From sequence record OR515477.1: a DNA stretch of 64,000 nucleotides, one strand, 5' to 3'. The notes under the pieces are model-generated. The model was not told the origin of the DNA and did not search any database. It saw nothing but the letters and a program-made list of their open reading frames with translations. Made by a program: the position numbers and the translations under genes. Shown one piece after another: positions 1-64,000 of this stretch (its first letter is position 1; each line of letters opens with the position of its first letter). The stretch comes from Escherichia phage Es2.

Positions 1-719
1 CCATCATAGTCCTTAGCAACCAGACCACGACGAGACAGCATAGATTTAACACCGCGCTCAGATTTACCAGTTTTCTCAGCGATCTCAGCAACAGTCATGT
101 TAACCAGATCCAGACCTTCTAACAGATCTTCACGAGTTTTAGCACTTGAAGTTTCCTGTACCGGCATAGCAGCGATACGACCTTCACGAAGCAGGCTCAG
201 AGCTTTACCACGGATCTGTTTGATATTACGACCGAAGTGAGCAGCGATAGCTTCAATAGTAGCACCAGCAACAACCTGATTAACAAAATCAGTTTCTTCA
301 TCCGGAGTGAAGGAACGAACAGCGGCAGCTTTTTCAGTTGGTTTAACAGAAGCGGTCATTTCCAGACTCAGGATCTTACCCTGTACCTGTTTAGCACCGA
401 ACTGACCACCAGCTACAGCAGCAGCGATCTCAGCATAGGTATACTGACCAGCATGAGCGTTCAGGAAATCAACCAGTTCAGCTTCCTGCTCAGGAGTCCA
501 CGGGGATTTCTGTACTTCGTTAGCTTTCTGTACTTCAAAACCTTCTTTACGCAGTTTAGAGCCAACGGAGCGAGCAGTAACATCTTTGCCAGTTTCAGCA
601 GCCAGTTCAGCAGCGATAGCAGCTACTTGTTCTTGAGAGATTACAGCAACACCCAGAGCAGTGGCTTTTGCTTTCAGAGACTCGGTTACACCTTCTACGT
701 TCCAGTTCAGTTTAGACAT
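1..719 (-). CDS. hypothetical protein, partial (C-terminus beyond window edge); three internal repeats, strong codon bias
   Basis: Minus frame open from ATG (plus-strand cat at 717-719) to position 1; translation MSKLNWNVEGVTESLKAKATALGVAV... with three similar segments (AEIAAAV / IEAIAAHFGRNIKQIRGKALSL / VAEIAEKTGKSERGVKSMLSRRGL); the + ORF 237-746 is its Ser-rich antisense. Confidence 0.55.
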   Translation of the reverse strand, partial: MSKLNWNVEGVTESLKAKATALGVAVISQEQVAAIAAELAAETGKDVTARSVGSKLRKEGFEVQKANEVQKSPWTPEQEAELVDFLNAHAGQYTYAEIAAAVAGGQFGAKQVQGKILSLEMTASVKPTEKAAAVRSFTPDEETDFVNQVVAGATIEAIAAHFGRNIKQIRGKALSLLREGRIAAMPVQETSSAKTREDLLEGLDLVNMTVAEIAEKTGKSERGVKSMLSRRGLVAKDYD

Positions 720-1494
720 TATTATTTTTCTCCAATAGTTCTTTAATCGACAGGATTTCTATCCCATTCGTTTCGGCTTTCTTATAAGATGAGGAAGAAC
801 GCTTTGATTCATCCTCACAGATTAGGTATTTGACGTCTTTAGTAACGGATTTCTTAACCGTATACCCTAGACTTTCTAAATAGTTTGTTGCATCCGTTCT
901 ATTTGCAAAATCTTGCAAAGATCCGGTAATACATACCGCGATTCCATTTGGTTGGGCTACTAGACCATCAGTGATGATAACCTCAGCTTTAGCACCCTTA
1001 ATACCATTTGAGAATTTCCACGGTAATTCAATAACATCCTTGCCTTGTGGGGAATTTAGCCAGGCTTTATAGTTTTCTCCAGCTTTGCCGTCAGCCTTCA
1101 CATCACGGAAGCTAGTGCAATTTTGGGATAATTTCTTTGCTGCAACCTCTCCAATTAGGGGGATTCCTAAAGAACCGAGAACTGAACCAAAGTCAATGTC
1201 TCCGCGAACTTTAGTATTTAATTCGCTAATTAACTTAGCGGCAACCTTGCTACCCACGGCTCTAACCAAATCTTCTTCGGTTAGGTAAAATAGTTCTGAA
1301 ATCTTCGTCAGCCCCAGCTTCTCAATAGTTTTTGGGCCAAAACCCTTTAACTTCATTTTTGAACAGAAGTTCTCAATTAACTTACTTGATTGCGCTGGAC
1401 AGTTGGACTTATTCCGACAGAATAATTGTCCGTTGACAAGATCTAGCTTAGAACCACAAGAGGGACATTGTGTTGGAATTTCGATTTTCATCAA
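712..1494 (-). CDS. lig: NAD-dependent DNA ligase, C-terminal module (Zn-finger, HhH, BRCT-like)
   Basis: CPSCGSKL..C..C zinc-finger-like N-terminus, GFGPKTIEKL helix-hairpin-helix, C-terminal BRCT-like region; adjacent to the adenylation module. Confidence 0.75.
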   Translation of the reverse strand: MMKIEIPTQCPSCGSKLDLVNGQLFCRNKSNCPAQSSKLIENFCSKMKLKGFGPKTIEKLGLTKISELFYLTEEDLVRAVGSKVAAKLISELNTKVRGDIDFGSVLGSLGIPLIGEVAAKKLSQNCTSFRDVKADGKAGENYKAWLNSPQGKDVIELPWKFSNGIKGAKAEVIITDGLVAQPNGIAVCITGSLQDFANRTDATNYLESLGYTVKKSVTKDVKYLICEDESKRSSSSYKKAETNGIEILSIKELLEKNNNV

Positions 1495-1521
1495 ATTTCT
1501 TCCTTATCAATTTATATAAAT

Positions 1522-1550
1522 ATTATAGCAAGTATTTAAGCATTTAGCAA
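1522..1550 (-). promoter_or_regulatory. early-type sigma70 promoter (minus strand)
   Basis: Reverse complement reads TTGCTA, 17 bp, TATAAT, then TTTATATAAATTGATAAGG. Confidence 0.6.
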
Positions 1551-1693
1551 CTACAATTTTAATTAACTTTGCTTACCCTCGCCATAACTTTCTATCCCTC
1601 AACTGAATGATAATAGTATATACCTAAGCGGCGAAAATGTCAATAACCACTTTATAATTCCGATATGGTAGATGGGTAGCAAAGGGTTATGTA

Positions 1694-2665
1694 TTAATCG
1701 TATACTCGCTCTACTATGCACGGTATTACACCACCAGCACGAATCACTCGAATCTGGCAACCGATCTCTAGATCAAGAGAGTTAATATAATCAACGTTAT
1801 TAAGAGTCGCTTTAACAATTGTAGCGTCATCAATAATTACCGGTTCGAAATATCCAACAGGAGTTACTTTACCAGAAGCCCCTACCTGCCACTCAACTTT
1901 GAGAAGAGTTGTAATTTCGCCTTCTTCATCTTGTTTAATTGCATAAGCACCGCGAGGATGTTTATTCGTCCAACCTTCTCGGAAGAATTTGTTGTTGTCA
2001 TTAATACGAACAACTTTACCGTCCGTAGGAATCCATTTAAAGAAGGAACGCACATTAACAACTGTTAAGAAGTTCTCATTCTCCAGCCAGAGCATATCTT
2101 TTAAATATGCTTCTGTAACACCTACAGATTCAGCAGAACACTGGATACCATATGCAACGAAGATTAAACCACCCTCCCCGATACGTTGTACGAAATCATC
2201 GCTATCTTTGAGGTTAATAGCACCAGAGGCAAAGTTACGTTTATTTTCTACTTCTTTTGTAATTAGAACTTCGCCAGTGATTTGAGTAGGTACTTTTTGA
2301 GAAATCTTTTTAGGAATGTTCAGCAATCTTACGTTGCTTGTGACATCATTTCCCAGAATACCATTACCACGAGTTAATGCTTGAACAAACTCACCGTTAA
2401 TATATAGCAGAGAAATTGCACAACCATCTAACTTATCAGTTTCTACCTGACCTAACGGGTTAAATGGGGGTTTATCTCCACGATTATAATAAACTTTCTG
2501 TAAAGAATACATACGATACAGATGTGGAATATCACCCTTAGGCCCGATCTCTTCTTCTAGTGGGAAGCGTTTTACTAAGCAATCATATTCTTCATCAGAG
2601 ATTAAAGACATGCCTTGATAGTATGCTTCTTGACAGCGTTTAATAAATTCTTTTACATTAGTCAT
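1694..2665 (-). CDS. lig: NAD-dependent DNA ligase, N-terminal adenylation/OB module
   Basis: KLDG adenylation motif (ETDKLDGCAISLLY), LigA-like domain order; promoter-like sequence in the 199 bp gap to the C-terminal module. Confidence 0.75.
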   Translation of the reverse strand: MTNVKEFIKRCQEAYYQGMSLISDEEYDCLVKRFPLEEEIGPKGDIPHLYRMYSLQKVYYNRGDKPPFNPLGQVETDKLDGCAISLLYINGEFVQALTRGNGILGNDVTSNVRLLNIPKKISQKVPTQITGEVLITKEVENKRNFASGAINLKDSDDFVQRIGEGGLIFVAYGIQCSAESVGVTEAYLKDMLWLENENFLTVVNVRSFFKWIPTDGKVVRINDNNKFFREGWTNKHPRGAYAIKQDEEGEITTLLKVEWQVGASGKVTPVGYFEPVIIDDATIVKATLNNVDYINSLDLEIGCQIRVIRAGGVIPCIVERVYD

Positions 2666-2697
2666 TTATTTGTATCTCTCATTAATTTATATAAATA

Positions 2698-2725
2698 TTA
2701 TATAACAGAACTGAGTTGAAAGCAA
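2698..2725 (-). promoter_or_regulatory. early-type sigma70 promoter (minus strand)
   Basis: Reverse complement TTGCTT, 16 bp, TATAAT; drives the ligase N-terminal module. Confidence 0.6.
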
Positions 2726-2752
2726 ATACATTTATAAAGAAAAAGCCAAGAA

Positions 2753-3061
2753 CTAGGCATTCTTGGCTTTGAGTTCTTCAGCTCGTTTCTGTACTTCATG
2801 TAAAACCTCAGATTCGCTAAGAATCTGTGTAAACGCATAGAAAAGCTGTGATGTTGTTTCTAGAGTGTAAGGAAAAGAGAAGCCAGATTTCGTTGGAAAC
2901 CATTCATCATTAATATCAAGAAGCCAGTAACGAATACCCATGTATAGATTCCCACGAAATTCAGATACTGTTAATCTTACTTGTTCCCCCTCCTTCTCCC
3001 AAAGTATGATGGACTGGTCATCAACGTGTCCTTCATAGTTTTGATTTACCTGTTCGCTCAT
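2753..3061 (-). CDS. hypothetical protein
   Basis: Six-frame ORF, 102 aa, preceded by early-type promoter on minus strand. Confidence 0.5.
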   Translation of the reverse strand: MSEQVNQNYEGHVDDQSIILWEKEGEQVRLTVSEFRGNLYMGIRYWLLDINDEWFPTKSGFSFPYTLETTSQLFYAFTQILSESEVLHEVQKRAEELKAKNA

Positions 3062-3080
3062 TTACATATCCCAAATACAC

Positions 3081-3101
3081 AAAAAGCCCCATATAGGGGC
3101 T
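3081..3101 (-). terminator. rho-independent terminator (minus strand)
   Basis: Reverse complement AGCCCCTATATGGGGCT followed by TTTTT. Confidence 0.55.
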
Positions 3102-3111
3102 AATTGGTTTC

Positions 3112-3408
3112 TTATCGGCCTACTGGAGAAGCACGATCTAACTCTGATTGGAGGCTAGTCACACGACGGACTTTCTCGACAGGAATAAAACGGAAGCTAT
3201 CATTAGTACGAGAGAAGACAAGGATCTCATCATCTTTCGCTTTACGAATACGTTCACGTTTAATACGCTCAGCTAGATATTTATCCTGGGCTGGATCAAA
3301 TTCCATAGTACCCTGAAGGTACGTGGTTCCTTTCTGACGAAGTTTCTCGTAATGAAGATAAAACTCACCAAATTTTTCACATTGTGCAATAATTTCAGCT
3401 TTGGTCAT
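3112..3408 (-). CDS. hypothetical protein
   Basis: Six-frame ORF, 98 aa; followed by minus-strand hairpin terminator. Confidence 0.5.
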   Translation of the reverse strand: MTKAEIIAQCEKFGEFYLHYEKLRQKGTTYLQGTMEFDPAQDKYLAERIKRERIRKAKDDEILVFSRTNDSFRFIPVEKVRRVTSLQSELDRASPVGR

Positions 3409-3444
3409 AACTGTGTTCCTTTTGTTGGTGGATTTATCTAAAAA

Positions 3445-3855
3445 TTACTTAGTGATAGCTCGGATTGCTTCTGCCAGATGAGCAGCCGCTTTACCGGTCA
3501 GTTTGTCGATAATTGCATCATCCAGAAAATCTGGTGCTAGGCCAGCATCAGAGAATGCTGAACGAAGGTCGGCATGAGCTTGGGCTTTAGAAGTACGAGA
3601 GCCACCAGAAGCTTTTTCTCCAGTAGATGCGCTAGATTTAGAAGTAGAACCAGCAGCTTTCTTGATGTACAAACCTGCTTTAGTCAGCTTCATACGAAAA
3701 CCGTTCGGGGTTACACCATTTTCCTGGGCAATTTCGCTAACAATTTCCATGCTAACACCCGGACGTTCATCCTCTGGGAATTGCTCCATACGAGCAACAT
3801 ATTCGGAAGACATTTTTTCGAACAGTTCATCAGTCCACTGAGTTGGAGTAGTCAT
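3445..3855 (-). CDS. hypothetical protein
   Basis: Six-frame ORF, 136 aa, promoter upstream at 3913-3941. Confidence 0.5.
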   Translation of the reverse strand: MTTPTQWTDELFEKMSSEYVARMEQFPEDERPGVSMEIVSEIAQENGVTPNGFRMKLTKAGLYIKKAAGSTSKSSASTGEKASGGSRTSKAQAHADLRSAFSDAGLAPDFLDDAIIDKLTGKAAAHLAEAIRAITK

Positions 3856-3912
3856 ATTTTATATTTCCTTAATTAAGAATTAAACAGAATAGTTCTTTCA
3901 AACTATGAGAAT

Positions 3913-3941
3913 ATTATATCAAGAATTGTAGGATTAAGCAA
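3913..3941 (-). promoter_or_regulatory. early-type sigma70 promoter (minus strand)
   Basis: Reverse complement TTGCTT, 17 bp, TATAAT. Confidence 0.55.
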
Positions 3942-3961
3942 TTGAAATTTTTCGGTAATTG

Positions 3962-4222
3962 CTACACATCTAGCTCAACAATCCCCCAATCATCCGCTAG
4001 AGCTTCGTCTAGGGTTAATTCAACCTCTTCATCACTAGGCAGCAGCGTAGTATCTGGAGGCATCCACACGTATTGACGTACAGTATTGCTGTCTACGTCA
4101 AATTTCAATAGTACAGTATATTCTTTATTATTTTCCCAGCTATCCCGCTGGAGATATTTTACGTCTCCAGCTTTAAGTAAATCAGTTAGTTTACTCACGG
4201 CGTTTTCCTTTTTCTTTATCAA
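3962..4222 (-). CDS. hypothetical acidic protein
   Basis: Six-frame ORF, 86 aa. Confidence 0.45.
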   Translation of the reverse strand: MIKKKENAVSKLTDLLKAGDVKYLQRDSWENNKEYTVLLKFDVDSNTVRQYVWMPPDTTLLPSDEEVELTLDEALADDWGIVELDV

Positions 4223-4895
4223 GTTTCAGGGCAGCCTTAACAGCTTCGTTAATCAACGTAATAACTTCTTCACGAGTCCACTTGTACCCCAGTGATTTTA
4301 CGTCAACTCCTAACTTTTCCAGGTGTTTAACAGAAGCCAGCTCATAATTCATATAATGAACGTTCTGTTGTTTGCCTTCCGATAGAAGCCATACGCGGTA
4401 ACAACCAACAGGGTTATCCATTGCTTTTTTGATTTCACCGATACACTGGTATCCAGGAACCCAGACAAGTTCTCCAACCTCAAATTCTTCTGCTACAGCA
4501 TCATCAGGAATAATTGGTGGATTCAATGGATCTACAATATCATTCAAACGAAGCAGAGCGCCATAGCGCTCCAGAACAGATTTAACCATTGCTACAGAGC
4601 GATAATTACGATCAGCAATCTCCTCAAAGGAATCACCAGATAGATACTGTTCAATAACGTTGGCTAACTCGATGCCTTCAATGAGTGTGCCACGTTTCTT
4701 TTTCTTCATTTCGGCAACTTGAATCTGGCGGTCTTGCCATTCCTCAATCATCCTTTCCATAGTTGGATTGGATGATACGCCGAGCATTTCACATGCTGCT
4801 TTCTTAGTACCACCGTTCTCCAGGTGCTCTATAACCTTTTTAAAGACTTCATCTGGGATTTCATGAATGTGTTTCTTTCTGCGAGAACCAGCCAT
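4191..4895 (-). CDS. putative HTH DNA-binding protein
   Basis: 234 aa; N-terminal HTH-like segment (GGTKKAACEMLGVSSNPTMERMIEEW); sits directly downstream of a PN25-like promoter. Confidence 0.5.
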   Translation of the reverse strand: MAGSRRKKHIHEIPDEVFKKVIEHLENGGTKKAACEMLGVSSNPTMERMIEEWQDRQIQVAEMKKKKRGTLIEGIELANVIEQYLSGDSFEEIADRNYRSVAMVKSVLERYGALLRLNDIVDPLNPPIIPDDAVAEEFEVGELVWVPGYQCIGEIKKAMDNPVGCYRVWLLSEGKQQNVHYMNYELASVKHLEKLGVDVKSLGYKWTREEVITLINEAVKAALKLDKEKGKRRE

Positions 4896-4926
4896 ATTTA
4901 AACTCCTCTCTCAAATTTATGAATCT

Positions 4927-4955
4927 ATTATACAGAAATTTTTTGCACTATGCAA
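4927..4955 (-). promoter_or_regulatory. PN25-like strong early promoter (minus strand)
   Basis: Reverse complement AAAAATTTATTTGCAT...TTTCTGTATAATAGATTCATAAATTTGAGAGAGGAGTTT; the -10 and downstream segment match the classic T5 N25 promoter as recalled. Confidence 0.7.
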
Positions 4956-4963
4956 ATAAATTT

Positions 4964-5206
4964 TTACGATTCCTTGAGCAAAGAAGCAAGTTCAGCATAG
5001 ACTTTATCTAACTCAAAGCCTACGCGAAGAGACACGTTAGTTTTCCGTTGTTTAAGTAACCACTCGGATATGTTAGGGATGCCAGCTAGTCTATGCGGTA
5101 CCACCCTACATAGCTTTTCCGAAGTGTCGTAAACAGGAACTTTACGTTCTTTTACTGGAAACTTCCTTGTTTCCCATTTTTTATTCTTCACTGTCATTTC
5201 TAGCAC
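4964..5206 (-). CDS. hypothetical protein
   Basis: Six-frame ORF, 80 aa. Confidence 0.4.
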   Translation of the reverse strand: MLEMTVKNKKWETRKFPVKERKVPVYDTSEKLCRVVPHRLAGIPNISEWLLKQRKTNVSLRVGFELDKVYAELASLLKES

Positions 5207-7970
5207 CTAGCTCTGCCATTGCTTCATCATGCATATGTTTTTCCTCGTCAGTCATGAATTTATAAGGAATTGGCATACACTCGATTTTACAATAAGTTCT
5301 GTACCAGTCTACGATATTTTCAGTGTTCATATCTTTGCCAATACCCATCATACCAAGATACATTCTGGCATATTTTGGGTTAGCACTCTGACCTGTTTTA
5401 AGGAAGAAATCTTTCTTCTTACCTTTCAGAGCTTCTATGAATGGTTTGATAGTGACATTTGAACACTTCTTAATATCTTCCCAGAACATCTCATGCATCT
5501 TATGGAAGAACGCAGCTCGATCATTAGGTTTATCCTTGATATATTGTTCAACATGCTCAACTGTTACATCTTTAATAGACTCAAGATGATAATAGCGAAC
5601 AAGAAGTAGTTTAGCTTCATACGCATCTGCATGGCGTGGAGCACAATAGTCCGGAGTTGAGTGCAGAATAGCTTTGATTCGCTCTTCTGTATACTCTTTT
5701 CCTGCACCTTCGATAGTTCCCCAGCTTTCACTGAAAATATCAATAGTTGCTCCCTGATCAAGCAAGTAATAGCGTAAAGTACTAGTGTAGTTCCTAGATT
5801 CCAGCTCCCTACGACGTGCGTATAATTGCTGTGCTAACTCCAGCCAACCTTCATCAATGTTATATTGTTCAGAACCTGCTGAGAATCCACTCGTAGATTT
5901 ATCAATAAAATAATAAATGTTCTGAGCGCCACGGTCGCGCCTGATTGCTTGGAAACGCATGTTTGGCGCTTGATTACTGGTTCTAGTAATAACGAATACG
6001 TTATCAAAATAGTTAAAGTCAACGCCACTCGTTACGGATGGACTACATAATAAGCAATCAATTTGTTGATCAATTAGCTCATTAGTTGTGTAATCCAGAA
6101 TACGTCTAATATCTACATCAGACGTAGAATTTGAGTGAATTTCCTTAACTAACGCACCCGTATTACGACGCAGTGCCATACCCTTCTCATTCAGCTCATC
6201 AGGGCCACAGTCAGATACTAGAATAGACTTCTCCCCCATCTCTAGTGATGTTTGGAGTGCAACCCAAATACTAGATTCATCAGGAAACTCATAAGCATGG
6301 GCTTTTGACAGCATCTTACGGTGATGATTATAAAATGCGACCGGTTTATCAAACTCAATTAAAGAACCATATGCTTCAATTGTTTCTGCACTAATGTCCC
6401 CATCAGATAATATAATGATTTTTGCAGTTGCAAGAATATCCCGAAGAACCTGAATACATTCACGACGTTGCTTAACAACCGGGGCGAATAACAGGTCATT
6501 CATTACAGCATCACATTCATCGATAAAGATTGCATCTATTTGACCAATAAAACTCTTGAATTTATGCAAAGAGTGAATAGTTGTGGACATACGGTCAATA
6601 GCACCACGCTTAAAATTAAGCATATCTACAGACTTATCGTATTGTCCTGCACTAAATTTCTTAGCATTTGAGGATACCAGTGCTCGAGTATTGGTAATTG
6701 CTAAGAAATTACCTTTAATAACTCCCGAATCTAACCAACGCACAACCGCCGTAGTTTTACCTGTACCTAGACTTGCTTTTACAAAAGTCATATAGCCTTC
6801 TGGTGGTACAGTATTTAATTTCAAGAAGTTATCAGTCTCTAAAGAGTTAGTTTCTAGCTTTTTAAGTGGAATACCTTTTAAAACATCAGGTATATCACGT
6901 TTAGAATTATTAACAAACGCTTTCAGAGCCTGTTTTCTACCATTATTAAAGTAATCTTGAATATTACGACTATTATCTTTAGTTGCAATATATTCTGATA
7001 AGGCTGGGCGGATTTCTTTTTCTAGCCATGCAAAGTCAACACCATCCTCTAAAGCTCTGTGATAGAGTTTAGGTATGATACGTAGATACACTCCATCCTC
7101 AGCTTCTTCTAGTTCGCTGATAGTTTCCTCTACTTTATCAGAGGCAGCTTTTTTACCCTTAATTTGGTCGAGTAAAGAGTAGAACTCTTCTTTAAACTCA
7201 CCTCTAGTTGTTTCATAGTCAACCAGATTATTGGGTAAATTTACTTTAGAACCCTTAACAAATACCAGACGTGAAGCACCCTCCGCTTTAAACGGATCTA
7301 CTATACCATCAGTAAATAAAGGATCTGCAAAATAATGGAGCTGTACGGAAGAGTAATAAGCTAAGTCGGCAATATCAAAGCCATACTTTTGTCTACTACT
7401 TTCGTTGATAGATGTAAATAAGAATTTGATTTGACCCTGAGTTACTTTAACATTAGATTCTAGTATTAAGTGCATTCGGATACCTGGTTTTAGCCCAGCC
7501 GAAGACGATGCGTGAGCGATAAACCCTGCATCAAGAGGAAACATATCCTCACTAATACTATTTAACATTCTAATAATATGTCGAGCCATGCCAACAAGAT
7601 CAAACTTGTTACAACCACCTGTATCTACAATACCATCCACGTCCATTGCAATTATATGACTTGGATTAGATACATTAAAGTTGCCCTTCTTACGTCGCAC
7701 ATTATTTTTAGGTGCAAGACATCGACCTCGTACCGCAACGATATGAGGGTCAGACGTTAAACGTCTCATAAGAGGAAGCATTTCTACTAGGGTTTGAGGA
7801 TCAACTTCATCAATTACATCAAACTTGAAGGGCATTGAAGCTGGTTTACCTTCAGGATGCTTTGAGGAAAATCTTTTAGCAAAAAGATAGTCTTCTGCTT
7901 TAACTTCTCGCCAAATGCCTGTGGCTAAATCGCGATGAAATCCTGCATGACCTTGTAGGATTGAGAACAC
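5181..7970 (-). CDS. SF2-like helicase/ATPase (Walker A GTGKTT, DECD box)
   Basis: Walker A LGTGKTT and Walker B-like IFIDECDAV; track ORF begins at a TTG (8048) but a GTG about 7 nt after an AGGAG at ~7970 is the better start (position +/-1). Confidence 0.6.
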   Translation of the reverse strand: MFSILQGHAGFHRDLATGIWREVKAEDYLFAKRFSSKHPEGKPASMPFKFDVIDEVDPQTLVEMLPLMRRLTSDPHIVAVRGRCLAPKNNVRRKKGNFNVSNPSHIIAMDVDGIVDTGGCNKFDLVGMARHIIRMLNSISEDMFPLDAGFIAHASSSAGLKPGIRMHLILESNVKVTQGQIKFLFTSINESSRQKYGFDIADLAYYSSVQLHYFADPLFTDGIVDPFKAEGASRLVFVKGSKVNLPNNLVDYETTRGEFKEEFYSLLDQIKGKKAASDKVEETISELEEAEDGVYLRIIPKLYHRALEDGVDFAWLEKEIRPALSEYIATKDNSRNIQDYFNNGRKQALKAFVNNSKRDIPDVLKGIPLKKLETNSLETDNFLKLNTVPPEGYMTFVKASLGTGKTTAVVRWLDSGVIKGNFLAITNTRALVSSNAKKFSAGQYDKSVDMLNFKRGAIDRMSTTIHSLHKFKSFIGQIDAIFIDECDAVMNDLLFAPVVKQRRECIQVLRDILATAKIIILSDGDISAETIEAYGSLIEFDKPVAFYNHHRKMLSKAHAYEFPDESSIWVALQTSLEMGEKSILVSDCGPDELNEKGMALRRNTGALVKEIHSNSTSDVDIRRILDYTTNELIDQQIDCLLCSPSVTSGVDFNYFDNVFVITRTSNQAPNMRFQAIRRDRGAQNIYYFIDKSTSGFSAGSEQYNIDEGWLELAQQLYARRRELESRNYTSTLRYYLLDQGATIDIFSESWGTIEGAGKEYTEERIKAILHSTPDYCAPRHADAYEAKLLLVRYYHLESIKDVTVEHVEQYIKDKPNDRAAFFHKMHEMFWEDIKKCSNVTIKPFIEALKGKKKDFFLKTGQSANPKYARMYLGMMGIGKDMNTENIVDWYRTYCKIECMPIPYKFMTDEEKHMHDEAMAELGARNDSEE

Positions 7971-8469
7971 AACAATACTCCTGTGTTGGAAATAAAATAA
8001 GTTTTCTTTAGGACTATTCAGAAAGAATAGAACAACTGTTACTGTCAATTTCTCAACAAATTAATCGCAAATACTGAAGGGGGGTGGCAACTTCCCCTTT
8101 CACGCTACACTGCCGCTTCACTATACCGCACAAATCCTTGAGGATGGCCGCTAAGCCAGATTTGCTCACCTAATGCTTCATGTACTAGCTCATACTAGGT
8201 GCAGTATACCTTACGTCATCACTTCTCAGAGTTTTTCACTCTTCCCGTCTCACTTCACAACCACCTCACACTAGGTTGCTTCGAGGCCTTACCAGGGTTC
8301 CTACGGGATGTAGATCGCTAAGTATTCTATTAACTATTTGTTTAAAAACTAACACGTAACAGTTAAAACAACCCTTAATGGGGCAGCCTAACTGTTCCGT
8401 ATCGCGGATTGTAAACAAGAAAAATTAGTAAAATCAATTTTTACTAATGTCTCTCAATTCAATATAAAT

Positions 8470-8498
8470 ATTATATCAAGATTTTGGGCATCCTGCAA
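8470..8498 (-). promoter_or_regulatory. early-type sigma70 promoter (minus strand) upstream of helicase leader
   Basis: Reverse complement TTGCAG, 17 bp, TATAAT, then TTTATATTGAATTGAGAG. Confidence 0.55.
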
Positions 8499-8589
8499 GT
8501 AAAATTTTCCAGATGGTGCTATCATTGGTCTTGGGTACGGATAAAACCGAGCCAAAATGACTCGGTAATCGGGGTTCAGCTAATAAAAA

Positions 8590-8982
8590 TCATTCATCAT
8601 TTAATCCCGGAACATAGATCCCAACACGGCTTAATTGTTCTTTAGCTTCTGCGAGAATATCTGGAGTGTACTCCCAAATATCATCTTCCACCCGTAAAAG
8701 ATGGGGTGAACAACCATCATCCGGCACACGACATATGGCCAGACCACGTGGATGGAACAAAGAGAAATTTAGGGCAACAATCAAGCCCATAGCAGACAAT
8801 TCATTCCAATCCAATTCCCGTTCCCCGGCATATCCAGACAGGAAAACACCAATGCAGGGGTCATCTATTTGCTGCTCCGGAAAAGTGAAGGAGGCTTGTC
8901 TTACCCCCAACCAACGTTGTAGTAGCTTCTCCGCACGTCTCACCAAACTAGGGTCAATCTGACGCCAATATACTTGTTCCAT
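8590..8982 (-). CDS. hypothetical protein, paralog of 8992-9420
   Basis: Shares PCIG, W.EL..MGL..ALN..LF.P and G..VPGL blocks with the adjacent ORF. Confidence 0.55.
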   Translation of the reverse strand: MEQVYWRQIDPSLVRRAEKLLQRWLGVRQASFTFPEQQIDDPCIGVFLSGYAGERELDWNELSAMGLIVALNFSLFHPRGLAICRVPDDGCSPHLLRVEDDIWEYTPDILAEAKEQLSRVGIYVPGLNDE

Positions 8983-8991
8983 TCTGCCTCC

Positions 8992-9420
8992 TTAAGCAGT
9001 TAAACCTGGGATCATATACCCGAAACGTCGAAGTTTCTGAATCCCCTCATTTACTTCTTCCGGTGAGTAAGACCAACCATAACGTTCATTAACCTGAAAA
9101 CCAGGAGATTCACTAGTCTTATAGTTAACAACGAGGCGATGCTTAGCAGGCATAAACAGCTTATAGTTTAACGCAAAAACTAAGCCCATTTCATCTAGCT
9201 CTTTCCAGCCCACAATCTCTTCAAGACCATCCTCTACCTGCACAATTAAACCAATACATGGGGCCTCATCAATATCATCTTTAAAAGCAAAGGAGATTTC
9301 GTTATTCTCACACCATATTTTCAAAAAGTTAATAGCCTCATTATACAGGCTAGCCGGGAGAGTACGCCAAAAGTTAACCAAAATTGGGTTAGCTTCTTTA
9401 GAGAATACATTATTGAACAT
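8992..9420 (-). CDS. hypothetical protein, paralog of 8590-8982
   Basis: Tandem paralog; same conserved blocks. Confidence 0.55.
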   Translation of the reverse strand: MFNNVFSKEANPILVNFWRTLPASLYNEAINFLKIWCENNEISFAFKDDIDEAPCIGLIVQVEDGLEEIVGWKELDEMGLVFALNYKLFMPAKHRLVVNYKTSESPGFQVNERYGWSYSPEEVNEGIQKLRRFGYMIPGLTA

Positions 9421-9422
9421 AC

Positions 9423-9929
9423 TTACACCTTAAATTGTTGTAAGGATTTACACATTTCAAGATCTGGGCTAAATTCTAGCATATAGCTAACAGCTTTTAA
9501 ATCTTGAAGATTTACCCCAGTCCTACCATTGACTATAACCGTTGGATACTGGTACATCATAGCACCAGCATCATCCAGCACACACCAATGTTTGAGCTTA
9601 TGCTTTTCAACGAAGCGAAGAACAGAATTACCCCTAGATAATCCACCCCCGGTAAAATCCGTTGTACCAAGAAAACGATCGATAAGACCTAATCCGGTCA
9701 TAATCTGAACGTTCTCCATCTCATTTCTGACAGAGAACCAAGATGATACCCCAACAATCATTATTGAAGAGGGACGAATAAAATCCTGAAAAGCCTTGAG
9801 AAGTGGCTTAAAAACCCAATCACTTCCGAAGAAGATCTTTTCATCATCCGGCGCATGGTGGTGCGAGATGCTCGAATTGAGCACCCCATCAATATCTAGA
9901 AAAATAACTGGAGTATTACTTATTTCCAT
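9423..9929 (-). CDS. HAD-superfamily phosphatase-like protein
   Basis: N-terminal FLDIDGVLN (DxDG[TV] HAD motif I). Confidence 0.55.
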   Translation of the reverse strand: MEISNTPVIFLDIDGVLNSSISHHHAPDDEKIFFGSDWVFKPLLKAFQDFIRPSSIMIVGVSSWFSVRNEMENVQIMTGLGLIDRFLGTTDFTGGGLSRGNSVLRFVEKHKLKHWCVLDDAGAMMYQYPTVIVNGRTGVNLQDLKAVSYMLEFSPDLEMCKSLQQFKV

Positions 9930-10098
9930 TTTTGTTCCTTTCTAAGAACGTATCATACTCAACCGTATCAACATATATGACACCATAGTCATCGGATTTA
10001 TAGTCCATTTCCCACAGCTCACAGCGATAACACCAACTACCATCCGCCCATACAAATATATCATCGGGATGTGTATATACAGATTTAACTATAGACAT
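9916..10098 (-). CDS. hypothetical protein
   Basis: 60 aa ORF overlapping neighbours by a few nt (coupled). Confidence 0.4.
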   Translation of the reverse strand: MSIVKSVYTHPDDIFVWADGSWCYRCELWEMDYKSDDYGVIYVDTVEYDTFLERNKNGNK

Positions 10099-10913
10099 AT
10101 TTGTTTCCCTGGCATATAAGGTCTACCCTCTAAATGAGCTTCCACACGAGCAATAAAATCAGGATCACTGAAAGCATCTACCGCACCTTTACTCCAGTAA
10201 GGGATACCACGTTCTTCCAACTGGTACATCTCACTACGAGTCATACCTTGATAGCCGGGCTCCGCTGCTAGAGCACTATCATAGTAGTTAACAACCATAA
10301 GTTTCGCAGCAGTCAAATTAAGAACAGGAAATAATTCCCAGTAGAAGTTAATTACTTGGTTAGAACAACCAACTACAATAATCATATCTTGACTGGTAAT
10401 ACTGTCAAAAACATTATACATTTCTGTGTATGCAGGAGCATGCTCTCCAAAGAAGATTACATTAGGTTTAACCCATTTATAATCATCTGGATCAATAGAA
10501 TTGTATCCTACGTCAATAATCCGTTTATTGCTACTATTATAGCTATCAGCTACAATAATCTCTTTTAAATATCCGTGAATGTGCAGAATGTCACTATGTG
10601 GAACGCCAGCACGTTCAATAAGGTCATCAACGTTAGTAGTCAAGTTTACTACTTGACCTGGATATTGTTTATACCATTCACCAATACGCAAATGCGCAAG
10701 ATTGGGTTCAACAGTTTTTAGCTCTTCACGACGTTTATTGTAAAATGCGTGAGTTTTATGATAAAAGTTACCACGAAAGGCATGAATATTACATACCTCT
10801 TCTAGATCATAATCATCCCACAATGCCTTACCGCTAGCAGTATCCGTACGGAAGGCTCGTACACCACTTTCAACGCTCAAACCTGCACCACTAATAATAA
10901 TTAATCTACGCAT
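10089..10913 (-). CDS. Sir2-family (sirtuin-like) NAD-dependent protein
   Basis: ISGAGLSVESGVRAFR (GAGIS..SGIP.FR-like), TNVDDLIERAG (TQNID.LH..AG-like) and HIHG motifs. Confidence 0.7.
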   Translation of the reverse strand: MRRLIIISGAGLSVESGVRAFRTDTASGKALWDDYDLEEVCNIHAFRGNFYHKTHAFYNKRREELKTVEPNLAHLRIGEWYKQYPGQVVNLTTNVDDLIERAGVPHSDILHIHGYLKEIIVADSYNSSNKRIIDVGYNSIDPDDYKWVKPNVIFFGEHAPAYTEMYNVFDSITSQDMIIVVGCSNQVINFYWELFPVLNLTAAKLMVVNYYDSALAAEPGYQGMTRSEMYQLEERGIPYWSKGAVDAFSDPDFIARVEAHLEGRPYMPGKQICL

Positions 10914-11127
10914 TTTTCACCTGTTCTCTGAAGTTTTGCCCAATACTGTCTAACAGCTCAGCTAACTCTTTATTGCCTTTCTCCATTAAGGTATTAGCAA
11001 TAACTTCTAGCATAGTAGCGCAGGATTCAACACCATCCTTATAGCCAGTTTCCCAGTGCTGCATTAATGCGTTTTCCAAAGCGGTGTTTAAATCATTATC
11101 GGGTAGCATCGGCTTCGAGAATGCCAT
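10906..11127 (-). CDS. hypothetical protein
   Basis: Six-frame ORF, 73 aa. Confidence 0.4.
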   Translation of the reverse strand: MAFSKPMLPDNDLNTALENALMQHWETGYKDGVESCATMLEVIANTLMEKGNKELAELLDSIGQNFREQVKNA

Positions 11128-11320
11128 AAAGTTTCTCCTCTAGTTCCATGATACGATTTTCATAAGAGGCACGCAACTTTTCAATTGCCAGCGCACGCAC
11201 TGTAACTTCATTAGAATTAATAGCTAATTGGGCCAGGTCTTCTGTTTCCATACGTCCGTTGTAAATTAAGCGATATTTAAGATGTTTCACATTCTTAGTC
11301 ATTATTAAACTCCACTGCAA
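11096..11320 (-). CDS. hypothetical protein
   Basis: Six-frame ORF, 74 aa. Confidence 0.4.
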   Translation of the reverse strand: MQWSLIMTKNVKHLKYRLIYNGRMETEDLAQLAINSNEVTVRALAIEKLRASYENRIMELEEKLYGILEADATR

Positions 11321-11675
11321 CTGTTTCTAGGTCTTCATCAGAAAAATTAGAGTATACATCTTTAAGGTATTGTTTAATGTCTTCAGTAATATCTTCGTAT
11401 CCCTCAGGACTACGTTGGTATACTTTTAGTACTCTATTATAAACAAATTCAATATCATACTTTATTTCACCCTCATCCTCGTCAAACAAGCAATCTGAGT
11501 TATACGGTGATACATCTAGATTTGTTTCTACCCAATCACCAATAATTGATGAATATCCAATACCCTCTAGATGGGAGTAATCTCCAGTAGATGCAAAAAT
11601 AGCTTCTCTAAGATCGTCTACGCCAAGATGGAAACCACCACATGTAGACTCAACTATATATGGTTTTAGATTCAT
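11295..11675 (-). CDS. hypothetical acidic protein
   Basis: 126 aa ORF downstream of promoter 11706-11734. Confidence 0.5.
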   Translation of the reverse strand: MNLKPYIVESTCGGFHLGVDDLREAIFASTGDYSHLEGIGYSSIIGDWVETNLDVSPYNSDCLFDEDEGEIKYDIEFVYNRVLKVYQRSPEGYEDITEDIKQYLKDVYSNFSDEDLETVAVEFNND

Positions 11676-11705
11676 AATTCATACCTCTCTCAAATTTATA
11701 AATCT

Positions 11706-11734
11706 ATTATATATAAATTTTTGGCTGAAAGCAA
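11706..11734 (-). promoter_or_regulatory. early-type sigma70 promoter (minus strand)
   Basis: Reverse complement TTGCTT, 17 bp, TATAAT, then ATTTATAAATTTGAGAGAGG. Confidence 0.6.
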
Positions 11735-11770
11735 ATAAAATAAAAGCCAGGTCGACTAGCAACCCGGCTG
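11733..11770 (-). terminator. rho-independent terminator after nrdD (minus strand)
   Basis: Reverse complement AGCCGGGTTGCTAGTCGACCTGGCT followed by TTTATTTTATTT. Confidence 0.6.
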
Positions 11771-11776
11771 ATTAGC

Positions 11777-13651
11777 TTATTTAGCTCGAATATCCTGATG
11801 TTTCACTCTGCCCATAACCTCGTGCTGTTTGCCAGGGTTAAATGGACGAGCACCTGGATTTCCAAGATACCCACAAACTCGACGAGTTACTTCAAGAGTT
11901 TCGGGGTCATGATTACCACAGATAGGGCACTTAAATCCATCTTCGGATGCTACTGTTTCACCTAAGAATCCACATTTACCACAAGAATCCACTGGAGTAT
12001 TAATACCGAAGTAATGAACTTTACTAGCAGCATAATTAATAACCCATTCCAGTGCATCTGGGAATCGTTTCATATCTGGTAGTTCTACATAGGAAATGCA
12101 CCCACCAGAAGCAATCGGAGTAAAATTAGATTCATAATCAAATTTCACATTGGGAGCAACTTTGCGTTCTACATCAAGGTGGTGCGAGTTAGTGTAGTAA
12201 CCTTTACTAAGAATATCTTCATGCTCCGGGAAATATTCACGATCTAAACGGCAGAAACGATCACATAAGGATTCAGATGGTGTAGCATACAGGCTATAAC
12301 CTAACTTAGTTTCTTCCTTCTTCTGATCGACTCTATCCCGCATGTACTGCAATACACGCTGAACAAACTTGATGCAGGTATCGGACATTGTGTCTACATC
12401 TTTGCCAAACATGAACTGTAGCATTTCATGGCAACCAATATACCCTAGAGATACAGAAGCACGGTTATAGAAATGATCGAATACATATTCATCAGGCTCC
12501 AAGCGTAACCCAAAGGCTCCTGACATATAGAGGATGGGTGCAGCTTTAGCTTGGATGTATTTTAAGCGATCAACTCTCCACTCCAATGCTTTTAGCGCTG
12601 TATCCACACGTAGCTCAAGCAAATCAAAGAATAGATCAATATTTCCTTCAGCTTCGATAGCAATTCTAGGCAAGTTTACAGAAACAACACCTAAGTTATT
12701 ACGACCGGCAGTTTCACCATCTTCTGCAGCAGCTAGGAATGAACGACAGCCCATAGAAACTTTGTAGTCTCCAGTAACTTCTACAACCTTGTCATAGCTG
12801 ATATAATCTGGATACATACGTTCAGACGTACATTTCATAGCTAACTTCTTGATGTCATAATTAACATCCCCTGGTTTCATGTTAACGCCATCACGGAGTA
12901 CAAATACCAGTTTAGGGAAGATAGCTGTACGCTTATTGATACCTAAACCATCCATGCGTACTTTCAGTATTGCTTTCTGTACTAGACGTGCTTCCCAAGA
13001 AGTTCCTAGACCAAAACCAAAGGTAATAAATGGACTCTGACCATTAGAGTTGAACATGGTATTGATTTCATATTCTAAACCCTGACAAGCGTCATAGACT
13101 TCTTTTTCAGTCATCTCCGTAGCCATTACGGATGCTTTAGCTTCATCCTTAGTCCAACGTTTTGCAAACGCATGATTTTTGTCATAGGATTTACGAACAT
13201 AAGGGGCTAATACTTCATCAAGGCGATCTACAGAAGTACCACCATACTGATGGGAGCTAACCTGAGTGATAATCTGAGCAGTAATAGCCGCCGCAGTAGT
13301 GATAGAGTTTGGAGTGCTAATTTCAGCATTACCAACCTTCATACCATTCTTCAACATATCTTCCAGAGCTACCAGGCAACAGTTAGTCATGCCTAATGCA
13401 GCATAATCAGCATCATGGAAATGAATATCCCCAATCATATGAGCATTTCGAATCTGAATTGGCATTTCTTCTAGAATCAGATACTTACTCAATTCACCTG
13501 CAAGCATATCCCTTTGTGTAGGGAAACGTTCTGAGGGTTTATTGGCATTATTAAACAGCAGCTCTTCATCTGCTGACCCTTCGATAATCTCTTTGCAGTT
13601 TCTAATTAACGCCTGCATTTCTTTATACTTTAGTTCTTCATTGCGATTCAT
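11777..13651 (-). CDS. nrdD: anaerobic ribonucleoside-triphosphate reductase (class III RNR)
   Basis: C-terminal glycyl-radical motif TRRVCGYLG, Cys-rich CGKCGF..CPICG zinc site, 624 aa. Confidence 0.8.
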   Translation of the reverse strand: MNRNEELKYKEMQALIRNCKEIIEGSADEELLFNNANKPSERFPTQRDMLAGELSKYLILEEMPIQIRNAHMIGDIHFHDADYAALGMTNCCLVALEDMLKNGMKVGNAEISTPNSITTAAAITAQIITQVSSHQYGGTSVDRLDEVLAPYVRKSYDKNHAFAKRWTKDEAKASVMATEMTEKEVYDACQGLEYEINTMFNSNGQSPFITFGFGLGTSWEARLVQKAILKVRMDGLGINKRTAIFPKLVFVLRDGVNMKPGDVNYDIKKLAMKCTSERMYPDYISYDKVVEVTGDYKVSMGCRSFLAAAEDGETAGRNNLGVVSVNLPRIAIEAEGNIDLFFDLLELRVDTALKALEWRVDRLKYIQAKAAPILYMSGAFGLRLEPDEYVFDHFYNRASVSLGYIGCHEMLQFMFGKDVDTMSDTCIKFVQRVLQYMRDRVDQKKEETKLGYSLYATPSESLCDRFCRLDREYFPEHEDILSKGYYTNSHHLDVERKVAPNVKFDYESNFTPIASGGCISYVELPDMKRFPDALEWVINYAASKVHYFGINTPVDSCGKCGFLGETVASEDGFKCPICGNHDPETLEVTRRVCGYLGNPGARPFNPGKQHEVMGRVKHQDIRAK

Positions 13652-13680
13652 TATACTCTCCTTCTCTAACTAAGACTACT

Positions 13681-13709
13681 ATTATAACTCATTCGAGGGC
13701 GGATGTCAA
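13681..13709 (-). promoter_or_regulatory. sigma70 promoter for nrdD (minus strand)
   Basis: Reverse complement TTGACA, 17 bp, TATAAT. Confidence 0.55.
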
Positions 13710-13760
13710 CAATATTTTACTATAAAGTTCTGTAACATGATCTGAGTCAAAAAATTTTAT

Positions 13761-13789
13761 TTGCCAATCTCTATTAAAAATTGTATAAT
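13761..13789 (+). promoter_or_regulatory. sigma70-like promoter (TTGCCA, 17 bp, TATAAT)
   Basis: Part of the divergent control region; followed by CACGCACTCGTGCACGC partial dyad. Confidence 0.5.
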
Positions 13790-13901
13790 CACGCACTCGT
13801 GCACGCAATATAAAATGATTATCTAGTATCACACATCTCACGTTAAAAGCAAGCAAATTTTTTATTTAAATGCAATATCATAGGCTTATTTAAAATTGTA
13901 G

Positions 13902-13930
13902 TTGCTTTTTACTGTATATATTGGTATAAT
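13902..13930 (+). promoter_or_regulatory. early-type sigma70 promoter for phoH operon
   Basis: TTGCTT, 17 bp (TG-extended), TATAAT. Confidence 0.6.
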
Positions 13931-14003
13931 ATATTTGTAAGTTGATAAACAAGATCTTTTTGTTGATCCTCTGTTAGCGAAATACACTATAGGAGTGTTA
14001 TTT

Positions 14004-14756
14004 ATGGGAAAAGCACGTCAAAAAAGAGAGAACCGCAATGGTTCAAGAAAGCGTGGCAACAAGTATGAGAATAACGTAATTCAGGCTGATTTTTCTAATG
14101 ATTACGCTAACCCAGTTGCTAAATCCCTAGTAGGTAAAAACCGCGAGCAAAAATCATATATCAATATGATCAAGAACAACACAGTGACTGTGGGTATCGG
14201 TGAGCCAGGTACTGGTAAAACCTTTATTCCGTCCGTTCTTGCAGCTCAGGAACTCGTAGACATTCACTCAGATATTGAGCAAGTGATTCTCGTCCGTCCT
14301 AATGAACCTCTAGGTAAGTCTCTTGGTATGCTTCCTGGTGATCTAGCGGAAAAGCTAGAGCCTTGGTTGGAGCCAATAGCTGATGGTATGAAATGGGCCA
14401 TCGGCGATCATGCATATAAAGGATATGTCGAACGTCAGAAAATTAAATTTTTGGCTATCGAACATGCTCGTGGCAGAACTTTCAACAACTCCTATGTAAT
14501 TGTCGATGAAGCTCAGAATATTTCCGTTGAGGCAATGATTTGTCTCCTAACTCGTGTAGGACAAGACTGCCGTTTAATTATCTGCGGAGATATAGCTCAG
14601 AAAGACATTAAAGGTGATTCAGGTCTAGCACTCCTTATGGAAGTCTATGAGAAATACGAAAATGCCCCCTTCTCAATGATCGAATTGATTGATAACGTTC
14701 GTTCTGTTGAGTCTAAAGCATTCTATGACATTTTTAAAGACATGGGGAAGGTGTAA
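14004..14756 (+). CDS. phoH: PhoH-like ATPase
   Basis: Walker A GEPGTGKTF, Walker B-like VIVDEAQN; ATG 14004 with AGGAG upstream. Confidence 0.75.
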   Translation: MGKARQKRENRNGSRKRGNKYENNVIQADFSNDYANPVAKSLVGKNREQKSYINMIKNNTVTVGIGEPGTGKTFIPSVLAAQELVDIHSDIEQVILVRPNEPLGKSLGMLPGDLAEKLEPWLEPIADGMKWAIGDHAYKGYVERQKIKFLAIEHARGRTFNNSYVIVDEAQNISVEAMICLLTRVGQDCRLIICGDIAQKDIKGDSGLALLMEVYEKYENAPFSMIELIDNVRSVESKAFYDIFKDMGKV

Positions 14757-14757
14757 T

Positions 14758-14979
14758 ATGGGAAACGTCGTTCATCTGAGCCGTAAAACTAAAATACATC
14801 GTACTTCACTGAGTGCTGCTAATATGATTACACGTAAGGAAGGGGAAGAAAGTCCTAAGACAACCCTAGCATGGAAAATTGTAACCTCAAATCCAAATAA
14901 ACCATTCAATTATAACGAGCTGAGCACCTCCATAGATATTCTATTAAAAGAAGTAGCTAGAGCTAAAGTAATTGAATAA
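14758..14979 (+). CDS. hypothetical protein
   Basis: ATG immediately after phoH stop; 73 aa. Confidence 0.45.
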   Translation: MGNVVHLSRKTKIHRTSLSAANMITRKEGEESPKTTLAWKIVTSNPNKPFNYNELSTSIDILLKEVARAKVIE

Positions 14980-15121
14980 GCTAAAAAGCTAGACTGACAA
15001 CACAGAAGGCCTGGGTATGAAAATACTCGGGCCTTTTCTATCAGAAAATTTTATTTGCCTAATGACCGATAATAAAGTAGAATATTTCCTAAATCCTGAT
15101 AACTATAAAAAGGAAAACCAA

Positions 15122-17452
15122 ATGAGCCATCGTATTGAAAAAGTAATTAAACGTGACGGTACTGTAGAAGACTTTGCTCCTGGAAAAATCAATGGTTGGG
15201 CAGAGTATGGTTGCAAAACAGTTGATGTAAGTTGGTCAGCCATTACTATGGCTGCTCAAAAAACTCTACCTAAAGGGGTTGTAGATTCCGATACTCTGAT
15301 GGACGCATTAATTAAGGCTGCTGAAAGTCTTATCAAAGATAACCCAGCATATGATGTGCCGGCAAAGGAATTACGTCTTGCGCAAATGCGTAAACGTCTT
15401 TATGACTCTTTCGAACCGCCTTCTCTGCGCTTCTTCCACGACCATATGGTTAGCGTAGGTGCATGGGAAGATATGAGTGCATGGATTACCGATGAGCAAT
15501 TTGAAGCTCTGAATCAGGTTATCGACCATGATCGTGACCGTCTTTTTACTAGTGGTGGGCTGAAGCAGTTCTTTGATAAATATTCCCGTCGTAACATAGC
15601 CACTGGTGAAATTTACGAAACCCCGCAGTTTGCCTACATGGGTATGGCAATGGCGATGCTATCTCAACCTAACTGGACAATTCTAGATGCAATCGATCTC
15701 TACAATGCAATGTCGCTCCACAAAATCAACGTTCCTACGCCGCCACTGGTTGGTCTGCGCTCTAGTGACCGTGGATTTGCTAGTTGCTGCCTCGTGGATT
15801 CCACTGACACGTTGGATTCAATCGACACCGCCGAGCACATCGTCTTCAAGATGGTCGCAGCCAGAGCGGGAATCGGGTATCATCTTGAAAGCCGATCAAT
15901 TGCTGATCCGGTGCGAAATGGGGCATTCCCGCATTCCGGAAAACTGCCATATTATCGACACATTGACCGCTCAGTAAAGGCCAATACTCAGCAAACTCGT
16001 GGTGGTTCTGCTACAGTGTCTTATCCATACTTCGACCCTGAAATCATTCAGTTGATGCAGGTTAAGCAACAACGTGCTACAGACGAGAATAAAATCGACA
16101 AGATGGATTATTCTCTGAATTTCAATAATCTTTTGTTAAAACGTTATCTTAAAAACGAAGATATTACGCTAATGTCATACTTCTATGCTCCAGAAGTTCA
16201 TGAAGCGTTTTATAGTGATGACGAGGCTAAATTTGAAGAAATCTACGTGGCAGCGGAGAAACGTGTGGCATCTCTTACAAAGATCGACCACGAAGGAAAA
16301 ACAGTTCCAGCAGCTCCTAAAGTCTCTGCAAAAGAAATCCTAGATACTTGGCTACGTATCCGAATGGAAACAGGACGTATGTATGCTCATCACATCGGGG
16401 AATCTAATCGTCACGGTAACTTCCTTGATCCGATCCGTATGACAAACCTTTGTGTTGAAATTACTCAGCCTACACGCCCGTTCCATCATATTACAGAGCT
16501 GTACAAGACAAAAGAGCAGCTTGATCAAATGAAGCCGGAGGATATTGGTGAAGTATCCCTGTGTAACTTAGGTGGTGTTGTACTTGGACGCATGGAATCT
16601 CTGGCTGAGTGGGAAAAAACTTGCTATATTCTTCTGAAATTCGTTGATACCATCATTGAAATTCAGGATTATCCGTTCCCAACTATGGAATATACGGCTA
16701 AGAAACGTCGTAACGTTGGTATTGGTCTGATGAACGCAGCGGGTGCAATGGCAGCGGAAGGTTTGGCTTACGAAGGTATTGAAGCTCGTAACTGGATCCA
16801 CCGTGAGGCTGAAAAACTATCTTACTTCCTGCATAAAGCCTCTGTACGCCTGGCTAAGGAACAGGGTGCATGTGAGTGGTTTGATCGTACTAAACCATCT
16901 AAAGGAATTCTAGTAATCGATACGTACAAGAAAACTGTTGATGAACTGGTATCCGTAGGTCTAGAAATGGATTGGGAGTCTCTGCGTGCAGATATTCTGA
17001 AATACGGTATGCGTAACTCTGTTCTGACTGCTCAGATGCCAGGAGAAAGTTCTTCTGTTCTGTTAGGTGTTACTAACTCTATTGAACCGCCTCGTAAGAT
17101 TGTATCTATCAAAGGTAGTGCAGTGAATAAAGTAATTGCAATTGCCCCGGGTGCAACCGATTGGGAAACGTTAATGAGCTATAAACTGGCTTATGATGTA
17201 GATCGTATCGAGTGGATCAAATGGGTAGCAACTATGCAGAAATTCTTCAGTCAGTCTATCAGTACGAATATGTACTATGACTACACCAAGTTTGAGAATG
17301 AAATCATTCCTGGCCCAGTAGTAGTTCGTGATTTCATGACTGCTGTTAAGTATGGGTGGAAAACTTGGTATTATGCTAACTTCAACACTGCAAATGGTGG
17401 AGGTGCAGGAGAAGAAGCAGCAGGTTGTGCATCCGGTGGTTGTACTATTTAA
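15122..17452 (+). CDS. nrdA: ribonucleoside-diphosphate reductase alpha subunit (class Ia)
   Basis: N-terminal ATP-cone-like region, active-site TNLCVEI, C-terminal CASGGC tail; start at MSHRIEK with RBS. Confidence 0.8.
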   Translation: MSHRIEKVIKRDGTVEDFAPGKINGWAEYGCKTVDVSWSAITMAAQKTLPKGVVDSDTLMDALIKAAESLIKDNPAYDVPAKELRLAQMRKRLYDSFEPPSLRFFHDHMVSVGAWEDMSAWITDEQFEALNQVIDHDRDRLFTSGGLKQFFDKYSRRNIATGEIYETPQFAYMGMAMAMLSQPNWTILDAIDLYNAMSLHKINVPTPPLVGLRSSDRGFASCCLVDSTDTLDSIDTAEHIVFKMVAARAGIGYHLESRSIADPVRNGAFPHSGKLPYYRHIDRSVKANTQQTRGGSATVSYPYFDPEIIQLMQVKQQRATDENKIDKMDYSLNFNNLLLKRYLKNEDITLMSYFYAPEVHEAFYSDDEAKFEEIYVAAEKRVASLTKIDHEGKTVPAAPKVSAKEILDTWLRIRMETGRMYAHHIGESNRHGNFLDPIRMTNLCVEITQPTRPFHHITELYKTKEQLDQMKPEDIGEVSLCNLGGVVLGRMESLAEWEKTCYILLKFVDTIIEIQDYPFPTMEYTAKKRRNVGIGLMNAAGAMAAEGLAYEGIEARNWIHREAEKLSYFLHKASVRLAKEQGACEWFDRTKPSKGILVIDTYKKTVDELVSVGLEMDWESLRADILKYGMRNSVLTAQMPGESSSVLLGVTNSIEPPRKIVSIKGSAVNKVIAIAPGATDWETLMSYKLAYDVDRIEWIKWVATMQKFFSQSISTNMYYDYTKFENEIIPGPVVVRDFMTAVKYGWKTWYYANFNTANGGGAGEEAAGCASGGCTI

Positions 17453-17459
17453 TAAAAAT

Positions 17460-17487
17460 AAGGAGATCTTCGGGTCTCCTTTTTCTT
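17460..17487 (+). terminator. rho-independent terminator after nrdA
   Basis: AGGAGATC-TTCG-GGTCTCCT followed by TTTTCTTT. Confidence 0.65.
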
Positions 17488-17553
17488 TGAAATTTTACTT
17501 GCTAATCGCTACCAGATTTGCTATAATATCTCCATTAGTTAAGGAGATTAGTT

Positions 17554-18078
17554 TTGATAACACAAGATGAATTAAAAAGGGTTCTGGAATATAATCCAGA
17601 TGAAGGAACATTTACTTGGTTAGATAATCAAGAAGTACATAATAAAGTAAGAGGGCTACCTGCCGGTTGCTTAAAACCGCACTCAGTAGATCCTAACCGA
17701 AAAGATTTAGTAATACAAATCAACGGTAAGAAGTATCCTGCACAAAATATTGCTTTCCTGTATATGACAGGAAATTTACCCAAAATTATGGTTGATCATG
17801 TAGATGGAGATCCACTAAATTATAGGTGGAATAATCTAAGGGAAGCAGACTGGCAGTTAAATAGTCAAAATAGAAAAACCAGCAAAAACAATATATTGGG
17901 TACTAAGAATATTAGGAAGAAAGGGTCTGGGTTCCAAGTTAGAAAATCCATTAACGGAAAAGAATATGTGAAAACTCTTCCTACGCTAGAAGAAGCGATA
18001 GAATATCGAGATTCTTTAATCCTCTCTATAACCAAAGACCCAACACTACTTAGAAACACAGATAAACAGGAGAACTAA
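17554..18078 (+). CDS. HNH homing endonuclease-like protein
   Basis: DHVDGDPLNYRWNNLREA HNH motif; TTG start 7 nt after AAGGAGA; inserted between nrdA and nrdB. Confidence 0.6.
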   Translation: MITQDELKRVLEYNPDEGTFTWLDNQEVHNKVRGLPAGCLKPHSVDPNRKDLVIQINGKKYPAQNIAFLYMTGNLPKIMVDHVDGDPLNYRWNNLREADWQLNSQNRKTSKNNILGTKNIRKKGSGFQVRKSINGKEYVKTLPTLEEAIEYRDSLILSITKDPTLLRNTDKQEN

Positions 18079-19223
18079 TGACAACTTTACTTAACTTAAA
18101 CTGGGACCATACCAATAAAGATCTATTTCTTGGTGATTCTCTTGGTATTGCAGATTATGTACGAGTAGCCCATCCAGAGCTAGAAAGGCTGGCGTTATTA
18201 GCTCGCTCTCAATTTTGGACTGAAACTGAAATCAGTCTGGAAGCAGATAAGAAACAATGGCCTAATCTCCCACGTGAAATTCAGGAAATTACACTCCTGA
18301 ACTTAGCATGGCAAACCCAAACCGACTCCTTTATCAGTCGTGCCCCTGAAGCAGCTATTATGCCGCTTGTAAGTCGTCCAGAATTGGAAGGTATGCTCAA
18401 GCAGTGGAGCTACTTCGAAGATCTGCATAGTCGTGCTTATAGTAATATTATTCGTAATGTGCTGACTGATCCAGCAGAATTTATTGATTCTGTAACCAAA
18501 AACCAGGAAGCATTCGCACGTATCGCTGATTCTGTTGAACTATTCGATGAACTGTACCAGTTAGGTCAGTATTTCATCGCAGTACGCGATCATCGTGGCG
18601 ACAATACATACCCAGAAACTGAGTTCCCTGAAGTTAAACGTGAAACTCAGTCTAAACTATTAGACGCTTACTTTGCGATCTATGGTCTGGAAGCAATGCA
18701 GTTTTACGCATCCTTTGCATGTACCTTTGCATTAGCAGAGAACGATATTCTGCAAGGTATTGCTAAAAATCTGCAATTAATCGCTAAAGATGAAGCTCTG
18801 CACACTCAGATGTCCAAAGCAATCATCCAGATTATGTTTCAGCAATTTGACAAAGATCTGGTAGATGAAGCAGTGGCTAAAGCACCAGCACAGCTCCTGA
18901 AAACTCTGAAAACTGAAATTGAATGGGGTCATTTCATTTTCAAAGGTCGTAGTCTGATTGGCTTGAATGCAGAACTTCTAGAAGAATATCTGTACTTTGT
19001 GGGGCGTAATGCATTTATGCACATTGGTGTAGAATGGCCTAGTCATTTACCAGTAATCACCAAAAACCCTATTCCGTGGATCATGAACTGGTTGGATACC
19101 ACTTCTTTACAGCCTGCTCCACAAGAAATCCAGATTGGTGCAGCTTACCGTGTAGGTCAGGTAACTGAGACCTCTACTGATACTCTGAAAGATTTGGGCA
19201 ATGAATTTGGAGATTTCCTATGA
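18078..19223 (+). CDS. nrdB: ribonucleoside-diphosphate reductase beta subunit
   Basis: Di-iron ligand pattern (EDLHSRAY, DEALHTQM), size 381 aa, follows nrdA. Confidence 0.75.
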   Translation: MTTLLNLNWDHTNKDLFLGDSLGIADYVRVAHPELERLALLARSQFWTETEISLEADKKQWPNLPREIQEITLLNLAWQTQTDSFISRAPEAAIMPLVSRPELEGMLKQWSYFEDLHSRAYSNIIRNVLTDPAEFIDSVTKNQEAFARIADSVELFDELYQLGQYFIAVRDHRGDNTYPETEFPEVKRETQSKLLDAYFAIYGLEAMQFYASFACTFALAENDILQGIAKNLQLIAKDEALHTQMSKAIIQIMFQQFDKDLVDEAVAKAPAQLLKTLKTEIEWGHFIFKGRSLIGLNAELLEEYLYFVGRNAFMHIGVEWPSHLPVITKNPIPWIMNWLDTTSLQPAPQEIQIGAAYRVGQVTETSTDTLKDLGNEFGDFL

Positions 19224-19753
19224 TTACAGCAATGTATGCAGTTGGGCCGAATGGGGAGTTCGGCCTCCGAGGTAAGCTACCATGGGGTTCTTTCAAAGAA
19301 GAATTGAATGCTTTTTATTCCCAACTGGATGTATTGAATCCCGATAACATCATTATTGGTGCGGGTACTTATTTAGCTCTTCCACACGCCGTTAGGGAAC
19401 GTATGATTGGAGCTTCTGACCTATTTATTCGTGCTGATCGTCCACTACCAGACGATATTACACATGATATTTACACTCCAATTTCTAAGATTGGGGATAC
19501 ATTACCTACATTCTTAAAAGATCAACAGACAGTGGTGTTAGGTGGTGCAACATTACTGTACGAAATGTATATTCATGGACATATTGAAAGTGCTTTTGTA
19601 TCCACGATCTTTAGTACTCAAAAACTAGAGGCAGATGTACATCTGGATAATACGATTCTAGATTACAACTATGAATCTACTCGTTTAGTTTACGCAACTG
19701 GCGCAAACAGTGATAACAGCCTGCGATTTGTACAGGAATTGGTTACTTATTAA
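19220..19753 (+). CDS. frd: dihydrofolate reductase
   Basis: [24 protein letters not shown]-terminal DHFR signature; ATGA overlap with nrdB. Confidence 0.7.
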
Positions 19754-20607
19754 TGGATCAGTATATCGAAGTTGGAAAACGTATTCTATCAGAAGGTCAG
19801 TGGGTAACGAATCCTAGAACAGGGGTTCGTTGCCTCACCATTATTGACGCAGATTTTACTTTTAACGTAGGTGCAGGTGAATTTCCACTTATTACTACCC
19901 GTAAGGCGTTTGCAAAACAAGCAATAATGGAAATGATTGGGTATCTACGTGGGTATGATTCAGCAGCACAATTCCGCGCTATTGGTGTTAACACATGGAA
20001 TGCTAATGCAAATGAAAATTTAGCTTGGCTAGACAATCCATACCGTAAAGGTGAGGATGATATGGGACGAGTCTATGGTGTTCAAGGACGTCAGTGGACT
20101 AATTCCGATGGTCTTATGTTTGACCAGCTAGCCAAGATTTACCATAACCTGAAGAAGGGCATTGATGATCGTGGGGAAATTCTAACGTTCTGGAATCCGG
20201 GGGAGTTCTCAAAGGGTTGCTTACGTCCATGTATGCACACTCATCAGTTCTCTATTTTGGGAGATACATTATACCTGAACTCTTTCCAGAGATCTAATGA
20301 CTTCCTGCTAGGCCAAGTATTTAACATGGTTCAGTGCTATACGCTTCTAGCATTAATGGCACAGATTACAGGCCTTAAACCAGGAATTGCACGCCAGAAG
20401 ATTATCAATCTTCATATCTATGAGGATCAGTATAATGTTTTGATGGAGCATAAGCAATTCGATCGTGAACCTTTTGCACCTCCTACTCTAGAAATCAATC
20501 CAAATATCCGAACTCTGGAGGATGTATTGACCTGGGTAAATAAGGATGATTTTACTGTTCGTGGTTATGAACACCATCCTGCTATTGCATACCCCTTTAC
20601 GGTATAA
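19753..20607 (+). CDS. thyA: thymidylate synthase
   Basis: Active-site region [11 protein letters not shown] and conserved DFLLGQVFN-like block; 284 aa. Confidence 0.8.
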
Positions 20608-20610
20608 TAT

Positions 20611-20964
20611 ATGCTTACAATATTATTATTTGTTATATTCTTCCTGAAACATTTTATGGCTGATTATCCCCTCCAAACTCCATACATGTTAAGAAAGACT
20701 CACAAAATAGGATGGAAACTTCCATTACTAACCCATTCTCTAGCACATGCTGGGCTAACCTTTATAATTCTTACTATGTTCACATCACTAGGGATGGCTA
20801 TAACTTTAGCTATAATGGAATTAATCCTACACTTTATCATAGATTACTGGAAAGCACAACGCTGTAAATACGATATAAGTGATTCCAAGTTTTGGATAGC
20901 TTTAGGATTTGATCAGTTACTTCATTACTTAACCTACGCTCTCATAATCTTGATTATAATTTAG
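20611..20964 (+). CDS. small integral membrane protein
   Basis: 117 aa, multiple hydrophobic segments; hairpin terminator follows. Confidence 0.5.
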   Translation: MLTILLFVIFFLKHFMADYPLQTPYMLRKTHKIGWKLPLLTHSLAHAGLTFIILTMFTSLGMAITLAIMELILHFIIDYWKAQRCKYDISDSKFWIALGFDQLLHYLTYALIILIII

Positions 20965-20968
20965 CTCA

Positions 20969-20995
20969 AATAGCCCTTCGGGGCTATTATATTTA
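20969..20995 (+). terminator. rho-independent terminator
   Basis: TAGCCC-TTCG-GGGCTA followed by TTATATTT. Confidence 0.6.
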
Positions 20996-21003
20996 AATTT
21001 CAT

Positions 21004-21032
21004 TTGCTTATTTAGTGAAATTTAAATATAAT
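21004..21032 (+). promoter_or_regulatory. early-type sigma70 promoter
   Basis: TTGCTT, 17 bp, TATAAT, then TTTTATAAATTGG. Confidence 0.6.
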
Positions 21033-21058
21033 ATATTTTATAAATTGGAGGTACACAT

Positions 21059-21322
21059 ATGGGACTCTTTAGAAAGAAAATTTATCTAACAGAAAGGCAA
21101 GAACACAAACTTCTTACTCTATCAGAATACTATCATTTACCTTATGACTACTTTGTAGATAGAGCAATAGAGGAATTCTTGGATAGGGAATTAGAGGCTA
21201 TAAAACCTAAGCCTCCTGAGCCGTCTTTAGCATCAAATGGTCCACAAAGAGAGTACCCAAGAGTTCCACCAATGCCTCCTACTCCGCCAAAAACTAGAGT
21301 TGTAACAGAAGGTGAAAAATAA
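21059..21322 (+). CDS. hypothetical protein
   Basis: 87 aa ORF after promoter 21004-21032, GGAGG RBS. Confidence 0.5.
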   Translation: MGLFRKKIYLTERQEHKLLTLSEYYHLPYDYFVDRAIEEFLDRELEAIKPKPPEPSLASNGPQREYPRVPPMPPTPPKTRVVTEGEK

Positions 21323-21798
21323 TGTCGGTTTTCCACATTTACACAGATGGTGCTTGTAAGTCTAATCCAGGTCCAGGTGCTTGGGGTTTTATTGTCTATG
21401 ATGATAACGACGATCGTTTAGGTTCTAAATCTGGTTATAATCCTAAAACTACAAATAATGAGATGGAACTCACAGCTATCGTAGAAGCCCTACGTTGGTC
21501 TGTTAAAAAAGATAATAGACCAATTGCTATATATACTGACTCTGCTTATTGCAAAAATGGTATGGAAAGTTGGATGTTTTCTTGGCAAAGGAAAGGTTGG
21601 AAGAAAGCAGATGGTGAAGTCCCTCTTAATCTAGAACTTTGGCAGGAAGCATTTAAATTAACACAGCAGTATATCAACTTTCATAATACTAACCCTACCT
21701 TTATTAAGGTTAAAGGACATTCTGGTATCAGTGGTAATGAAGCTGCAGATGCATTGTGTAACACAGTTATTACTGAAGCTGAAATGGCTGAGATGTGA
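21322..21798 (+). CDS. rnhA: ribonuclease H
   Basis: YTDGACKSNPGPGAWG and TNNEMEL RNase HI motifs. Confidence 0.8.
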   Translation: MSVFHIYTDGACKSNPGPGAWGFIVYDDNDDRLGSKSGYNPKTTNNEMELTAIVEALRWSVKKDNRPIAIYTDSAYCKNGMESWMFSWQRKGWKKADGEVPLNLELWQEAFKLTQQYINFHNTNPTFIKVKGHSGISGNEAADALCNTVITEAEMAEM

Positions 21799-21818
21799 TA
21801 AATAAATTAAAAATTTTC

Positions 21819-21847
21819 TTGCTTAAAGCCCTCTAATTTAGTATAAT
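21819..21847 (+). promoter_or_regulatory. early-type sigma70 promoter
   Basis: TTGCTT, 17 bp, TATAAT. Confidence 0.6.
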
Positions 21848-21874
21848 ATTCGTATTGAAAGTGAGGAGGGCTTT

Positions 21875-22153
21875 ATGCGAATTTATAACTCAAATTCACT
21901 AGGATTTAAACCATTGAGAAAACGTGCACAATCACCTCGTCAAATAAGAAAGGCTAATATTGGTGAGCCAGAAACACGTCTTCCACCCCCTCCAGAACAA
22001 CGTTTAGTTTATCTGGACGAAGAATTAGCTGAACGCGAAAGAAAAGCTCAAGAAGAGATTGAGCGTAAGAAAATGTGTACTGCTCCGGCGTATAATAAAG
22101 GAGCGTATCAATATGTCTCAGATGCTGAACAAGCTAAGATGGTTGGTAGATAA
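21875..22153 (+). CDS. hypothetical protein
   Basis: 92 aa ORF with GAGGAGGG RBS after promoter 21819-21847. Confidence 0.5.
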   Translation: MRIYNSNSLGFKPLRKRAQSPRQIRKANIGEPETRLPPPPEQRLVYLDEELAERERKAQEEIERKKMCTAPAYNKGAYQYVSDAEQAKMVGR

Positions 22154-22169
22154 TTTTTAAAAAATTCAT

Positions 22170-22198
22170 TTGCTAAACGTTTCAAATTCTCGTATAAT
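22170..22198 (+). promoter_or_regulatory. early-type sigma70 promoter
   Basis: AAAAATTCATTTGCTA, 17 bp, TATAAT, then TTCATAAATTGAT. Confidence 0.65.
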
Positions 22199-22236
22199 AT
22201 ATTTCATAAATTGATAAACAAAAAGGAAAATAAATA

Positions 22237-22752
22237 ATGGCTAAGCAGAAAAACGCAAAAACTCAAGCAGCTCCGGCAGTTAAAACTTTCCCGCAGACCG
22301 AGGCTAATCGCAAAGCTCGTCTGGAACGTCACCTGCGTAAGCATCCTACCGATGCTCAGGCTGCGCAAGCACTGAATAATCCGGCTCCGATTCGTAAGAA
22401 GCCTAAAGCTAAAAATGCCGCCCGTAAATCCTACAAAATGGTTATGTATGTAGAAAATTACGGCCACAAATCTGTCCCAGTTTCCCTGAGCTTCAACGCT
22501 GGGGCTGAATTGTTCCCTCGTAATGGTATGTCTATGAAAGACTATGAGAAGGCAGTTAACCAGAAGCGTAAACCAACAGCAGATGTATTGCGTGATACTC
22601 GTGGACAGTTTGGTTCTGTTAAGCCAAATATCTTTGGCGTAGAGTATAGTAAAGATAATGTTCGTGCTCTGTGTTACGGTGTAGGCATTAAGTTCACGGG
22701 TGATTCTGCTCGTAAATCTGCTAAACCAGCGCGCAAGCGTAAAGCGAAGTAA
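22237..22752 (+). CDS. hypothetical basic protein (possible nucleic-acid binding)
   Basis: 171 aa, Lys/Arg-rich, host-like codon bias; terminator 22762-22784 follows. Confidence 0.5.
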   Translation: MAKQKNAKTQAAPAVKTFPQTEANRKARLERHLRKHPTDAQAAQALNNPAPIRKKPKAKNAARKSYKMVMYVENYGHKSVPVSLSFNAGAELFPRNGMSMKDYEKAVNQKRKPTADVLRDTRGQFGSVKPNIFGVEYSKDNVRALCYGVGIKFTGDSARKSAKPARKRKAK

Positions 22753-22761
22753 TAGATAAAT

Positions 22762-22784
22762 AGGGGCGAAAGCCCCTCTTATTT
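22762..22784 (+). terminator. rho-independent terminator
   Basis: AGGGGC-GAAA-GCCCCT followed by CTTATTT. Confidence 0.65.
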
Positions 22785-22793
22785 GGAGAAACT

Positions 22794-23030
22794 ATGCGTA
22801 ATTTTGTAGCAAAGAATGACTTTAATCGTGCTAGCACTCATAAGTCCGCTAGAGATTATACACGACTTTCTAGTCATGAGGTAATGGATACCTGTTATGA
22901 AGAGCTGGAAGGTAGCTGGAATGAGTGGCCCGACTTCTCTATGGAAGAGAACTGGGATGTCAGTGAGGATATGCTTCCTGGTTTTAAAGACCCCAAGAAG
23001 TGGGAGTCTATTAAAGAGACAGCTCTTTAA
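22794..23030 (+). CDS. hypothetical acidic protein
   Basis: 78 aa ORF. Confidence 0.45.
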   Translation: MRNFVAKNDFNRASTHKSARDYTRLSSHEVMDTCYEELEGSWNEWPDFSMEENWDVSEDMLPGFKDPKKWESIKETAL

Positions 23031-23058
23031 TAGTTTTCTACACAATAAAGGATAAGTT

Positions 23059-23760
23059 ATGAAAGTAAAACCATTTGGTATGCTAGATATTGAATCTCTG
23101 GGAACTCCAGGAGATTGTGGTACTACTCATATCGCAATGCCTTCTTTCGCTTTTGTGGCTATGCATGGAATTGATAAAGACCCTGATCTAATATTTGTTA
23201 CTTTGGATGTGCAGGATCAGCTTAATTCTGGTGCCAAAGTTACAGCATCTACTCTAGCATTCTGGATGGATCAAGCTAAACATAGCCCGTCTGCTATCCA
23301 CATTATGGAAGCCATGAAGGAACGTAATCCAAAACTGATTGTCTTCCAAAATGGTAAACATCATTGCACTAATAAATTAGGCTCAAACTATGCTGCCTTC
23401 TCTATGGCTCAAAATATTATGGAGTTGGCTCTAGGTGAAAATGCTTTGTATTATGGCAACGGTCCAGAGTTTGATATGACTATCTACTCTGCAAACACGT
23501 TCCATGCTGGAACCAATGAAGAGGTAGTTCCGTGGAAATTCTGGAATTTGGGTAATGTTCGATCTCTTCGTAACCTCTGGATGCAAGCTGGATACAGTTA
23601 TAAAGCTCTAGAGACCGAAGGTATTAGCTGGGCAATAGCTAAAATGGAGAAGATGGACACCATTCGTTATGGGATCTATCCGGTTAAGCACGACCCTGCA
23701 TTTGATGCCTTAGTTGAAAGCTATTGTGTTGCAGCTATGATCGAAAAAATGAAAATTTGA
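23059..23760 (+). CDS. putative DEDDh-type 3'-5' exonuclease-like protein
   Basis: N-terminal MLDIESLG (D-x-E) and C-terminal KHDPAFDA (H-x-A-x-x-DA) resemble DnaQ/RNase T exonuclease motifs. Confidence 0.4.
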   Translation: MKVKPFGMLDIESLGTPGDCGTTHIAMPSFAFVAMHGIDKDPDLIFVTLDVQDQLNSGAKVTASTLAFWMDQAKHSPSAIHIMEAMKERNPKLIVFQNGKHHCTNKLGSNYAAFSMAQNIMELALGENALYYGNGPEFDMTIYSANTFHAGTNEEVVPWKFWNLGNVRSLRNLWMQAGYSYKALETEGISWAIAKMEKMDTIRYGIYPVKHDPAFDALVESYCVAAMIEKMKI

Positions 23761-23761
23761 T

Positions 23762-23790
23762 TTGCTTCCGGCTCCAAAATTCTGTATAAT
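23762..23790 (+). promoter_or_regulatory. early-type sigma70 promoter
   Basis: TTGCTT, 17 bp, TGTATAAT. Confidence 0.6.
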
Positions 23791-23830
23791 ATATTCATAA
23801 ATTTGAGAAAACAATAAAAGGAAAACAAAT

Positions 23831-24013
23831 ATGCCAGTATCTAAAAATGTTCGTAAAAATGGTAAGAAAGCTACTCGTAATCTGGGTATCCGTCGTATGG
23901 CTGAACGTCAATCAGGTATCCAGAAAATCTTTGATCTGCTAAATCGTGCTAATCCTAAAATTGATAACAGTAATGATACTGTTCTGCGCACTCTGCTGGC
24001 AATTGGTCTGTAA
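23831..24013 (+). CDS. hypothetical basic protein
   Basis: 60 aa ORF after promoter 23762-23790. Confidence 0.45.
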   Translation: MPVSKNVRKNGKKATRNLGIRRMAERQSGIQKIFDLLNRANPKIDNSNDTVLRTLLAIGL

Positions 24014-24066
24014 TAGGCCAACTTTAAACAAATTCAAATCTCAAACTTCATATAAGGAAGCAAATA

Positions 24067-24705
24067 ATGACTACTCGTATTTCTAAAACTCGCGCTCTGG
24101 CAACTATCAAATCTCTGGAAGCTAAAATCCGTAAAGCTACTGAACAACATCTTCTGATTGCTGTTGGTGAAGGTAAGGATAAAAACCAGGTTGTAGTTGG
24201 CGCTGCAATCGAAGTAGCTGATCTGTCTACTCGTATTAAGACTGATTTCCAATCTCTGCTGGATATGATGTCTCGGCGTGATCGTATTAAATCTGCTCTG
24301 ATTAAGAGCAATGCAGAAACAATCGTTGAGATCGGTTCTCGTAAGATGACTGTTGCGGAAGCAATTGAAGCTAAGCGTTCTATGGAACTTAAAGCTCAAC
24401 TGCTGGCTAACATGCGTAAGCAGTTCCATGCCGCTACGGTTAAGTTTAATACGCAGAAAGCACAGTTTGATGCTAAATACGAGCGTTTGCAGGACAGCAT
24501 GGCTACCCGCGATAAGAAAACTTCCGAAGATGAAGTTAAAATGCAGCTCAACCTGCTGGAACTCAAGAATACTCCATTCTTGATTGATCCGCTGGAACTG
24601 GAGAAGCTGATTAAGCAGCATGACGAGGAATACCAGGACTTTGCAACAAATGTTGACTTTGTTCTGTCCGAGTCTAACGCCTCTACCTTTATTGAAGTAG
24701 AGTAA
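24067..24705 (+). CDS. hypothetical protein
   Basis: 212 aa ORF, strong codon bias, coiled-coil-like. Confidence 0.55.
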   Translation: MTTRISKTRALATIKSLEAKIRKATEQHLLIAVGEGKDKNQVVVGAAIEVADLSTRIKTDFQSLLDMMSRRDRIKSALIKSNAETIVEIGSRKMTVAEAIEAKRSMELKAQLLANMRKQFHAATVKFNTQKAQFDAKYERLQDSMATRDKKTSEDEVKMQLNLLELKNTPFLIDPLELEKLIKQHDEEYQDFATNVDFVLSESNASTFIEVE

Positions 24706-25088
24706 TAATTTAAAAGCTAGTAAATCGGTAGACGAAAGCCCAAGCATCTTACCTCGCAGCAGCGGTTGAAATACGAGGTTAAATAAGACCGCTGACCATA
24801 CTATAAAGTATAATCTATTGGAGATTATGTTTATTACACCAGCCTTTTAAGCTGACACGTAAGAACAAAGCGTCGTTGATATTACCGACACAACTTCAAA
24901 GATCAACATTTAAGTATGAAAGCTGAAAAGTTCAAAGAACTCAAACTTCTAAACTTCTAAAGCTAAAAGATGCAAAGTATTCGTTGATGATTCAAACCCT
25001 AGATCAAAGGTACATGGCTCATAAGATATGGCCTGTGGCGCCTCTAGGCTGTTTATCGGTTTACTAGTTTCACAATTTAAAAATGTAT

Positions 25089-25117
25089 TTGCTAATCTAC
25101 TAAATTATATGTATAAT
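25089..25117 (+). promoter_or_regulatory. early-type sigma70 promoter
   Basis: TTGCTA, 17 bp, TGTATAAT. Confidence 0.6.
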
Positions 25118-25147
25118 ATATTTTTAAATTGATGAAACGAGGCTATT

Positions 25148-25465
25148 ATGACTTTTCATATTTTGATTGATGATGTGCGTAATCTTCACGGAATGGACAT
25201 TATCATTCGAACCCCAGAAGCCGCTGTAGAGTTTCTGAATAAAACTGATACCACAGGCCATTTCGTTTATATGGATAATGACTTGGCTGTAGATGGTATG
25301 GAAGGTTATCAAATTCTTCGTTTACTCTTAGAATTTGGGCAGAGACCAAAGAAAGTGGTACTAGTAACCTCGAACCCAGTAGCTAAGCAAAATATGCGTA
25401 ATGATTTGCTTGACTTAGGGTATAAAGAAAATCCCAATCGTGTTGAATATGATTGGCAGGAGTAA
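25148..25465 (+). CDS. hypothetical protein
   Basis: 105 aa ORF after promoter 25089-25117. Confidence 0.5.
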   Translation: MTFHILIDDVRNLHGMDIIIRTPEAAVEFLNKTDTTGHFVYMDNDLAVDGMEGYQILRLLLEFGQRPKKVVLVTSNPVAKQNMRNDLLDLGYKENPNRVEYDWQE

Positions 25466-25470
25466 AAAGA

Positions 25471-25920
25471 ATGAAGGCAGCTTTGCTTTTAGTAGCTGCC
25501 CTTACCTTCAGCTTTAGTAGTCAGGCATCGCACGATGCAAAAGAAATAGATTGCATTGCTAAAAATATCTATTTCGAAAGTCGTGGTGAGGGCATAAAGG
25601 GAATGACGGCGATTGCACATGTTACTAAAAACCGTGTAAACTCCGGTAAATTCCCAGATTCCTACTGTAAAGTAGTATATCAGTCTAACCAGTTCTCTTG
25701 GGTATCTAAGAGACCAAAAGTTGATAAAACTGATGAGGCTTGGCAAACCGCTAAGAATTTAGCTAGAGTGATATACTACGTTGATTTACCACAAGATCCT
25801 ACACATGGAGCATTATACTTCCATAGTGGTAAAGATAAACCTTACTGGACAAAGAAATTTAAGAAAACAACTAAGATTAAGGGGCATACATTCTATAAAC
25901 CTGTTGTCACTAAAACTTAA
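25471..25920 (+). CDS. secreted SleB-like cell-wall hydrolase
   Basis: Signal peptide MKAALLLVAALTFSFSSQA then CIAKNIYFESRGE...AHVTKNRV...YCKVVYQSNQFSW (cell-wall hydrolase family signature). Confidence 0.6.
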   Translation: MKAALLLVAALTFSFSSQASHDAKEIDCIAKNIYFESRGEGIKGMTAIAHVTKNRVNSGKFPDSYCKVVYQSNQFSWVSKRPKVDKTDEAWQTAKNLARVIYYVDLPQDPTHGALYFHSGKDKPYWTKKFKKTTKIKGHTFYKPVVTKT

Positions 25921-25928
25921 AAATTTAC

Positions 25929-25957
25929 TTGCTTAAATACTTAAATTTCTGTATAAT
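25929..25957 (+). promoter_or_regulatory. early-type sigma70 promoter
   Basis: TTGCTT, 17 bp, TGTATAAT. Confidence 0.6.
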
Positions 25958-25988
25958 ACTTCCATAAATTAATGAGAGGAAGCGAAAT

Positions 25989-26159
25989 ATGAAATCAGTT
26001 GTAATTATTGGTGTTAACACTCGCGGTATTCGTACTACGAAAACTGTTAAAACTTCTAACGTTGCTGAAATCACTACGAACCCTAAAAAGTTTGATTTCG
26101 CCAAAGTCTCAGCAGTTATGACAGAGCAATCTTTTAACCAAGCATTGGGGATGAAATAA
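25989..26159 (+). CDS. hypothetical small protein
   Basis: 56 aa ORF (MKSVVIIGVNTRGIR...) with AGGAAG RBS after promoter 25929-25957; below track cutoff. Confidence 0.4.
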   Translation: MKSVVIIGVNTRGIRTTKTVKTSNVAEITTNPKKFDFAKVSAVMTEQSFNQALGMK

Positions 26160-26593
26160 TGGGTACGAATATGATTCGTGTGCTGCGAGAATTAATTGAA
26201 AAAGCTCGCAAACACGGTGATACTGTGTCAGTCAAGCACCTTAGTACGATTTTAGGTGACTTACAACGAATTGATAAAGATTGCGTATCTAGACTAGAGT
26301 TTACTAACTGGATTAAATCACAGTTCAAAGCAATTGAGAATACAATGACTTCTGCTGCAAAAGCAAATATCGAGTATACTCCAGATGCTGAATATCTCGA
26401 CTTGTTAGCAGGTCTAGAGTATGAATATGCTCTAGAGCAGTTAACTGAAGTTCAGATTCGTGAGTATTTTGCAGAACTGGTTAAATTAAACCCAGGTATT
26501 ACCAAAGCTCTATTAATGAAAACTATTAAGGCAGAATTTCCTGGACGTTATGACGGTAAAACAACTGCTTTGATTGCTAGTGAATTTTTCTAA
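26159..26593 (+). CDS. hypothetical protein
   Basis: 144 aa ORF, ATGA coupling. Confidence 0.5.
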   Translation: MGTNMIRVLRELIEKARKHGDTVSVKHLSTILGDLQRIDKDCVSRLEFTNWIKSQFKAIENTMTSAAKANIEYTPDAEYLDLLAGLEYEYALEQLTEVQIREYFAELVKLNPGITKALLMKTIKAEFPGRYDGKTTALIASEFF

Positions 26594-26601
26594 AAATTCA
26601 T

Positions 26602-26630
26602 TTGCTAAATGCTTATAAATTCTGTATAAT
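26602..26630 (+). promoter_or_regulatory. early-type sigma70 promoter heading the tRNA/ncRNA cluster
   Basis: AAAAATTCATTTGCTA, 17 bp, TGTATAAT. Confidence 0.6.
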
Positions 26631-26853
26631 ATATTCATAAATTAGGGAACAGCGAGCCGATTACGCTGAGTGCAGAATCCCAACCGGAGCGCATTGAATA
26701 GAGTCGGTGGGTTAGTTGTAAAACTAGTACACAGGGGGCGGCAATCCCGGTTAGTGGCTAGAACGTGTAAAATGAGGCGTCTGAAACCTCTCCCTTAAAC
26801 TCTTCTCTAATTTATAAATAGTGGGGTGTGGAAATCACTTATGTAGTAACACT

Positions 26854-26925
26854 GCCGTCCTAGTATAATTGGTATTATCAAGCCGTAACTGGTGGAAGAT
26901 GTAGGTTCGAATCCTACGGTCGGTA
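26854..26925 (+). tRNA. tRNA-like (isotype undetermined)
   Basis: T-arm GTAGG-TTCGAAT-CCTAC and acceptor GCCGTCC/GGTCGGT, but no clean anticodon arm. Confidence 0.35.
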
Positions 26926-27427
26926 AGAACTGGATAACTGATGCTTTTAACGTAAAAGCTTCCGAGGTTAGTTGCGCACTGCCTAAACCACGCGGTAGTT
27001 GGTTCCAGACTAACCAACCAGTCTGCTGAATAGTTTTATTACGATTTAACTATGTCCAGGCTAAAGAAGAACTTTAGAAAGTATTCTAGGATAGTGAAGT
27101 TCTTTCTCCATATCGGAGTAGTTTTTCAAGCTATCCATAAAGTGGGAAATGCTGGCATGAGAGATGCCACTAATGGTGCACAATAGCACAGGTAATTCGC
27201 GATAACTCCTGTTGAGTAGCAGCAAAAGGCGGGAAGTCATGACCCCAAGCCTAACCGAGTCCTCAATATACCGCAGGACATAACCACTAAGTCACCCTGA
27301 CTTAAACTGGAAAATAATAGACGTTACTGTATTTTGTCTTGAAATACTTAATGAGTGAGACTTATGACTCTCCCGGTATCGTCTGTATTTTTAAGAGTTT
27401 TTACGAGAGTTCTTAAAAATACTTAAA

Positions 27428-27499
27428 CGGGGTGTAGTCTAAGGGAGAGGCAGGAGTCTTCTAAATTCCTTTATGCAGGTTCGAATCCTGTCACCTCGG
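27428..27499 (+). tRNA. tRNA-Arg (anticodon TCT)
   Basis: Acceptor CGGGGTG/CACCTCG, anticodon loop CTTCTAA, T-arm GCAGG-TTCGAAT-CCTGT, CCA encoded. Confidence 0.7.
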
Positions 27500-27536
27500 C
27501 CAATTTTATTAACTGTAGCTAAAACAAAGGAAATAT

Positions 27537-28484
27537 ATGTTTAATACTAAAAATATGAAAGAACTGACTTCTGAGCAAAAAGTAATTCGCACTATTAAAC
27601 GTTGGGGTATTGGTGCTGTAGTTGGTTTAGCAGGTTTAGTTCTAGCTCTTAACTCCTATACCGTTGTTCAAGACGGTACTGTTAAGACCCAGACTTTCTT
27701 GGGTAAAGTTGATCCTAACCCTGTATTGCCGGGCTTTCATATTGTAAATCCTTTTGCTTCTTTTGATACTTTTAGTACTAAAGATATTGCTCTGAAATTA
27801 GATAAACTTCAGGTTCCTAGTCAGGATAAGTTTAAATCCACTGTTGACCTGACTGTTATGTTGCAGTTTGATGGTTCTAAAGCACCGATTAACCGTATTA
27901 ATGCAGGTACTCAGGATCAAGCATTAGACAAATATGTAACTGAAAAATTACTGTCTACTATTCGTGAGTTTGGTAAGTCTGTACCTAAAGCACAAGATTT
28001 ATTTGATGCTAAAATTCAGGCTCAATTGCAAACTGCAATTCAACAGGAAGTTGAAGAGTATGCACGCCCATATGGTTACACAGTTAAGCAGGTGTTTCTT
28101 CAGGATATTACTTTGCCACCGGTAATCATGGAACAGGTACAGAATACCAAAGTTCGTGAAGAACAGGTTAATGCTGCTAAAGCTGAATTAGCTCGTGTTG
28201 AACAGGAAGCACAGCAAAAAGTTAAACAAGCAGAAGCAGATCGTGAAGCTCGCAACAACCAAGCTATTGCTAACGAACGTGACGCAGATGCTAAGCTGTA
28301 TGCAGCTAAGAAAGAAGCTGAAGCTAACGCCGCATTGCAACGTACCATTACTCCTGAGATGATTCACTGGAAGCAACTGGAAGTTGAAATGATTCGTGCT
28401 CAGAAGTATCAGGGTGGTGTACCGCAGACTGTGGTTGGCACTGGCTATGATGGCCAAATGATTATGGATATGCGTAATAAATAA
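27537..28484 (+). CDS. SPFH/band-7 (prohibitin/HflKC-like) membrane protein
   Basis: N-terminal TM (WGIGAVVGLAGLVLAL), SPFH-like core, Ala/Gln/Glu-rich coiled-coil C-terminus. Confidence 0.6.
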   Translation: MFNTKNMKELTSEQKVIRTIKRWGIGAVVGLAGLVLALNSYTVVQDGTVKTQTFLGKVDPNPVLPGFHIVNPFASFDTFSTKDIALKLDKLQVPSQDKFKSTVDLTVMLQFDGSKAPINRINAGTQDQALDKYVTEKLLSTIREFGKSVPKAQDLFDAKIQAQLQTAIQQEVEEYARPYGYTVKQVFLQDITLPPVIMEQVQNTKVREEQVNAAKAELARVEQEAQQKVKQAEADREARNNQAIANERDADAKLYAAKKEAEANAALQRTITPEMIHWKQLEVEMIRAQKYQGGVPQTVVGTGYDGQMIMDMRNK

Positions 28485-28509
28485 TACCCGCATGTAACAT
28501 CTGAAGTAA

Positions 28510-28545
28510 GCCCTGCGTTTCCTGGAGAGCGCAGGGCTTTTCTAT
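28510..28545 (+). terminator. rho-independent terminator
   Basis: GCCCTGCG...CGCAGGGC hairpin followed by TTTTC. Confidence 0.6.
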
Positions 28546-28580
28546 ATAATGTATTTGTAAATCTAACTAGGAGATCAAAT

Positions 28581-29099
28581 ATGAATGTTGATGAGCTAAC
28601 ACAGCACCTCTTATCTAGAGGATTTGATACAGATAAATATCATTGCTGGTTAAGTCCAGCAGGGTGGCTAACAGTCCCGTTGTATGATTTCTCTGGGATG
28701 TTGAGGGGCTATCAAACTTATAATCCTTCTGCTCCAAAAGGTCATGGTAAGTGTCCCTTTGAAGCTAAATATTTTACCTATTCTACTACCCAGTGTGTAT
28801 GGGGATTAGAAACTCTCAATGGAGATGAAAAAGTAGTATTGGTCGCTGAATCTGTATTTAAGGCAGTTGCGTTACATAATGCTGGTTATCCAGCCCTAGC
28901 AATGTTGGGTTCTTCTCCAGGAAAAGCGTTATTAAAGCAACTGAAATTATTACCTTTTAAATTGGTAGCTGTCGGGGATAACGATCCTGCGGGTGAAAAA
29001 TTTGCTAGAAAATTAAACGGCTTTGTTTCTCCTGTAGATGTGGATGAGATGTCTACCGAAAACTTGAAAAATTTTCTTGCTATGAAGCTAAATTTCTAA
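28581..29099 (+). CDS. hypothetical protein
   Basis: 172 aa ORF with AGGAG RBS. Confidence 0.5.
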   Translation: MNVDELTQHLLSRGFDTDKYHCWLSPAGWLTVPLYDFSGMLRGYQTYNPSAPKGHGKCPFEAKYFTYSTTQCVWGLETLNGDEKVVLVAESVFKAVALHNAGYPALAMLGSSPGKALLKQLKLLPFKLVAVGDNDPAGEKFARKLNGFVSPVDVDEMSTENLKNFLAMKLNF

Positions 29100-29120
29100 T
29101 ATAATATATCTTATAAATTC

Positions 29121-29206
29121 GGAAGAATAGCATAATGGTATTGCAGCAGATTGCTAATCTGTCGGTTTGAAATATAGCCTTGTGGGTTCGATTCCCACTT
29201 CTTCCG
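29121..29206 (+). tRNA. tRNA-Ser (anticodon GCT)
   Basis: Acceptor GGAAGAA/TTCTTCC, anticodon loop TTGCTAA, long variable arm, T-arm GTGGG-TTCGATT-CCCAC, CCA encoded. Confidence 0.75.
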
Positions 29207-29215
29207 CCAGATTTT

Positions 29216-29290
29216 GGTTCTCAAGCTCATATGGTATGAGCACCCGGCTCATAACCGGAAGGTACGTAGGTTCGAATCCTCGGGGAGCCA
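29216..29290 (+). tRNA. tRNA-Met/Ile2 (anticodon CAT)
   Basis: Acceptor GGTTCTC/GGGAGCC, anticodon loop CTCATAA, TTCGAAT T-loop (T-stem imperfect), CCA encoded. Confidence 0.6.
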
Positions 29291-29312
29291 CCAACTTATT
29301 TAGGAGCTACAA

Positions 29313-29501
29313 GTGGAACTATACATAGTTTATGTTGTGTTTATTCAAGATAGAGAATATCCGGATGAGTATAAACAAGGGTATAGGTTAGCCAGGGCTA
29401 CCTCTGAAGCACAAGCTATGGATAAAGTAGCTGAGTATATGATTATGGTAGAAAATGTACACTATATCGACTCACTTGAAGCCTCAAAAGTAATTGAATA
29501 A
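29313..29501 (+). CDS. hypothetical protein
   Basis: 62 aa ORF. Confidence 0.4.
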   Translation: MELYIVYVVFIQDREYPDEYKQGYRLARATSEAQAMDKVAEYMIMVENVHYIDSLEASKVIE

Positions 29502-29510
29502 GGAGACTGT

Positions 29511-29696
29511 ATGTCCAAGTTTCAAGAACTCAAGCAAGAGCTAGAAGAATGTGCCTGCCCTGAGTGTAGGGGAATTGGTGAAAGTTCTGATGCAGAAGCA
29601 GGAGATACTTTTTGCAATATCTGGGTTTGCCCAAATTGCAATGGTACAGGTATTAATCCTAACTGTGGTATTTCTCTAGATATTGAAAGGGGATAA
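29511..29696 (+). CDS. small zinc-ribbon protein
   Basis: CACPECRG...CPNCNG paired CxxC motifs, AAGGAG RBS. Confidence 0.5.
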   Translation: MSKFQELKQELEECACPECRGIGESSDAEAGDTFCNIWVCPNCNGTGINPNCGISLDIERG

Positions 29697-29797
29697 TATC
29701 TGTGAAACTAAAAGATTATTATATTGGTTGGTTTGTGGGACTAGTAGTAGGATTTTCACTAGGCTATAATATGTATCAACTAATAAACTGATTACAC

Positions 29798-29871
29798 GGG
29801 GGTGTAATCGAATTGGCATAGGTACTGGACTTAAAATTCAGGTTTTGTGGGTTCGAATCCCACCACCCCTA
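29798..29871 (+). tRNA. tRNA with anticodon TAA (Leu-decoding; class I architecture)
   Basis: Acceptor GGGGGTG/CACCCCT, anticodon loop CTTAAAA, short variable arm, T-arm GTGGG-TTCGAAT-CCCAC, CCA encoded. Confidence 0.55.
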
Positions 29872-30049
29872 CCAAATTAAGGAAATAAGATGTATAGACA
29901 TCCACCTCCGCCAACACGTCGTTCTAGAGAAGTTATCCTCATGGAATTGACTAAAAACTTCAAGGCAACTCTTGAAGATAGAGATTTAGGCACGGATGAA
30001 GACATTGATTTTATTTGTAGACTATTAAAGATGAAATTGGAGAAACAAC

Positions 30050-30256
30050 ATGGCTAATCCTGAAATTACCGCACAACGTTTCATGCTTAAAGGCATGATT
30101 GCTGAAGCAGGTATGACTCAAGAGGTTGCAGACTTTCATAAGCAATTTCTTGATATTATAACTCTAGCTAAGGAGACTGGAGAAAAAGAGCACGCAGCAG
30201 CAATTATGGCTATATCTCTTATTAGTCTAGACTTGGCTGAAGAATCTGGAGTTTAG
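30050..30256 (+). CDS. hypothetical protein
   Basis: 68 aa ORF. Confidence 0.45.
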   Translation: MANPEITAQRFMLKGMIAEAGMTQEVADFHKQFLDIITLAKETGEKEHAAAIMAISLISLDLAEESGV

Positions 30257-30285
30257 CTCCTCCAAACAGAATTTTTAAAAATGTA

Positions 30286-30315
30286 CTTGCCTTTTGCTTT
30301 AAATTTCTGATATAA
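30286..30315 (+). promoter_or_regulatory. early-type sigma70 promoter
   Basis: TTGCCT, 18 bp, TATAAT. Confidence 0.5.
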
Positions 30316-30346
30316 TAGTTATATAAATTAATGAAGGAGTTAACAA

Positions 30347-30622
30347 ATGCAAAATCGTGTTATAGCAACTGGTATTGAAAGTGCAATCTGTAAATCCTGG
30401 GAAGGCTGGGAAGGTGAGATTGAATGGCTTTATTTCTACGATGTAGAACTTCTGCCGGAAGTTAAAGCTAAATGTGTTGAAGCTGGCATGGCTCCAGATG
30501 CAAAAGCTGATATTGATATTTCAATGTCTGAACTTAAAGGCCGTGTAATTACTGTTAGTGATGAGGGCGAAGAAGTTTTCGAACTTCCGTTCTCCTTAAC
30601 TGTCACTCCTAAGTTCGACTAA
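30347..30622 (+). CDS. hypothetical acidic protein
   Basis: 91 aa ORF, AAGGAG RBS after promoter 30286-30315. Confidence 0.5.
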   Translation: MQNRVIATGIESAICKSWEGWEGEIEWLYFYDVELLPEVKAKCVEAGMAPDAKADIDISMSELKGRVITVSDEGEEVFELPFSLTVTPKFD

Positions 30623-30658
30623 CTAATACAGCACTGAGCAAGTTCTTTAAAATTTGAC

Positions 30659-30687
30659 TTGCTCAGTGCCTTAAAACTTGGTATAAT
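30659..30687 (+). promoter_or_regulatory. early-type sigma70 promoter overlapping a 12 bp-stem hairpin
   Basis: TTGCTC, 17 bp, TGGTATAAT; -35 lies inside the inverted repeat GCACTGAGCAAG...CTTGCTCAGTGC (30631-30669). Confidence 0.55.
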
Positions 30688-30705
30688 AGTTATCTAATTT
30701 GGAAA

Positions 30706-30812
30706 CATATTTGAATGAGAAGTAACTAAGCGAGTTGCTTTGAGGGGTAAAGTCAGGATAGCCTGAAATATTCCACCTTGAGTTTAACCGACTTACTTTT
30801 CATTCAAATATG
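30706..30812 (+). ncRNA. long hairpin element (20 bp stem enclosing 67 nt) at start of tRNA-Tyr transcript
   Basis: CATATTTGAATGAGAAGTAA (30706-30725) pairs with TTACTTTTCATTCAAATATG (30793-30812); lies between promoter -10 (30682-30687) and tRNA-Tyr. Confidence 0.4.
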
Positions 30813-30890
30813 GGGGGGTTGGCTCAGAGGCGACGGCGCCTGGCTGTAGACCGGGTATACCACGCGGAGGTTCGAGTCCTCCATCCCCCA
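30813..30890 (+). tRNA. tRNA-Tyr (anticodon GTA)
   Basis: Acceptor GGGGGGT/ATCCCCC, anticodon loop CTGTAGA, extended variable region, T-arm GGAGG-TTCGAGT-CCTCC, CCA encoded. Confidence 0.6.
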
Positions 30891-30911
30891 CCAAATTACT
30901 AAGGAAATAAT

Positions 30912-31457
30912 ATGCACAATAAGTTAATAAATGAACTTCAAAAAAGACAAATAATAACAAAAACTAAGGAGTTTGATATAACTCCGGATTTAATAGTTGA
31001 ATGTTCGAAAGTTTACTTAGAGTTAAGTAACACAAAGGCTAAGAAAGTCTCTTTAGGAGATCTTAGATATAATGTTAAACTATTGTGCCTATCCTTAATT
31101 AAATTTAAGCAAGAAAATAAACTTCTCATAAAAGAAGGTTTCATATATTTTATAGCAAATAAGGCGTGGCCCAATTATTTTAAGATTGGTATGTCAGCTA
31201 ACCCAAAGAAACGTCTGGCTAACTATCAAACATATAGTCCTTTTAGGGATTATACAATGCTACACTGGTCTTTCTGGTTTGACAGAAAGGAAGGTGAAAA
31301 ATTTGTACATAGTCTCTACCAAGACAGAGATCATGAATGGGTTAGGCTGCCACAAAGAAAACTAAATAAAATATTTGAGCAAATAAATAAACTTTCTGGC
31401 CTAGAACACTTGGTACAGAAAGTTAATAGAGAAATAGTTAATGCACCTATCGTCTAA
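30912..31457 (+). CDS. GIY-YIG-like (T5orf172-type) domain protein
   Basis: FIYFIANKAWPNYFKIGMSANPKKRLANYQTYSP resembles the GIY-YIG/T5orf172 fold; 3' end overlaps tRNA-Glu. Confidence 0.5.
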   Translation: MHNKLINELQKRQIITKTKEFDITPDLIVECSKVYLELSNTKAKKVSLGDLRYNVKLLCLSLIKFKQENKLLIKEGFIYFIANKAWPNYFKIGMSANPKKRLANYQTYSPFRDYTMLHWSFWFDRKEGEKFVHSLYQDRDHEWVRLPQRKLNKIFEQINKLSGLEHLVQKVNREIVNAPIV

Positions 31458-31514
31458 TGGTTAGGACATCAGGATTTCAATCTGAGAATCGGAGTTCAAT
31501 TCTCCGTGGGTGTA
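31443..31514 (+). tRNA. tRNA-Glu (anticodon TTC)
   Basis: Acceptor GCACCTA/TGGGTGT, anticodon loop ATTTCAA, T-arm CGGAG-TTCAATT-CTCCG, CCA encoded. Confidence 0.7.
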
Positions 31515-31523
31515 CCAAATTCT

Positions 31524-31599
31524 GCATTCCTAGAGTGTTACTGGACAGCATGTCGGTCTCCAAAACCGTACGGTCTAGGTTCGAGTCCTAGTAGGTTTG
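31524..31599 (+). tRNA. tRNA-like, possible tRNA-Trp (anticodon CCA)
   Basis: Good T-arm CTAGG-TTCGAGT-CCTAG and anticodon loop CTCCAAA, but acceptor stem pairing is poor; ends approximate. Confidence 0.35.
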
Positions 31600-31608
31600 C
31601 CAAAATTT

Positions 31609-31680
31609 GCACCTTTAGCTGAGATGGATTAGCGCTTGCCTGAAGAGCTTGAGAGGTTCGTTCGATTCGAACAGGGTGCA
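31609..31680 (+). tRNA. tRNA, possible tRNA-Phe (anticodon GAA)
   Basis: Acceptor GCACCTT/AGGGTGC, T-arm GTTCG-TTCGATT-CGAAC, CCA encoded; anticodon stem weak (loop CTGAAGA). Confidence 0.5.
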
Positions 31681-31685
31681 CCAAT

Positions 31686-31973
31686 TTGAGGGAGCTGCTG
31701 ATGCATCCTGAAAACTTCTTTATTTACTGCGCTGATAAGTCGCTGAAACGTAGAATTAACAAAGTCTATCATTATAGTGCTAGTCAACAGCCTTATGTAT
31801 ACGCTTTTGACGGTGATCACATTCCACTAGAACAATTATCTTGTGATTACATGATATTGAAGAACTTTGATGAGACGAAGATCTCGAGCGTTCATAATCG
31901 ACAGAATCCATTGACGTGGAAATATAAGAAGAAAAAGAAAGGCATCAAATTCTTAAAAAATGTAGTTGCTTAG
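31686..31973 (+). CDS. hypothetical protein
   Basis: 95 aa ORF; a promoter overlaps its 3' end. Confidence 0.45.
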   Translation: MRELLMHPENFFIYCADKSLKRRINKVYHYSASQQPYVYAFDGDHIPLEQLSCDYMILKNFDETKISSVHNRQNPLTWKYKKKKKGIKFLKNVVA

Positions 31974-31994
31974 TTTCCAAAAGTTCTGTATAAT
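31966..31994 (+). promoter_or_regulatory. early-type sigma70 promoter
   Basis: TTGCTT, 17 bp, TGTATAAT. Confidence 0.6.
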
Positions 31995-32005
31995 AATTAC
32001 ATAAA

Positions 32006-32248
32006 TTGAACTGGAGAAGCAACATGACAGAACAAGAATTGAATGAACGTAAGCTGGTAATGCTTCGCTTACTAAATATTTTCTCTGGTATGGACGGTGG
32101 AATTGACTTTGTTCATCTACGTTCTTTCGTAGAAGAAGCTGAAGGCGAATCTATCACTAAAATCCTTAAACACATGGGATTACTTTTAGATGCTGCTAAT
32201 GTGGCTACTGAATATAAAATAGAAGATCTACCGGAGCGTGTTAAATGA
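32006..32248 (+). CDS. hypothetical protein
   Basis: 80 aa ORF after promoter 31966-31994. Confidence 0.5.
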   Translation: MNWRSNMTEQELNERKLVMLRLLNIFSGMDGGIDFVHLRSFVEEAEGESITKILKHMGLLLDAANVATEYKIEDLPERVK

Positions 32249-32436
32249 AACGATTAGTTAGATTTAAGTGTTGTGGTTCCGAGCACATTTTCACACATCT
32301 TCGTGAATTTAAAATGTGTGATTGTGGTAAATCAGGCTATGACTCAGGAGATGGGTTCTACACCCGTACTCTAGGGAACTTCAATGATCTAGAATTTGAA
32401 GATCTCGAAAAACAAGATAAACCGACCGTTGGCTGA
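32245..32436 (+). CDS. small Cys-rich protein
   Basis: 63 aa, CCGSEH...CDCG motif; 3' end overlaps tRNA-Cys. Confidence 0.45.
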   Translation: MKRLVRFKCCGSEHIFTHLREFKMCDCGKSGYDSGDGFYTRTLGNFNDLEFEDLEKQDKPTVG

Positions 32437-32495
32437 ATGGCTTAGGCGAAGGATTGCAAATCCTTTTTATGTGAGTTCAAATCTCATGCGGTCGT
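32423..32495 (+). tRNA. tRNA-Cys (anticodon GCA)
   Basis: Acceptor CGACCGT/GCGGTCG, anticodon stem-loop AAGGA-TTGCAAA-TCCTT, T-arm GTGAG-TTCAAAT-CTCAT, CCA encoded. Confidence 0.7.
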
Positions 32496-32501
32496 CCAAT
32501 T

Positions 32502-32640
32502 TGCTGAAAGAATTGTTAAATCAATTCAGGCACGCGTAGGAACACTGTCTCCGTAATTGAAAGATGAGGCACGGTTTGGAGAGGTATGCCGCTACACGCT
32601 ACGGTGCTAACTCCGTCTAGGTGAAAATCCTAGTCAGCAA
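32502..32640 (+). ncRNA. long tRNA-like element (~139 nt)
   Basis: 7 bp acceptor-like pairing TTGCTGA/TCAGCAA, D-arm-like hairpin GAATTG-TTAAAT-CAATTC, T-arm-like CTAGG-TGAAAAT-CCTAG; no ORF. Confidence 0.35.
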
Positions 32641-32650
32641 TATAAATTTA

Positions 32651-32730
32651 GGGTCGTTAGCCAAGCGGTTTGGCGGTGGACTGTTAATCCATGTCGAAAG
32701 ACAACGTAGGTTCGAATCCTACACGGCCCG
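32651..32730 (+). tRNA. tRNA-Asn (anticodon GTT)
   Basis: Acceptor GGGTCGT/ACGGCCC, anticodon loop CTGTTAA, extended variable region, T-arm GTAGG-TTCGAAT-CCTAC, CCA encoded. Confidence 0.65.
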
Positions 32731-32835
32731 CCAAATTCTGTGTAGAGTTAAGTAAACCGGTAGCCAACCAGCTATCATTGCTGATATCGAATTCAGCCAC
32801 AGATACCATTTTCATTAATAACTGAGGAAACAAGC

Positions 32836-33021
32836 ATGTCCAAGAATGTAATTGCACAGCTAGAAGTTCATCGTGATAACACAGCTAATAACATTAAGTG
32901 CCGACAAAAAGATATTGAAGCTCGAAAGGCTGATCTTTTAATGAGTATTCGAGAGCTTAATGTACGGAAAGAGTTTCTTAAAGAACTTAATGCAGCTATT
33001 GAAAAACTCAAAGTTGAGTAA
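32836..33021 (+). CDS. hypothetical protein
   Basis: 61 aa ORF, coiled-coil-like. Confidence 0.4.
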   Translation: MSKNVIAQLEVHRDNTANNIKCRQKDIEARKADLLMSIRELNVRKEFLKELNAAIEKLKVE

Positions 33022-33030
33022 ATAAATTAT

Positions 33031-33104
33031 GCGACCGGGGCTGGCTTGGTAATGGTACTCCCCTGTCACGGGAGGGAATGTGGGTTCAAATCCCATCGGT
33101 CGCG
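33031..33104 (+). tRNA. tRNA-Asp (anticodon GTC)
   Basis: Acceptor GCGACCG/CGGTCGC, anticodon stem-loop CTCCC-CTGTCAC-GGGAG, T-arm GTGGG-TTCAAAT-CCCAT, CCA encoded. Confidence 0.75.
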
Positions 33105-33132
33105 CCAAATTAATTTAGTATGAGAATATACT

Positions 33133-33480
33133 ATGCGTAATGCTAAAGAAGAGTTGTTACTTGCCTTAAAAAATACTAATTCTGAAGTTAAATGTATTAA
33201 AATAGAATTCGGGTATTATGGGGATAAAAAAGTTTGGGTATTACCTTTAGGTTATACAGAAAAAGATATTGAGGATTTTCTTAATAATCTAGACTTTAAG
33301 TACGATTCTGGGTATGGTGGGCAATTACTTTATGGTAATGTATGGTTTGCCGACGGAACTTGGCTAGAACGTGGGGAATACGATGGTGCTGAGTGGTGGG
33401 AGTACAAAGCTACCCCGGAAATTCCAGAGGAATGCCGAACAATTAATGGTGAAGTAGATAATACTTTACTATTAAACTAA
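33133..33480 (+). CDS. hypothetical protein
   Basis: 115 aa ORF. Confidence 0.5.
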   Translation: MRNAKEELLLALKNTNSEVKCIKIEFGYYGDKKVWVLPLGYTEKDIEDFLNNLDFKYDSGYGGQLLYGNVWFADGTWLERGEYDGAEWWEYKATPEIPEECRTINGEVDNTLLLN

Positions 33481-33602
33481 AAGAATTTCAGTGCAGAACA
33501 CGGAGCTAGCAATTCGGAAGTGCTGACTCATGATAAGCTGCCTATGTACTTGCTAAGCGGTCGTGTCCAAGACTCGGACTCTTGCACTGAAAACAATCAA
33601 AC

Positions 33603-33723
33603 ATTCTAGCGTGGTTGATGGGGAAACCAGCTTGGCTAGGGCAGAAGCTCGTTCGATTCGAGTGAAAGAATGGTTCTCGTAAGTCCGCACAAGTGATAGC
33701 AGGTTCGAGTCCTGTCTAGAATG
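33603..33723 (+). ncRNA. long tRNA-like element (~121 nt)
   Basis: Perfect 7 bp acceptor pairing ATTCTAG/CTAGAAT, T-arm GCAGG-TTCGAGT-CCTGT, internal second T-arm-like GCTCG-TTCGATT-CGAGT; too long for a canonical tRNA. Confidence 0.4.
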
Positions 33724-33731
33724 ACACTATA

Positions 33732-33859
33732 AAGTTTACTTATTATGTAGGTTCCGATAGATCGGCGGGTCTATTCTGGCATTTAAGAGAAGTCTCGCAA
33801 ACTTCTTTGTCAGCCGTGGGGTTGGTAGCCTCCAGGTGGCCTACACAATAAGTAAATTT
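33732..33859 (+). ncRNA. long hairpin element (20 bp stem enclosing ~88 nt)
   Basis: AAGTTTACTTATTATGTAGG (33732-33751) pairs with CCTACACAATAAGTAAATTT (33840-33859); sub-hairpins inside; no ORF. Confidence 0.4.
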
Positions 33860-33872
33860 ATTAAAAATTCAT

Positions 33873-33901
33873 TTGCTATTTTTCTTAATTATCTGTATAA
33901 T
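33873..33901 (+). promoter_or_regulatory. early-type sigma70 promoter
   Basis: AAAAATTCATTTGCTA, 17 bp, TGTATAAT. Confidence 0.6.
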
Positions 33902-33933
33902 ATATTTTATAAAGTGAAGAGAAGGAAAGCAAA

Positions 33934-34092
33934 ATGAAACACAAGATAGCCCAAGTTTTTATGGCATTATGGTGTATGCCAATAGCTATAACAGCATTTA
34001 ATCTAGATACTTTTACTATAGAAGAAAAATGTATCGGATTAGTTAGCGGCTTTAGTATGCTTGGCTTATCTTTGTTGTGGTTGAAGAAATAA
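33934..34092 (+). CDS. small hydrophobic protein
   Basis: 52 aa ORF MKHKIAQVFMALWCMPIAITAF... after promoter 33873-33901; below track cutoff. Confidence 0.4.
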   Translation: MKHKIAQVFMALWCMPIAITAFNLDTFTIEEKCIGLVSGFSMLGLSLLWLKK

Positions 34093-34096
34093 TATT

Positions 34097-34171
34097 CTCC
34101 GTGTAGCTCAGTTTGGCCAGAGCGTTTCGTTTGGGGCGATAGGGTCGGGGGTTCAAATCCTCCCACGGAGA
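34097..34171 (+). tRNA. tRNA-Pro (anticodon TGG)
   Basis: Acceptor CTCCGTG/CACGGAG, D-arm GCTC..GAGC, anticodon loop TTTGGGG, T-arm GGGGG-TTCAAAT-CCTCC, CCA encoded. Confidence 0.7.
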
Positions 34172-34180
34172 CCAAACAAT

Positions 34181-34255
34181 TGCGGGTTAGATCTCTGGTA
34201 GAGATCGCTAGTCTCATAAGCTAGAAAGAGGTAGGTTCGATTCCTGCACCCGCTT
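34181..34255 (+). tRNA. tRNA-Met/Ile2 (anticodon CAT)
   Basis: Acceptor TGCGGGT/ACCCGCT (1-72 mismatch), anticodon stem-loop CTAGT-CTCATAA-GCTAG, T-arm GTAGG-TTCGATT-CCTGC, CCA encoded. Confidence 0.65.
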
Positions 34256-34278
34256 CCATTTTAATAGAGGATTTCGAA

Positions 34279-34446
34279 ATGAAAGTATTTCGATTAGTAG
34301 TAAGTGACAAACGGTTAGGTAAGAATACATCAAAATCCCTACTCGCTCATTACGGTAAAAATTGGGATGAAGTAATGGCAGAGTTTAGTACTAATCACCC
34401 TTACTTGAAAGTTCACTCTATTAAAGAAGTATATAATGGTTACTAA
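34279..34446 (+). CDS. hypothetical small protein
   Basis: 55 aa ORF with GAGGA RBS between tRNAs; below track cutoff. Confidence 0.4.
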   Translation: MKVFRLVVSDKRLGKNTSKSLLAHYGKNWDEVMAEFSTNHPYLKVHSIKEVYNGY

Positions 34447-34447
34447 T

Positions 34448-34523
34448 AGATCGCTAGCTCAATAGGTTTAGTAGCATCCGACTTTTAATCGGAAGGTTCT
34501 GGGTTCGAGTCCCAGGCGATCTA
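34448..34523 (+). tRNA. tRNA-Lys (anticodon TTT)
   Basis: Acceptor AGATCGC/GCGATCT, anticodon stem-loop TCCGA-CTTTTAA-TCGGA, T-arm CTGGG-TTCGAGT-CCCAG, CCA encoded. Confidence 0.75.
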
Positions 34524-34530
34524 CCAAATT

Positions 34531-34601
34531 GCTCGGTTAGTTTAATGGGAGAACCCCGTCTTTACACGGCGGTTGAGATAGTTCAATTCTATCACCGAGT
34601 A
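34531..34601 (+). tRNA. tRNA-Val (anticodon TAC)
   Basis: Acceptor GCTCGGT/ACCGAGT, anticodon loop TTTACAC, T-arm GATAG-TTCAATT-CTATC, CCA encoded. Confidence 0.7.
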
Positions 34602-34623
34602 CCAATTAACTCAAAATAAGGAA

Positions 34624-34983
34624 TTGCAAATGCAATTATCAAGCAAGATTCAAGGTTATTTCGGTCATGTAACAATGGAGTTCGCTATCTCTAAAGGTTG
34701 GGACTTCGAACAAGATTTAGCTGAGTTCTACAAAGATATTGATCTGAACGTACCGTACATGGGACTTTCTACTGGTCAGGAGATCACAGAAGCCGATGTA
34801 TTCAAGGCAAGTCAAGGTGAGGTAACACCTAGTTTTGCCGAGTTCTGGTTAGGCATTACGTTAAAAGAAGATGCACCAGATAGTGGTGTACTAATGTCTA
34901 GTATGCACTCTGGAAGTTCCGATTACCTTTTCATTAGCGATGTTAAGGAAATACAAGAAGTCTGCAAAAATGTACTTGCTTGA
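34624..34983 (+). CDS. hypothetical protein
   Basis: 119 aa ORF with AAGGA RBS. Confidence 0.5.
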   Translation: MQMQLSSKIQGYFGHVTMEFAISKGWDFEQDLAEFYKDIDLNVPYMGLSTGQEITEADVFKASQGEVTPSFAEFWLGITLKEDAPDSGVLMSSMHSGSSDYLFISDVKEIQEVCKNVLA

Positions 34984-35004
34984 TGCTTAATTTCTTGTTA
35001 TAAT
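34976..35004 (+). promoter_or_regulatory. early-type sigma70 promoter
   Basis: TTGCTT, 17 bp, TATAAT; followed by hairpin GATGAGGA-GAAA-TCCTCATC. Confidence 0.55.
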
Positions 35005-35242
35005 ATTTATATAAATTGATGAGGAGAAATCCTCATCATAGTTCACTAAGGTATTAGCTCGACCTAGGACTGGCTGCCAAAAAGCACGATCCCTACGATT
35101 CGGGAAAAGTTCTAGATTGGTCCACTAGATTCAGCGGCAACTGAATAGTGTATTGGGTTTGCGAGATGACGTAGTTCCTTCCGCTCTAAGCGAAGGTGCT
35201 GTAGTTACGCCGAGCTAATAGCCTTAGTAAACTAAAGAATTT

Positions 35243-35318
35243 GGGGAATGGGTCTGCATGGAGTGGACACCTCGCTTGCACCGAGGACATCAGAACGGTT
35301 CGATTCCGTTATTCTCCA
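35243..35318 (+). tRNA. tRNA-Ala (anticodon TGC)
   Basis: Acceptor GGGGAAT/ATTCTCC, anticodon stem-loop CCTCG-CTTGCAC-CGAGG, T-arm AACGG-TTCGATT-CCGTT, CCA encoded. Confidence 0.7.
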
Positions 35319-35326
35319 CCAAATAC

Positions 35327-35400
35327 GCGTGATTGATGGAATGGGCATACATACCGTCCTTAGAAGTCGGGTTTTGAGGGTTCGAATCCCTTGTCACGCA
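35327..35400 (+). tRNA. tRNA with anticodon TAG (Leu-decoding; class I architecture)
   Basis: Acceptor GCGTGAT/GTCACGC, anticodon loop CTTAGAA, short variable arm, T-arm GAGGG-TTCGAAT-CCCTT, CCA encoded. Confidence 0.55.
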
Positions 35401-35515
35401 CCAAATTTGATGGTCAGAGTAAATTAAACCTACTATCTCGGTTGAGCTGTTTTAATGGGTTCGAATCCCAGCGGGGCGTAACTGCCTGGTGTGATAGAGG
35501 CATCATCTTATTATT

Positions 35516-35603
35516 GGAAGAGCAAATCGAATTGGCGACGAAAACCGCTTGGAAAGTGGCTGACTGGTAAAACGGCTTGAGAGTTCAAATCTCTCCTCTT
35601 CCG
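35516..35603 (+). tRNA. tRNA-Ser (anticodon GGA)
   Basis: Acceptor GGAAGAG/CTCTTCC, anticodon loop TTGGAAA, 18 nt variable arm, T-arm GAGAG-TTCAAAT-CTCTC, CCA encoded. Confidence 0.7.
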
Positions 35604-35618
35604 CCAAACAATTTATAT

Positions 35619-35710
35619 GGTAGGTCAATCCAATGGCTGGCGCTGGACTCCGACTTGAAATCGGTTGATCGTAGTGATACGGTGTAAGGGTTCGATCCCC
35701 TTACCTACCT
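35619..35710 (+). tRNA. tRNA-Ser (anticodon TGA)
   Basis: Acceptor GGTAGGT/ACCTACC, anticodon loop CTTGAAA, 20 nt variable arm, T-arm AAGGG-TTCGATC-CCCTT, CCA encoded. Confidence 0.7.
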
Positions 35711-35716
35711 CCAAAT

Positions 35717-35850
35717 CTTGAAGTATGCCGGAATCGGTAGACGGGGCTGCCTAAAAGGTTTATAGGGAACATCCACTCCCTGCAACATACCTCATAAAGC
35801 GGCTGAGATAAATGGTCTATCTCGTGAAGGTTCAAGTCCTTCTGCTTCTT
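35717..35850 (+). ncRNA. long tRNA-like element (~134 nt)
   Basis: Acceptor-like pairing TGAAGTA/TGCTTCT (6 of 7), T-arm GAAGG-TTCAAGT-CCTTC, internal D-arm-like hairpins; no CCA, no ORF. Confidence 0.35.
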
Positions 35851-35964
35851 GATACATCTATGGCTCAAAGTGTAACGGTGCTATTTGATGCTCTTGGTAA
35901 GACTTCCCCGACATGCGTTCGGGAGTAAGCTGCTAAGACTAGAGTAGAAGAGTTTCTGAGAGCC

Positions 35965-36084
35965 GCCACAATTGAAAATTCGTACTCGTCTTGAGCTGCG
36001 CGCAATAGGAGATAACTTGATTAGTATTCTAGAACATGCTAATTGAGGAAGGTTTCGCTAACCCTGCGAGTTTTCAATTGTGGC
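35965..36084 (+). ncRNA. long hairpin element (18 bp stem enclosing ~85 nt) abutting tRNA-His
   Basis: GCCACAATTGAAAATTCG (35965-35982) pairs with CGAGTTTTCAATTGTGGC (36067-36084); the 3' arm overlaps the tRNA-His acceptor. Confidence 0.4.
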
Positions 36085-36153
36085 TATATCATAATTGGTT
36101 AATGATCCTGATTGTGAATCAGGCCTATGTGGATTCGAATTCCACTAGCCACC
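36080..36153 (+). tRNA. tRNA-His (anticodon GTG)
   Basis: Acceptor GTGGCTA/TAGCCAC, D-arm TCAT..ATGA, anticodon stem-loop CCTGA-TTGTGAA-TCAGG, T-arm GTGGA-TTCGAAT-TCCAC, CCA encoded. Confidence 0.7.
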
Positions 36154-36180
36154 CCAAATTAACTTAAATAGGAAATAAAT

Positions 36181-36387
36181 ATGGCTGATTTCTGCAAACA
36201 ATGCTCCATTGATATGTGGGGTAAAGATACTGGTGATCTTTCTGGTTTGATTACAGAAGCTGAAGTTAAAGAAGGCTACGGTGCTGCTGTGATCTGCGAA
36301 GGATGCGGAGTTATTCGAGTAGATCATGAAGGCAAACGTTTAGAAGATCCAAAAAGTATTAAGAAGAAGGTTAGCCAAGTAGGTTAA
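36181..36387 (+). CDS. small zinc-ribbon protein
   Basis: CKQCS...CEGCG motifs, 68 aa; 3' end overlaps tRNA-Gln. Confidence 0.5.
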   Translation: MADFCKQCSIDMWGKDTGDLSGLITEAEVKEGYGAAVICEGCGVIRVDHEGKRLEDPKSIKKKVSQVG

Positions 36388-36437
36388 GGCTGGGGTCTCT
36401 GAAATCCTGATCAGTGGTTCGAATCCACTACCTTCTG
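36365..36437 (+). tRNA. tRNA-Gln (anticodon CTG)
   Basis: Acceptor AGAAGGT/ACCTTCT, anticodon loop CTCTGAA, T-arm AGTGG-TTCGAAT-CCACT, CCA encoded. Confidence 0.6.
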
Positions 36438-36446
36438 CCAAACAAT

Positions 36447-36521
36447 TGGGGATTAGCTTAGCTTGGCCTAAAGCTTCGGCCTTTGAAGTCGAGATCATTG
36501 GTTCAAATCCAATATCCCCTG
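36447..36521 (+). tRNA. tRNA-Gln (anticodon TTG)
   Basis: Acceptor TGGGGAT/ATCCCCT, D-arm GCTT..AAGC, anticodon stem-loop TCGGC-CTTTGAA-GTCGA, T-arm ATTGG-TTCAAAT-CCAAT, CCA encoded. Confidence 0.65.
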
Positions 36522-36534
36522 CCAGCTAAATTAA

Positions 36535-36607
36535 TGCGTGATTAGTTCAGTGGCTAGAATAACTGGCTTCCAACCAGTAGACACGAGTTCGACTCTCGTA
36601 TCCCGCA
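36535..36607 (+). tRNA. tRNA-Gly (anticodon TCC)
   Basis: Acceptor GCGTGAT/ATCCCGC, anticodon stem-loop ACTGG-CTTCCAA-CCAGT, T-arm ACGAG-TTCGACT-CTCGT, CCA encoded. Confidence 0.7.
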
Positions 36608-36624
36608 CCAAATAAGGAAACGTT

Positions 36625-36846
36625 ATGCACGTTTTTGAGTTTCGTAATAAAAATACTGATAAGCGAGTTATCATTATTGGAGAAACATACCGAGCATATG
36701 AACAAACTGACGGCTCTGTTATCTTGAATGATGAGAAAGGAGGTTTTAGCTTTTATCCAGAAGAACCTTATGAAGAGTTTCGTACTAAGTTTCTTTTACC
36801 AGACTGGCTAGCAGTAGCCGAGCAACGAGAATCCGAAGATGGCTGA
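36625..36846 (+). CDS. hypothetical protein
   Basis: 73 aa ORF, AAGGAAAC RBS. Confidence 0.5.
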   Translation: MHVFEFRNKNTDKRVIIIGETYRAYEQTDGSVILNDEKGGFSFYPEEPYEEFRTKFLLPDWLAVAEQRESEDG

Positions 36847-37001
36847 TAACCTAAAATTAAGGGTCGACAAACAAAAGAAATACATTGAGGTTGAATTAGG
36901 CGAAGAACGATTAAAGCTAACTTTCGAGTTTCTTCAGCAGTTGGCTATGACAGTTATGACTGATAAGTCTCCTGTTATTGAAAAAGAAATCCCGTTGAAA
37001 T
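36840..37001 (+). CDS. hypothetical small protein
   Basis: About 53 aa ORF (MADNLKLRVDKQKKYIEV...) overlapping the previous stop; coordinates +/-2. Confidence 0.35.
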
Positions 37002-37012
37002 AACGGGATCAT

Positions 37013-37085
37013 CGCTCCTAAAGCATTGCTGGCGATGCAGTTGCCTTGTAAGCATCTGAACCGGGTTCGATTCCTGGTGGGAGCA
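37013..37085 (+). tRNA. tRNA-Thr (anticodon TGT)
   Basis: Acceptor GCTCCTA/TGGGAGC, D-arm GCAT..ATGC, anticodon loop CTTGTAA, T-arm CCGGG-TTCGATT-CCTGG, CCA encoded. Confidence 0.65.
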
Positions 37086-37103
37086 CCAAATTTAAAAATT
37101 CAT

Positions 37104-37132
37104 TTGCTTTCTCTCTTATTTATTGTTATAAT
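37104..37132 (+). promoter_or_regulatory. early-type sigma70 promoter
   Basis: AAAAATTCATTTGCTT, 17 bp, TATAAT. Confidence 0.6.
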
Positions 37133-37162
37133 ATTCATATAAATTAATGAGAGGGAAGCCAA

Positions 37163-37456
37163 ATGAAACGTTATCTTTCTGTTGTGTTCCAAACTGGTGG
37201 TCAACGCTATACTTACGAATTTCCTGGCTCTTGGAAGATCAAAGAAGGTGATCAAGTAGTAGTGTTAACACCGCGTGAGGGTTTTAAGGTAGTAACGGTT
37301 AAGCAAGTATTTCCAAAAGAGCGTGAACCAGCTAAAGGCATTCGCTATAAGATGATTCATGGTGTAGTTCGTCAAGTACCACGAGCGGAAGTCGAAATCA
37401 AAGTAGATAAAGATGGTAAACTTAAATATACCTCTTGCTTAGACGAGTTGCTATAA
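37163..37456 (+). CDS. hypothetical protein
   Basis: 97 aa ORF after promoter 37104-37132. Confidence 0.5.
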   Translation: MKRYLSVVFQTGGQRYTYEFPGSWKIKEGDQVVVLTPREGFKVVTVKQVFPKEREPAKGIRYKMIHGVVRQVPRAEVEIKVDKDGKLKYTSCLDELL

Positions 37457-37662
37457 TGAGGATTACTTTTACAGAAAAGATCATGAGTAATGGTGTTATG
37501 ATCATTACCGCATGGGATGGTAATCAGTGGTGTAGTGTTTCAGGTATTAAGCCTGAAGAACAAACACTAGATAATATCTCAAAGATTAAGCGAAGAATGA
37601 CAGAACGTGCACGACTTCCAGGTGCACCTAGAAATGGCAAACGTTCTGCTGCAAAATGTTAA
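37456..37662 (+). CDS. hypothetical protein
   Basis: 68 aa ORF starting at overlapping TAATG. Confidence 0.45.
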   Translation: MRITFTEKIMSNGVMIITAWDGNQWCSVSGIKPEEQTLDNISKIKRRMTERARLPGAPRNGKRSAAKC

Positions 37663-37663
37663 T

Positions 37664-37737
37664 GCTTCGGTAGCTTAGCGATCTAAAGCACTCGGCTGAT
37701 AACCGAGAGATCGGGGGTTTAAATCCCTCCCGGAGTA
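37664..37737 (+). tRNA. tRNA-Ile (anticodon GAT)
   Basis: Acceptor GCTTCGG/CCGGAGT, D-arm GCTT..AAGC, anticodon stem-loop CTCGG-CTGATAA-CCGAG, unusual T-loop TTTAAAT, CCA encoded. Confidence 0.7.
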
Positions 37738-37836
37738 CCAAATTTAGGAATTAAGACTATGCGTCCAGGAAAGTTTAAAAAAGCTAATTGGTCTAAAGAG
37801 TATAAAGAATACTTACTTAGTCTAGTAAAACATAAT

Positions 37837-37909
37837 AGTTAGTTGGCAGAGTGGTTATGCACCTCCTTCATACGGAGCGACTACAGTGGTTCAAATCCAC
37901 TACTAACTA
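37837..37909 (+). tRNA. tRNA-Met/Ile2 (anticodon CAT)
   Basis: Acceptor AGTTAGT/ACTAACT, anticodon loop TTCATAC, T-arm AGTGG-TTCAAAT-CCACT, CCA encoded. Confidence 0.65.
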
Positions 37910-37949
37910 CCATTAAAAGAGCTAGAGATAGCTAACTTTAGGAGCAGCT

Positions 37950-38144
37950 ATGTTAACAATTAAAATAATGTCAGCCAAGAATGGGGAACAGATTCATACA
38001 GGCAAAAGTGTAAGCTTTAATCCTAGAAATAAAAGACTGGCTATAGTTGGAGTAGACCAAGCCATCTTTTTAAAAGAAGATGAAGTAGCATATGTCATGA
38101 ACCAAACTGGTAAGACAGTTTCCGTATACTATGGAAAAGTATAA
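37950..38144 (+). CDS. hypothetical protein
   Basis: 64 aa ORF, AGGAG RBS. Confidence 0.45.
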   Translation: MLTIKIMSAKNGEQIHTGKSVSFNPRNKRLAIVGVDQAIFLKEDEVAYVMNQTGKTVSVYYGKV

Positions 38145-38186
38145 AGAATAAATAGCTGAGCCAAATTCTAACATCGGGGAGATCTA

Positions 38187-38555
38187 ATGAAAGCATATCA
38201 AAACCTTAAATCTGGCGTAATTAATATTGTTCATAATAATCAGATCATTCAGCTATATTCCGATAATGGTGAACTTAAACAGAAAGTTCTAGTTGAAGAT
38301 CTAGAAGGTATCACACCTCACTTTGACCCTGAGGCCTTTCGCATTGTAGATGTGGAAGTGGTTCCTCAAATCGAAGGTGGTCAGCACCTAAATGTCAATG
38401 TATTAAGCCGTGATCAGCTTTTGGATGCGCAGAAACATCCTGAAAAATACCCTCAATTAACTATCCGTGTTTCAGGGTACGCTGTTCGATTTAATGCACT
38501 GACTCGTGAACAACAGAACGACGTTATTAGTCGTACATTTACTCAGGCGATGTAA
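38187..38555 (+). CDS. grcA: autonomous glycyl-radical cofactor-like protein (GrcA/YfiD-like)
   Basis: C-terminal [11 protein letters not shown]...[37 protein letters not shown] closely matches the GrcA/PFL glycyl-radical domain as recalled from memory (RVSGY motif). Confidence 0.7.
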
Positions 38556-38636
38556 TGGGGTTTGGGTACGATTTCTCCCAGCTACGCAAGGTAGTCGAGC
38601 AAACTCCGTTTATCTCCCAAGTTTTAGGAGAAATGT

Positions 38637-38951
38637 GTGGATCGAGCATTAAGACGTCATCACAGGCAACGTGTAAAGAACAACCGCAAGAAGTACTGGA
38701 CAGTCTTTCCACATGAAGAAAGCCCTAAGCGGTTAGGTATTATCACTACTACTCCTTGCATCTGTTCTTGTTGGATGTGTGGGAACCCTCGCAAGTACTA
38801 TAAGAATAGTAAAGCAGGCATGAAAACCTCGGAGATCAGGAAAATGGAAGCGATGATTATGGGCATCTCAAATGATGAATTTGATGGCTTTGTAGGATTC
38901 GGAGAAGGAATCAGCTCAGGCTGTTTAGAAGATGAACGCCCCGACCTGTAA
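38637..38951 (+). CDS. hypothetical Cys-rich basic protein
   Basis: 104 aa ORF, CICSCWMC motif; start codon uncertain. Confidence 0.4.
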   Translation: MDRALRRHHRQRVKNNRKKYWTVFPHEESPKRLGIITTTPCICSCWMCGNPRKYYKNSKAGMKTSEIRKMEAMIMGISNDEFDGFVGFGEGISSGCLEDERPDL

Positions 38952-38962
38952 TTAATAACAAA

Positions 38963-38997
38963 CCCCAGCTATTGAATAAGTAGTCTGGGGTTTTTCT
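38963..38997 (+). terminator. rho-independent terminator
   Basis: CCCCAG...CTGGGG hairpin followed by TTTTTCT. Confidence 0.6.
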
Positions 38998-39072
38998 GTA
39001 TAAAGGTACATAATATATGTATAATAAAATTCATCCACATTAGGTTAATTTAAAAGACTTAATGGAGGTAAT

Positions 39073-39420
39073 ATGAGCCGTACTTATCGTAGACAATCTG
39101 GTGATCAGTGGTGGAAGTCTAAAGAACAATTCTCTCAAGAATATTCTTTCCTCAAAGAAAATGGCTACTGGATTCGTGTTATTTATGCCAAATCCTGGGA
39201 CGACATCAAAAAAGAAATGAAGGAAGCAACCATTCGTAATGAGAAAAAGGATGGTTATAACTGGAATTCCATTAGTAAGAATGTTAAGTGGCATTCTAAT
39301 AAAATGGTTCGTCAAGGGAATCGTCAAGAACTCCACCGCGTGATGAAAGATCCAGAAAATTACGACTATAATCGCGACCATGACATGCGTAAGCGTGGAT
39401 TATGGTGGTGCTATGACTAA
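39073..39420 (+). CDS. hypothetical protein
   Basis: 115 aa, Trp/Lys-rich, GGAGG RBS. Confidence 0.5.
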   Translation: MSRTYRRQSGDQWWKSKEQFSQEYSFLKENGYWIRVIYAKSWDDIKKEMKEATIRNEKKDGYNWNSISKNVKWHSNKMVRQGNRQELHRVMKDPENYDYNRDHDMRKRGLWWCYD

Positions 39421-39437
39421 ATTCTGAAATAATTCAT

Positions 39438-39466
39438 TTGCTAAACCTCTCTTTTCTTGCTATAAT
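39438..39466 (+). promoter_or_regulatory. early-type sigma70 promoter
   Basis: TTGCTA, 17 bp, TATAAT. Confidence 0.6.
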
Positions 39467-39496
39467 ATATTTATAAATTGATAAGAGAGGTTTGAA

Positions 39497-39778
39497 ATGA
39501 AAAATCGCCTAGACTGTGCCATTCATGTTCTTGAACATGATGTTACGGGAACCTGTATGTCTTACCACGAAGCAGGTCGTTTAATTAAAGAACGCGTGGC
39601 AGATGTGTGCGGATTGAAGATTACTGCTGAGGAAGCTGATGATCTTTTAGGTCAAGCACTGGAGAAAACCGAAATGTTCCTCTGCGATTCTTGTTCTTGG
39701 TGGTGTGAAGCTCACGAACGTTCTTTCAACGATTATGATGTATGTCGTGATTGTAGTGGGGAGGATAAAGATGAATAA
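39497..39778 (+). CDS. hypothetical Cys-rich protein
   Basis: 93 aa ORF after promoter 39438-39466; CDSCSWWC...CRDC motifs. Confidence 0.5.
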   Translation: MKNRLDCAIHVLEHDVTGTCMSYHEAGRLIKERVADVCGLKITAEEADDLLGQALEKTEMFLCDSCSWWCEAHERSFNDYDVCRDCSGEDKDE

Positions 39779-40067
39779 GTTTATTATTGCACTGATGATC
39801 TCCGCAGTTAGTTTCGGTTCTCTGGCGTCTACCAAAGTTTCTATGAAAAATGGTAATGTTAAAGTCCAACAGAACGGTATTATTACTGAGTATGGTAAAG
39901 TTCGTGATGTTAAAGAACGTAATGGTAAGGTAGAAATCTATACTAATAAAAACTTCTCTACTCCAGCCGTTACTATTAGCAAACGCGGTGAAATAACCAC
40001 TCAACGTACTAATAGCTCCAGTTCTTTTACTTGTCGTTATGATTGCGACTTTGAAGGGGAAGAGTAA
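39771..40067 (+). CDS. secreted small protein (signal peptide)
   Basis: MNKFIIALMISAVSFGSLAS signal-like N-terminus; ATGAATAA overlap with upstream stop. Confidence 0.5.
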   Translation: MNKFIIALMISAVSFGSLASTKVSMKNGNVKVQQNGIITEYGKVRDVKERNGKVEIYTNKNFSTPAVTISKRGEITTQRTNSSSSFTCRYDCDFEGEE

Positions 40068-40068
40068 C

Positions 40069-40377
40069 ATGGAAAAGAACGTGAAAAAACTAAACATCAA
40101 CAGCACAGTGCAGATTCCAGCAACTAAGGATGTTTTAACATTCCTACGGAGTGAAAACGCTCAGTTTTGGCATGATCATGTTGTAAAGAACGGTAGTACT
40201 CCAGATGTAGTTTACTTTGCTAAAAAACGTATCGAAGAATATAAAGATCCAGAGATTAAAGATGGGATGATAACTATGCAATTGTGGGTAGCCATGAATA
40301 CGTTTGGACCTACTATGAGTCTAGGAGTTACTCCACTGTTTACTAATATTCTAATTAATGAAAAGGATCTGAAATGA
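40069..40377 (+). CDS. hypothetical protein
   Basis: 102 aa ORF starting MEKNVKKLN with GAAGGGGAAGAG RBS. Confidence 0.5.
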   Translation: MEKNVKKLNINSTVQIPATKDVLTFLRSENAQFWHDHVVKNGSTPDVVYFAKKRIEEYKDPEIKDGMITMQLWVAMNTFGPTMSLGVTPLFTNILINEKDLK

Positions 40378-40658
40378 TTATCTCTCCATTTGCTCTTTGG
40401 TTCGTCATCGGATCTATAGTAGCTATTTACAGCTTGGTTGATGATCTGTATATTTCTAAGAATAAAGATGTAATATTATACATTATACATAAAACTCGAC
40501 CGTTAGATCTGCCTCCTCTTGATGATAAAACATTACTGAGATGTGCTAGATCTATGATATTTATTGTGGATATTCTTCTAGGCCCAACATCTGTGTTTTT
40601 CTTTTATAGAAAGACTCGTAATATGAAAAAATTTAAAGCTGAAATGCAGAATACCTAA
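40374..40658 (+). CDS. small membrane protein
   Basis: 94 aa with two hydrophobic segments; ATGA coupling. Confidence 0.5.
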   Translation: MIISPFALWFVIGSIVAIYSLVDDLYISKNKDVILYIIHKTRPLDLPPLDDKTLLRCARSMIFIVDILLGPTSVFFFYRKTRNMKKFKAEMQNT

Positions 40659-40768
40659 AGAACTCGCGTAGGACCGAGTTGCGTCACCTGCAACTGTTAC
40701 GGATAAGGGAGTCGTGCCCCTTAGTGCGGTAAGTGGTGAGGTGGCTGCTAGCCCTAACTGGAGATAAT

Positions 40769-41113
40769 ATGACTATATTACTAATTCTTGTTACAACTTG
40801 GTTTTTAATCGGTGCTGGATATGCGATAGCTATTATTAGACATTTGGATGAACATTCTGCTGAATGGTTTGTTAAGTATCTACGTATTGATGGTCAAGAA
40901 CAGAAGTTTAAAGACGAAAAGCAGAAAAAAGCAGTAAATAATATGACAGCCAAAGAATGCTTGTTCTACATGCGTATTGTAGGGTTCTTTGGACTATTAG
41001 TTGCTGGCCCAATTGGTTCTACCATTGCCCCATATAAAGAAACAGTTGCTGACATCAAATTGTGGAGAAATGCAGGGGTACTGCACAAAGCTAGAAAAAC
41101 TAATATTACATAA
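40769..41113 (+). CDS. membrane protein
   Basis: Start MTILLILVTTWFLIGAGYAIAII with GGAGA RBS; hydrophobic segments; terminator follows. Confidence 0.5.
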   Translation: MTILLILVTTWFLIGAGYAIAIIRHLDEHSAEWFVKYLRIDGQEQKFKDEKQKKAVNNMTAKECLFYMRIVGFFGLLVAGPIGSTIAPYKETVADIKLWRNAGVLHKARKTNIT

Positions 41114-41158
41114 GATTGACACTAAGTCAGCTTACTAGCAAAAGCAAATAATGACAAA

Positions 41159-41193
41159 GCCCAGCCTGCACTTTTGCGACTGGGCTATTTTTA
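41159..41193 (+). terminator. rho-independent terminator
   Basis: GCCCAG...CTGGGC hairpin followed by TATTTTTAT. Confidence 0.6.
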
Positions 41194-41207
41194 TAATAAA
41201 ATTTTAG

Positions 41208-41236
41208 TTGCTTAGATGCCCAAACTTTTGTATAAT
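41208..41236 (+). promoter_or_regulatory. early-type sigma70 promoter
   Basis: TTGCTT, 17 bp, TGTATAAT. Confidence 0.6.
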
Positions 41237-41267
41237 ATGTTTATAGATTGAGGCAAGAGGATTAAAT

Positions 41268-41966
41268 ATGAGGATTATTTCTAAGTTCGCCGATGTGTAT
41301 GATTTGCAGAACAGTTTGTTTGACCCAGATCGTGTGTGGGAACGTAAAACTGAGGAGTTACTGGTTAAAGTAACCGATGATGCAGAAAAGAACATTGTGC
41401 ATACTCGCCAGGTATTTCGTGATGGTTCGCTATCTTTCCGTGGTGATTTCGAATACTTTGTAAACCCACTATTTGTTGCAGGTGAAGTTTACTGGTTACA
41501 CGAGCTGTACTGCTGGCATCCAGCATTTAGCTTCAAAACGTTCAACCTCGACACTATGTTCGATAAAATGGAAGAGATGGGATTGCATGCTCGCTCTTAC
41601 TTAATGGATAAGAGTCGCGGAGATGTTCGTGAAACAATGCGTGATTTGCTCGCTGAAGCAAAACCTAAAGCAGAACGTATCTTATCCGAACTGCGTGTAC
41701 CGATTGCATATGTGAAAGGTATTAAGAAGAACGATAACGATGATGTTCGTAACTTCGTGATTCAGACTAACATTCGTTTCCATCAGTCAGGTATTCCGTG
41801 GCAGGAAATTGAAAGTAACTTATACCGTTTACACCAAGTTCTCGAACAGTATATCTTCGGTGTACTAGGAACTGGTGAGCCTGATATGATTAAAGTATCA
41901 GATAAAGACAGGTTAGCAGCGCATGGATTTGATACAAAAACTTCTTTCAGGAATATGGCAAGGTAA
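41268..41966 (+). CDS. hypothetical protein
   Basis: 232 aa ORF after promoter 41208-41236. Confidence 0.55.
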   Translation: MRIISKFADVYDLQNSLFDPDRVWERKTEELLVKVTDDAEKNIVHTRQVFRDGSLSFRGDFEYFVNPLFVAGEVYWLHELYCWHPAFSFKTFNLDTMFDKMEEMGLHARSYLMDKSRGDVRETMRDLLAEAKPKAERILSELRVPIAYVKGIKKNDNDDVRNFVIQTNIRFHQSGIPWQEIESNLYRLHQVLEQYIFGVLGTGEPDMIKVSDKDRLAAHGFDTKTSFRNMAR

Positions 41967-42372
41967 GTGGTATATCCTGGGAGCAGGTCTAGCGATAGGC
42001 ATCGGGTTCGGTGCTTATCACTTAGTAGATAAAGTGGAGACTTTAGCGGGAGATCTTGCGGTAGCTACTAAAAAGATCTCTTCTCTAGAAACTTCCCTTA
42101 ATAAGGTGAAAGCTGAGAGCGAACTTCGGGAGACTCGAATGAACCAGTATTTCACAATGAATAATATTTCGCAAGCAGATCTAGACAAAAAGATTAAGCA
42201 GCTAGATAAAGCTCTTAGTCGTCAAGATATTATAGCTGCAAAGCCTGGATTGGTAACATTAATAGCTAAAAAGCAGAGTAGAGAGTTCGAGGAAAGATTA
42301 GCATGTTTAACTGGAAACTTGGAATACTGCTCGCAGCCGCAATCACAATCACAGGCTGTGCAGAAGAAATAA
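41923..42372 (+). CDS. putative i-spanin-like protein (TM plus coiled coil)
   Basis: N-terminal TM (WYILGAGLAIGIGFGAYHLV) followed by coiled-coil; downstream lipoprotein gene starts inside its 3' end. Confidence 0.45.
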   Translation: MDLIQKLLSGIWQGKWYILGAGLAIGIGFGAYHLVDKVETLAGDLAVATKKISSLETSLNKVKAESELRETRMNQYFTMNNISQADLDKKIKQLDKALSRQDIIAAKPGLVTLIAKKQSREFEERLACLTGNLEYCSQPQSQSQAVQKK

Positions 42373-42656
42373 AACCAGAGCCTTCTCATGAGTTAAAGCA
42401 AGCTCATGTAGACTGGCCTAAAGGACTTCAACCTTGTAGCTTTGACTTTAAGTTTGAAAAGAAATTAGCTACAAATGGGGAAGATGGCGTAGTAGTTGTT
42501 GTACCATATAAAGATTGGAATGCAAAAGCAAAATGTGAGGAAGCAGTTTACTCTTACATTTCACGACTGACTGGTATGGTTTGCTTCTATCGCCAAGATT
42601 TACAAGAAAAACGTTGCTTAGTTTACTATCCACCAATTAACAATAGGAAAGATTAA
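42303..42656 (+). CDS. putative o-spanin-like lipoprotein
   Basis: Lipoprotein signal MFNWKLGILLAAAITITGC (lipobox ITGC); overlaps the upstream gene in another frame (Rz/Rz1-like arrangement). Confidence 0.45.
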   Translation: MFNWKLGILLAAAITITGCAEEIKPEPSHELKQAHVDWPKGLQPCSFDFKFEKKLATNGEDGVVVVVPYKDWNAKAKCEEAVYSYISRLTGMVCFYRQDLQEKRCLVYYPPINNRKD

Positions 42657-43408
42657 TGTCAGTATTAGTCGGTTTACATGGTGAAGCTGGTTCGGGAAAA
42701 GATACCGTTGCAAAATTAATTATCGATTGGTGTAATGACACGTATCCAACGTGTTTATCCCGTCGTTATAGTTTTGCTAAGCCCGTTTATGAACTTGCAT
42801 CCGTAATCCTCGGTGTAACTCCAGAGTTTCTAGGAGAGCGCAGAGGAAAAGAGATTGCTCAATGGTTTACGGTCACACAATCTCAATTGGAGCGAGCTAG
42901 AGATGTGTGGTTTAAATACGGTATCGATAAGTTTGAAGACTTCTCGTACGTTTGGCCTATTTTTGAGGAAAAATATCTTAATCCTCAACAACTTATCTCA
43001 GAGAATAAAGAAGACGGACTTTATAGTTTATTTATTTCTCCGAGAAAAATGTTACAGCTCGTAGGGACAGAGCTAGGAAGGCAGCTGGTGCATGAACGCA
43101 TTTGGCTCATAATTCTGGAGCAATCCATCGCTAAAGACGACCCAGACGTCGCCGTAATAACAGATGTTAGATTCCCCAATGAAGGAGAGCTACTCAGAGA
43201 AACAAACCATTTAGATATGGATTCTTTGATAGTAAATGTAGTACCCGCTGAGCAGAAGTTTACTATTAAATCAGATCATCCATCTGAAAGTGGTATTCCT
43301 GCAAAATATATTACTCACGAATTAGTTAATAAATTCGATGGTATCAATAACCTTAAACTAGAAGTTTATAACTTCTGTGACTTAGAGCTAGAACCACTAG
43401 TTGGATAA
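42656..43408 (+). CDS. deoxynucleoside monophosphate kinase-like P-loop kinase
   Basis: Walker A LHGEAGSGKDT resembles phage dNMP kinases. Confidence 0.55.
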   Translation: MSVLVGLHGEAGSGKDTVAKLIIDWCNDTYPTCLSRRYSFAKPVYELASVILGVTPEFLGERRGKEIAQWFTVTQSQLERARDVWFKYGIDKFEDFSYVWPIFEEKYLNPQQLISENKEDGLYSLFISPRKMLQLVGTELGRQLVHERIWLIILEQSIAKDDPDVAVITDVRFPNEGELLRETNHLDMDSLIVNVVPAEQKFTIKSDHPSESGIPAKYITHELVNKFDGINNLKLEVYNFCDLELEPLVG

Positions 43409-43420
43409 TCAAGGATCGCT

Positions 43421-44020
43421 ATGACTAATAAAAAAGAAGAAAAGACTAACCTGTTTCACTCCATTCGCCAATCTAACGAGTATACCTTTTTCTTTGATGA
43501 AGAATTAGGCCCACCAGATGAATACCGTGATTTATCAATGGTACTTATGCAGGCAAATGAGGACGACGAAATTAATCTGATGATTAATGGTCCGGGTGGT
43601 TATGTTGATACTGCTGCACAGTTATCTAACTTAATTGCTAATTGCCGTGGAACAGTTATAGGGCATCTGATTGGTCCTAGTGCTTCTGCTTACTGCACAA
43701 TTTTCCTATCCTGTCATGGGTGGGTAGTACATCCACATGCTACGCTAATGGGGCACACGTTCTCTGGCGGATTCTGTGAGAAGGGTCAAGAAATTAAGAA
43801 AGCCTATGAATCTTACAACAAGTTCGTAGAAGATATGATGCTAGATGTCTACTATCCGTTCTTCTCAATAGACGAAATCGACGAGATGGTAAAAGACAAC
43901 AAAAATATCTATCTAGATAGCAAAGAAATCCATAAGCGTATTGAAATCTTGGCAAAATATCGATCTGAGCAATATAATAAAGCCCAGTTACCTCAATTAG
44001 AGGAGCACAGTGAAGAGTAA
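43421..44020 (+). CDS. ClpP-like serine peptidase
   Basis: INGPGGYVDTAAQL (ClpP INSPGG-like), GPSASAY serine region, downstream His residues. Confidence 0.55.
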   Translation: MTNKKEEKTNLFHSIRQSNEYTFFFDEELGPPDEYRDLSMVLMQANEDDEINLMINGPGGYVDTAAQLSNLIANCRGTVIGHLIGPSASAYCTIFLSCHGWVVHPHATLMGHTFSGGFCEKGQEIKKAYESYNKFVEDMMLDVYYPFFSIDEIDEMVKDNKNIYLDSKEIHKRIEILAKYRSEQYNKAQLPQLEEHSEE

Positions 44021-44029
44021 GTAGTTTTA

Positions 44030-44060
44030 AGCCAGGGTTTAACGACCCTGGCTTTTCTTT
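44030..44060 (+). terminator. rho-independent terminator
   Basis: GCCAGGG...CCCTGGC hairpin followed by TTTTCTTTT. Confidence 0.65.
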
Positions 44061-44176
44061 TATCTAAAATTCTTCTTGACAACGACAAAATTTTATGCTC
44101 CAGAAGTGATCTTTAAAAACACATTGTAATTTTCCTCCAAAATTAGTATAATGGTACTGGTTAGAGGAGGTTACAA

Positions 44177-44833
44177 TTGGAAAAGTTCTTACAATTATTA
44201 ACGGTACTGCTCCAAGAAGCGAAAGATCCAGCATCGCTTCTTAAACGTCTGCTAACTATCTTAGTTGCTGTCATTATTTTCTTATTTGTTAGTAATACTA
44301 GCGAGGTGATGTCATTCTTAAAGACTTTCTCCACGTCTGCGGTTCTACAGGATGTTCAAACTCAAAGGATAGATAACTTTCCTAATGTAGCTAGAGAAAA
44401 AAGCATGGTACTCTTTTCTCAAACGGGTGCGGATGCTGTTTTTGTCGTCAAGTATAAACCCGATGCCATTAATGATTATTCTAACATTATTGCATGGGAA
44501 AGCAATGCGCAATTAGATAGGGCTGACTTGGCCGATAAAGCGGTAAATAAAACGTCTGAGCTATATAGACGTCACTTGGAAGGCTTTAACTACGCATCGG
44601 ATTTAAGTGTAAAAGTAAATAAATACATGGGGTTAGATATACCTGCGTTTAAGAACGTTACTTTTAATTACATATACACTTGTCCATATTTCAATCTAAA
44701 CAATATCTATGCTGGATATATTGGTATTGCTTGGAAAGATAATCCTGTAGATGCAGCCGATTCTGAGAAATTTAACGAGTATTTAACAAAGCTCTGTTCC
44801 CCACAACAGAGATCTTTAGGTAGATCAATATGA
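44177..44833 (+). CDS. putative holin
   Basis: 218 aa with N-terminal TM (LTILVAVIIFLFV), directly upstream of and overlapping the endolysin gene. Confidence 0.6.
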   Translation: MEKFLQLLTVLLQEAKDPASLLKRLLTILVAVIIFLFVSNTSEVMSFLKTFSTSAVLQDVQTQRIDNFPNVAREKSMVLFSQTGADAVFVVKYKPDAINDYSNIIAWESNAQLDRADLADKAVNKTSELYRRHLEGFNYASDLSVKVNKYMGLDIPAFKNVTFNYIYTCPYFNLNNIYAGYIGIAWKDNPVDAADSEKFNEYLTKLCSPQQRSLGRSI

Positions 44834-45243
44834 GTTTTAAATTTGGTAAAAATAGTGAAAAACAATTAGCTACCGTTAAGCCAGAGCTACAAAAAGTAGC
44901 TCGTAGAGCTTTAGAATTATCTCCATATGATTTCACGATCGTACAGGGTATTCGTACAGTAGCACAAAGTGCCCAGAATATTGCTAATGGTACTTCATTT
45001 TTAAAAGATCCTAGTAAAAGCAAGCATATTACTGGGGATGCCCTTGATTTTGCTCCATATATTAATGGCAAAATTGATTGGAATGATTTAGAAGCATTTT
45101 GGGCAGTTAAAAAGGCTTTTGAACAAGCAGGTAAAGAACTAGGCATTAAACTTCGTTTTGGTGCTGATTGGAATGCTTCGGGAGACTATCACGATGAAAT
45201 AAAACGTGGTACCTATGATGGCGGTCATGTCGAACTAGTTTAA
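44830..45243 (+). CDS. lys: endolysin, L-alanyl-D-glutamate peptidase type
   Basis: 137 aa; H..D...H metal-site pattern (KHITGDALD ... DGGHVELV); matches the T5 endolysin as recalled from memory. Confidence 0.75.
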   Translation: MSFKFGKNSEKQLATVKPELQKVARRALELSPYDFTIVQGIRTVAQSAQNIANGTSFLKDPSKSKHITGDALDFAPYINGKIDWNDLEAFWAVKKAFEQAGKELGIKLRFGADWNASGDYHDEIKRGTYDGGHVELV

Positions 45244-45252
45244 TTGATAACT

Positions 45253-45278
45253 GAGGCGGGAATATTCCCGCCTTTTTA
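45253..45278 (+). terminator. rho-independent terminator
   Basis: GGCGGG-AATATT-CCCGCC hairpin followed by TTTTT. Confidence 0.7.
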
Positions 45279-45320
45279 GGCAAAGGGGGCTTTAATAATT
45301 TTTGAAGATAGGAGAAAGCC

Positions 45321-45737
45321 ATGTTTGCAGAACTATTCACTATGATGCTGCTAGGTATCTGGAAAATAAGTCTAGTAGTATTCGTTTTAATGATAGTTTT
45401 TACTATCCTTGCATTAACTACCCGAAATAGCTTACTAATAAAGGTTATTCACGGACTAGAGTATATAATTATGGGTTCATTCGGCGTTTGTAAATGCAAT
45501 TGCCATAGAGATACGAAATATTGTTGGTTATGGATGGAACTAGAGAATCCTATATCCATAGCTTTGGCTGTTTCATTCGGCATGATTCTTATGGCCCTTA
45601 CTCTAGCATTAATTCCTTTGATGTTAGCTGGGGGAGTTACAGCGTATTTCACCCTTTTCTCCCCGATACTTATGTACTCAATTTACCCAATAACTATGTA
45701 TCTAGTTAGGAAAAGATTTATACATGCAGTAGATTAA
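45321..45737 (+). CDS. integral membrane protein
   Basis: 138 aa with 3-4 hydrophobic segments. Confidence 0.5.
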   Translation: MFAELFTMMLLGIWKISLVVFVLMIVFTILALTTRNSLLIKVIHGLEYIIMGSFGVCKCNCHRDTKYCWLWMELENPISIALAVSFGMILMALTLALIPLMLAGGVTAYFTLFSPILMYSIYPITMYLVRKRFIHAVD

Positions 45738-45750
45738 GATAAAAAAGTAG

Positions 45751-45779
45751 TTGACTTTTAGCCCTAGTTATTATATAAT
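45751..45779 (+). promoter_or_regulatory. sigma70 promoter
   Basis: TTGACT, 17 bp, TATAAT. Confidence 0.6.
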
Positions 45780-45812
45780 ATATACATAAATTAGTTAAGA
45801 GAGGTATATATT

Positions 45813-46244
45813 ATGTCTGATCGTTTCTATACTCAAATGGCGGAACATTTTCGTATACCACATTACGAGCTAAACATTGCACTCCGTGATCATGACTCTC
45901 CTGAGTACAAAAAGCTCGAAAAGAAAGCGGAAAAATCTATTGATACAAAGGTAGGTGCATCTATGTCTAAGGGCAAAAAGTTAACTCGTCTTGATCTTAA
46001 TAAAATTTTAACTGAACTTTTGGGTACTGATATTGAAGGTGCTAAATTACCGCTTCTTGTACTAGAGACTATGATTAAAAAGGTCAAAAATAAAGAGTAT
46101 AAAAAGGTAGAAGTCCCAGAAGGCAGATTAAAGGCTCCTTATCAGGAAGCATTAACCGAGTGTTTGGGTGTAAATCTTGATCTGAGCACCGCAACCGTAA
46201 AAACTATGAAAAACTTCTTAGAGGCCATTAATAACTATGAGTAA
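45813..46244 (+). CDS. hypothetical protein
   Basis: 143 aa ORF after promoter 45751-45779, GAGAGG RBS. Confidence 0.5.
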   Translation: MSDRFYTQMAEHFRIPHYELNIALRDHDSPEYKKLEKKAEKSIDTKVGASMSKGKKLTRLDLNKILTELLGTDIEGAKLPLLVLETMIKKVKNKEYKKVEVPEGRLKAPYQEALTECLGVNLDLSTATVKTMKNFLEAINNYE

Positions 46245-46527
46245 ATTAGTATATCTATTGAAAGGTTCTACTTGCAACCCTTGCAAAATGTTTGAGCCAG
46301 TATTTGATAAAGTAGTCAATGAATATAATTTGGAAGTCCATAAAGAGACTGATAATACAGAATTAATGCAGAAATTTGGCGTACGCCAAGTTCCTGTAGT
46401 AGTTCTGGCAGATCGCTTACCTAATGGTCGAGTAGAAGCTAATCATATTTTGATTGGACGTCAGCTTCGTAAAGAAACTATGCACGAAGCTATTAAAAAT
46501 TTCCTGGATGATAATCCAGAGGATTAA
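46237..46527 (+). CDS. thioredoxin-fold protein (CxxC)
   Basis: N-terminal STCNPCKMFEP CxxC motif, 96 aa. Confidence 0.5.
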   Translation: MSKLVYLLKGSTCNPCKMFEPVFDKVVNEYNLEVHKETDNTELMQKFGVRQVPVVVLADRLPNGRVEANHILIGRQLRKETMHEAIKNFLDDNPED

Positions 46528-46533
46528 TAAACC

Positions 46534-46566
46534 AAGCCTGATCTTAGCGGATCAGGCTTTTATTTT
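46534..46566 (+). terminator. rho-independent terminator
   Basis: AAGCCTGAT...ATCAGGCTT hairpin followed by TTTATTTT. Confidence 0.7.
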
Positions 46567-46568
46567 AC

Positions 46569-46597
46569 TTGCTTTCAGCTAAAAATTTTGGTATAAT
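46569..46597 (+). promoter_or_regulatory. early-type sigma70 promoter
   Basis: TTGCTT, 17 bp, TGGTATAAT. Confidence 0.6.
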
Positions 46598-46624
46598 ACT
46601 TATATAAATTGATTGGAGGATTAA

Positions 46625-46870
46625 ATGTTAGCGGAACAAGCAAAACGTTTAGCTAGGATAAATAGAGCTGCTCTTCTCAAGAGCAGAAAGAAGCCGTATA
46701 GATACGTTAAAAGACGGATTCTAGCTTCTGTAGAGGCTGGGGGTTCTTTTATACAATTTAATCGTGATGAAATTAGTTATGAAGCTATAAAAGCCCTCTA
46801 TAAAGATGGTTATACTCTAAAACTATCAAATAATTATGGTACAACTATTTTAAATGTTATTTGGGAATAA
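46625..46870 (+). CDS. hypothetical protein
   Basis: 81 aa ORF after promoter 46569-46597. Confidence 0.5.
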   Translation: MLAEQAKRLARINRAALLKSRKKPYRYVKRRILASVEAGGSFIQFNRDEISYEAIKALYKDGYTLKLSNNYGTTILNVIWE

Positions 46871-46872
46871 TT

Positions 46873-47736
46873 ATGAAAAAAGAATTTAATGTACATAAAA
46901 CACTAGTAGTACCTGATGATGTTAACTTATTCTTTGTTGGTGATATTCATGGATGCAACGATTTACTAGAAGATGCACTACAATTAGCTGGATATAACGG
47001 CAAGAAAGATTGCGTTGTATGCGTGGGAGATTTAATTGATCGAGGCACGCAGAACCTACAAGTTTTAGCTAAATTCCTGTATAATCCACGCTTTATCAGT
47101 GTCCGTGGTAATCATGACCAATTTATGATTGTGGGAGATTGGGCTAACTGGATGTATAACGGTGGTATGTGGGCTATGAATGAACTAGATGCAGATACCA
47201 TTAAAAATATTGCCGAAGACATGGCTGAAAAAATGCCAGTATTCCTAACTGTTAAACATCGCGGCAAGAAGTATGGTGTTGTTCATGGTGGTGTACCTTT
47301 TACATACAAAGAATGTGGTAATGAAGTAGAAACCCCAGTATGGGATAATCTTATTGCACAAGTAGAAGCAGCTAAGGAAGACCCACACGACCATCCTGGA
47401 TACCATGTTGAGCCATACTTATGGGATCGAGATGTAATCCAAGAAATAGGTTTTCACTTAGCTAAAAATGGTGAAGAACACTCATATTTCCAGCGTTATG
47501 CAGGGTTTAAAGAGAAATACATGGTAGAAGTACCTCCAGTTAATGGGGTAGACTTTGTATTTCATGGACATACCGGAGTACCTTACCCGATTTTATACCA
47601 GAACCGTGTTTATCTTGATACTGGCGGTGTTTTCAACGGGCAGTTGACGGTTGCGCAAGTTAATGATGAAACTGGGAAAATCACAACATTTACCACGCTT
47701 CGAGAAGATAGCTGTGGTGTACAGAGGATTCTTTAA
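46873..47736 (+). CDS. Ser/Thr protein phosphatase (calcineurin-like metallophosphoesterase)
   Basis: GDIHGC, GDLIDRG and RGNHD motifs. Confidence 0.75.
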   Translation: MKKEFNVHKTLVVPDDVNLFFVGDIHGCNDLLEDALQLAGYNGKKDCVVCVGDLIDRGTQNLQVLAKFLYNPRFISVRGNHDQFMIVGDWANWMYNGGMWAMNELDADTIKNIAEDMAEKMPVFLTVKHRGKKYGVVHGGVPFTYKECGNEVETPVWDNLIAQVEAAKEDPHDHPGYHVEPYLWDRDVIQEIGFHLAKNGEEHSYFQRYAGFKEKYMVEVPPVNGVDFVFHGHTGVPYPILYQNRVYLDTGGVFNGQLTVAQVNDETGKITTFTTLREDSCGVQRIL

Positions 47737-48023
47737 TGAATGATAGAATGAAAGAAGTACAAGAAGAATTACGAGCAATGCGTATTGATGCCCTTCGTTG
47801 GAGAGCATTAGTTAATGCTTTCGTCAAAGGAGATACCGGAGTAATATATTCTGGAATAGCAGTCAATTTTTGTTTTAATTCTCCTGCTGAAATAGAGATA
47901 GAAACAAGGCTTACTACCTACCTTAATGAGGTAGACCTTAAGGAAGGAGAGACTCCCGGGGAGTTTAAAACTAGAGTATTAACTACCTGGGTTGATAATT
48001 TAATACAAAAAAGGAGTAAGTGA
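47736..48023 (+). CDS. hypothetical protein
   Basis: 95 aa ORF, ATGA coupling. Confidence 0.45.
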   Translation: MNDRMKEVQEELRAMRIDALRWRALVNAFVKGDTGVIYSGIAVNFCFNSPAEIEIETRLTTYLNEVDLKEGETPGEFKTRVLTTWVDNLIQKRSK

Positions 48024-48613
48024 TGAAGGTTAAATTCTGGTCAGACTTGCACTTAGACCACCCTGGAGCACTACGTTTCCGTCCGTGGTTTAAGAACATG
48101 AAAGAGCACGATGAGTATATTCTAGATACTTTATCCAAGCATATTGGTAAACGAACAAAACTTATTTTGCTAGGAGATATTGCAGTAGGTCGTGAAGGTC
48201 TGGCCAAATTAAAGTCGGTTATCCACAATGTCCCTAATCAACTCATTATGGGTAATCATGATGCGGAGCGTCAAGGACTGAGTATTAGGGACTTAGCGGA
48301 AGTTTATGACGATATTCAAGCTCTAGGCAAACAGACTGGAGGTGGCAAAAAGTTTTGGCTATCTCACTGCCCTTTGCACCCTAATGAACTTCGTGGCAAA
48401 CTAAATATTCACGGACATGTACATACTACTTCTTTACGTGATCCACGTTATATTAATGTCTCATTTGAAATGAGTAGAACTCCAATTCCACTAGAGGATA
48501 TTGTGTCTGGTAAGTTTACTAGTTACGATAGAGTGGTTAATTGTACTACCGGCGAGGTATTACAAATAGGAGAAGACGTAGCTGCTGTATTGCGTGGCGA
48601 TATAAATGTCTAA
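48020..48613 (+). CDS. calcineurin-like metallophosphoesterase (second copy)
   Basis: LGDIAVGREG, GNHD and HGHVH motifs. Confidence 0.6.
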   Translation: MMKVKFWSDLHLDHPGALRFRPWFKNMKEHDEYILDTLSKHIGKRTKLILLGDIAVGREGLAKLKSVIHNVPNQLIMGNHDAERQGLSIRDLAEVYDDIQALGKQTGGGKKFWLSHCPLHPNELRGKLNIHGHVHTTSLRDPRYINVSFEMSRTPIPLEDIVSGKFTSYDRVVNCTTGEVLQIGEDVAAVLRGDINV

Positions 48614-48721
48614 GTATATAGCTAGGGCTATTATTAAACGAATTATACAAGTGATAGCAATACTTATAGTTATTTGTATTGCCATTGGCACAGGACTAGG
48701 CATTTTAATTAAAAGTTTTAT

Positions 48722-48750
48722 TTGCTAAAATGCCTAAATTTCTGTATAAT
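48722..48750 (+). promoter_or_regulatory. early-type sigma70 promoter
   Basis: TTGCTA, 17 bp, TGTATAAT. Confidence 0.6.
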
Positions 48751-48780
48751 TACTTTATAAATTGATGAGAAGGAATAAAA

Positions 48781-49212
48781 ATGAACAAAGTCGATAAAGC
48801 CTTAGTTTTCGCAGCAGCAGATAAGTTTGAACAAGTCAAGGCAACTTTCCGAACCTTGTTCCAGTCTTACGTTCAAGATAAGTCTAATCCTATTTCTGAA
48901 CGCTTAATGGTTTGGGAATGTCATGCTTGCAATGCCCTGCTAATTGCGGATTATCGTAGTGATATAGATAAAGATCTCTGTGAAATCCTCATCCCTGAGG
49001 AAGCAGAACGTTATCAGCTAATCTCTTTTCAAGATTTGGCAGAGCACATAATCCCTGATGATCTTTGGGATAAATACTATGGTGATCCTGAAGATGAGGG
49101 GATGACTCCAGAAGCATGTATTGAGTTAATCTGTAAGGATCATCCTGAAATTGCAGAAAAATTTGAAAAAGTTTTTGCTTCTGAGTTCTCTGGTGTTGTT
49201 AACGATTGGTAA
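48781..49212 (+). CDS. hypothetical protein
   Basis: 143 aa ORF after promoter 48722-48750. Confidence 0.5.
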   Translation: MNKVDKALVFAAADKFEQVKATFRTLFQSYVQDKSNPISERLMVWECHACNALLIADYRSDIDKDLCEILIPEEAERYQLISFQDLAEHIIPDDLWDKYYGDPEDEGMTPEACIELICKDHPEIAEKFEKVFASEFSGVVNDW

Positions 49213-49229
49213 GTAATTAAAAAATTCAG

Positions 49230-49258
49230 TTGCTTTAAGCCTTAAAATTCTGTATAAT
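49230..49258 (+). promoter_or_regulatory. early-type sigma70 promoter
   Basis: TTGCTT, 17 bp, TGTATAAT. Confidence 0.6.
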
Positions 49259-49290
49259 AAGTTCATAAATTAATGAGAGAGGAAATTCTA

Positions 49291-49542
49291 ATGGAAAACA
49301 TGACTAAAAATGAAATGGCTAACGTTCTGGCAATTCTCCTCGACATGCAGGGTTTTGAGGGTCAGCTCATGAAGATGTCTATTCCGGCAATGAAAAAGAT
49401 GTATGATTCTCTGAATAAGAATGCTATGGCATTCAACCTTGCAAAACAGGAAGCACGTTTTGCTAAAGAGCATCAAGCGACTGCCGAACGTCGTGCAGCA
49501 TCTTTTGAGCGTGAAGTTAAGCAACTGAAAGGTAAGAAATAA
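49291..49542 (+). CDS. hypothetical protein
   Basis: ATG 49291 with GAGAGG RBS after promoter 49230-49258. Confidence 0.5.
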   Translation: MENMTKNEMANVLAILLDMQGFEGQLMKMSIPAMKKMYDSLNKNAMAFNLAKQEARFAKEHQATAERRAASFEREVKQLKGKK

Positions 49543-49564
49543 GGACTAAGGGAGTATATAATTA

Positions 49565-49846
49565 ATGTTGATTGAAATTCTTATTGGGTTACTAGTTCTT
49601 ACTACCCTAGTAGCGATTGGCGGAGTTATTGGGATTGTGAATGCACGAAAAAGCATGGAAAATATGCTTATTACTAATGATGGACTACACCACCGTTTGC
49701 TAGAGCAAGAGCAGGATATTGAATTAGCACAAAGACGCTCGGATATTCTTAAGGAAAAATTAAATAATATAGAAGCAATAGTTGGGAATAATAAATTACC
49801 TGCTAAAGTAATGCGTACACAGATAATCACGGAGATTAAAAAATGA
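49565..49846 (+). CDS. membrane-anchored protein
   Basis: N-terminal TM (ILIGLLVLTTLVAIGGVIGIV), 93 aa. Confidence 0.5.
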   Translation: MLIEILIGLLVLTTLVAIGGVIGIVNARKSMENMLITNDGLHHRLLEQEQDIELAQRRSDILKEKLNNIEAIVGNNKLPAKVMRTQIITEIKK

Positions 49847-50088
49847 TGATGTTTATTCTAGCGTTTTATCTAATTGTGGTTGGTGTACTGGTTACTAAGT
49901 ATCACACATGGACACCAAAGAATGTAGGTAAGGTAGCACTGTTTGTTATCCCAGTTCCACTTATTATCTTTTCTATGTTACTGGTGATGTTAATTGGTAA
50001 AGTAACAAAAACTGATATTAAACGTATTGCTGATGAATTGCAACAGTCTTGTGATATGGTAGAGGATATTATTAAAGATGAAGCTTAA
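49843..50088 (+). CDS. small membrane protein
   Basis: 81 aa, two hydrophobic segments. Confidence 0.5.
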   Translation: MMMFILAFYLIVVGVLVTKYHTWTPKNVGKVALFVIPVPLIIFSMLLVMLIGKVTKTDIKRIADELQQSCDMVEDIIKDEA

Positions 50089-50404
50089 TTTTAATGAATT
50101 AAATACCTTACATGAGATATTACAGTTTGTGAATAATAATATTAGTATTCCAGATGATACTCTAGAAGTTCTCATGTTAATCGAGAAAAAGGTAGGAATT
50201 GAAATTGAGGATTCTTGGAAACCACTTTCTGTATTAACACCACTTAATATAAAAGTGATAGTTAAAAATATTGATACTGGTGAAGAGTGTGAAATGATTC
50301 GTAAAGAACTAGCTGATAGTTATTCACCAAAGTCTGTAGTAATGTACCATGATGATACTCCTAAGGTTCTACAGACAGCTAATTACGTATGGCGTCTACC
50401 ATGA
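50078..50404 (+). CDS. hypothetical protein
   Basis: 108 aa ORF. Confidence 0.5.
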   Translation: MKLNFNELNTLHEILQFVNNNISIPDDTLEVLMLIEKKVGIEIEDSWKPLSVLTPLNIKVIVKNIDTGEECEMIRKELADSYSPKSVVMYHDDTPKVLQTANYVWRLP

Positions 50405-50503
50405 TTGATCTAGTACCAGTTACTGCGGGGCTAATAGCATTGCTAGTATTAGCAGTATTCATTATTGTGGAGCAGGCCAAAGTAATAAGGAGACTTAAAA
50501 ACA

Positions 50504-50704
50504 ATGATAAAACGTCTTGTTTATCAGGCACCAAAGATTGTAACTGAGTATTTTGTATTACTGCCTCAGATTGTATTTCTAACAGCATTATTTAATATAC
50601 TTTTTCGACATCTAGGAATAACGGAAAATATCTTCTACACTTCTGAACTACTTCCCTTTATGTACGAAGGCATCATCGTGGCAATTAACGGAGTTCGTAA
50701 ATGA
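50504..50704 (+). CDS. hypothetical protein
   Basis: 66 aa ORF. Confidence 0.4.
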   Translation: MIKRLVYQAPKIVTEYFVLLPQIVFLTALFNILFRHLGITENIFYTSELLPFMYEGIIVAINGVRK

Positions 50705-51162
50705 CAGCACTACAACAACTACAGAATTACTGGTTTGATAACCAATTTAACGATCTCTTTATCCAGTTGTTTGTCGAAACGAACGGACGCTTCAACTACC
50801 GATTCTTTAATAAGTTTCACGAAACAAAATTCTCCCATACAGAAATTAACGCAGCAATTCAGGACTTAACAGGTTCTAAGGTAATTCAGTATCGTGAAGT
50901 AGACTTTACACCAGATTGTTTTGGATTTGAATTGTTTAAGAAAGCGTATAAATTTGGCAAGTTTGAGGATGCTCGTCAATGGGTTCATGATTTCTGGTAT
51001 AATACCGATATTGTTCCTAGTCGTGTGCTGATTCTTAACTGGATTGCTAAACAACACCCACCTAAAGCTCAATCGTCCTTCTTACCAACTGACACAGGAA
51101 ACCTTTACCATGACAGAAAAGAAAAATCCATTGCTGGAGCAGATGAAGGAATGGGAGAGTAA
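50701..51162 (+). CDS. hypothetical protein
   Basis: 153 aa ORF, ATGA coupling. Confidence 0.5.
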   Translation: MTALQQLQNYWFDNQFNDLFIQLFVETNGRFNYRFFNKFHETKFSHTEINAAIQDLTGSKVIQYREVDFTPDCFGFELFKKAYKFGKFEDARQWVHDFWYNTDIVPSRVLILNWIAKQHPPKAQSSFLPTDTGNLYHDRKEKSIAGADEGMGE

Positions 51163-51481
51163 TATTGAAACTGGTCTAGTAGACGGAGAAGATATTGTTA
51201 ACTCTATGCTAGAAGTAACAGTGGATAATATTAACCCTATTTTGGCCGGGGAAACCTCAGATCTTATAGGACTTTCTAGTACATTCGATTCTTTGGCTAA
51301 ATTAGCCTTAGATAACGAAGAGATAACCAAAGAAGATCTCGCTACAGCTATGAATATGGCTATTAACGCCTATATTGGTAAACGTACTGATGAACTCGAT
51401 AAACAAATCAAAAAGCGTGATACAACGTTAGATCTTATGGAAATGGCCACTATGTTAAGAAGTGGTAAACAACTTCATTAA
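51110..51481 (+). CDS. hypothetical protein
   Basis: Start MTEKKNPLLEQ (ACAGGAAACC upstream); terminator follows. Confidence 0.45.
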   Translation: MTEKKNPLLEQMKEWESNIETGLVDGEDIVNSMLEVTVDNINPILAGETSDLIGLSSTFDSLAKLALDNEEITKEDLATAMNMAINAYIGKRTDELDKQIKKRDTTLDLMEMATMLRSGKQLH

Positions 51482-51487
51482 TTTTAG

Positions 51488-51518
51488 GGGCCAGGACTTA
51501 ATTGTTCTGGCCTTTTGT
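51488..51518 (+). terminator. rho-independent terminator
   Basis: GGCCAGG...CTGGCC hairpin followed by TTTTGTG. Confidence 0.6.
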
Positions 51519-51535
51519 GTTTCAAGGAACTCCAA

Positions 51536-51739
51536 ATGCAAGTATACGTCCTTACTAGAGACATAAATGAGTATAATCAGGATGGTGAGTATTTTGTAAA
51601 AGTGTTCGCTGAAAAGCCAAGTAAACAACAACTATTAGACGCTGGAGTACCAGAAGACCAGGCTAAGTATATACTACAAGATAAAGAATTTACTGGAGAT
51701 GCTTACGAATGCTTCCATCTTAGTTGTGAGAATATCTAA
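51536..51739 (+). CDS. hypothetical protein
   Basis: 67 aa ORF. Confidence 0.45.
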   Translation: MQVYVLTRDINEYNQDGEYFVKVFAEKPSKQQLLDAGVPEDQAKYILQDKEFTGDAYECFHLSCENI

Positions 51740-51740
51740 T

Positions 51741-52187
51741 ATGAGAGAAAAAGTAAATGAATTATTAATCGAGGAAGCGAACAACTTCCCAATAAATAGG
51801 TTTATCAAATCGGATGGATCTATTAATAGAACTAAGATTAAGCAGTTACACCCCGACTTTCAACAAGAAGCGCTAAATCTTATATTTGTCAAGAAAGCTG
51901 TTGCAGCTCATGGGGTTTTCTTCGGGTATGAGCGTGTAAATTATAAGACAATGCAACAGCAGGTTGAGATATATTGTCCAGACCACAAGGGTTATTACTG
52001 GCAAACTGCTAGATCTCATTTAGAAGGGCATGGTTGTCGACTGTGCGCACACAAGGTTGTGCAGCGTATCACGGATTATGGAACTTATACCGTACCAGCA
52101 TGTTATCATAAATTTGTAATTGACGATAACCATATAGTTTGGTATAATAAGTTTTCAAAGTTAAGAATGGAGATAAATAGTGAGTAG
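51741..52187 (+). CDS. hypothetical Cys/His-containing protein
   Basis: 148 aa; CPDHKGYYW...HGCRLCAHK motif. Confidence 0.45.
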   Translation: MREKVNELLIEEANNFPINRFIKSDGSINRTKIKQLHPDFQQEALNLIFVKKAVAAHGVFFGYERVNYKTMQQQVEIYCPDHKGYYWQTARSHLEGHGCRLCAHKVVQRITDYGTYTVPACYHKFVIDDNHIVWYNKFSKLRMEINSE

Positions 52188-52470
52188 CTACATTGTATGG
52201 TCAAATCCATTAGCAGCACTTAGTAATAAATTATTTAAAACAGAATGGGGTAAAAACGAAATAGACTTAGGTAGTCGCCCAATACCAAATAAGCACCCAT
52301 TAGTACCCGAGCTATATAGGGTAGTTATAAATGGCACAGAGTATTTGGTCGATAAATTTGACAGAAAACGTTTACTAGAGGGTATCTACGATAATTCTAT
52401 ATCAATAAATGAATTAGTGGAACATGCCCAAATATATGATAAAAGCTGGATGTTAATATGGAAATCATAG
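52180..52470 (+). CDS. hypothetical protein
   Basis: 96 aa ORF. Confidence 0.45.
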   Translation: MSSYIVWSNPLAALSNKLFKTEWGKNEIDLGSRPIPNKHPLVPELYRVVINGTEYLVDKFDRKRLLEGIYDNSISINELVEHAQIYDKSWMLIWKS

Positions 52471-52691
52471 CAATTATTTTAGTAGTTATGTTATTCATCG
52501 TAGTACTTGTATCTTTTGCTATTATGAGCAGAGCTAGAGAACTAGCAGAAGATCTAACAAAATTACGTGGTGAAGTGGCCGCCCTTAAACTACAGCGTGA
52601 GGCTTTAAAGTTGTTTGTAGTTCAGGGTAGCGTAGCTCATACACCAGAAGACTTCATCATATACCTCAAACGCTATATGGGGATTAAATAA
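52458..52691 (+). CDS. small membrane protein
   Basis: 77 aa with N-terminal TM. Confidence 0.45.
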   Translation: MEIIAIILVVMLFIVVLVSFAIMSRARELAEDLTKLRGEVAALKLQREALKLFVVQGSVAHTPEDFIIYLKRYMGIK

Positions 52692-52876
52692 TGGAAACAC
52701 TTTTTCTTTTAATGCTCGTAGGTTCGTTAGTAGTTATATTAGCACTCCTATTAATCTGTAATATTCTTAATAATAAGAATTTAGGACTAAAGTGTGAGAA
52801 CCAAATCCTTAATCGTGAACTTGAGCAATATAACCTAGCAGCCCATAAACTATTAGACAAACTGGAGAATAAATAA
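52691..52876 (+). CDS. small membrane protein
   Basis: 61 aa with N-terminal TM. Confidence 0.45.
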   Translation: METLFLLMLVGSLVVILALLLICNILNNKNLGLKCENQILNRELEQYNLAAHKLLDKLENK

Positions 52877-53475
52877 TGTTCACACAACAACCTATTCAAG
52901 TAGTACCAGACCATGAACTGAACACATGGGATTATAGCTTTAAAGATTTAACTGCTACTGTACAATTCAAATCTATGAAGCTAACATTTGCACACACTGA
53001 CCTTAGAGCATGTAAAGATCTTGAAGGTAAGCTAGAAGATGCTCGTAAGATTTTTGGCAAGGCTCGCATCCCGGCTGATAACCTGATTAATGCACTGATC
53101 GATGCAGGATACAAACTCGTGAAGGCTGAGGTTAACCGTCCTAGTACTCCAGTGACTATTAGAGATCCGTGGCAATCAGGGCCAATCGCAATGCTAAATA
53201 AATCATCGGATTTGCACAATGTTCCATGTGGCGGTACGCTGTCGTCTAATCAATCCTATCGAGTTGGGGAAGATTATGGGCCTTCTATACAGTTGAAACA
53301 TACTCAAGAAGCTCTTGAGTCTGACATGAAAAGCGTAGCACCGGGGAACTCTGGAGTTTCTAGGAATTCTGTCTATACTGTTCATTTAAACAATCCTGGT
53401 AATCATGGAAGTTTAGAGGATGCTATTATGGAGGCGTTGGGAGCTGTCATTAATGAAGATAAGAGAGGTAATTAA
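52876..53475 (+). CDS. hypothetical protein
   Basis: 199 aa ORF. Confidence 0.5.
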   Translation: MFTQQPIQVVPDHELNTWDYSFKDLTATVQFKSMKLTFAHTDLRACKDLEGKLEDARKIFGKARIPADNLINALIDAGYKLVKAEVNRPSTPVTIRDPWQSGPIAMLNKSSDLHNVPCGGTLSSNQSYRVGEDYGPSIQLKHTQEALESDMKSVAPGNSGVSRNSVYTVHLNNPGNHGSLEDAIMEALGAVINEDKRGN

Positions 53476-53822
53476 TGATATTTGGTAAAACAAAAATAGC
53501 CCCTGCTGGGGAAAATTTAATTACTCTTAGCCTCTACTATAAGGATGAAAATGTAGAAATAGAAACATTAGAGTATGTTCTTATAAATACTAATAAGCCT
53601 AAAATAGGAGAGTTACTTGGTATAATCTCTAATATCTCTGATAGGGAAGATATTCCAAGTATAACACCAAAGAATATAGCTCACTTAGCACAACAATTAG
53701 GAATCTTGTGGTATAAAGTAGATCTTCCAGCTAAAGAAAGAACCAAAGGAACCTTTGCAGAGATCGCAAGAAAACCTAAGTCAGAAAAGAAAGAAACAGG
53801 GGAGCAAGCGTCTGATATATGA
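53475..53822 (+). CDS. hypothetical protein
   Basis: 115 aa ORF. Confidence 0.5.
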   Translation: MIFGKTKIAPAGENLITLSLYYKDENVEIETLEYVLINTNKPKIGELLGIISNISDREDIPSITPKNIAHLAQQLGILWYKVDLPAKERTKGTFAEIARKPKSEKKETGEQASDI

Positions 53823-54532
53823 TTAAAGAAGCCGAAAAATTAAAACGTCTCATCCAGCTAGCGCGGGGTGCTACACAAAAGAGTCTTTCCCAGCTAACTA
53901 ATGAAGAAAAATATGCAGTAATGTTTTTAGGAGATCATTATCCTGCTAGGTGGGATAAAGGTAAGATCAAGTATGATCGTGATGCAAAACAAGTTGTTTG
54001 GTCAGGCTCATATGTAGAAGTGAATAAAGCATTAAAGGCTTTAGATCCTGAAGCAAAAGGTTTCTCTTCTAATGCTATTCATATTCTAATTGATGAAGAT
54101 CTCCCAAGATTTAAGGAAGCATCATTTAAAGAAGCATTAGCTAGTGAAGATCTTATTCCTTTTAAACACGGTAAGTATGCACATCTTCCACCACTAGAAA
54201 AAGAGAAACCTACTCTAGTTAAAGATGAAGTTTATCGTGGGATTGGCACAATGCTAGCGAGTTTGACTGTAGCTCTCCATAAAGATCTAGAGTTAACGCC
54301 CCTAGAAAACGCTGTGCATTTCATGTGCCATAAGTACGAGGATACATTTAAAGAGCTATGTAAGTCGCTAGGAATGCCAAGTTACACGATATTAAACTAT
54401 GCTCCTGAATATACTAGAGCAGCTCGTGGAACTATGGATTACGATGATACAGGATCCACTGCTTCCTATTTAGCAACTTATATCTACTTCGCATCCTTAG
54501 GTATCAAACTCAAATCCAAGAAGGAGGAATAA
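53819..54532 (+). CDS. hypothetical protein
   Basis: 237 aa ORF; last gene before the repeat region. Confidence 0.5.
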   Translation: MIKEAEKLKRLIQLARGATQKSLSQLTNEEKYAVMFLGDHYPARWDKGKIKYDRDAKQVVWSGSYVEVNKALKALDPEAKGFSSNAIHILIDEDLPRFKEASFKEALASEDLIPFKHGKYAHLPPLEKEKPTLVKDEVYRGIGTMLASLTVALHKDLELTPLENAVHFMCHKYEDTFKELCKSLGMPSYTILNYAPEYTRAARGTMDYDDTGSTASYLATYIYFASLGIKLKSKKEE

Positions 54533-54547
54533 AAGTTAACAAAAAGT

Positions 54548-54576
54548 TCTTGCATTCTCATACCCAAACATGTTAT
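54548..54576 (+). promoter_or_regulatory. sigma70-like promoter (TTGCAT, 17 bp, TATAAT)
   Basis: ttcTTGCATtctcatacccaaacatgtTATAATaatc. Confidence 0.5.
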
Positions 54577-54582
54577 AATAAT

Positions 54583-54750
54583 CTCATAGATTAACAACTA
54601 CTCTAGTTGATTAACTCTAGGGGCGATGATTATTACACGAATGTCTCGTATAGCTTGCGGCCTAGCAACAGCGGTATGACGGCATGAGTACTCACGTAAT
54701 TAATCACGCGCCCACAGGAGAGACTCTCATGAAATTGGGGGTCTCTTTTT
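54583..54750 (+). ncRNA. candidate small RNA unit (promoter to terminator, no ORF)
   Basis: Bounded by promoter 54548-54576 and hairpin AGAGAC...GTCTCT plus TTTTTCTTT (~54713-54750); internal inverted repeat TTAACAACT...AGTTGATTAA. Confidence 0.35.
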
Positions 54751-55042
54751 CTTTATATTATTTAAATATTTTTAATGGCAATATCTGTGTTCAAGATGAT
54801 ACACCTGTTGCCGCTCATCTGCTAGGATGGCACAACACTTTCTTCTAGACTCCTAAGTTTCTAGGAATAGTTGAGCACTAACTCTAGAGTTTACATTAAA
54901 CTTTAAATCTGTTTCTCTAGTCAACTCAGGCGGTTTTCATATTCCTAGAAACTCTAGCAATAGGCGGTTAATACAGGGCGGTTTTAGGGAGGGCGGTTAT
55001 TTCTAGAAGACATTTTTTGAAAACACATTTCTAGAAATTACT

Positions 55043-55643
55043 GTCGTATTTGCACACTGCATTTCTAGAAATTTATGGTCGGATTTGCACAAACGCCTAA
55101 GTTTTTAGGAACATATAATCTCTTGAAAATGGCAGCATTATTTCGGGCCGAAGGCCCGTGATTGCCTGAGTTTTTAGAGCCACAAGAATTTTCACTTGTC
55201 AAGCTATTTTGCCCCATTTAGCAAATAAAATTTTACTTTATCTCCTCTAATCTCAAATTAACCCAAATCTTCTCAACTCTTCCCCAAAATACCCGCAAAT
55301 CAGGTGCTCCGCACCAAACATGCGCCTCTCCCACAGTTCCCCCAAAATTTCTCTCGCTCTCTCAACTTCTCCCCAAACATACACAATCACACACCCTCCA
55401 ATCGAAGCCACAAAAATCTTGTCGGATTCGCACATCTTAATCCTAGAAAAACCGTGTCGGATTTGCACATACCCCACAGGATTCGAACGCAGTTCGAGAT
55501 TGCTGGAGTTTTTAGGAAAATTCATTGTCGGATTCGCACACTATAAAAATTTTTCGGGTCGGATTTGCACACTACCAAAAATTGTCGGATTCGCACATAC
55601 ACGCCCGCACGTAACACCCGTGGAGCAATGTCGGATTTGCACA
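55043..55643 (+). repeat. eight dispersed copies of a 14 bp motif GTCGGATT(T/C)GCACA
   Basis: Copies at about 55043, 55078, 55421, 55456, 55527, 55558, 55584 and 55630; interspersed TTCTAGAA palindromes and GGCGGTT repeats. Confidence 0.7.
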
Positions 55644-55646
55644 AAA

Positions 55647-55668
55647 GCGCAGGGCAATTGCCCTGCGC
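55647..55668 (+). repeat. perfect palindrome GCGCAGGGC-AATT-GCCCTGCGC
   Basis: 9 bp arms with 4 nt centre; read directly. Confidence 0.8.
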
Positions 55669-55669
55669 T

Positions 55670-55900
55670 AAATGAGAATAAAAATAAGAATCATTCTCAT
55701 TTAGAAAGCGGAATGAGAATGATAATAATTCGCATTTAGAAAGCGAAATGAGAATCAATCTCATTTAAGAACGGAAACGAAAATTATTCAGGAAGTGAAA
55801 CGATTCTCATTTAGAAAGTGGAATGATTCTCATTTAGAAAGTGGAATGCAAATGATAATGATTCGCATTTAAGAATGGAAGTGAGAAACACTGTTATTTA
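55670..55900 (+). repeat. tandem ~28-30 bp direct repeats (CTCATTTAGAAAG[CT]GGAATGA-like), about 6 units
   Basis: Repeated ATTCTCATTTAGAAAGCGGAATGAGAATGA-like units with variants; no ORF. Confidence 0.7.
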
Positions 55901-56010
55901 AGTTATCCACAGACTTATCAACAGCACGATTTGACTTGACAAAATTCTAGCCATTTTGAGGCGTTATCAACAGACTTATCAACAGCTTATCCTACTGTAT
56001 AAATATACAG
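55881..56010 (+). repeat. left composite inverted repeat (IR-A and IR-B) with DnaA-box-like TTATCCACA
   Basis: IR-A 55881-55918 is 37/38 identical to the reverse complement of 59205-59242; IR-B 55971-56010 is 38/40 identical to the reverse complement of 59113-59152. Confidence 0.75.
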
Positions 56011-56207
56011 TATTCCTATGCAGTGAATAATTCTAATATACAGCTAAAACGCTCTCAAACGCATTCTAACGCGTTTAATTTTGGTGGGGATACTAAAACA
56101 CGGGCAAAATTGGAGGAGGCTTAGAAATTAGTTAGCTCGCTAACGATCACACAAGGCGACACGTAACATCCTAACCATTAGCAGGCTAACCATCGCGGGC
56201 GCGGTCA

Positions 56208-56228
56208 AATGAGAATGATTCTCATTTG
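56208..56228 (+). repeat. palindrome AAATGAGAAT-G-ATTCTCATTT
   Basis: 10 bp perfect arms; same half-site as the 55670-55900 repeats. Confidence 0.75.
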
Positions 56229-56378
56229 AGAATTGGGGGCACTTCCTGATAGTTGCGCCCCGTGATTATTACAGTAGTGGGCAACCTTTACGCTTTGCCC
56301 ATTCCCGCCACTCATCTTGATGTCTAGACTTGCGACGGCGTACTAAAAACCATTTATACCAGTGATTAAACCATCGTT

Positions 56379-56582
56379 TCATAAATCCTCCTCCGGTAGT
56401 CGGTGCGTGATTTTTTCCTCCTCTCCGTAGGAATCCACTAAATGCTGATAATAACCATCGTGATCATAAATCACTTTATCATATTCGCCACGCTCGACCG
56501 CTTGTCGGTTTTCCGGCGTATCTGGCACGTAAAAAACATCAACCATTGTACTGATTTTGGTTACAACAATTTTATTGCTCAT
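56379..56582 (-). CDS. hypothetical protein
   Basis: 67 aa; last gene of the inverted-repeat-bounded block; GGAG RBS. Confidence 0.45.
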   Translation of the reverse strand: MSNKIVVTKISTMVDVFYVPDTPENRQAVERGEYDKVIYDHDGYYQHLVDSYGEEEKITHRLPEEDL

Positions 56583-56607
56583 AATAACGCTCCGTTATTA
56601 TATAATC

Positions 56608-56952
56608 TCATTGTGCCACCTTTCGAAACGCTGTTTCAATACTTTCCGCAGTTGACTGAATATACGCGCCTTTCATGATCAGGCGCTCAGTGCATACCTT
56701 ACGGAAGATATTAATAAAATCATCTTCATTTTCTGCAATTAACGCTTCACCCATAACCTGAACGTCACAAGATGCAAAGGTCAAAAATTGAAACGCTAGT
56801 TCACGGGCAACGACCTCATTGATTTTATAATGCGCCTTGCCCTCATAAATATTAATAACGCCCTTATATGTTGGGGAAAGCTGATTTAAATAATTTGCTA
56901 ATAATGCTGGGCGGCAATTAGCAATAAAACGATTGCCTTCATAAATAACCAT
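56608..56952 (-). CDS. hypothetical protein
   Basis: Start MVIYEGNRF after GGGAGG; 114 aa. Confidence 0.5.
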   Translation of the reverse strand: MVIYEGNRFIANCRPALLANYLNQLSPTYKGVINIYEGKAHYKINEVVARELAFQFLTFASCDVQVMGEALIAENEDDFINIFRKVCTERLIMKGAYIQSTAESIETAFRKVAQ

Positions 56953-57079
56953 TTGACAGCCTCCCAATTAGATAGCCAGATAATAACATAAAGATCCCCA
57001 ATGAAAGGGGGTCATTTTTAAATAGGGTGGCGGTAAAACCGCCAGCCATTGCAAGGATGATAACAATAACGCTTTTCAT
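56942..57079 (-). CDS. small hydrophobic peptide
   Basis: 45 aa (MKSVIVIILAMAGGFTATLF...), ATGA coupling to the upstream gene; below track cutoff. Confidence 0.35.
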
Positions 57080-57288
57080 AGTACCCCACGAAACGCAGCG
57101 TAAAAGGTGGCAAAATGTTTAACTGTTTCAGCTATCACGTTGCCGCGCTTGTCAAATTTCTTTTCTGTAACACGAAAGGCATTCTTATTACGTGCTACAT
57201 ATTCAATTTTACAATCTTCCCGCTCGAACGTGTTAACATCCACCAGCTTAAAGCCTTTCGAACGTGCAAGAGAAACATTGCGGATCAT
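57076..57288 (-). CDS. hypothetical protein
   Basis: 70 aa; AGGAGAATAA RBS. Confidence 0.5.
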   Translation of the reverse strand: MIRNVSLARSKGFKLVDVNTFEREDCKIEYVARNKNAFRVTEKKFDKRGNVIAETVKHFATFYAAFRGVL

Positions 57289-57290
57289 TT

Positions 57291-57446
57291 TTATTCTCCT
57301 TTACTAGTCATGCAGCCCAGCAGATAAGAAAATGCAGCGATACCCGCGCCAATAATAACCGCGTGAACACCGAAAGCTATTGCAAAAAGGGATAAAATAG
57401 CGCCCAAGATACCTGCTAGAATAGCTCGAAAAATAACCATTTTCAT
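57291..57446 (-). CDS. small hydrophobic peptide
   Basis: 51 aa (MKMVIFRAILAGILGAILSLFAIAFGVHAVIIGAGIAAF...), GGAGA RBS; below track cutoff. Confidence 0.35.
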   Translation of the reverse strand: MKMVIFRAILAGILGAILSLFAIAFGVHAVIIGAGIAAFSYLLGCMTSKGE

Positions 57447-57486
57447 TCTCCTAGTTTGCGGGGCGAAAGTAACGCCCCGTTATTAC

Positions 57487-57717
57487 TTACATTAAAACAA
57501 TTTTTGCCGCTTGTTTTTTAGTACAGTGTTCCGCTTTCAGGGTATCCAGCAAAAAGCCGGCCGTTTGCTGATCGATTTTATCGGCGTTGTATAGTTCTTG
57601 GATGGTGTTATAAGTTTTAGCAATGCCGAACTCCTGCACCATTTCATGAATGATGGCGCGATTAGATACCCAGCCTTGCGCGGTGAACAGATGACTAGCA
57701 GAAGAATAAGCAACCAT
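57487..57717 (-). CDS. hypothetical protein
   Basis: Start MVAYSSASH after GGAGGT; 76 aa. Confidence 0.5.
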   Translation of the reverse strand: MVAYSSASHLFTAQGWVSNRAIIHEMVQEFGIAKTYNTIQELYNADKIDQQTAGFLLDTLKAEHCTKKQAAKIVLM

Positions 57718-57781
57718 TTTAAACCTCCAAATTTTTGGGAAAATTTTCAACCGTCCTCAAACGGTGTAAAGGCATTATAAC

Positions 57782-57810
57782 AAAAAAGGTCGCCATAAAA
57801 GGCGACCTTT
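57782..57810 (-). terminator. rho-independent terminator (hairpin usable on both strands)
   Basis: AAAGGTCGCC-ATAAAA-GGCGACCTTT with A/T runs on both sides. Confidence 0.65.
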
Positions 57811-57835
57811 ACAAAACTTTACATTAGATTATTTA

Positions 57836-58846
57836 TTACTCGTTTTCGGTGTTAGTGGTAAAAGTAGAAATATCGATACCTTTTACCATTTCATCAATCA
57901 TTTCAGCGATGTTAAAACTTTGCACCATTTCCAACATTGCCGCTTCCATAGCTGCCCCTGCTACCGCTTTCGCTTTCTGGTTGCTTGGGGCATACTGGTC
58001 AACCGCTACGCTCAGCAGGTTGGCAATTACTACTCGACCGATAGGCGTATCAATATAACCTTTAATCATGAACGGTGCTTTTTTAGCCGCTACTTTCGTA
58101 ATTTGAGTCAGTGCAATTTTACCCGCTTCCAGTTTTGCAGCGTTTACAACGGCGGATTTATTAGCGGCAACGATGTTAGCAATCTTGGTCATGGTATTTT
58201 TTCCTTTATTTTCAGTGATTTGAGTATTAACGCTTTGAGTGTTAGAATTTACAGCATGGTTTTCTACGCTGTCAATAATCTGATCTTCATCTTTCCAGAA
58301 AGAAAAACCAGCGCTTTCTATATCCCCATCATAAATATACGGGTATAGCTCCCGTGGTAACAAAAAATTACCGTCGCCATCAAAAGCCATTATACCGGTA
58401 TATTGAGATCCGTCGTTATCCGGCTTATACCATCCAGCGGGTAAATACTTCCAGATAACATCTAAAAATCCCTCAATGCTAGAAAGTCCATTTATCAGAT
58501 CAAGCCCAATAAGCTCAAAACCATTTATATTAAATGATTGACGGCCTGAATTGCTATGATACGCAACAATAGTATTGCCCTGCGCAACAATAAAATCGGT
58601 ATCCGGCCCCGCTCCCCTGCCCGTAAAGATATGGCAATCCCGATTATGTAAAACTAGCGTTGCCCCTTGCTTATATAAGGGTAGAAAACTATCCATATCA
58701 TAGGCGTCATATTCATCAAAAAAGTTTTGATGAATAGTTTCAACCTTGTTAATAAAATGTTTAATGCTGGTTGACTTGCTACCGTCCAGCAGGTTACGCA
58801 ATGCACCTTTTAAGACGGTTGCGTTATCTGGTTTATAAAGCCTCAT
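57836..58846 (-). CDS. hypothetical protein (336 aa)
   Basis: AGGAGG RBS; GC-richer codon usage than the surrounding phage genes; no recognisable motif. Confidence 0.55.
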   Translation of the reverse strand: MRLYKPDNATVLKGALRNLLDGSKSTSIKHFINKVETIHQNFFDEYDAYDMDSFLPLYKQGATLVLHNRDCHIFTGRGAGPDTDFIVAQGNTIVAYHSNSGRQSFNINGFELIGLDLINGLSSIEGFLDVIWKYLPAGWYKPDNDGSQYTGIMAFDGDGNFLLPRELYPYIYDGDIESAGFSFWKDEDQIIDSVENHAVNSNTQSVNTQITENKGKNTMTKIANIVAANKSAVVNAAKLEAGKIALTQITKVAAKKAPFMIKGYIDTPIGRVVIANLLSVAVDQYAPSNQKAKAVAGAAMEAAMLEMVQSFNIAEMIDEMVKGIDISTFTTNTENE

Positions 58847-59112
58847 TTGTTCGGCCTCCTCGTTAATCGGTGAGTGAATGATAAAGGTATTTTCTTTCTA
58901 GGGGCAAATATTATTTTACCTTTTTATTTTCTTTGCCTAACTCCTAGTTTTATGCTAATCGCGCAGCGGTACAGTAAAGAGCAAAACACGGCGAAGCCAC
59001 CAGGGCGACGGGTGAAGGCTTTACTTTAATATTACCCCACTGCATTTAGCTCGTTAGAAAGCGATTTAGGCCGCTTAAAATTGATTGCAGTTGTTAACAC
59101 TACCTTTTTACC

Positions 59113-59242
59113 CTGTATATTTATACAGTAGGATAACCTGTGGATAAGTCTGTGTAAAAGTCCTTATATCGCCGCCTATCATGTCAAGTTATTTTACAAA
59201 ATGTATAAGTCTGTGGATAACTTAAATAATAGTGTTTCTCAC
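59113..59242 (+). repeat. right composite inverted repeat (IR-B' and IR-A') with two TGTGGATAA DnaA-box-like sites
   Basis: Reverse-complement match to 55881-56010. Confidence 0.75.
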
Positions 59243-59410
59243 TAACTAATTTATGCAGTTATTATATCGTAAAATATAGTTAGTTGGCTAATAGGATTTT
59301 AAAGTGATTATGAGTCCGCTAATTAAACCTGAAAAACTCATTAGCTAGTCTGCTAATCATTTTGATATAATATAATAGAGATTAAATTAATAACATAAGG
59401 AAACAATTAG

Positions 59411-59929
59411 ATGCCTAAATATAAACATATAGATTATGACCTTTTTAATAGTTACTTTTATTATGATGAAACATCGTTATCATTTTTACGCTGGCGAGAA
59501 GATCATGCCATCGCTGGTGGTTTAAATGGTAATTATTGGCAAGTTGAATTATTAGATAAAGGACAATTCAAAGTACATAGAATTATTTTTTGTATAATGA
59601 ATGGTGGTATAGATAGCGAGCTAATGATTGATCATATTGATCGTAACCCCCGTAATAATAACATTTGGAATCTTCGCGCGGTTGATAGTTCCCAGAATAA
59701 CTATAATAAGACTCCTAGTGAGTATGAAAACTATAAGCGTGCTAATGGTATCCCTAGAAACATTTACGTTAATAAAATTCGCCCCCGTGATAGTTTCGGG
59801 CGTGATTATTTAACTGCTCAAATTAAGAATCCTATTACTAACAAGCGTGTTAGTAAGTCTGGTTATGATTTACAAGAGTTATTATTATGGCTTGAAGCTA
59901 AAAAAGCTGAATTCGGAATTGTCAATTAA
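59411..59929 (+). CDS. HNH endonuclease
   Basis: DHIDRNPRNNNIWNLRAV HNH motif; AAGGAAAC RBS. Confidence 0.65.
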   Translation: MPKYKHIDYDLFNSYFYYDETSLSFLRWREDHAIAGGLNGNYWQVELLDKGQFKVHRIIFCIMNGGIDSELMIDHIDRNPRNNNIWNLRAVDSSQNNYNKTPSEYENYKRANGIPRNIYVNKIRPRDSFGRDYLTAQIKNPITNKRVSKSGYDLQELLLWLEAKKAEFGIVN

Positions 59930-60875
59930 TTTATTTTATAAATTAACTCGTTTAGTCTTGATTTTTAAAAGTCAAGACCTTTTTCAACTATTTTTCAATT
60001 TTGCGGTTGTTAAATATTTGTTAAACCGAAAATAAGCCGCCTAAAACGCCCCAGAACGCGATGAAAGTTTTAGTCATGCCATTGCATTGCCTACCCTCGT
60101 TTATCGCTACCACGAGCTTTTTAGATTTTGTCAAGTAGGGGAAAGCAAATATAAATGAAAAAATTACTTGCCTATCTGCTATGTTTTGTGGTATTCACGC
60201 GCCCGTTTCTTTTAATTTTAGTGTGCCGCGCCCTAGTCGCCGCACGCCGTCCGGTGAATCGTGTCTTTACGTTTCTTTACAAAAATAAGGTTGCGCCATT
60301 TTCGGGAATCCCCTATTATTTATCACGTAGGGCGGCAATGACGAACTACACGGCGGGAAGTTTACCGCCACGCTCTTTAAAAATTGGGTATATCTTAAAG
60401 CCTATCGGCGGTAAACTTATTCATTATAAGGAATCGACGATATGAAACAAACGCTTTTGATAACTGGTAAACCAGCTAAAAAATTAGATGGTACTACTAA
60501 AAAATTGTTGACAGTAGCGCAAAGATCCATAAGATATAGATTCACGCAGTACAAGAAAGGCCGCCAGCAAGGTTTAGAAATGATCTGGCGAAATATTATG
60601 ATTGACCTGAAAGAAAATCATAAAAAACTGCAAAAAATTGTTTGACACCCTAGCCGATAGGCTTTAAGATGTACCCAGTTCGATGAGAGCGATAACTTGA
60701 TACAATTTGACGGTCGGTGCTTACCATAATGCATCCCGCCCCCTAACTGGGATATAGCGGCCTGAGTGGAGTTCTTTAAATTGATTATAATGGCGAGCGG
60801 ATTGTTACTTATTACCTGCTACTATTTTCTAGTAGGTAATGCGAAACAATCCCCTAAATAACTGGAGTTTATACT

Positions 60876-61127
60876 ATGCAAAACGTTACTAATGCGCCGA
60901 AAATTGGTCAATCCGTTTTTATCCCTTTCGTTACCAAAACGGATGAATTAACCGGAAAAGCCGAACGTATTAAAGGTGCGGCGCTTATGCCGTTCGATAC
61001 AATCGACGCGGTATACGCTGAAAATGAACGCAGTAACAACGGCAAGCCGATTTATAACGTTCGCGTTAAATCCGGCGACGTTGTAAAGGTTGTTCAACGC
61101 AACGAAAAATGGGAAGCTGTACTGTAA
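60876..61127 (+). CDS. hypothetical protein
   Basis: 83 aa ORF with TGGAG RBS. Confidence 0.5.
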   Translation: MQNVTNAPKIGQSVFIPFVTKTDELTGKAERIKGAALMPFDTIDAVYAENERSNNGKPIYNVRVKSGDVVKVVQRNEKWEAVL

Positions 61128-61225
61128 TCTAGTGTTAACTTTATATTCCCCTGAAATATGGGGAATATAACGATTAACATTAGTTAATCATAATCCCTTA
61201 AATTAAACTAATAGGAGTTTATATC

Positions 61226-61633
61226 ATGACTAACGCAAAAACCGCAAAATTCGCATGGAATGAAGAAAACACCCAAAAAGCTGTTACCATGTACCAGCAG
61301 TTAATCAACGAAAACGGTTTAGATTTCGCAAATAGTGACGGGCTGAAAGAGATTGCAAAAGCAGTAGGCGCGGCTTCTCCCGTATCCGTTCGCTCAAAAT
61401 TGACCAGTGCAAAAGCCTACCAGAAAAGCGATAAGCCGCGTAAAGTTGGCGGCGGCAGTTCTGTACGCAAAGCGCATTATGTGCGTGTTATTGCTAAACA
61501 TGCCATTGATTCCGGCATTATCAAAGACGCTGACGATCTGGCATCACTGGAAAGTGCAAAACTTGAAACGCTGGACGCGGTAGCGCAATTGCTAGGCGTT
61601 GCCGATGAAGTGAAACAAGCCGCAGGCGAATAA
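61226..61633 (+). CDS. hypothetical protein
   Basis: 135 aa ORF with AGGAG RBS. Confidence 0.5.
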   Translation: MTNAKTAKFAWNEENTQKAVTMYQQLINENGLDFANSDGLKEIAKAVGAASPVSVRSKLTSAKAYQKSDKPRKVGGGSSVRKAHYVRVIAKHAIDSGIIKDADDLASLESAKLETLDAVAQLLGVADEVKQAAGE

Positions 61634-61722
61634 TAGTTATACATTGCCCTTCCTAGTGGGAGGGCAATAATATAACTGTTTAGCGATAGTTATTTTCTTC
61701 CCTTAAATCAGGAGTTTTAAAA

Positions 61723-61920
61723 ATGATTTTCTTTCCTACTGAATCATTAATTTTAGGCTTGTTTATTATGGCGGCCTCATTATTGTTCGCTTATTTTCAA
61801 AATGATTTAGATTCATATTATTTTAAACGTAAATCTAAGTTAGCAAAGCGTTTAGGTCTGATTTGTTTTATTGCCGCCGTTGCTTGTGGTGTTAGTTCTA
61901 GCCTTATGCCTTTAAATTAA
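61723..61920 (+). CDS. small membrane protein
   Basis: 65 aa, two hydrophobic segments. Confidence 0.45.
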   Translation: MIFFPTESLILGLFIMAASLLFAYFQNDLDSYYFKRKSKLAKRLGLICFIAAVACGVSSSLMPLN

Positions 61921-62016
61921 TGTTGCAAATTATAACGCCTATTATTCAAGGCGTTATATTTGGCAATATTTGCCAATAACAAACGTTTTTTAATCCCTTT
62001 AATGGAGTTTATTACT

Positions 62017-63681
62017 ATGATTATTTCCGCAGAAAAACAAACCGTTATCCTGAAAATGGCCGCTGACTTTAATTTCTATGGTAAACGTCTGCGCGCCACT
62101 AAACTGGAGGTCTGCGACGATATATCAAAAGCGGTCTACGATACAACAAAACACTCGACCGCCATTTGTGATTGGCTGGAAGCAAATAAACCAGTTAAAC
62201 CAAAAGCTGCAAAAGTAGCAAAAGCTATTAAAAACGATGAGCGCCCCGAAGCGGCTGGGATCGTTTCTAGCACGGTTGAACAGTGGGAAGTAAAACAAGG
62301 CAAACGCTTTATTATTACGTCGATTCAGAATAATACTTTCCCGCATAAAAACTTTTTGGCCTCGCTTGAACAGTATGCTAAATACATCGGCGCTGATTTG
62401 CTTGTTTCTAAGTATATTTATAATAAAAACGGCTTCCAAAATGGTGAAGGTGCGGATGGAATCAAATATGATTCCGCGTTCGATAAGTATATTTGCAGCA
62501 AAAACGTGTTTTTAAACAACCGCCGTTTTGCTTTCATGGCTGAAATTAACGTTTTGCCTACCGCAGATTATCCGCTTTCTGGATTCGCTGAAACTGCAAC
62601 GGCGCTTAATCTTGAAGGTCTGGCAATTGGTCACGCTAAAATCACCGCCGAAAGCGTGCCAGCTTTAAAAGGTGAAGTAGTACGCCGCATGTACTCAACC
62701 GGAACGGCAACGCTAAAAAACTACATTCAGCAGAAAGCAGGGCAAAAAGCGGAAGCGCTGCATAACTTCGGTGCGCTGATTGTTGAGTTCGACGAAGACG
62801 GTGAGTTTTTTGTACGCCAGCTTGAAACAATGGACGAAAGCGGGGTGTTTTATGATCTGAATGTTTGCGCTACTCCCGCAGGATGCTATGAAACATCGGG
62901 GCATGTTTTAGGTTTACAATATGGCGACATCCACGCAGAAAAATTAGATGATGATTGTGCCGTTGCGTCATGGGCTGGCGAAAATAGCTTGCTTGATATT
63001 CTTAAACCAAAATATCAGTTTATCCATGACGTTCACGATTTTACATCTCGCAATCATCATAATCGTGCGTCCGGTGTATTCCTAGCGAAACAGTACGCCG
63101 CCGGACGTGATAAAGTTCTGGATGATCTTATCGATACGGGGCGCGTGCTGGAATCAATGGAACGTGATTTTAGTCAAACGATCATTGTTGAATCGAATCA
63201 CGATTTGGCGCTATCCCGTTGGCTGGATGATCGTAATGCTAACATTAAAGACGATCCAGCAAACGCCGAACTATATCACCGCCTGAATGCTGCAATTTAC
63301 GCGGCAATCGGTGAACACGACGAAACGTTTAACGTGTTAGATTATGCGCTGCGCAAGGTTGCAGGTTGCGAGTTTAACGCCATTTTCCTAACAACTGACC
63401 AATCATTTAAAATTGCAGGCATCGAGTGTGGCGTACACGGTCACAACGGCATTAACGGAAGCCGTGGCAATCCTAAACAGTTTAAGAAATTGGGCAAACT
63501 GAACACGGGGCATACGCATACGGCAAGCATTTACGGCGGGGTATACACCGCTGGCGTGGCTGGTAGTCTGGACATGGGTTACAACGTTGGCGCGTCAAGC
63601 TGGACGCAAACGCATTTAATTACCTATGCAAACGGTCAGCGCACTTTGATTGACTTTAAAAACGGTAAATTCTTTGCGTAA
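62017..63681 (+). CDS. A1: A1-like pre-early protein with calcineurin-like phosphoesterase motifs
   Basis: GDIHAE, ESNHD, GHNG and GHTHT metallophosphoesterase motifs; size ~554 aa; gene symbol assigned by analogy to T5 A1 from memory. Confidence 0.5.
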   Translation: MIISAEKQTVILKMAADFNFYGKRLRATKLEVCDDISKAVYDTTKHSTAICDWLEANKPVKPKAAKVAKAIKNDERPEAAGIVSSTVEQWEVKQGKRFIITSIQNNTFPHKNFLASLEQYAKYIGADLLVSKYIYNKNGFQNGEGADGIKYDSAFDKYICSKNVFLNNRRFAFMAEINVLPTADYPLSGFAETATALNLEGLAIGHAKITAESVPALKGEVVRRMYSTGTATLKNYIQQKAGQKAEALHNFGALIVEFDEDGEFFVRQLETMDESGVFYDLNVCATPAGCYETSGHVLGLQYGDIHAEKLDDDCAVASWAGENSLLDILKPKYQFIHDVHDFTSRNHHNRASGVFLAKQYAAGRDKVLDDLIDTGRVLESMERDFSQTIIVESNHDLALSRWLDDRNANIKDDPANAELYHRLNAAIYAAIGEHDETFNVLDYALRKVAGCEFNAIFLTTDQSFKIAGIECGVHGHNGINGSRGNPKQFKKLGKLNTGHTHTASIYGGVYTAGVAGSLDMGYNVGASSWTQTHLITYANGQRTLIDFKNGKFFA

Positions 63682-63735
63682 TTAAATTATTACCCTAGCG
63701 GCTTGAAATACAGCCGCTATTATAGGAGTCAAAAA

Positions 63736-63993
63736 ATGAAAGTTACATTACCCAAAACATTAGACGAAAAAGCGTTTATTTCCCCCGATGAAATGGAATC
63801 CGATAAAGTTTACAGCTTCGGGCCTATCCTAGCCGCCAAAACTAATACTGATGGAATTATTACAGTCGATTATCGTGATAATGATATTGTTCCCTTTGAC
63901 GATGATGACGCTTTTTACGAGTGGTTAAGCGATAATAATTTACCCGTAAGTGGTGAATTAACGCCGTATCAGATGCAAATCATTATCAAATAA
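63736..63993 (+). CDS. hypothetical acidic protein
   Basis: Start MKVTLPKT with AGGAG RBS; 85 aa. Confidence 0.45.
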   Translation: MKVTLPKTLDEKAFISPDEMESDKVYSFGPILAAKTNTDGIITVDYRDNDIVPFDDDDAFYEWLSDNNLPVSGELTPYQMQIIIK

Positions 63994-64000
63994 TTTAAAT

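What the first reader, a model, noticed from the sequence alone, without database searches (positions are those of the whole stretch)
21004..49258. More than 25 copies of one promoter family with a conserved initial transcribed box
Nearly every transcription unit is preceded by A/T-rich upstream DNA, TTGCT(T/A), a 17 bp spacer often with an extended TG, TATAAT, and then, 6-9 nt downstream, a conserved (C/T)ATAAATT(G/A)AT(G)AG element. The copy at 4927-4955 (minus strand) is nearly identical to the classic T5 N25 promoter as I recall it. The conserved downstream box may be an initial-transcribed-sequence signal, a phage regulator binding site or a processing site.
Basis: partly seen in the sequence, partly recalled or inferred. 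Interest (0 to 1): 0.4.

Follow-up and report, generated by a model that had tools for sequence, protein, structure and literature searches.

The report
T5-type early promoters with conserved start box
The window is a T5-like phage genome whose early genes and tRNA genes are driven by about 30 copies of the classic strong T5 early promoter, including the N25 counterpart; the conserved box after the -10 element is real, but it is the known start-of-transcript region of these promoters.

Summary
The window is a Tequintavirus, 96-98% identical to phages IME178 and AKFV33.

- **Promoter family.** TTGCTW-N17-TATAAT occurs 23 times against 0.23 expected. A position-weight scan finds 31 family members, 28 of them strong. 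Twenty lie inside 21004-49258, and all point the same way as their genes.
- **The box.** Exact ATAAATT starts 6-7 nt after TATAAT in 16 of 24 strict-core promoters, against 0.12 expected from local shuffles. The published N25 numbering puts its first A at +1.
- **Two parts.** -6..+7 is kept even before tRNA and stable-RNA genes. The purine-rich +8..+16 is mostly the Shine-Dalgarno sequence of a fixed leader, with the start codon at +20..+28.
- **N25.** The copy at 4905-4955(-) is the ortholog of T5 P-N25, upstream of D2, and matches it at 35 of 36 positions from -16 to +20.
- **Prior knowledge.** GenBank record AY543070 already annotates these promoters as 75-bp features that include the box. 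Changing the N25 initial transcribed sequence is reported to cut productive RNA about 10-fold.
- **Class and range.** In T5 the box marks early promoters and is absent from the named pre-early and late ones. It is as conserved between orthologs as the two hexamers, and it persists in Klebsiella and Vibrio T5-like phages.
- **Still open.** Whether the box also acts as a class-specific regulatory or sigma70 pause signal is untested.

The parts
1500..1550 (-). Early promoter, -35 to +16 (TTGCTA-17-TATAAT-atttat-ATAAATT). Ortholog of T5 P-K28a, upstream of ligB. Predicted +1 at 1515.
2675..2725 (-). Early promoter with exact box. Ortholog of the T5 promoter at 65284-65358, upstream of ligA. Predicted +1 at 2690.
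3891..3941 (-). Early promoter with variant box ATAGTTT and a long leader (start codon at +52). Ortholog of T5 P-N26, upstream of D3.
4905..4955 (-). Ortholog of T5 P-N25, upstream of D2. -35 is TTGCAT. Matches N25 at 35 of 36 positions from -16 to +20. Predicted +1 at 4920.
8447..8498 (-). Early promoter (TTGCAG) with degenerate box TTGAATT. Ortholog of the T5 promoter at 58999-59073, upstream of the origin-binding protein gene.
11684..11734 (-). Early promoter with exact box followed by TGAGAGAGG. Ortholog of the T5 promoter at 55708-55782.
13902..13952 (+). First plus-strand early promoter, with variant box GTAAGTT and a long leader. Ortholog of the T5 promoter at 53638-53712.
17499..17549 (+). 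Early promoter with variant box ATTAGTT. Ortholog of the T5 promoter at 50061-50135.
21004..21055 (+). Early promoter with exact box, 7-nt discriminator, start codon at +20.
21819..21869 (+). Early promoter core with a divergent downstream region (ATTGAAA). Ortholog of the T5 promoter at 46337-46411.
22170..22221 (+). Ortholog of T5 P-H207. Exact box. The Shine-Dalgarno sequence lies further downstream, with the start codon at +32.
23762..23812 (+). Early promoter with exact box and start codon at +35. Ortholog of the T5 promoter at 44393-44467.
25089..25139 (+). Early promoter with box TTAAATT. Ortholog of the T5 promoter at 43067-43141.
25929..25979 (+). Ortholog of T5 P-D/E33. Exact box.
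26602..26652 (+). Ortholog of T5 P16-17. Exact box in front of a non-coding RNA and tRNA-Arg region. Similarity to T5 ends at +12.
29077..29128 (+). Ortholog of T5 P15b. Exact box. tRNA-Ser starts at 29121, 8 nt after the predicted +1 at 29113.
30287..30338 (+). Ortholog of T5 P15c. TTGCCT with an 18-bp spacer. Exact box.
30659..30709 (+). Ortholog of T5 P14a. TTGCTC, variant box CTAATTT, in front of tRNA-Tyr.
31966..32016 (+). Ortholog of T5 P14b. Exact box.
33873..33924 (+). Ortholog of T5 P13a. Box ATAAAGT.
34976..35026 (+). Ortholog of T5 P13b. Exact box followed by a strong hairpin at 35017-35038. No coding sequence follows; it drives stable RNA and tRNA genes.
37104..37154 (+). Ortholog of T5 P11. 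Exact box.
39438..39488 (+). Early promoter with exact box. Ortholog of the T5 promoter at 26722-26796.
41208..41258 (+). Early promoter with box ATAGATT. Ortholog of the T5 promoter at 24443-24517.
45751..45801 (+). Early promoter with -35 TTGACT and exact box. Ortholog of the T5 promoter at 19368-19442.
46569..46619 (+). Early promoter with exact box. Ortholog of the T5 promoter at 18550-18624.
48722..48772 (+). Early promoter with exact box. Ortholog of T5 P-F30.
49230..49280 (+). Early promoter with exact box. The highest-scoring copy (73 bits). 100% identical to the T5 promoter at 16245-16319 over -90..+60.
52120..52170 (+). Weak family member (TTGACG, no box; 15.8 bits). Ortholog of the T5 promoter at 13212-13286.

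Best explanation
These are the early-class sigma70 promoters of a T5-like phage, read by the unmodified host RNA polymerase. Each is a cassette of about 75-90 bp with these elements:
- an A-tract UP-like element at -46..-41;
- a -35 hexamer TTGCTW;
- a 17-bp spacer;
- a consensus -10 hexamer TATAAT;
- a 6-7 nt A/T-rich discriminator (A at -6, T at -3, pyrimidine at -1);
- transcription starting at the A of ATAAATT.

The 'box' has two parts. Positions -1..+7 (Y-ATAAATT) are the start-site context and the first transcribed bases. Positions +8..+16 are purine-rich and are usually the Shine-Dalgarno sequence of a short unstructured leader that places the start codon at +20..+28.

The most likely job of the transcribed part is to let the polymerase leave promoters that hold it very tightly. 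An A/T-rich, purine-rich, C-poor initial transcribed sequence limits abortive cycling and speeds escape. The same sequence then gives an unstructured, efficiently translated 5' leader.

Basis of each step:
- Shown here: the anatomy, the statistics, the orthology to annotated T5 promoters, the early-class restriction in T5, and conservation between orthologs and across the family.
- Taken from the literature on N25: the position of +1 and the roughly 10-fold effect of the initial transcribed sequence on productive transcription.
- Inferred: that the same holds for every copy in this window.
For: **Enrichment and specificity.** The core pattern and the box are far above chance.

**Orthology.** The window matches T5-like phages at 96-98% identity. 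AY543070 annotates 75-bp promoter features at the orthologous positions, including P-N25, P-N26, P-K28a, P-H207, P-D/E33 and P11-P16. By my count the P-N25 feature runs from -55 to +20, so it includes the box. Sixteen window promoters align to their T5 orthologs over at least 120 of 150 nt, at 86-100% identity.

**Position of +1.** The N25 oligonucleotide for -12..+2 is TATAATAGATTCAT (PMC7472727).

**Function of the transcribed part.** Changing N25 +3..+20 to antiDSR reduces full-length RNA to 1/10. The escape half-life is 3 min for native N25 and about 45 min for the anti-ITS. The authors conclude that the native sequence evolved to ease escape (PMC12464699).

**Composition fits that role.** Positions +1..+20 are 4% C, and +8..+20 are 78% purine, against 54% for the coding strand overall.

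**Not simply a ribosome-binding site.** ATAAATT is exact at three of the four promoters that drive non-coding RNA or tRNA genes (26602, 29077, 34976), whereas +8..+16 is not conserved there.

**Leaders are unstructured.** Mean folding energy is -3.0 kcal/mol against -4.9 for random 40-mers, with a mean z-score of -0.27.

**Purifying selection between orthologs.** Positions +1..+16 show 6 mismatches in 256 window-versus-T5 comparisons. Flanks show 127 in 1264 (Fisher p = 1.5e-5). Spacer plus discriminator show 28 in 368 (p = 0.004).

**Variants are stable, not homogenised.** Ortholog-specific variants persist across genera: ATAGTTT at N26 and GTAAGTT at the polymerase promoter.

**Family-wide conservation.** The consensus ATA..TT followed by purines recurs in Klebsiella phage Roth49, Vibrio phage Brizo and Vibrio phage D367 (78%, 45% and 38% amino-acid identity in the origin-binding protein).
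Against: - No transcription start or expression data exist for this phage. +1 is transferred from N25.
- The escape function has been measured on N25 only, largely in vitro, and by replacing +3..+20 as a block. It does not assign a role to ATAAATT itself.
- Escape optimisation alone does not obviously require such a specific heptamer.
- Escape optimisation alone does not explain why the box is confined to the early class.
- Eight or nine family members work with degenerate boxes (ATAGTTT, GTAAGTT, ATTAGTT, TTGAATT), so the exact sequence is not essential.
Confidence: 0.85

Rival explanations
1. The box is a class-specific regulatory signal. It, or the box together with the discriminator, would be the feature through which T5 factors shut off early transcription at the early-to-late switch. 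Candidates are the RNA-polymerase-binding protein gpT5.026, D5 and C2.
For: - In T5, exact TATAAT-N6-ATAAATT occurs 18 times in the early region, once in the late region, and once per terminal repeat.
- The one late-region site is the llp promoter. From my own recollection, llp is expressed early.
- Among annotated T5 promoters, 24 of 38 early ones carry the box with at most one mismatch, against 1 of 8 pre-early or late ones (hand count; Fisher p = 0.016).
- P-H22, P-G25 and P-J5 lack the box.
- Klimuk et al. report that gpT5.026 weakens RNA polymerase binding to the N25 -12/+2 strand. They note that early and late promoters differ mainly just downstream of -10, and that the switch mechanism is unknown (PMC7472727).
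- In my ortholog comparison, +1..+16 (98% and 97% identity) is better conserved than the discriminator they point to (88.5%).
- The box survives in Vibrio phages with only 38-45% protein identity.
Against: - No binding data exist.
- Restriction to the early class would also arise if the early promoters simply share ancestry and a need for high strength.
- The gpT5.026 knockout is viable and its effect is moderate.
- Several early promoters lack a good box.
Confidence: 0.2
2. The box is a -10-like element that keeps sigma70 bound and causes a promoter-proximal pause at about +10..+20.
For: - Sun et al. 2021 (PMC7876045) report that sigma70-dependent proximal pauses need a consensus -10, a 6-7 nt spacer and a Y-R(+1)-Y start motif. 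The 16-20 nt class also needs a -10-like region 11 bp downstream of the -10 element.
- Here all 28 strong promoters have TATAAT and a 6-7 nt spacer.
- 25 of 28 have the Y-R-Y start motif.
- 13 of 28 have a hexamer at -1..+5 within one mismatch of TATAAT, typically TATAAA, which begins 11 bp after the -10 element.
- TAAATT at +2..+7 carries the A at position 2 and the T at position 6 of a -10 hexamer.
Against: - No paper retrieved links T5 N25 to sigma-dependent pausing.
- N25 itself has C at -1, giving CATAAA.
- TATAAA lacks the position-6 T, and TAAATT lies two bases beyond the register reported by Sun et al.
- No Q-type antiterminator was found. The one 'antitermination protein Q' label in a related record is a 61-aa CxxC protein with no Q-family match.
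Confidence: 0.12
3. The box acts at the RNA level, as a translation enhancer, an mRNA-stability determinant or a processing site at the 5' end of early transcripts.
For: - The start codon sits at +20..+28 in most protein-coding units, so promoter, leader and Shine-Dalgarno sequence form one cassette.
- The leaders are A/U- and purine-rich and unstructured.
- AAAUU fits the loose RNase E motif RN/WUU. This is my own recollection and was not checked here.
Against: - ATAAATT is equally exact in front of tRNA-Ser, where the whole leader is 8 nt, and in front of two non-coding RNA regions, where nothing is translated.
- No conserved secondary structure is present.
- A cleavage 4-5 nt from a 5' end would have no evident consequence.
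- The purine-rich half explains translation without needing ATAAATT.
Confidence: 0.1
4. The box is a binding site for a host nucleoid protein such as H-NS.
For: ATAAATT is identical to the last 7 nt of the 10-bp high-affinity H-NS motif tCGATAAATT, including its central TpA step (Lang et al. 2007, PMC2094087).
Against: - The CG part of the motif is absent; the phage sequence is TTY.
- The motif has low information content in A/T-rich DNA.
- A lytic phage has no evident reason to keep a silencer nucleation site on its roughly 30 strongest promoters.
- Early DNA enters the cell only after the pre-early functions have acted.
Confidence: 0.03

Closest known systems
Bacteriophage T5 early promoters (P-N25, P-N26, P-K28a, P-H207, P-D/E33, P11-P16), cited as Gentz & Bujard 1985 and annotated in GenBank AY543070
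   Same: The architecture and sequence are the same, and the window copies occupy orthologous positions. Sixteen aligned pairs are 86-100% identical. The N25 ortholog matches at 35 of 36 positions from -16 to +20. The 75-bp annotated features include the box.
   Different: - Minor sequence differences, such as TTGCAT instead of TTGCTT in the N25 ortholog.
- The P15a ortholog has lost its -35 and UP region to a terminator hairpin.
- The T5 P12 unit is absent from this phage.
The N25 initial transcribed sequence, also called the downstream sequence region (Kammerer et al. 1986; Hsu laboratory)
   Same: The window copy has the native N25 sequence ATAAATTTGAGAGAGGAG. Its reported function is to set the rate of promoter escape and the amount of abortive synthesis (PMC12464699).
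   Different: The published work treats one promoter and replaces +3..+20 as a block. It does not address why +1..+7 recurs at about 20 promoters, or why it is restricted to the early class.
Sigma70-dependent promoter-proximal pause promoters (lambda pR', lac, and the E. coli G1p/G1d classes of Sun et al. 2021)
   Same: Consensus -10 element, 6-7 nt spacer, Y-R-Y start motif, and a -10-like hexamer beginning 11 bp downstream of the -10 element in about half the copies.
   Different: No pause has been shown for any T5 promoter. The -10-like hexamers are imperfect at key positions or out of register. No Q-like factor was found.
T4 early promoters and their mobile promoter/stem-loop cassettes (from my own recollection, not checked here)
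   Same: Dozens of copies of one unusually strong sigma70 promoter type, with conserved positions beyond the hexamers and an upstream A-tract, scattered through the early region of a virulent coliphage.
   Different: The consensus differs; as I recall, T4 uses GTTTAC-like -35 regions. Here synteny breakpoints against T5 fall on promoters only 3 times out of 26, against about 6% expected by length, so there is no clear evidence of cassette-mediated shuffling.

Membership tests
T5 early promoter class | Sigma70-type -35 and -10 hexamers (TTGCTW and TATAAT) separated by 17 +/- 1 bp | tested here: met
   23 strict matches against 0.23 expected. 27 of 28 strong copies have a 17-bp spacer.
T5 early promoter class | A/T-rich upstream region around -43 (UP-like A-tract) | tested here: met
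   Positions -45..-42 are A in 20-23 of 24 promoters, and -40 is T in 24 of 24.
T5 early promoter class | Conserved region downstream of -10 (A at -6, T at -3, pyrimidine at -1, then ATAAATT and purines) | tested here: met
   16 of 24 exact and 19 of 24 within one mismatch, against 0.12 and 1.6 expected. Per-column information.
T5 early promoter class | Orthology to promoters mapped or annotated in T5 | tested here: met
   Annotated promoter features in AY543070 at syntenic positions. 16 pairs align at 86-100% identity. The N25 ortholog lies upstream of D2.
T5 early promoter class | Transcription start at the A of cATAAATT | not testable with these tools
   Known for N25 from its published -12/+2 oligonucleotide TATAATAGATTCAT (PMC7472727). 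No RNA data exist for this phage.
T5 early promoter class | Early timing of expression after second-step DNA transfer | not testable with these tools
   Inferred from gene content (replication, nucleotide metabolism and tRNA genes) and from orthology.
Escape-optimised initial transcribed sequence (N25 type) | Purine-rich, A/T-rich non-template strand over about +1..+20 | tested here: met
   +1..+20 is 70% purine and 4% C. +8..+20 is 78% purine, against 54% background.
Escape-optimised initial transcribed sequence (N25 type) | A measured effect on the abortive-to-productive ratio when the sequence is changed | not testable with these tools
   Reported for N25 only (PMC12464699).
Sigma70-dependent promoter-proximal pause element | A -10-like hexamer in the initial transcribed region, about 11 bp downstream of the -10 element, with A at position 2 and T at position 6 | tested here: inconclusive
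   13 of 28 have a hexamer at -1..+5 within one mismatch of TATAAT, but usually TATAAA, which lacks T at position 6. TAAATT at +2..+7 has both key bases but sits two bases beyond the reported register.
Sigma70-dependent promoter-proximal pause element | An observed sigma-dependent, Gre-sensitive pause at +10..+20 | not testable with these tools
   No paper retrieved reports this for T5 promoters.
H-NS high-affinity site (tCGATAAATT) | Match to the full 10-bp motif | tested here: not met
   Only the 3' 7 nt match. The CG is replaced by TY.
Structured RNA or processing element | Conserved secondary structure, or a match to a curated RNA family | tested here: not met
   Mean z-score of -0.27 for +1..+40, with the box unpaired. 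Rfam finds only tRNAs.

The most novel reading that the evidence does not exclude
The heptamer at +1..+7 may be more than an escape-friendly start sequence. It could be the cis-acting mark of the early class across the Demerecviridae. The data here do not exclude this. They point to +1..+16, rather than the discriminator ATATT, as the best-conserved class-specific segment.
Probability: 0.2. Interest if true: 0.55.

Novelty: already known. Interest (0 to 1): 0.2.

Why it matters
As it stands, this is a correct rediscovery of a textbook element. [quoted passage not shown] - It splits the 'box' into a start-site and initial-transcribed core and a ribosome-binding part.
- It shows that between orthologs the core is as conserved as the -35 and -10 hexamers, and more conserved than the discriminator that was recently proposed as the class determinant.
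- It shows that the core is restricted to the early class in T5.
- It shows that the core persists in Klebsiella and Vibrio T5-like phages.

How T5 switches between temporal classes using only host sigma70 polymerase is still unresolved (PMC7472727). The box is a concrete sequence that can be mutated to test this.

Tried and rejected
1. **Generic sigma70 scan with TTGACA/TATAAT.** No excess over shuffles. Only the family-specific pattern is enriched.
2. **RNA structure or processing site.** The leaders are less structured than random genomic 40-mers. Only the P13b ortholog has a hairpin, and it starts after the box. Rfam gives only tRNAs.
3. **Promoter cassettes as recombination joints, as in T4.** Of 26 alignment ends against T5 in 23-53 kb, 3 fall within -60..+40 of a start site, against about 6% expected by length. 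This is not convincing. Most breaks lie at homing-endonuclease and tRNA indels. Only one genome pair was compared.
4. **Q-type antitermination.** The 'antitermination protein Q' label in phage PK7 belongs to a 61-aa CxxC protein with no significant Pfam match.
5. **H-NS site.** Only a partial motif match.
6. **Concerted evolution as the sole cause of similarity.** Ortholog-specific variants (ATAGTTT at N26, GTAAGTT at the polymerase promoter) persist across genera, which argues against homogenisation.
7. **Literature.**
   - Gentz & Bujard 1985 and Kammerer et al. 1986 are not held in the library. Their content is cited only through later papers.
   - Two searches for T5 transcription-start mapping or promoter reviews found nothing useful.
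   - The first search, for T5 early promoters and N25, also returned nothing.

Full report
**Identity of the window.** Positions 21000-41000 match 639 phage records. The best matches are Escherichia phages IME178 (97.9% identity) and AKFV33 (96.7%), both T5-like. The window runs in the opposite orientation to the T5 reference record AY543070. It covers, in order:
- the replication genes (ligB, ligA, D3, D2, origin-binding protein) on the minus strand up to about 13.7 kb;
- the large plus-strand early block, which holds the tRNA cluster (23 tRNAs by ARAGORN, 24 by Rfam);
- the pre-early terminal-repeat region from about 54 kb.

- The strict pattern TTGCTW-N16-18-TATAAT occurs 23 times against 0.23 expected. 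A generic TTGACA/TATAAT scan shows no enrichment.
- A weight matrix over -48..+24 finds 31 sites scoring above every shuffled control. Of these, 28 exceed 29 bits, against a shuffle maximum of 8.9. All are co-oriented with the genes, and 20 lie inside the stated interval.
- I selected promoters only by their -35/-10 core, to avoid circularity. Of those 24, 16 have exact ATAAATT and 19 have it within one mismatch, starting 6 or 7 nt after TATAAT.
- Shuffling each promoter's own downstream 30 nt gives 0.12 and 1.6 expected. The columns discriminate A from T, so this is not mere A/T-richness.
- Of the 46 ATAAATT heptamers on both strands of the window, 18 sit at this exact promoter position.

**Anatomy.** Aligned on the -10 element, the consensus is AAAAaTTtAt-TTGCTw-(17 bp; GC-rich near -25, an A-tract at -21..-19, a T-tract at -17..-15)-TATAAT-A-t-w-T-w-Y-ATAAATT-gAtgAgA.
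- The published N25 oligonucleotide for -12..+2 is TATAATAGATTCAT (PMC7472727). This puts +1 at the A of ATAAATT.
- The TG dinucleotide is canonical TGnTATAAT in 11 of 28 promoters and abuts the hexamer (TGTATAAT) in 10.
- In most protein-coding units the start codon lies at +20..+28, so GAGAGG at about +10..+16 is the Shine-Dalgarno sequence.
- Where the leader is longer (22170, 23762), or where the product is RNA, ATAAATT is retained but +8..+16 is not. The RNA cases are 26602, 29077 (where tRNA-Ser begins 8 nt after +1) and 34976.
- The box therefore has two parts: a start-site and initial-transcribed core at -6..+7, and a translation-related purine tract.
- The leaders contain 4% C. They are 78% purine at +8..+20. 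They are less structured than random genomic 40-mers, and the box is unpaired.

**Relation to T5.** AY543070 annotates 75-bp 'promoter' features at the orthologous places, many with the classical names P-N25, P-N26, P-K28a/b, P-H207, P-D/E33, P10a-P16-17 and P31A/B. By my count the P-N25 feature runs from -55 to +20, so it includes the box.
- The window copy at 4905-4955(-) lies upstream of the D2 homologue. It matches P-N25 at 35 of 36 positions from -16 to +20, but at only 25 of 34 from -50 to -17.
- Across 16 ortholog pairs (window against T5), identity by segment is:

| Segment | Identity |
|---|---|
| -35 hexamer | 99% |
| -10 hexamer | 100% |
| +1..+7 | 98% |
| +8..+16 | 97% |
| Spacer | 94% |
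| Discriminator | 88.5% |
| Flanks | 87.5-93% |

- The +1..+16 segment is significantly better conserved than the flanks (p = 1.5e-5) and than spacer plus discriminator (p = 0.004).

**Class specificity.** Exact TATAAT-N6-ATAAATT occurs 18 times in the T5 early region, once in the late region (at the llp promoter) and once per terminal repeat.
- The named pre-early promoter P-H22 and the late promoters P-G25 and P-J5 lack the box. They also use TTGACA- or TTGATA-type -35 hexamers.
- A hand count gives 24 of 38 early promoters with the box, against 1 of 8 others (p = 0.016).

**Wider family.** The same architecture appears in three more distant phages. Identity is for the origin-binding protein.

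| Phage | Protein identity | Typical sequence after TATAAT |
|---|---|---|
| Klebsiella phage Roth49 | 78% | ATTCTC-ATAGTTTGA, AGTTTC-ATAAATTCGAGAGAGG |
| Vibrio phage Brizo | 45% | AGTTCC-ATAAATTGAAAAGGAG |
| Vibrio phage D367 | 38% | Weakened to Y-ATAAA followed by purines |

Variants specific to one ortholog are kept across genera: ATAGTTT at N26 and GTAAGTT at the polymerase promoter. This points to purifying selection on each copy, not homogenisation.

**Mechanism.** The literature supports a function for the transcribed part.
- N25 is limited by the rate of promoter escape.
- Replacing +3..+20 lowers full-length RNA about 10-fold and lengthens the escape half-life from 3 to about 45 min.
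- The native A/T-rich, purine-rich sequence is said to have evolved for fast escape (PMC12464699).
- I infer that the same applies to the whole family, and that the unstructured leader also serves translation.

**Rivals.**
- A class-specific regulatory target. Klimuk et al. found that gpT5.026 weakens polymerase contacts with -5/+2 and stated that the switch mechanism is unknown.
- A sigma70 retention or pause element. These promoters meet the published sequence requirements only in part, and no report links N25 to such pausing.
- An RNA-level role for ATAAATT. This is disfavoured by the tRNA and non-coding-RNA promoters.
- An H-NS site. Only a partial motif match.

**Verdict.** The finding is accurate but already known. 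Its interpretation as an initial-transcribed-sequence signal is the supported one. The remaining open point is whether the box also carries temporal-class information.

Noticed in passing
window 29113-29121: At the P15b ortholog the predicted transcript start (29113) is only 8 nt upstream of tRNA-Ser (29121). The whole 5' leader to be removed would be the box itself, AUAAAUUC.
   Followed up: partly
window 35017-35038: A strong hairpin, GATGAGGAG-AAAT-CCTCATC, lies directly after the box of the P13b ortholog (-13.8 kcal/mol, z-score -5.9). It marks the 5' end of the region that T5 annotates as stable RNA 'RNA2H'. It pairs a sequence that elsewhere serves as the Shine-Dalgarno tract.
   Followed up: partly
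window 28508-28563: The ortholog of T5 P15a is decayed. A terminator hairpin (28508-28539) occupies the place of the UP element and -35 hexamer. Only TATAAT and a degenerate box, GTAAATC, remain. The neighbouring T5 P12 unit (T5.077-079) is absent from this phage.
   Followed up: partly
window 26854-26925 and 29216-29290: Rfam reports two tRNA hits that ARAGORN did not list. The first (35.5 bits) lies in the region corresponding to T5 'RNAX'. The second (40.3 bits) corresponds to a tRNA annotated as Met in phage PK7 and as Ile(CAU) in T5.
   Followed up: no
window 59248-59266 (-), equivalent to T5 6075-6093 (+): An exact TATAAT-aactgc-ATAAATT lies in the pre-early terminal-repeat region. It has only a poor -35 hexamer (TAGCCA, 18-bp spacer). 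AY543070 does not annotate it as a promoter.
   Followed up: partly
window 26637-26652 against T5 P16-17: Similarity to T5 stops at about +12 of this promoter. The promoter and box are kept while the downstream non-coding RNA sequence differs. Similar alignment ends occur at +38 of the 31966 promoter and at -57 of the 34976 promoter.
   Followed up: partly
public records MG065692, MG065642 and OR847284: Records named Campylobacter phage C13, Campylobacter phage A148 and Listeria phage LM 4-11-1 closely match T5-like coliphage sequence: 98.5% DNA identity for C13, 91% protein identity for A148, and 99.8% protein identity for LM 4-11-1. These are probably contaminants or mislabelled hosts.
   Followed up: no
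window 29511-29696 (+): A 61-aa protein with four CxxC motifs is labelled 'antitermination protein Q' in Salmonella phage PK7. It has no significant Pfam match, only sub-threshold zinc-ribbon hits. The label looks spurious.
   Followed up: yes
window 13686-13952: This is the divergence point of the two early transcription blocks. Within about 270 bp there are a weak TTGACA-type promoter on the minus strand (13686) and two plus-strand promoters (13761-13789 without a box, 13902-13952 with box GTAAGTT). The arrangement mirrors T5 53638-53958.
   Followed up: partly

What the first reader, a model, noticed from the sequence alone, without database searches (positions are those of the whole stretch)
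23059..23760. Possible DEDDh exonuclease among early genes
The N-terminal MLDIESLG and C-terminal KHDPAFDA motifs resemble the Exo I and Exo III motifs of DnaQ/RNase T-type 3'-5' exonucleases. A free-standing exonuclease could act in host DNA degradation or RNA processing.
Basis: inference. Interest (0 to 1): 0.35.

Follow-up and report, generated by a model that had tools for sequence, protein, structure and literature searches.

The report
T5-type DexA-like 3'-5' exonuclease gene
The flagged gene is the T5.087 gene of a T5-like phage, a DEDDh 3'-5' exonuclease of the same family as phage T4 DexA and M. tuberculosis Rv2179c; it is ordinary and already catalogued, though many records mislabel it "metallopeptidase".

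Summary
Window 23059..23760 (+) is a 233-aa ORF whose MLDIESLG and KHDPAFDA stretches are the Exo I and Exo III motifs of a DEDDh exonuclease. The central Exo II motif (YGNGPEFDMTIY) is also present. D10, E12, D139, H211 and D216 are invariant in 28 relatives down to 36% identity.

The protein passes Pfam's threshold for PF16473 (Rv2179c-like 3'-5' exoribonuclease) and hits PHROG 255 "exonuclease" at 9e-53. The AlphaFold model is confident (pLDDT 90.7), and its best matches among solved structures are RNase T and 3'hExo. A bridging alignment puts its five catalytic residues on those of T4 DexA.

The window is a Tequintavirus early region. The gene is the ortholog of T5.087 (94% identical), which RefSeq already names "exonuclease". 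The common "metallopeptidase" label probably comes from a chance zinc-carboxypeptidase pattern hit (HAGTNEEVVPW); no peptidase family matches.

The in-vivo substrate is not settled. DexA-like trimming of ssDNA or oligonucleotides is favoured. RNase T-like trimming of the phage's 23 CCA-encoding tRNAs is the main rival.

One new detail: the small upstream gene (T5.088-like) is fused in frame to the exonuclease in distant T5-like phages.

The parts
23059..23760 (+). CDS of the 233-aa DEDDh 3'-5' exonuclease (T5.087 ortholog; 26 kDa, pI 5.9), stop codon included
   Evidence: ORF. PF16473 33.1 bits, above the cut-off of 27. PHROG 255 E 9e-53. 219/233 residues identical to T5.087. AF2 pLDDT 90.7, pTM 0.90.
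23080..23109 (+). Exo I motif, residues 8-17 MLDIESLGTP (catalytic D10, E12)
   Evidence: D10, E12, G15 and P17 are invariant in A1. D10 and E12 align with DexA D7 and E9.
23449..23487 (+). Exo II motif, residues 131-143 YYGNGPEFDMTIY (catalytic D139)
   Evidence: G133, N134, G135, F138, D139 and I142 are invariant. D139 aligns with DexA D119.
23530..23547 (+). Family-specific PWKFWN motif, residues 158-163 (P158 and W162 invariant)
   Evidence: Aligns with T4 DexA 148-PCKFWN-153. PMC12153337 reports DexA W152 as contributed to the neighbouring subunit's active site.
23683..23712 (+). Exo III motif, residues 209-218 VKHDPAFDAL (H211-x4-D216, the 'h' type)
   Evidence: H211, D216, A217 and L218 are invariant. 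H211 and D216 align with DexA H186 and D191.
23503..23535 (+). HAGTNEEVVPW, residues 149-159: chance match to a zinc-carboxypeptidase signature pattern and the likely source of the 'metallopeptidase' label
   Evidence: Regex match in the window protein and in T5.087. H149 is conserved in only 14 of 28 relatives and the pattern is present in 7 of 28. The T5.087 note cites IPR000834. The pattern itself was recalled from memory.
23047..23052 (+). Shine-Dalgarno AAAGGA, 6 nt upstream of the ATG
   Evidence: Read directly from the sequence. The same AAAGGA-N6-ATG is kept inside the fused ORF of L003.
23000..23041 (+). Stable RNA hairpin spanning the stop codon of the upstream gene, followed by a U-rich tract; a likely partial terminator or attenuator ahead of the exonuclease gene
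   Evidence: MFE -19.5 kcal/mol, z -3.77, 0 of 200 shuffles fold as well. Terminator-like hit. Annotated as a TransTerm terminator at the same place in AKFV33.
22794..23030 (+). Upstream 78-aa gene (T5.088 ortholog): basic N-terminus MRNFVAKNDFNRA (weak DUF7230 match) and very acidic C-terminal part. Fused to the exonuclease in some relatives, so probably a functional partner
   Evidence: DUF7230 E 2.8e-4, below the cut-off. (fusions P0015, P0020, P0021, P0022, P0027). (three independent contigs). (the PHROG 255 profile covers both parts). pI values.
22237..22752 (+). First gene of the unit: 171-aa lysine/arginine-rich DUF7022 protein (T5.089 ortholog), kept directly upstream in distant T5-like contigs
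   Evidence: PF22887 E 4.4e-76. Synteny in L003-L005. The AF2 model was too poor to interpret.
22170..22198 (+). Promoter-like site TTGCTA-17-TATAAT, the probable start of the DUF7022 / T5.088-like / exonuclease unit (counterpart of T5 promoter P-H 207)
   Evidence: T5 annotation. AKFV33 annotation. No T5 consensus promoter lies between here and 23059.
23762..23790 (+). Exact T5 early-promoter consensus directly after the exonuclease stop codon; it starts the next unit and so marks the end of this one
   Evidence: 14 exact matches in the window against 0.09 expected. T5 and AKFV33 annotate a promoter at the same place.

Best explanation
The gene encodes an active, stand-alone DEDDh 3'-5' exonuclease of the Rv2179c-like/DexA family (Pfam PF16473). 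It is the ortholog of phage T5 gene T5.087.

Mechanism, inferred from the established chemistry of the DEDDh superfamily: D10, E12, D139 and D216 hold two Mg2+ ions, H211 activates the attacking water, and nucleoside 5'-monophosphates are removed one at a time from a free single-stranded 3'-OH end. It probably works as a homodimer in which the invariant PWKFWN tryptophan (W162) reaches into the partner's active site, as reported for DexA.

Expression: it is the last gene of an early transcription unit (DUF7022, T5.088-like, exonuclease). It sits behind two hairpins, so output is probably modest and depends on read-through.

Most likely role, inferred at about 45-50% of the probability: a DexA-like DNA function, namely trimming 3' single-stranded DNA ends and degrading oligodeoxynucleotides to mononucleotides during early infection. 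That would cover clean-up of host DNA fragments and processing of ends made at breaks, for example by the many HNH homing endonucleases of T5-like phages.

Shown: gene, family, catalytic residues, fold, synteny. Inferred: activity, oligomeric state, substrate, physiological role.
For: Family: PF16473 33.1 bits, above gathering score 27. PHROG 255 'exonuclease' E 9e-53. T4 DexA belongs to the same Pfam family (79.9 bits). hhalign of the family profile against DexA gives E 8.3e-5 over 135 columns, sharing Exo I, ST[IL]xFW, Exo II and P[WC]KFWN.

Catalytic set: D10, E12, D139, H211 and D216 are invariant in 28 sequences down to 36% identity. A bridging alignment places them on DexA D7, E9, D119, H186 and D191. 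PMC12153337 lists D7, D119, H186 and D191 as catalytic.

Fold: AF2 pLDDT 90.7, pTM 0.90. The top solved-structure matches are E. coli RNase T (E 1.4e-4) and then 3'hExo, all DEDDh enzymes. Matches among viral predicted structures are phage DexA, Rv2179c-like and DnaQ-like exonucleases.

Context: it lies directly downstream of nrdA, nrdB, frd, thy and rnh, the nucleotide and replication block, in this window and in T5, NR01, AKFV33 and distant metagenomic T5-like contigs.

DNA role: DexA, the only phage member with genetics and biochemistry, is a 3'-5' DNA exonuclease used for host-DNA scavenging and for intron homing after homing-endonuclease cuts (PMC12153337). T5-like genomes carry many HNH homing endonuclease genes close to this locus.
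Against: No assay exists for T5.087 or any close relative; nothing was found in the literature searches.

The relationship to DexA is remote: 17% identity, hhalign probability 60.6%. The founding member of the family, Rv2179c, is described as an exoribonuclease, and the best structural matches (RNase T, 3'hExo) are RNA-processing enzymes. DNA as the physiological substrate is therefore not established.

The Pfam alignment covers only profile positions 4-148 of 177; Exo III is assigned from alignments, not from the Pfam match. TM-scores to RNase T are modest (0.45-0.58) because of clade-specific insertions.

T5 destroys host DNA with pre-early functions and excretes the products (PMC10644984). 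That weakens a T4-style nucleotide-salvage role.
Confidence: 0.88

Rival explanations
1. Same enzyme, RNA substrate. It would act as an RNase T-like or oligoribonuclease-like 3'-5' exoribonuclease that trims the short 3' trailers of the phage's own tRNA precursors back to the encoded CCA, and/or degrades short RNA fragments such as RNase H products.
For: The Pfam family is named for the exoribonuclease Rv2179c. Rv2179c is described as a structural homologue of RNase T with 3' exonuclease activity on single-stranded overhangs of dsRNA (PMC10534295 citing Abendroth 2014). The best solved-structure match is RNase T itself. The gene lies about 3.7 kb upstream of, and on the same strand as, a cluster of 23 tRNA genes. 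All 23 encode a genomic 3' CCA followed by short A/T-rich trailers, some only 6-8 nt before the next tRNA. This is the kind of precursor that RNase T-type enzymes finish exonucleolytically in E. coli (established knowledge). RNase H is encoded about 1.3 kb upstream.
Against: T4 DexA, the only characterised phage member, acts on DNA. The host's own RNase T and RNase PH remain available. Proximity to the tRNA cluster is weak evidence in a genome where everything in this region is early and co-oriented. RNase T also digests ssDNA, so structural similarity to it does not indicate sugar specificity.
Confidence: 0.3
2. Counter-defence nuclease. The exonuclease, with its T5.088-like partner, would destroy a host immune nucleic acid such as retron msDNA, linear or nicked signalling oligonucleotides, or guide RNA/DNA 3' ends.
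For: Most T5 early genes without a known role are suspected to act in host take-over or anti-immunity (PMC10644984). The DexA family has been drawn into phage-host conflict on both sides (PMC12153337). The fusion to a small domain that is basic at one end and acidic at the other hints at a targeting or regulatory partner.
Against: No hit to any PADLOC model. No known anti-defence family matches. The gene sits in a conserved nucleotide-metabolism and replication neighbourhood rather than a variable accessory island, and is conserved across Demerecviridae genera.
Confidence: 0.07
3. It is a metallopeptidase, as hundreds of GenBank records label it.
For: The label 'putative metallopeptidase' appears on most orthologs. 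The T5.087 note cites IPR000834. Residues 149-159, HAGTNEEVVPW, fit a zinc-carboxypeptidase signature pattern (pattern recalled from memory).
Against: No peptidase family appears in Pfam even at E <= 1. H149 is conserved in only 14 of 28 relatives and the pattern is present in 7 of 28. The fold and the invariant residues are those of a DEDDh nuclease. RefSeq and PHROGs already call it an exonuclease.
Confidence: 0.01
4. It is a catalytically dead DEDDh-fold protein that only binds nucleic-acid 3' ends.
For: There is no biochemical evidence of activity. The clade carries large insertions relative to canonical members of 170-200 aa.
Against: All five catalytic residues are invariant across the clade, which is the signature of retained catalysis.
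Confidence: 0.03

Closest known systems
Phage T5 gene T5.087 product (YP_006915.1) and its orthologs in Tequintavirus/Epseptimavirus
   Same: Orthologous. 219 of 233 residues are identical. Same length, same position between T5.088 and the promoter of T5.086, same flanking genes. 97-99% identical proteins occur in AKFV33, SPC35, fp01 and others.
   Different: Nothing of substance; only strain-level substitutions. None of these proteins has been characterised experimentally as far as the searched literature shows.
Phage T4 DexA (exonuclease A; PDB 8KEL/8KEN)
   Same: Same Pfam family PF16473 and similar size (227 vs 233 aa). Identical DEDDh catalytic set in alignable positions. Shared family motifs ST[IL]xFW/WW and P[WC]KFWN. 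Both are stand-alone early phage genes.
   Different: Only about 17% identity and hhalign probability 60.6%. The T5 clade has its own insertions (about residues 76-110 and 170-205) and lacks the DexA C-terminal tail. T5 DNA carries no 5hmC, so DexA's reported 5hmC discrimination and temperature-driven tetramer switch (PMC12153337) need not apply. DexA D169 has no aligned counterpart.
Mycobacterium tuberculosis Rv2179c (founding member of PF16473)
   Same: The match to the family HMM is above Pfam's curated threshold. DEDDh chemistry and an RNase T-like fold.
   Different: Rv2179c is a cellular enzyme described as an exoribonuclease acting on 3' overhangs. A profile of the T5 clade does not reach any PDB sequence at E <= 1, so the relationship is remote. 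The clade is small: 12 representative clusters at E <= 1e-30, against 983 at E <= 1e-3.
E. coli RNase T and human 3'hExo (ERI1), classical DEDDh exonucleases
   Same: Best solved-structure matches to the model (E 1.4e-4 to 2e-2, probability 0.9-1.0). Same Exo I, II and III logic with the H-x4-D variant.
   Different: 10-13% identity and TM only 0.4-0.58. No Pfam PF00929 (RNase_T) match for the window protein. It is similar in fold and mechanism, not a member of that family.

Membership tests
DEDDh (DnaQ-like) 3'-5' exonuclease superfamily | Exo I motif D-x-E | tested here: met
   D10-I-E12 within MLDIESLG. Both acidic residues are invariant in 28 relatives and in the 14-sequence bridging alignment.
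DEDDh (DnaQ-like) 3'-5' exonuclease superfamily | Exo II motif with a conserved Asp (N-x2-3-F-D) | tested here: met
   N134-G-P-E-F138-D139. N134, G135, F138 and D139 are invariant.
DEDDh (DnaQ-like) 3'-5' exonuclease superfamily | Exo III motif H-x4-D (the 'h' subtype, not 'y') | tested here: met
   H211-D-P-A-F-D216. Both are invariant in A1 and align with DexA H186 and D191.
DEDDh (DnaQ-like) 3'-5' exonuclease superfamily | RNase H-like alpha/beta fold shared with RNase T, DNA polymerase III epsilon subunit and ERI1 | tested here: met
   AF2 model pLDDT 90.7. Foldseek top PDB matches are RNase T and 3'hExo at probability 0.9-1.0, with moderate TM of 0.4-0.58.
DEDDh (DnaQ-like) 3'-5' exonuclease superfamily | Divalent-metal-dependent 3'-5' exonuclease activity | not testable with these tools
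   Needs a nuclease assay with wild-type and D10A/H211A proteins.
Pfam PF16473 Rv2179c-like / T4 DexA family | Score above the family's curated gathering threshold | tested here: met
   33.1 bits against a cut-off of 27, E 5.9e-8, residues 8-180. 22 of the 27 relatives in alignment A1 carry a precomputed PF16473 hit.
Pfam PF16473 Rv2179c-like / T4 DexA family | Family-specific motifs shared with the characterised member DexA (ST[IL]xFW after Exo I; P[WC]KFWN and R after Exo II) | tested here: met
   T65, F68, W69, P158, W162 and R168 are invariant. They align with DexA STIEWW, PCKFWN and R157-region.
Pfam PF16473 Rv2179c-like / T4 DexA family | Homodimer with residues contributed in trans to the active site | not testable with these tools
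   Only a monomer model could be made, and no coordinates or multimer prediction were available. Inferred from DexA (PMC12153337).
Pfam PF16473 Rv2179c-like / T4 DexA family | Substrate class (ssDNA or oligodeoxynucleotides for DexA; RNA 3' overhangs for Rv2179c) | not testable with these tools
   Sequence and model do not discriminate sugar specificity.
Peptidase M14 / 'metallopeptidase' (the label on most database entries) | Match to a metallopeptidase family profile | tested here: not met
   Pfam scan at E <= 1 returns only PF16473. NCBIfam returns nothing.
Peptidase M14 / 'metallopeptidase' (the label on most database entries) | Conserved zinc ligands (HxxE ... H) | tested here: not met
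   H81 is conserved in 6 of 28, E84 in 6 of 28 and H149 in 14 of 28. The signature-2-like pattern is present in only 7 of 28 relatives.

The most novel reading that the evidence does not exclude
The exonuclease may be the catalytic end of a conserved three-gene early module (DUF7022, DUF7230-like T5.088, exonuclease) rather than a lone housekeeping nuclease. In this reading the small protein, basic at one end and acidic at the other and fused to the enzyme in some lineages, acts as a targeting or regulatory subunit. It would direct the nuclease to a specific substrate, for example the 3' trailers of the phage's 23 CCA-encoding tRNAs or a host immune nucleic acid. That would be a phage-encoded, partner-guided RNase T analogue.
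Probability: 0.15. Interest if true: 0.5.

Novelty: already known. Interest (0 to 1): 0.15.

Why it matters
The practical value lies mainly in annotation. The same protein is labelled 'metallopeptidase' in hundreds of T5-like phage genomes, and a 2025 preprint even interpreted it as a protein-degradation function. The evidence here shows it is a DEDDh exonuclease and explains where the wrong label probably came from.

Biologically, T5.087 is an uncharacterised, conserved early enzyme of a model phage. Knowing that it belongs to the DexA/Rv2179c family and travels with two conserved partner genes gives a concrete knockout and biochemistry target. Such experiments bear on T5 DNA-end processing, homing and tRNA maturation. 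None of this would surprise a specialist.

Tried and rejected
1. Single-sequence phmmer against PDB sequences returned only spurious low-complexity matches to designed armadillo repeats, with no significant individual stretch. A profile of the clade found no PDB sequence at E <= 1. Sequence search alone therefore does not link the clade to a solved structure; the fold search did.

2. Foldseek against the PDB did not list T4 DexA (8KEL/8KEN) among its top 50, although DexA is in the PDB. I relied on hhalign and a bridging alignment instead.

3. NCBIfam and PADLOC gave no hits.

4. Literature searches for T5.087, for T5 with DexA, and for T5-like with metallopeptidase found no functional study. 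Abendroth 2014 (PMC3900960) is not held, so facts about Rv2179c are cited second-hand from PMC10534295.

5. The AF2 model of the DUF7022 neighbour was too poor to use (pLDDT 66, pTM 0.24), so I ran no fold search on it.

6. I looked for further copies of the MRNFVAK N-terminal motif in the window and found only the one at 22794.

7. The metallopeptidase reading was considered and rejected.

8. A separate promoter for the exonuclease gene was considered. No T5 consensus promoter lies between 22200 and 23059.

Full report
**The object.** Window 23059..23760 (+) is an intact ORF of 233 codons with an ATG start and a TGA stop. A Shine-Dalgarno AAAGGA lies at 23047-23052, 6 nt before the ATG.

**Where the window comes from.** The 3 kb around the gene are 97.6-98.2% identical to Tequintavirus genomes such as TUMS_E3, IME178, AKFV33 and SP15. 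There are 444 matching phage records, nearly all from Salmonella or Escherichia T5-like phages. The gene order matches T5: nrdA, nrdB, frd, thy, rnh, T5.090, T5.089, T5.088, T5.087, T5.086 and onward to the tRNA cluster.
- The ORF is the ortholog of T5.087 (YP_006915.1), with 219 of 233 residues identical.
- The T5 early-promoter consensus TTGCTT-N17/18-TATAAT occurs 14 times in the window, against 0.09 expected by chance.
- 'Among early genes' is therefore correct.

**Is it a DEDDh exonuclease?** Four independent lines of evidence say yes.
- **Profiles.** Pfam PF16473 (Rv2179c-like 3'-5' exoribonuclease domain) scores 33.1 bits, E 5.9e-8, above the curated cut-off of 27. It is the only Pfam family found at E <= 1. 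PHROG 255, 'exonuclease', scores E 9e-53.
- **Conservation.** In 28 relatives down to 36% identity, the invariant residues include D10 and E12 (Exo I), G133, N134, G135, F138 and D139 (Exo II, YGNGPEFDMTIY), and H211 and D216 (Exo III, H-x4-D).
- **Structure.** An AlphaFold2 model built on that alignment is confident (pLDDT 90.7, pTM 0.90). Its best matches among solved structures are E. coli RNase T (E 1.4e-4, probability 1.0, TM 0.45-0.58) and human 3'hExo, both DEDDh enzymes. Against predicted viral structures it matches phage proteins named DexA, Rv2179c-like, DnaQ-like or DEDDh exonucleases.
- **Link to a characterised phage enzyme.** T4 DexA belongs to the same Pfam family (79.9 bits). 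The clade profile aligns to DexA at E 8.3e-5 over 135 columns. A bridging alignment through intermediate sequences places D10, E12, D139, H211 and D216 on DexA D7, E9, D119, H186 and D191. The invariant W162 of PWKFWN falls on DexA W152. PMC12153337 lists D7, D119, H186 and D191 among the catalytic residues and has W152 acting from the other subunit.

**How the clade relates to the wider family.** A full HMMER scan of 1.84 billion representative proteins with the clade profile found 983 proteins at E <= 1e-3. Only 37 reached 1e-10 and only 12 reached 1e-30. Most of the weaker hits are 170-200 aa and match in two stretches. The T5.087 clade is thus a small, divergent branch with its own insertions. 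This explains the modest Pfam score and TM values and the failure of a profile search against PDB sequences.

**The 'metallopeptidase' label.** Most GenBank orthologs are called '(putative) metallopeptidase'. One 2025 preprint reads this as a protein-degradation function.
- The T5.087 record says 'identified by match to InterPro family IPR000834', which is the M14 carboxypeptidase entry (the identity of that entry is from my own knowledge).
- Residues 149-159, HAGTNEEVVPW, fit the short PROSITE zinc-carboxypeptidase signature-2 pattern as I recall it, in the window protein and in T5.087.
- H149 is conserved in only 14 of 28 relatives, and the pattern holds in only 7 of 28.
- No peptidase profile matches.

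The label is best explained as a chance pattern hit that spread by copying. RefSeq and PHROGs already use 'exonuclease'.

**Surroundings.** No promoter-like site lies directly upstream of the gene. The nearest is TTGCTA-17-TATAAT at 22170-22198, the counterpart of T5 promoter P-H 207. It is followed in order by:
- a DUF7022 gene at 22237..22752 (PF22887, E 4.4e-76);
- a GC-rich hairpin at 22762-22777;
- a 78-aa gene at 22794..23030, the T5.088 ortholog;
- a stable hairpin at 23000-23041 (-19.5 kcal/mol, z -3.8), annotated as a terminator in AKFV33;
- the exonuclease gene;
- an exact early promoter at 23762-23790, which starts the next unit.

The exonuclease therefore appears to be the last gene of a three-gene unit and to be expressed by read-through.

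**A fused partner.** The same three genes sit together in distant metagenomic T5-like contigs. In five relatives (P0015, P0020, P0021, P0022, P0027) the T5.088-like protein is fused in frame to the exonuclease. P0020 was seen on three independent contigs. The fusion junction keeps an internal AAAGGA-N6-ATG. The PHROG 255 profile spans both parts. The small protein has a basic N-terminal 30 residues (pI 10.3) and a strongly acidic remainder (pI 4.05). It matches DUF7230 only weakly, below Pfam's cut-off. This argues for a functional partnership whose nature is unknown. An AF2 model of the DUF7022 protein was too poor to use.

**Mechanism and role.** The chemistry can be stated with confidence by homology: two-metal-ion hydrolysis from a free 3'-OH, with His211 as general base, releasing 5'-mononucleotides. 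The physiological substrate cannot be read from sequence.

I favour a DexA-like DNA role at about 45-50%. This means trimming 3' ssDNA tails and degrading oligodeoxynucleotides, including at breaks made by the many HNH homing endonucleases of these phages. The reasons are:
- DexA is the only characterised phage member and does exactly this (PMC12153337).
- The gene sits next to the nucleotide and replication block.

The main rival, at about 30%, is an RNA role.
- The family is named for the exoribonuclease Rv2179c, which acts on RNA 3' overhangs.
- The closest solved fold is RNase T.
- The gene lies about 3.7 kb upstream of 23 co-oriented tRNA genes. All of them encode CCA followed by short A/T-rich trailers, the substrate class that RNase T-type enzymes finish.

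A counter-defence role is possible but unsupported (no PADLOC hit; conserved core neighbourhood). Host-DNA destruction in T5 is a pre-early function whose products are excreted (PMC10644984). T4-style salvage is therefore less likely than clean-up or end-processing.

**Verdict.** The gene is an already catalogued DEDDh exonuclease of a model phage family, though it has not been characterised experimentally. Novelty is low. The useful by-products are the explanation of a widespread mis-annotation, the DUF7230-exonuclease fusion, and the three-gene module as leads for experiments.

Noticed in passing
window 22794..23030 (+); L003 6001-7005: The 78-aa gene just upstream (T5.088 ortholog) has a basic N-terminus MRNFVAKNDFNRA and an acidic C-terminal part. 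It is fused in frame to the exonuclease in five distant relatives. P0020 was seen on three independent metagenomic contigs. The fusion junction keeps an internal AAAGGA-N6-ATG, so both a long and a short product may be made.
   Followed up: partly
window 23503..23535 (+): HAGTNEEVVPW fits a zinc-carboxypeptidase signature pattern (recalled from memory) in this protein and in T5.087, but is poorly conserved in relatives. It is the probable origin of the 'metallopeptidase' label carried by hundreds of T5-like phage records.
   Followed up: yes
window 27428..37912 (+): There are 23 tRNA genes, all on the + strand. Every one has a genomically encoded 3' CCA followed by an A/T-rich trailer (mostly AAT or ATT). 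Several are separated from the next tRNA by only 4-8 nt.
   Followed up: partly
window 23000..23041 (+) and 22762..22777: Two hairpins lie inside the DUF7022 / T5.088-like / exonuclease unit. The second (-19.5 kcal/mol, z -3.8) spans the stop codon of the upstream gene and is annotated as a TransTerm terminator in AKFV33. It may attenuate expression of the exonuclease.
   Followed up: partly
window 22237..22752 (+): A lysine/arginine-rich 171-aa DUF7022 protein (T5.089 ortholog) is conserved directly upstream of the exonuclease module in distant T5-like contigs. Its AlphaFold model was poor (pLDDT 66, pTM 0.24), so no function could be proposed.
   Followed up: partly
window 24067..24705 (+): A 212-aa ORF is labelled 'tail fiber protein' in RefSeq and PHROG 1491, although it sits in the early region between the exonuclease and the cell-wall hydrolase. 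It has no significant Pfam hit. The label looks doubtful.
   Followed up: no
whole window, e.g. 21004, 21819, 23762, 25929 (+): There are 14 exact matches to the T5 early-promoter consensus TTGCTT-N17/18-TATAAT, against 0.09 expected by chance. They punctuate the early region into many short transcription units.
   Followed up: partly
window 25453..25920 (+): A 155-aa protein has a signal-peptide-like N-terminus. Its counterparts are annotated SleB-type cell-wall hydrolase or 'endolysin' (Hydrolase_2 in L003). It is encoded in the early region, two units downstream of the exonuclease.
   Followed up: no
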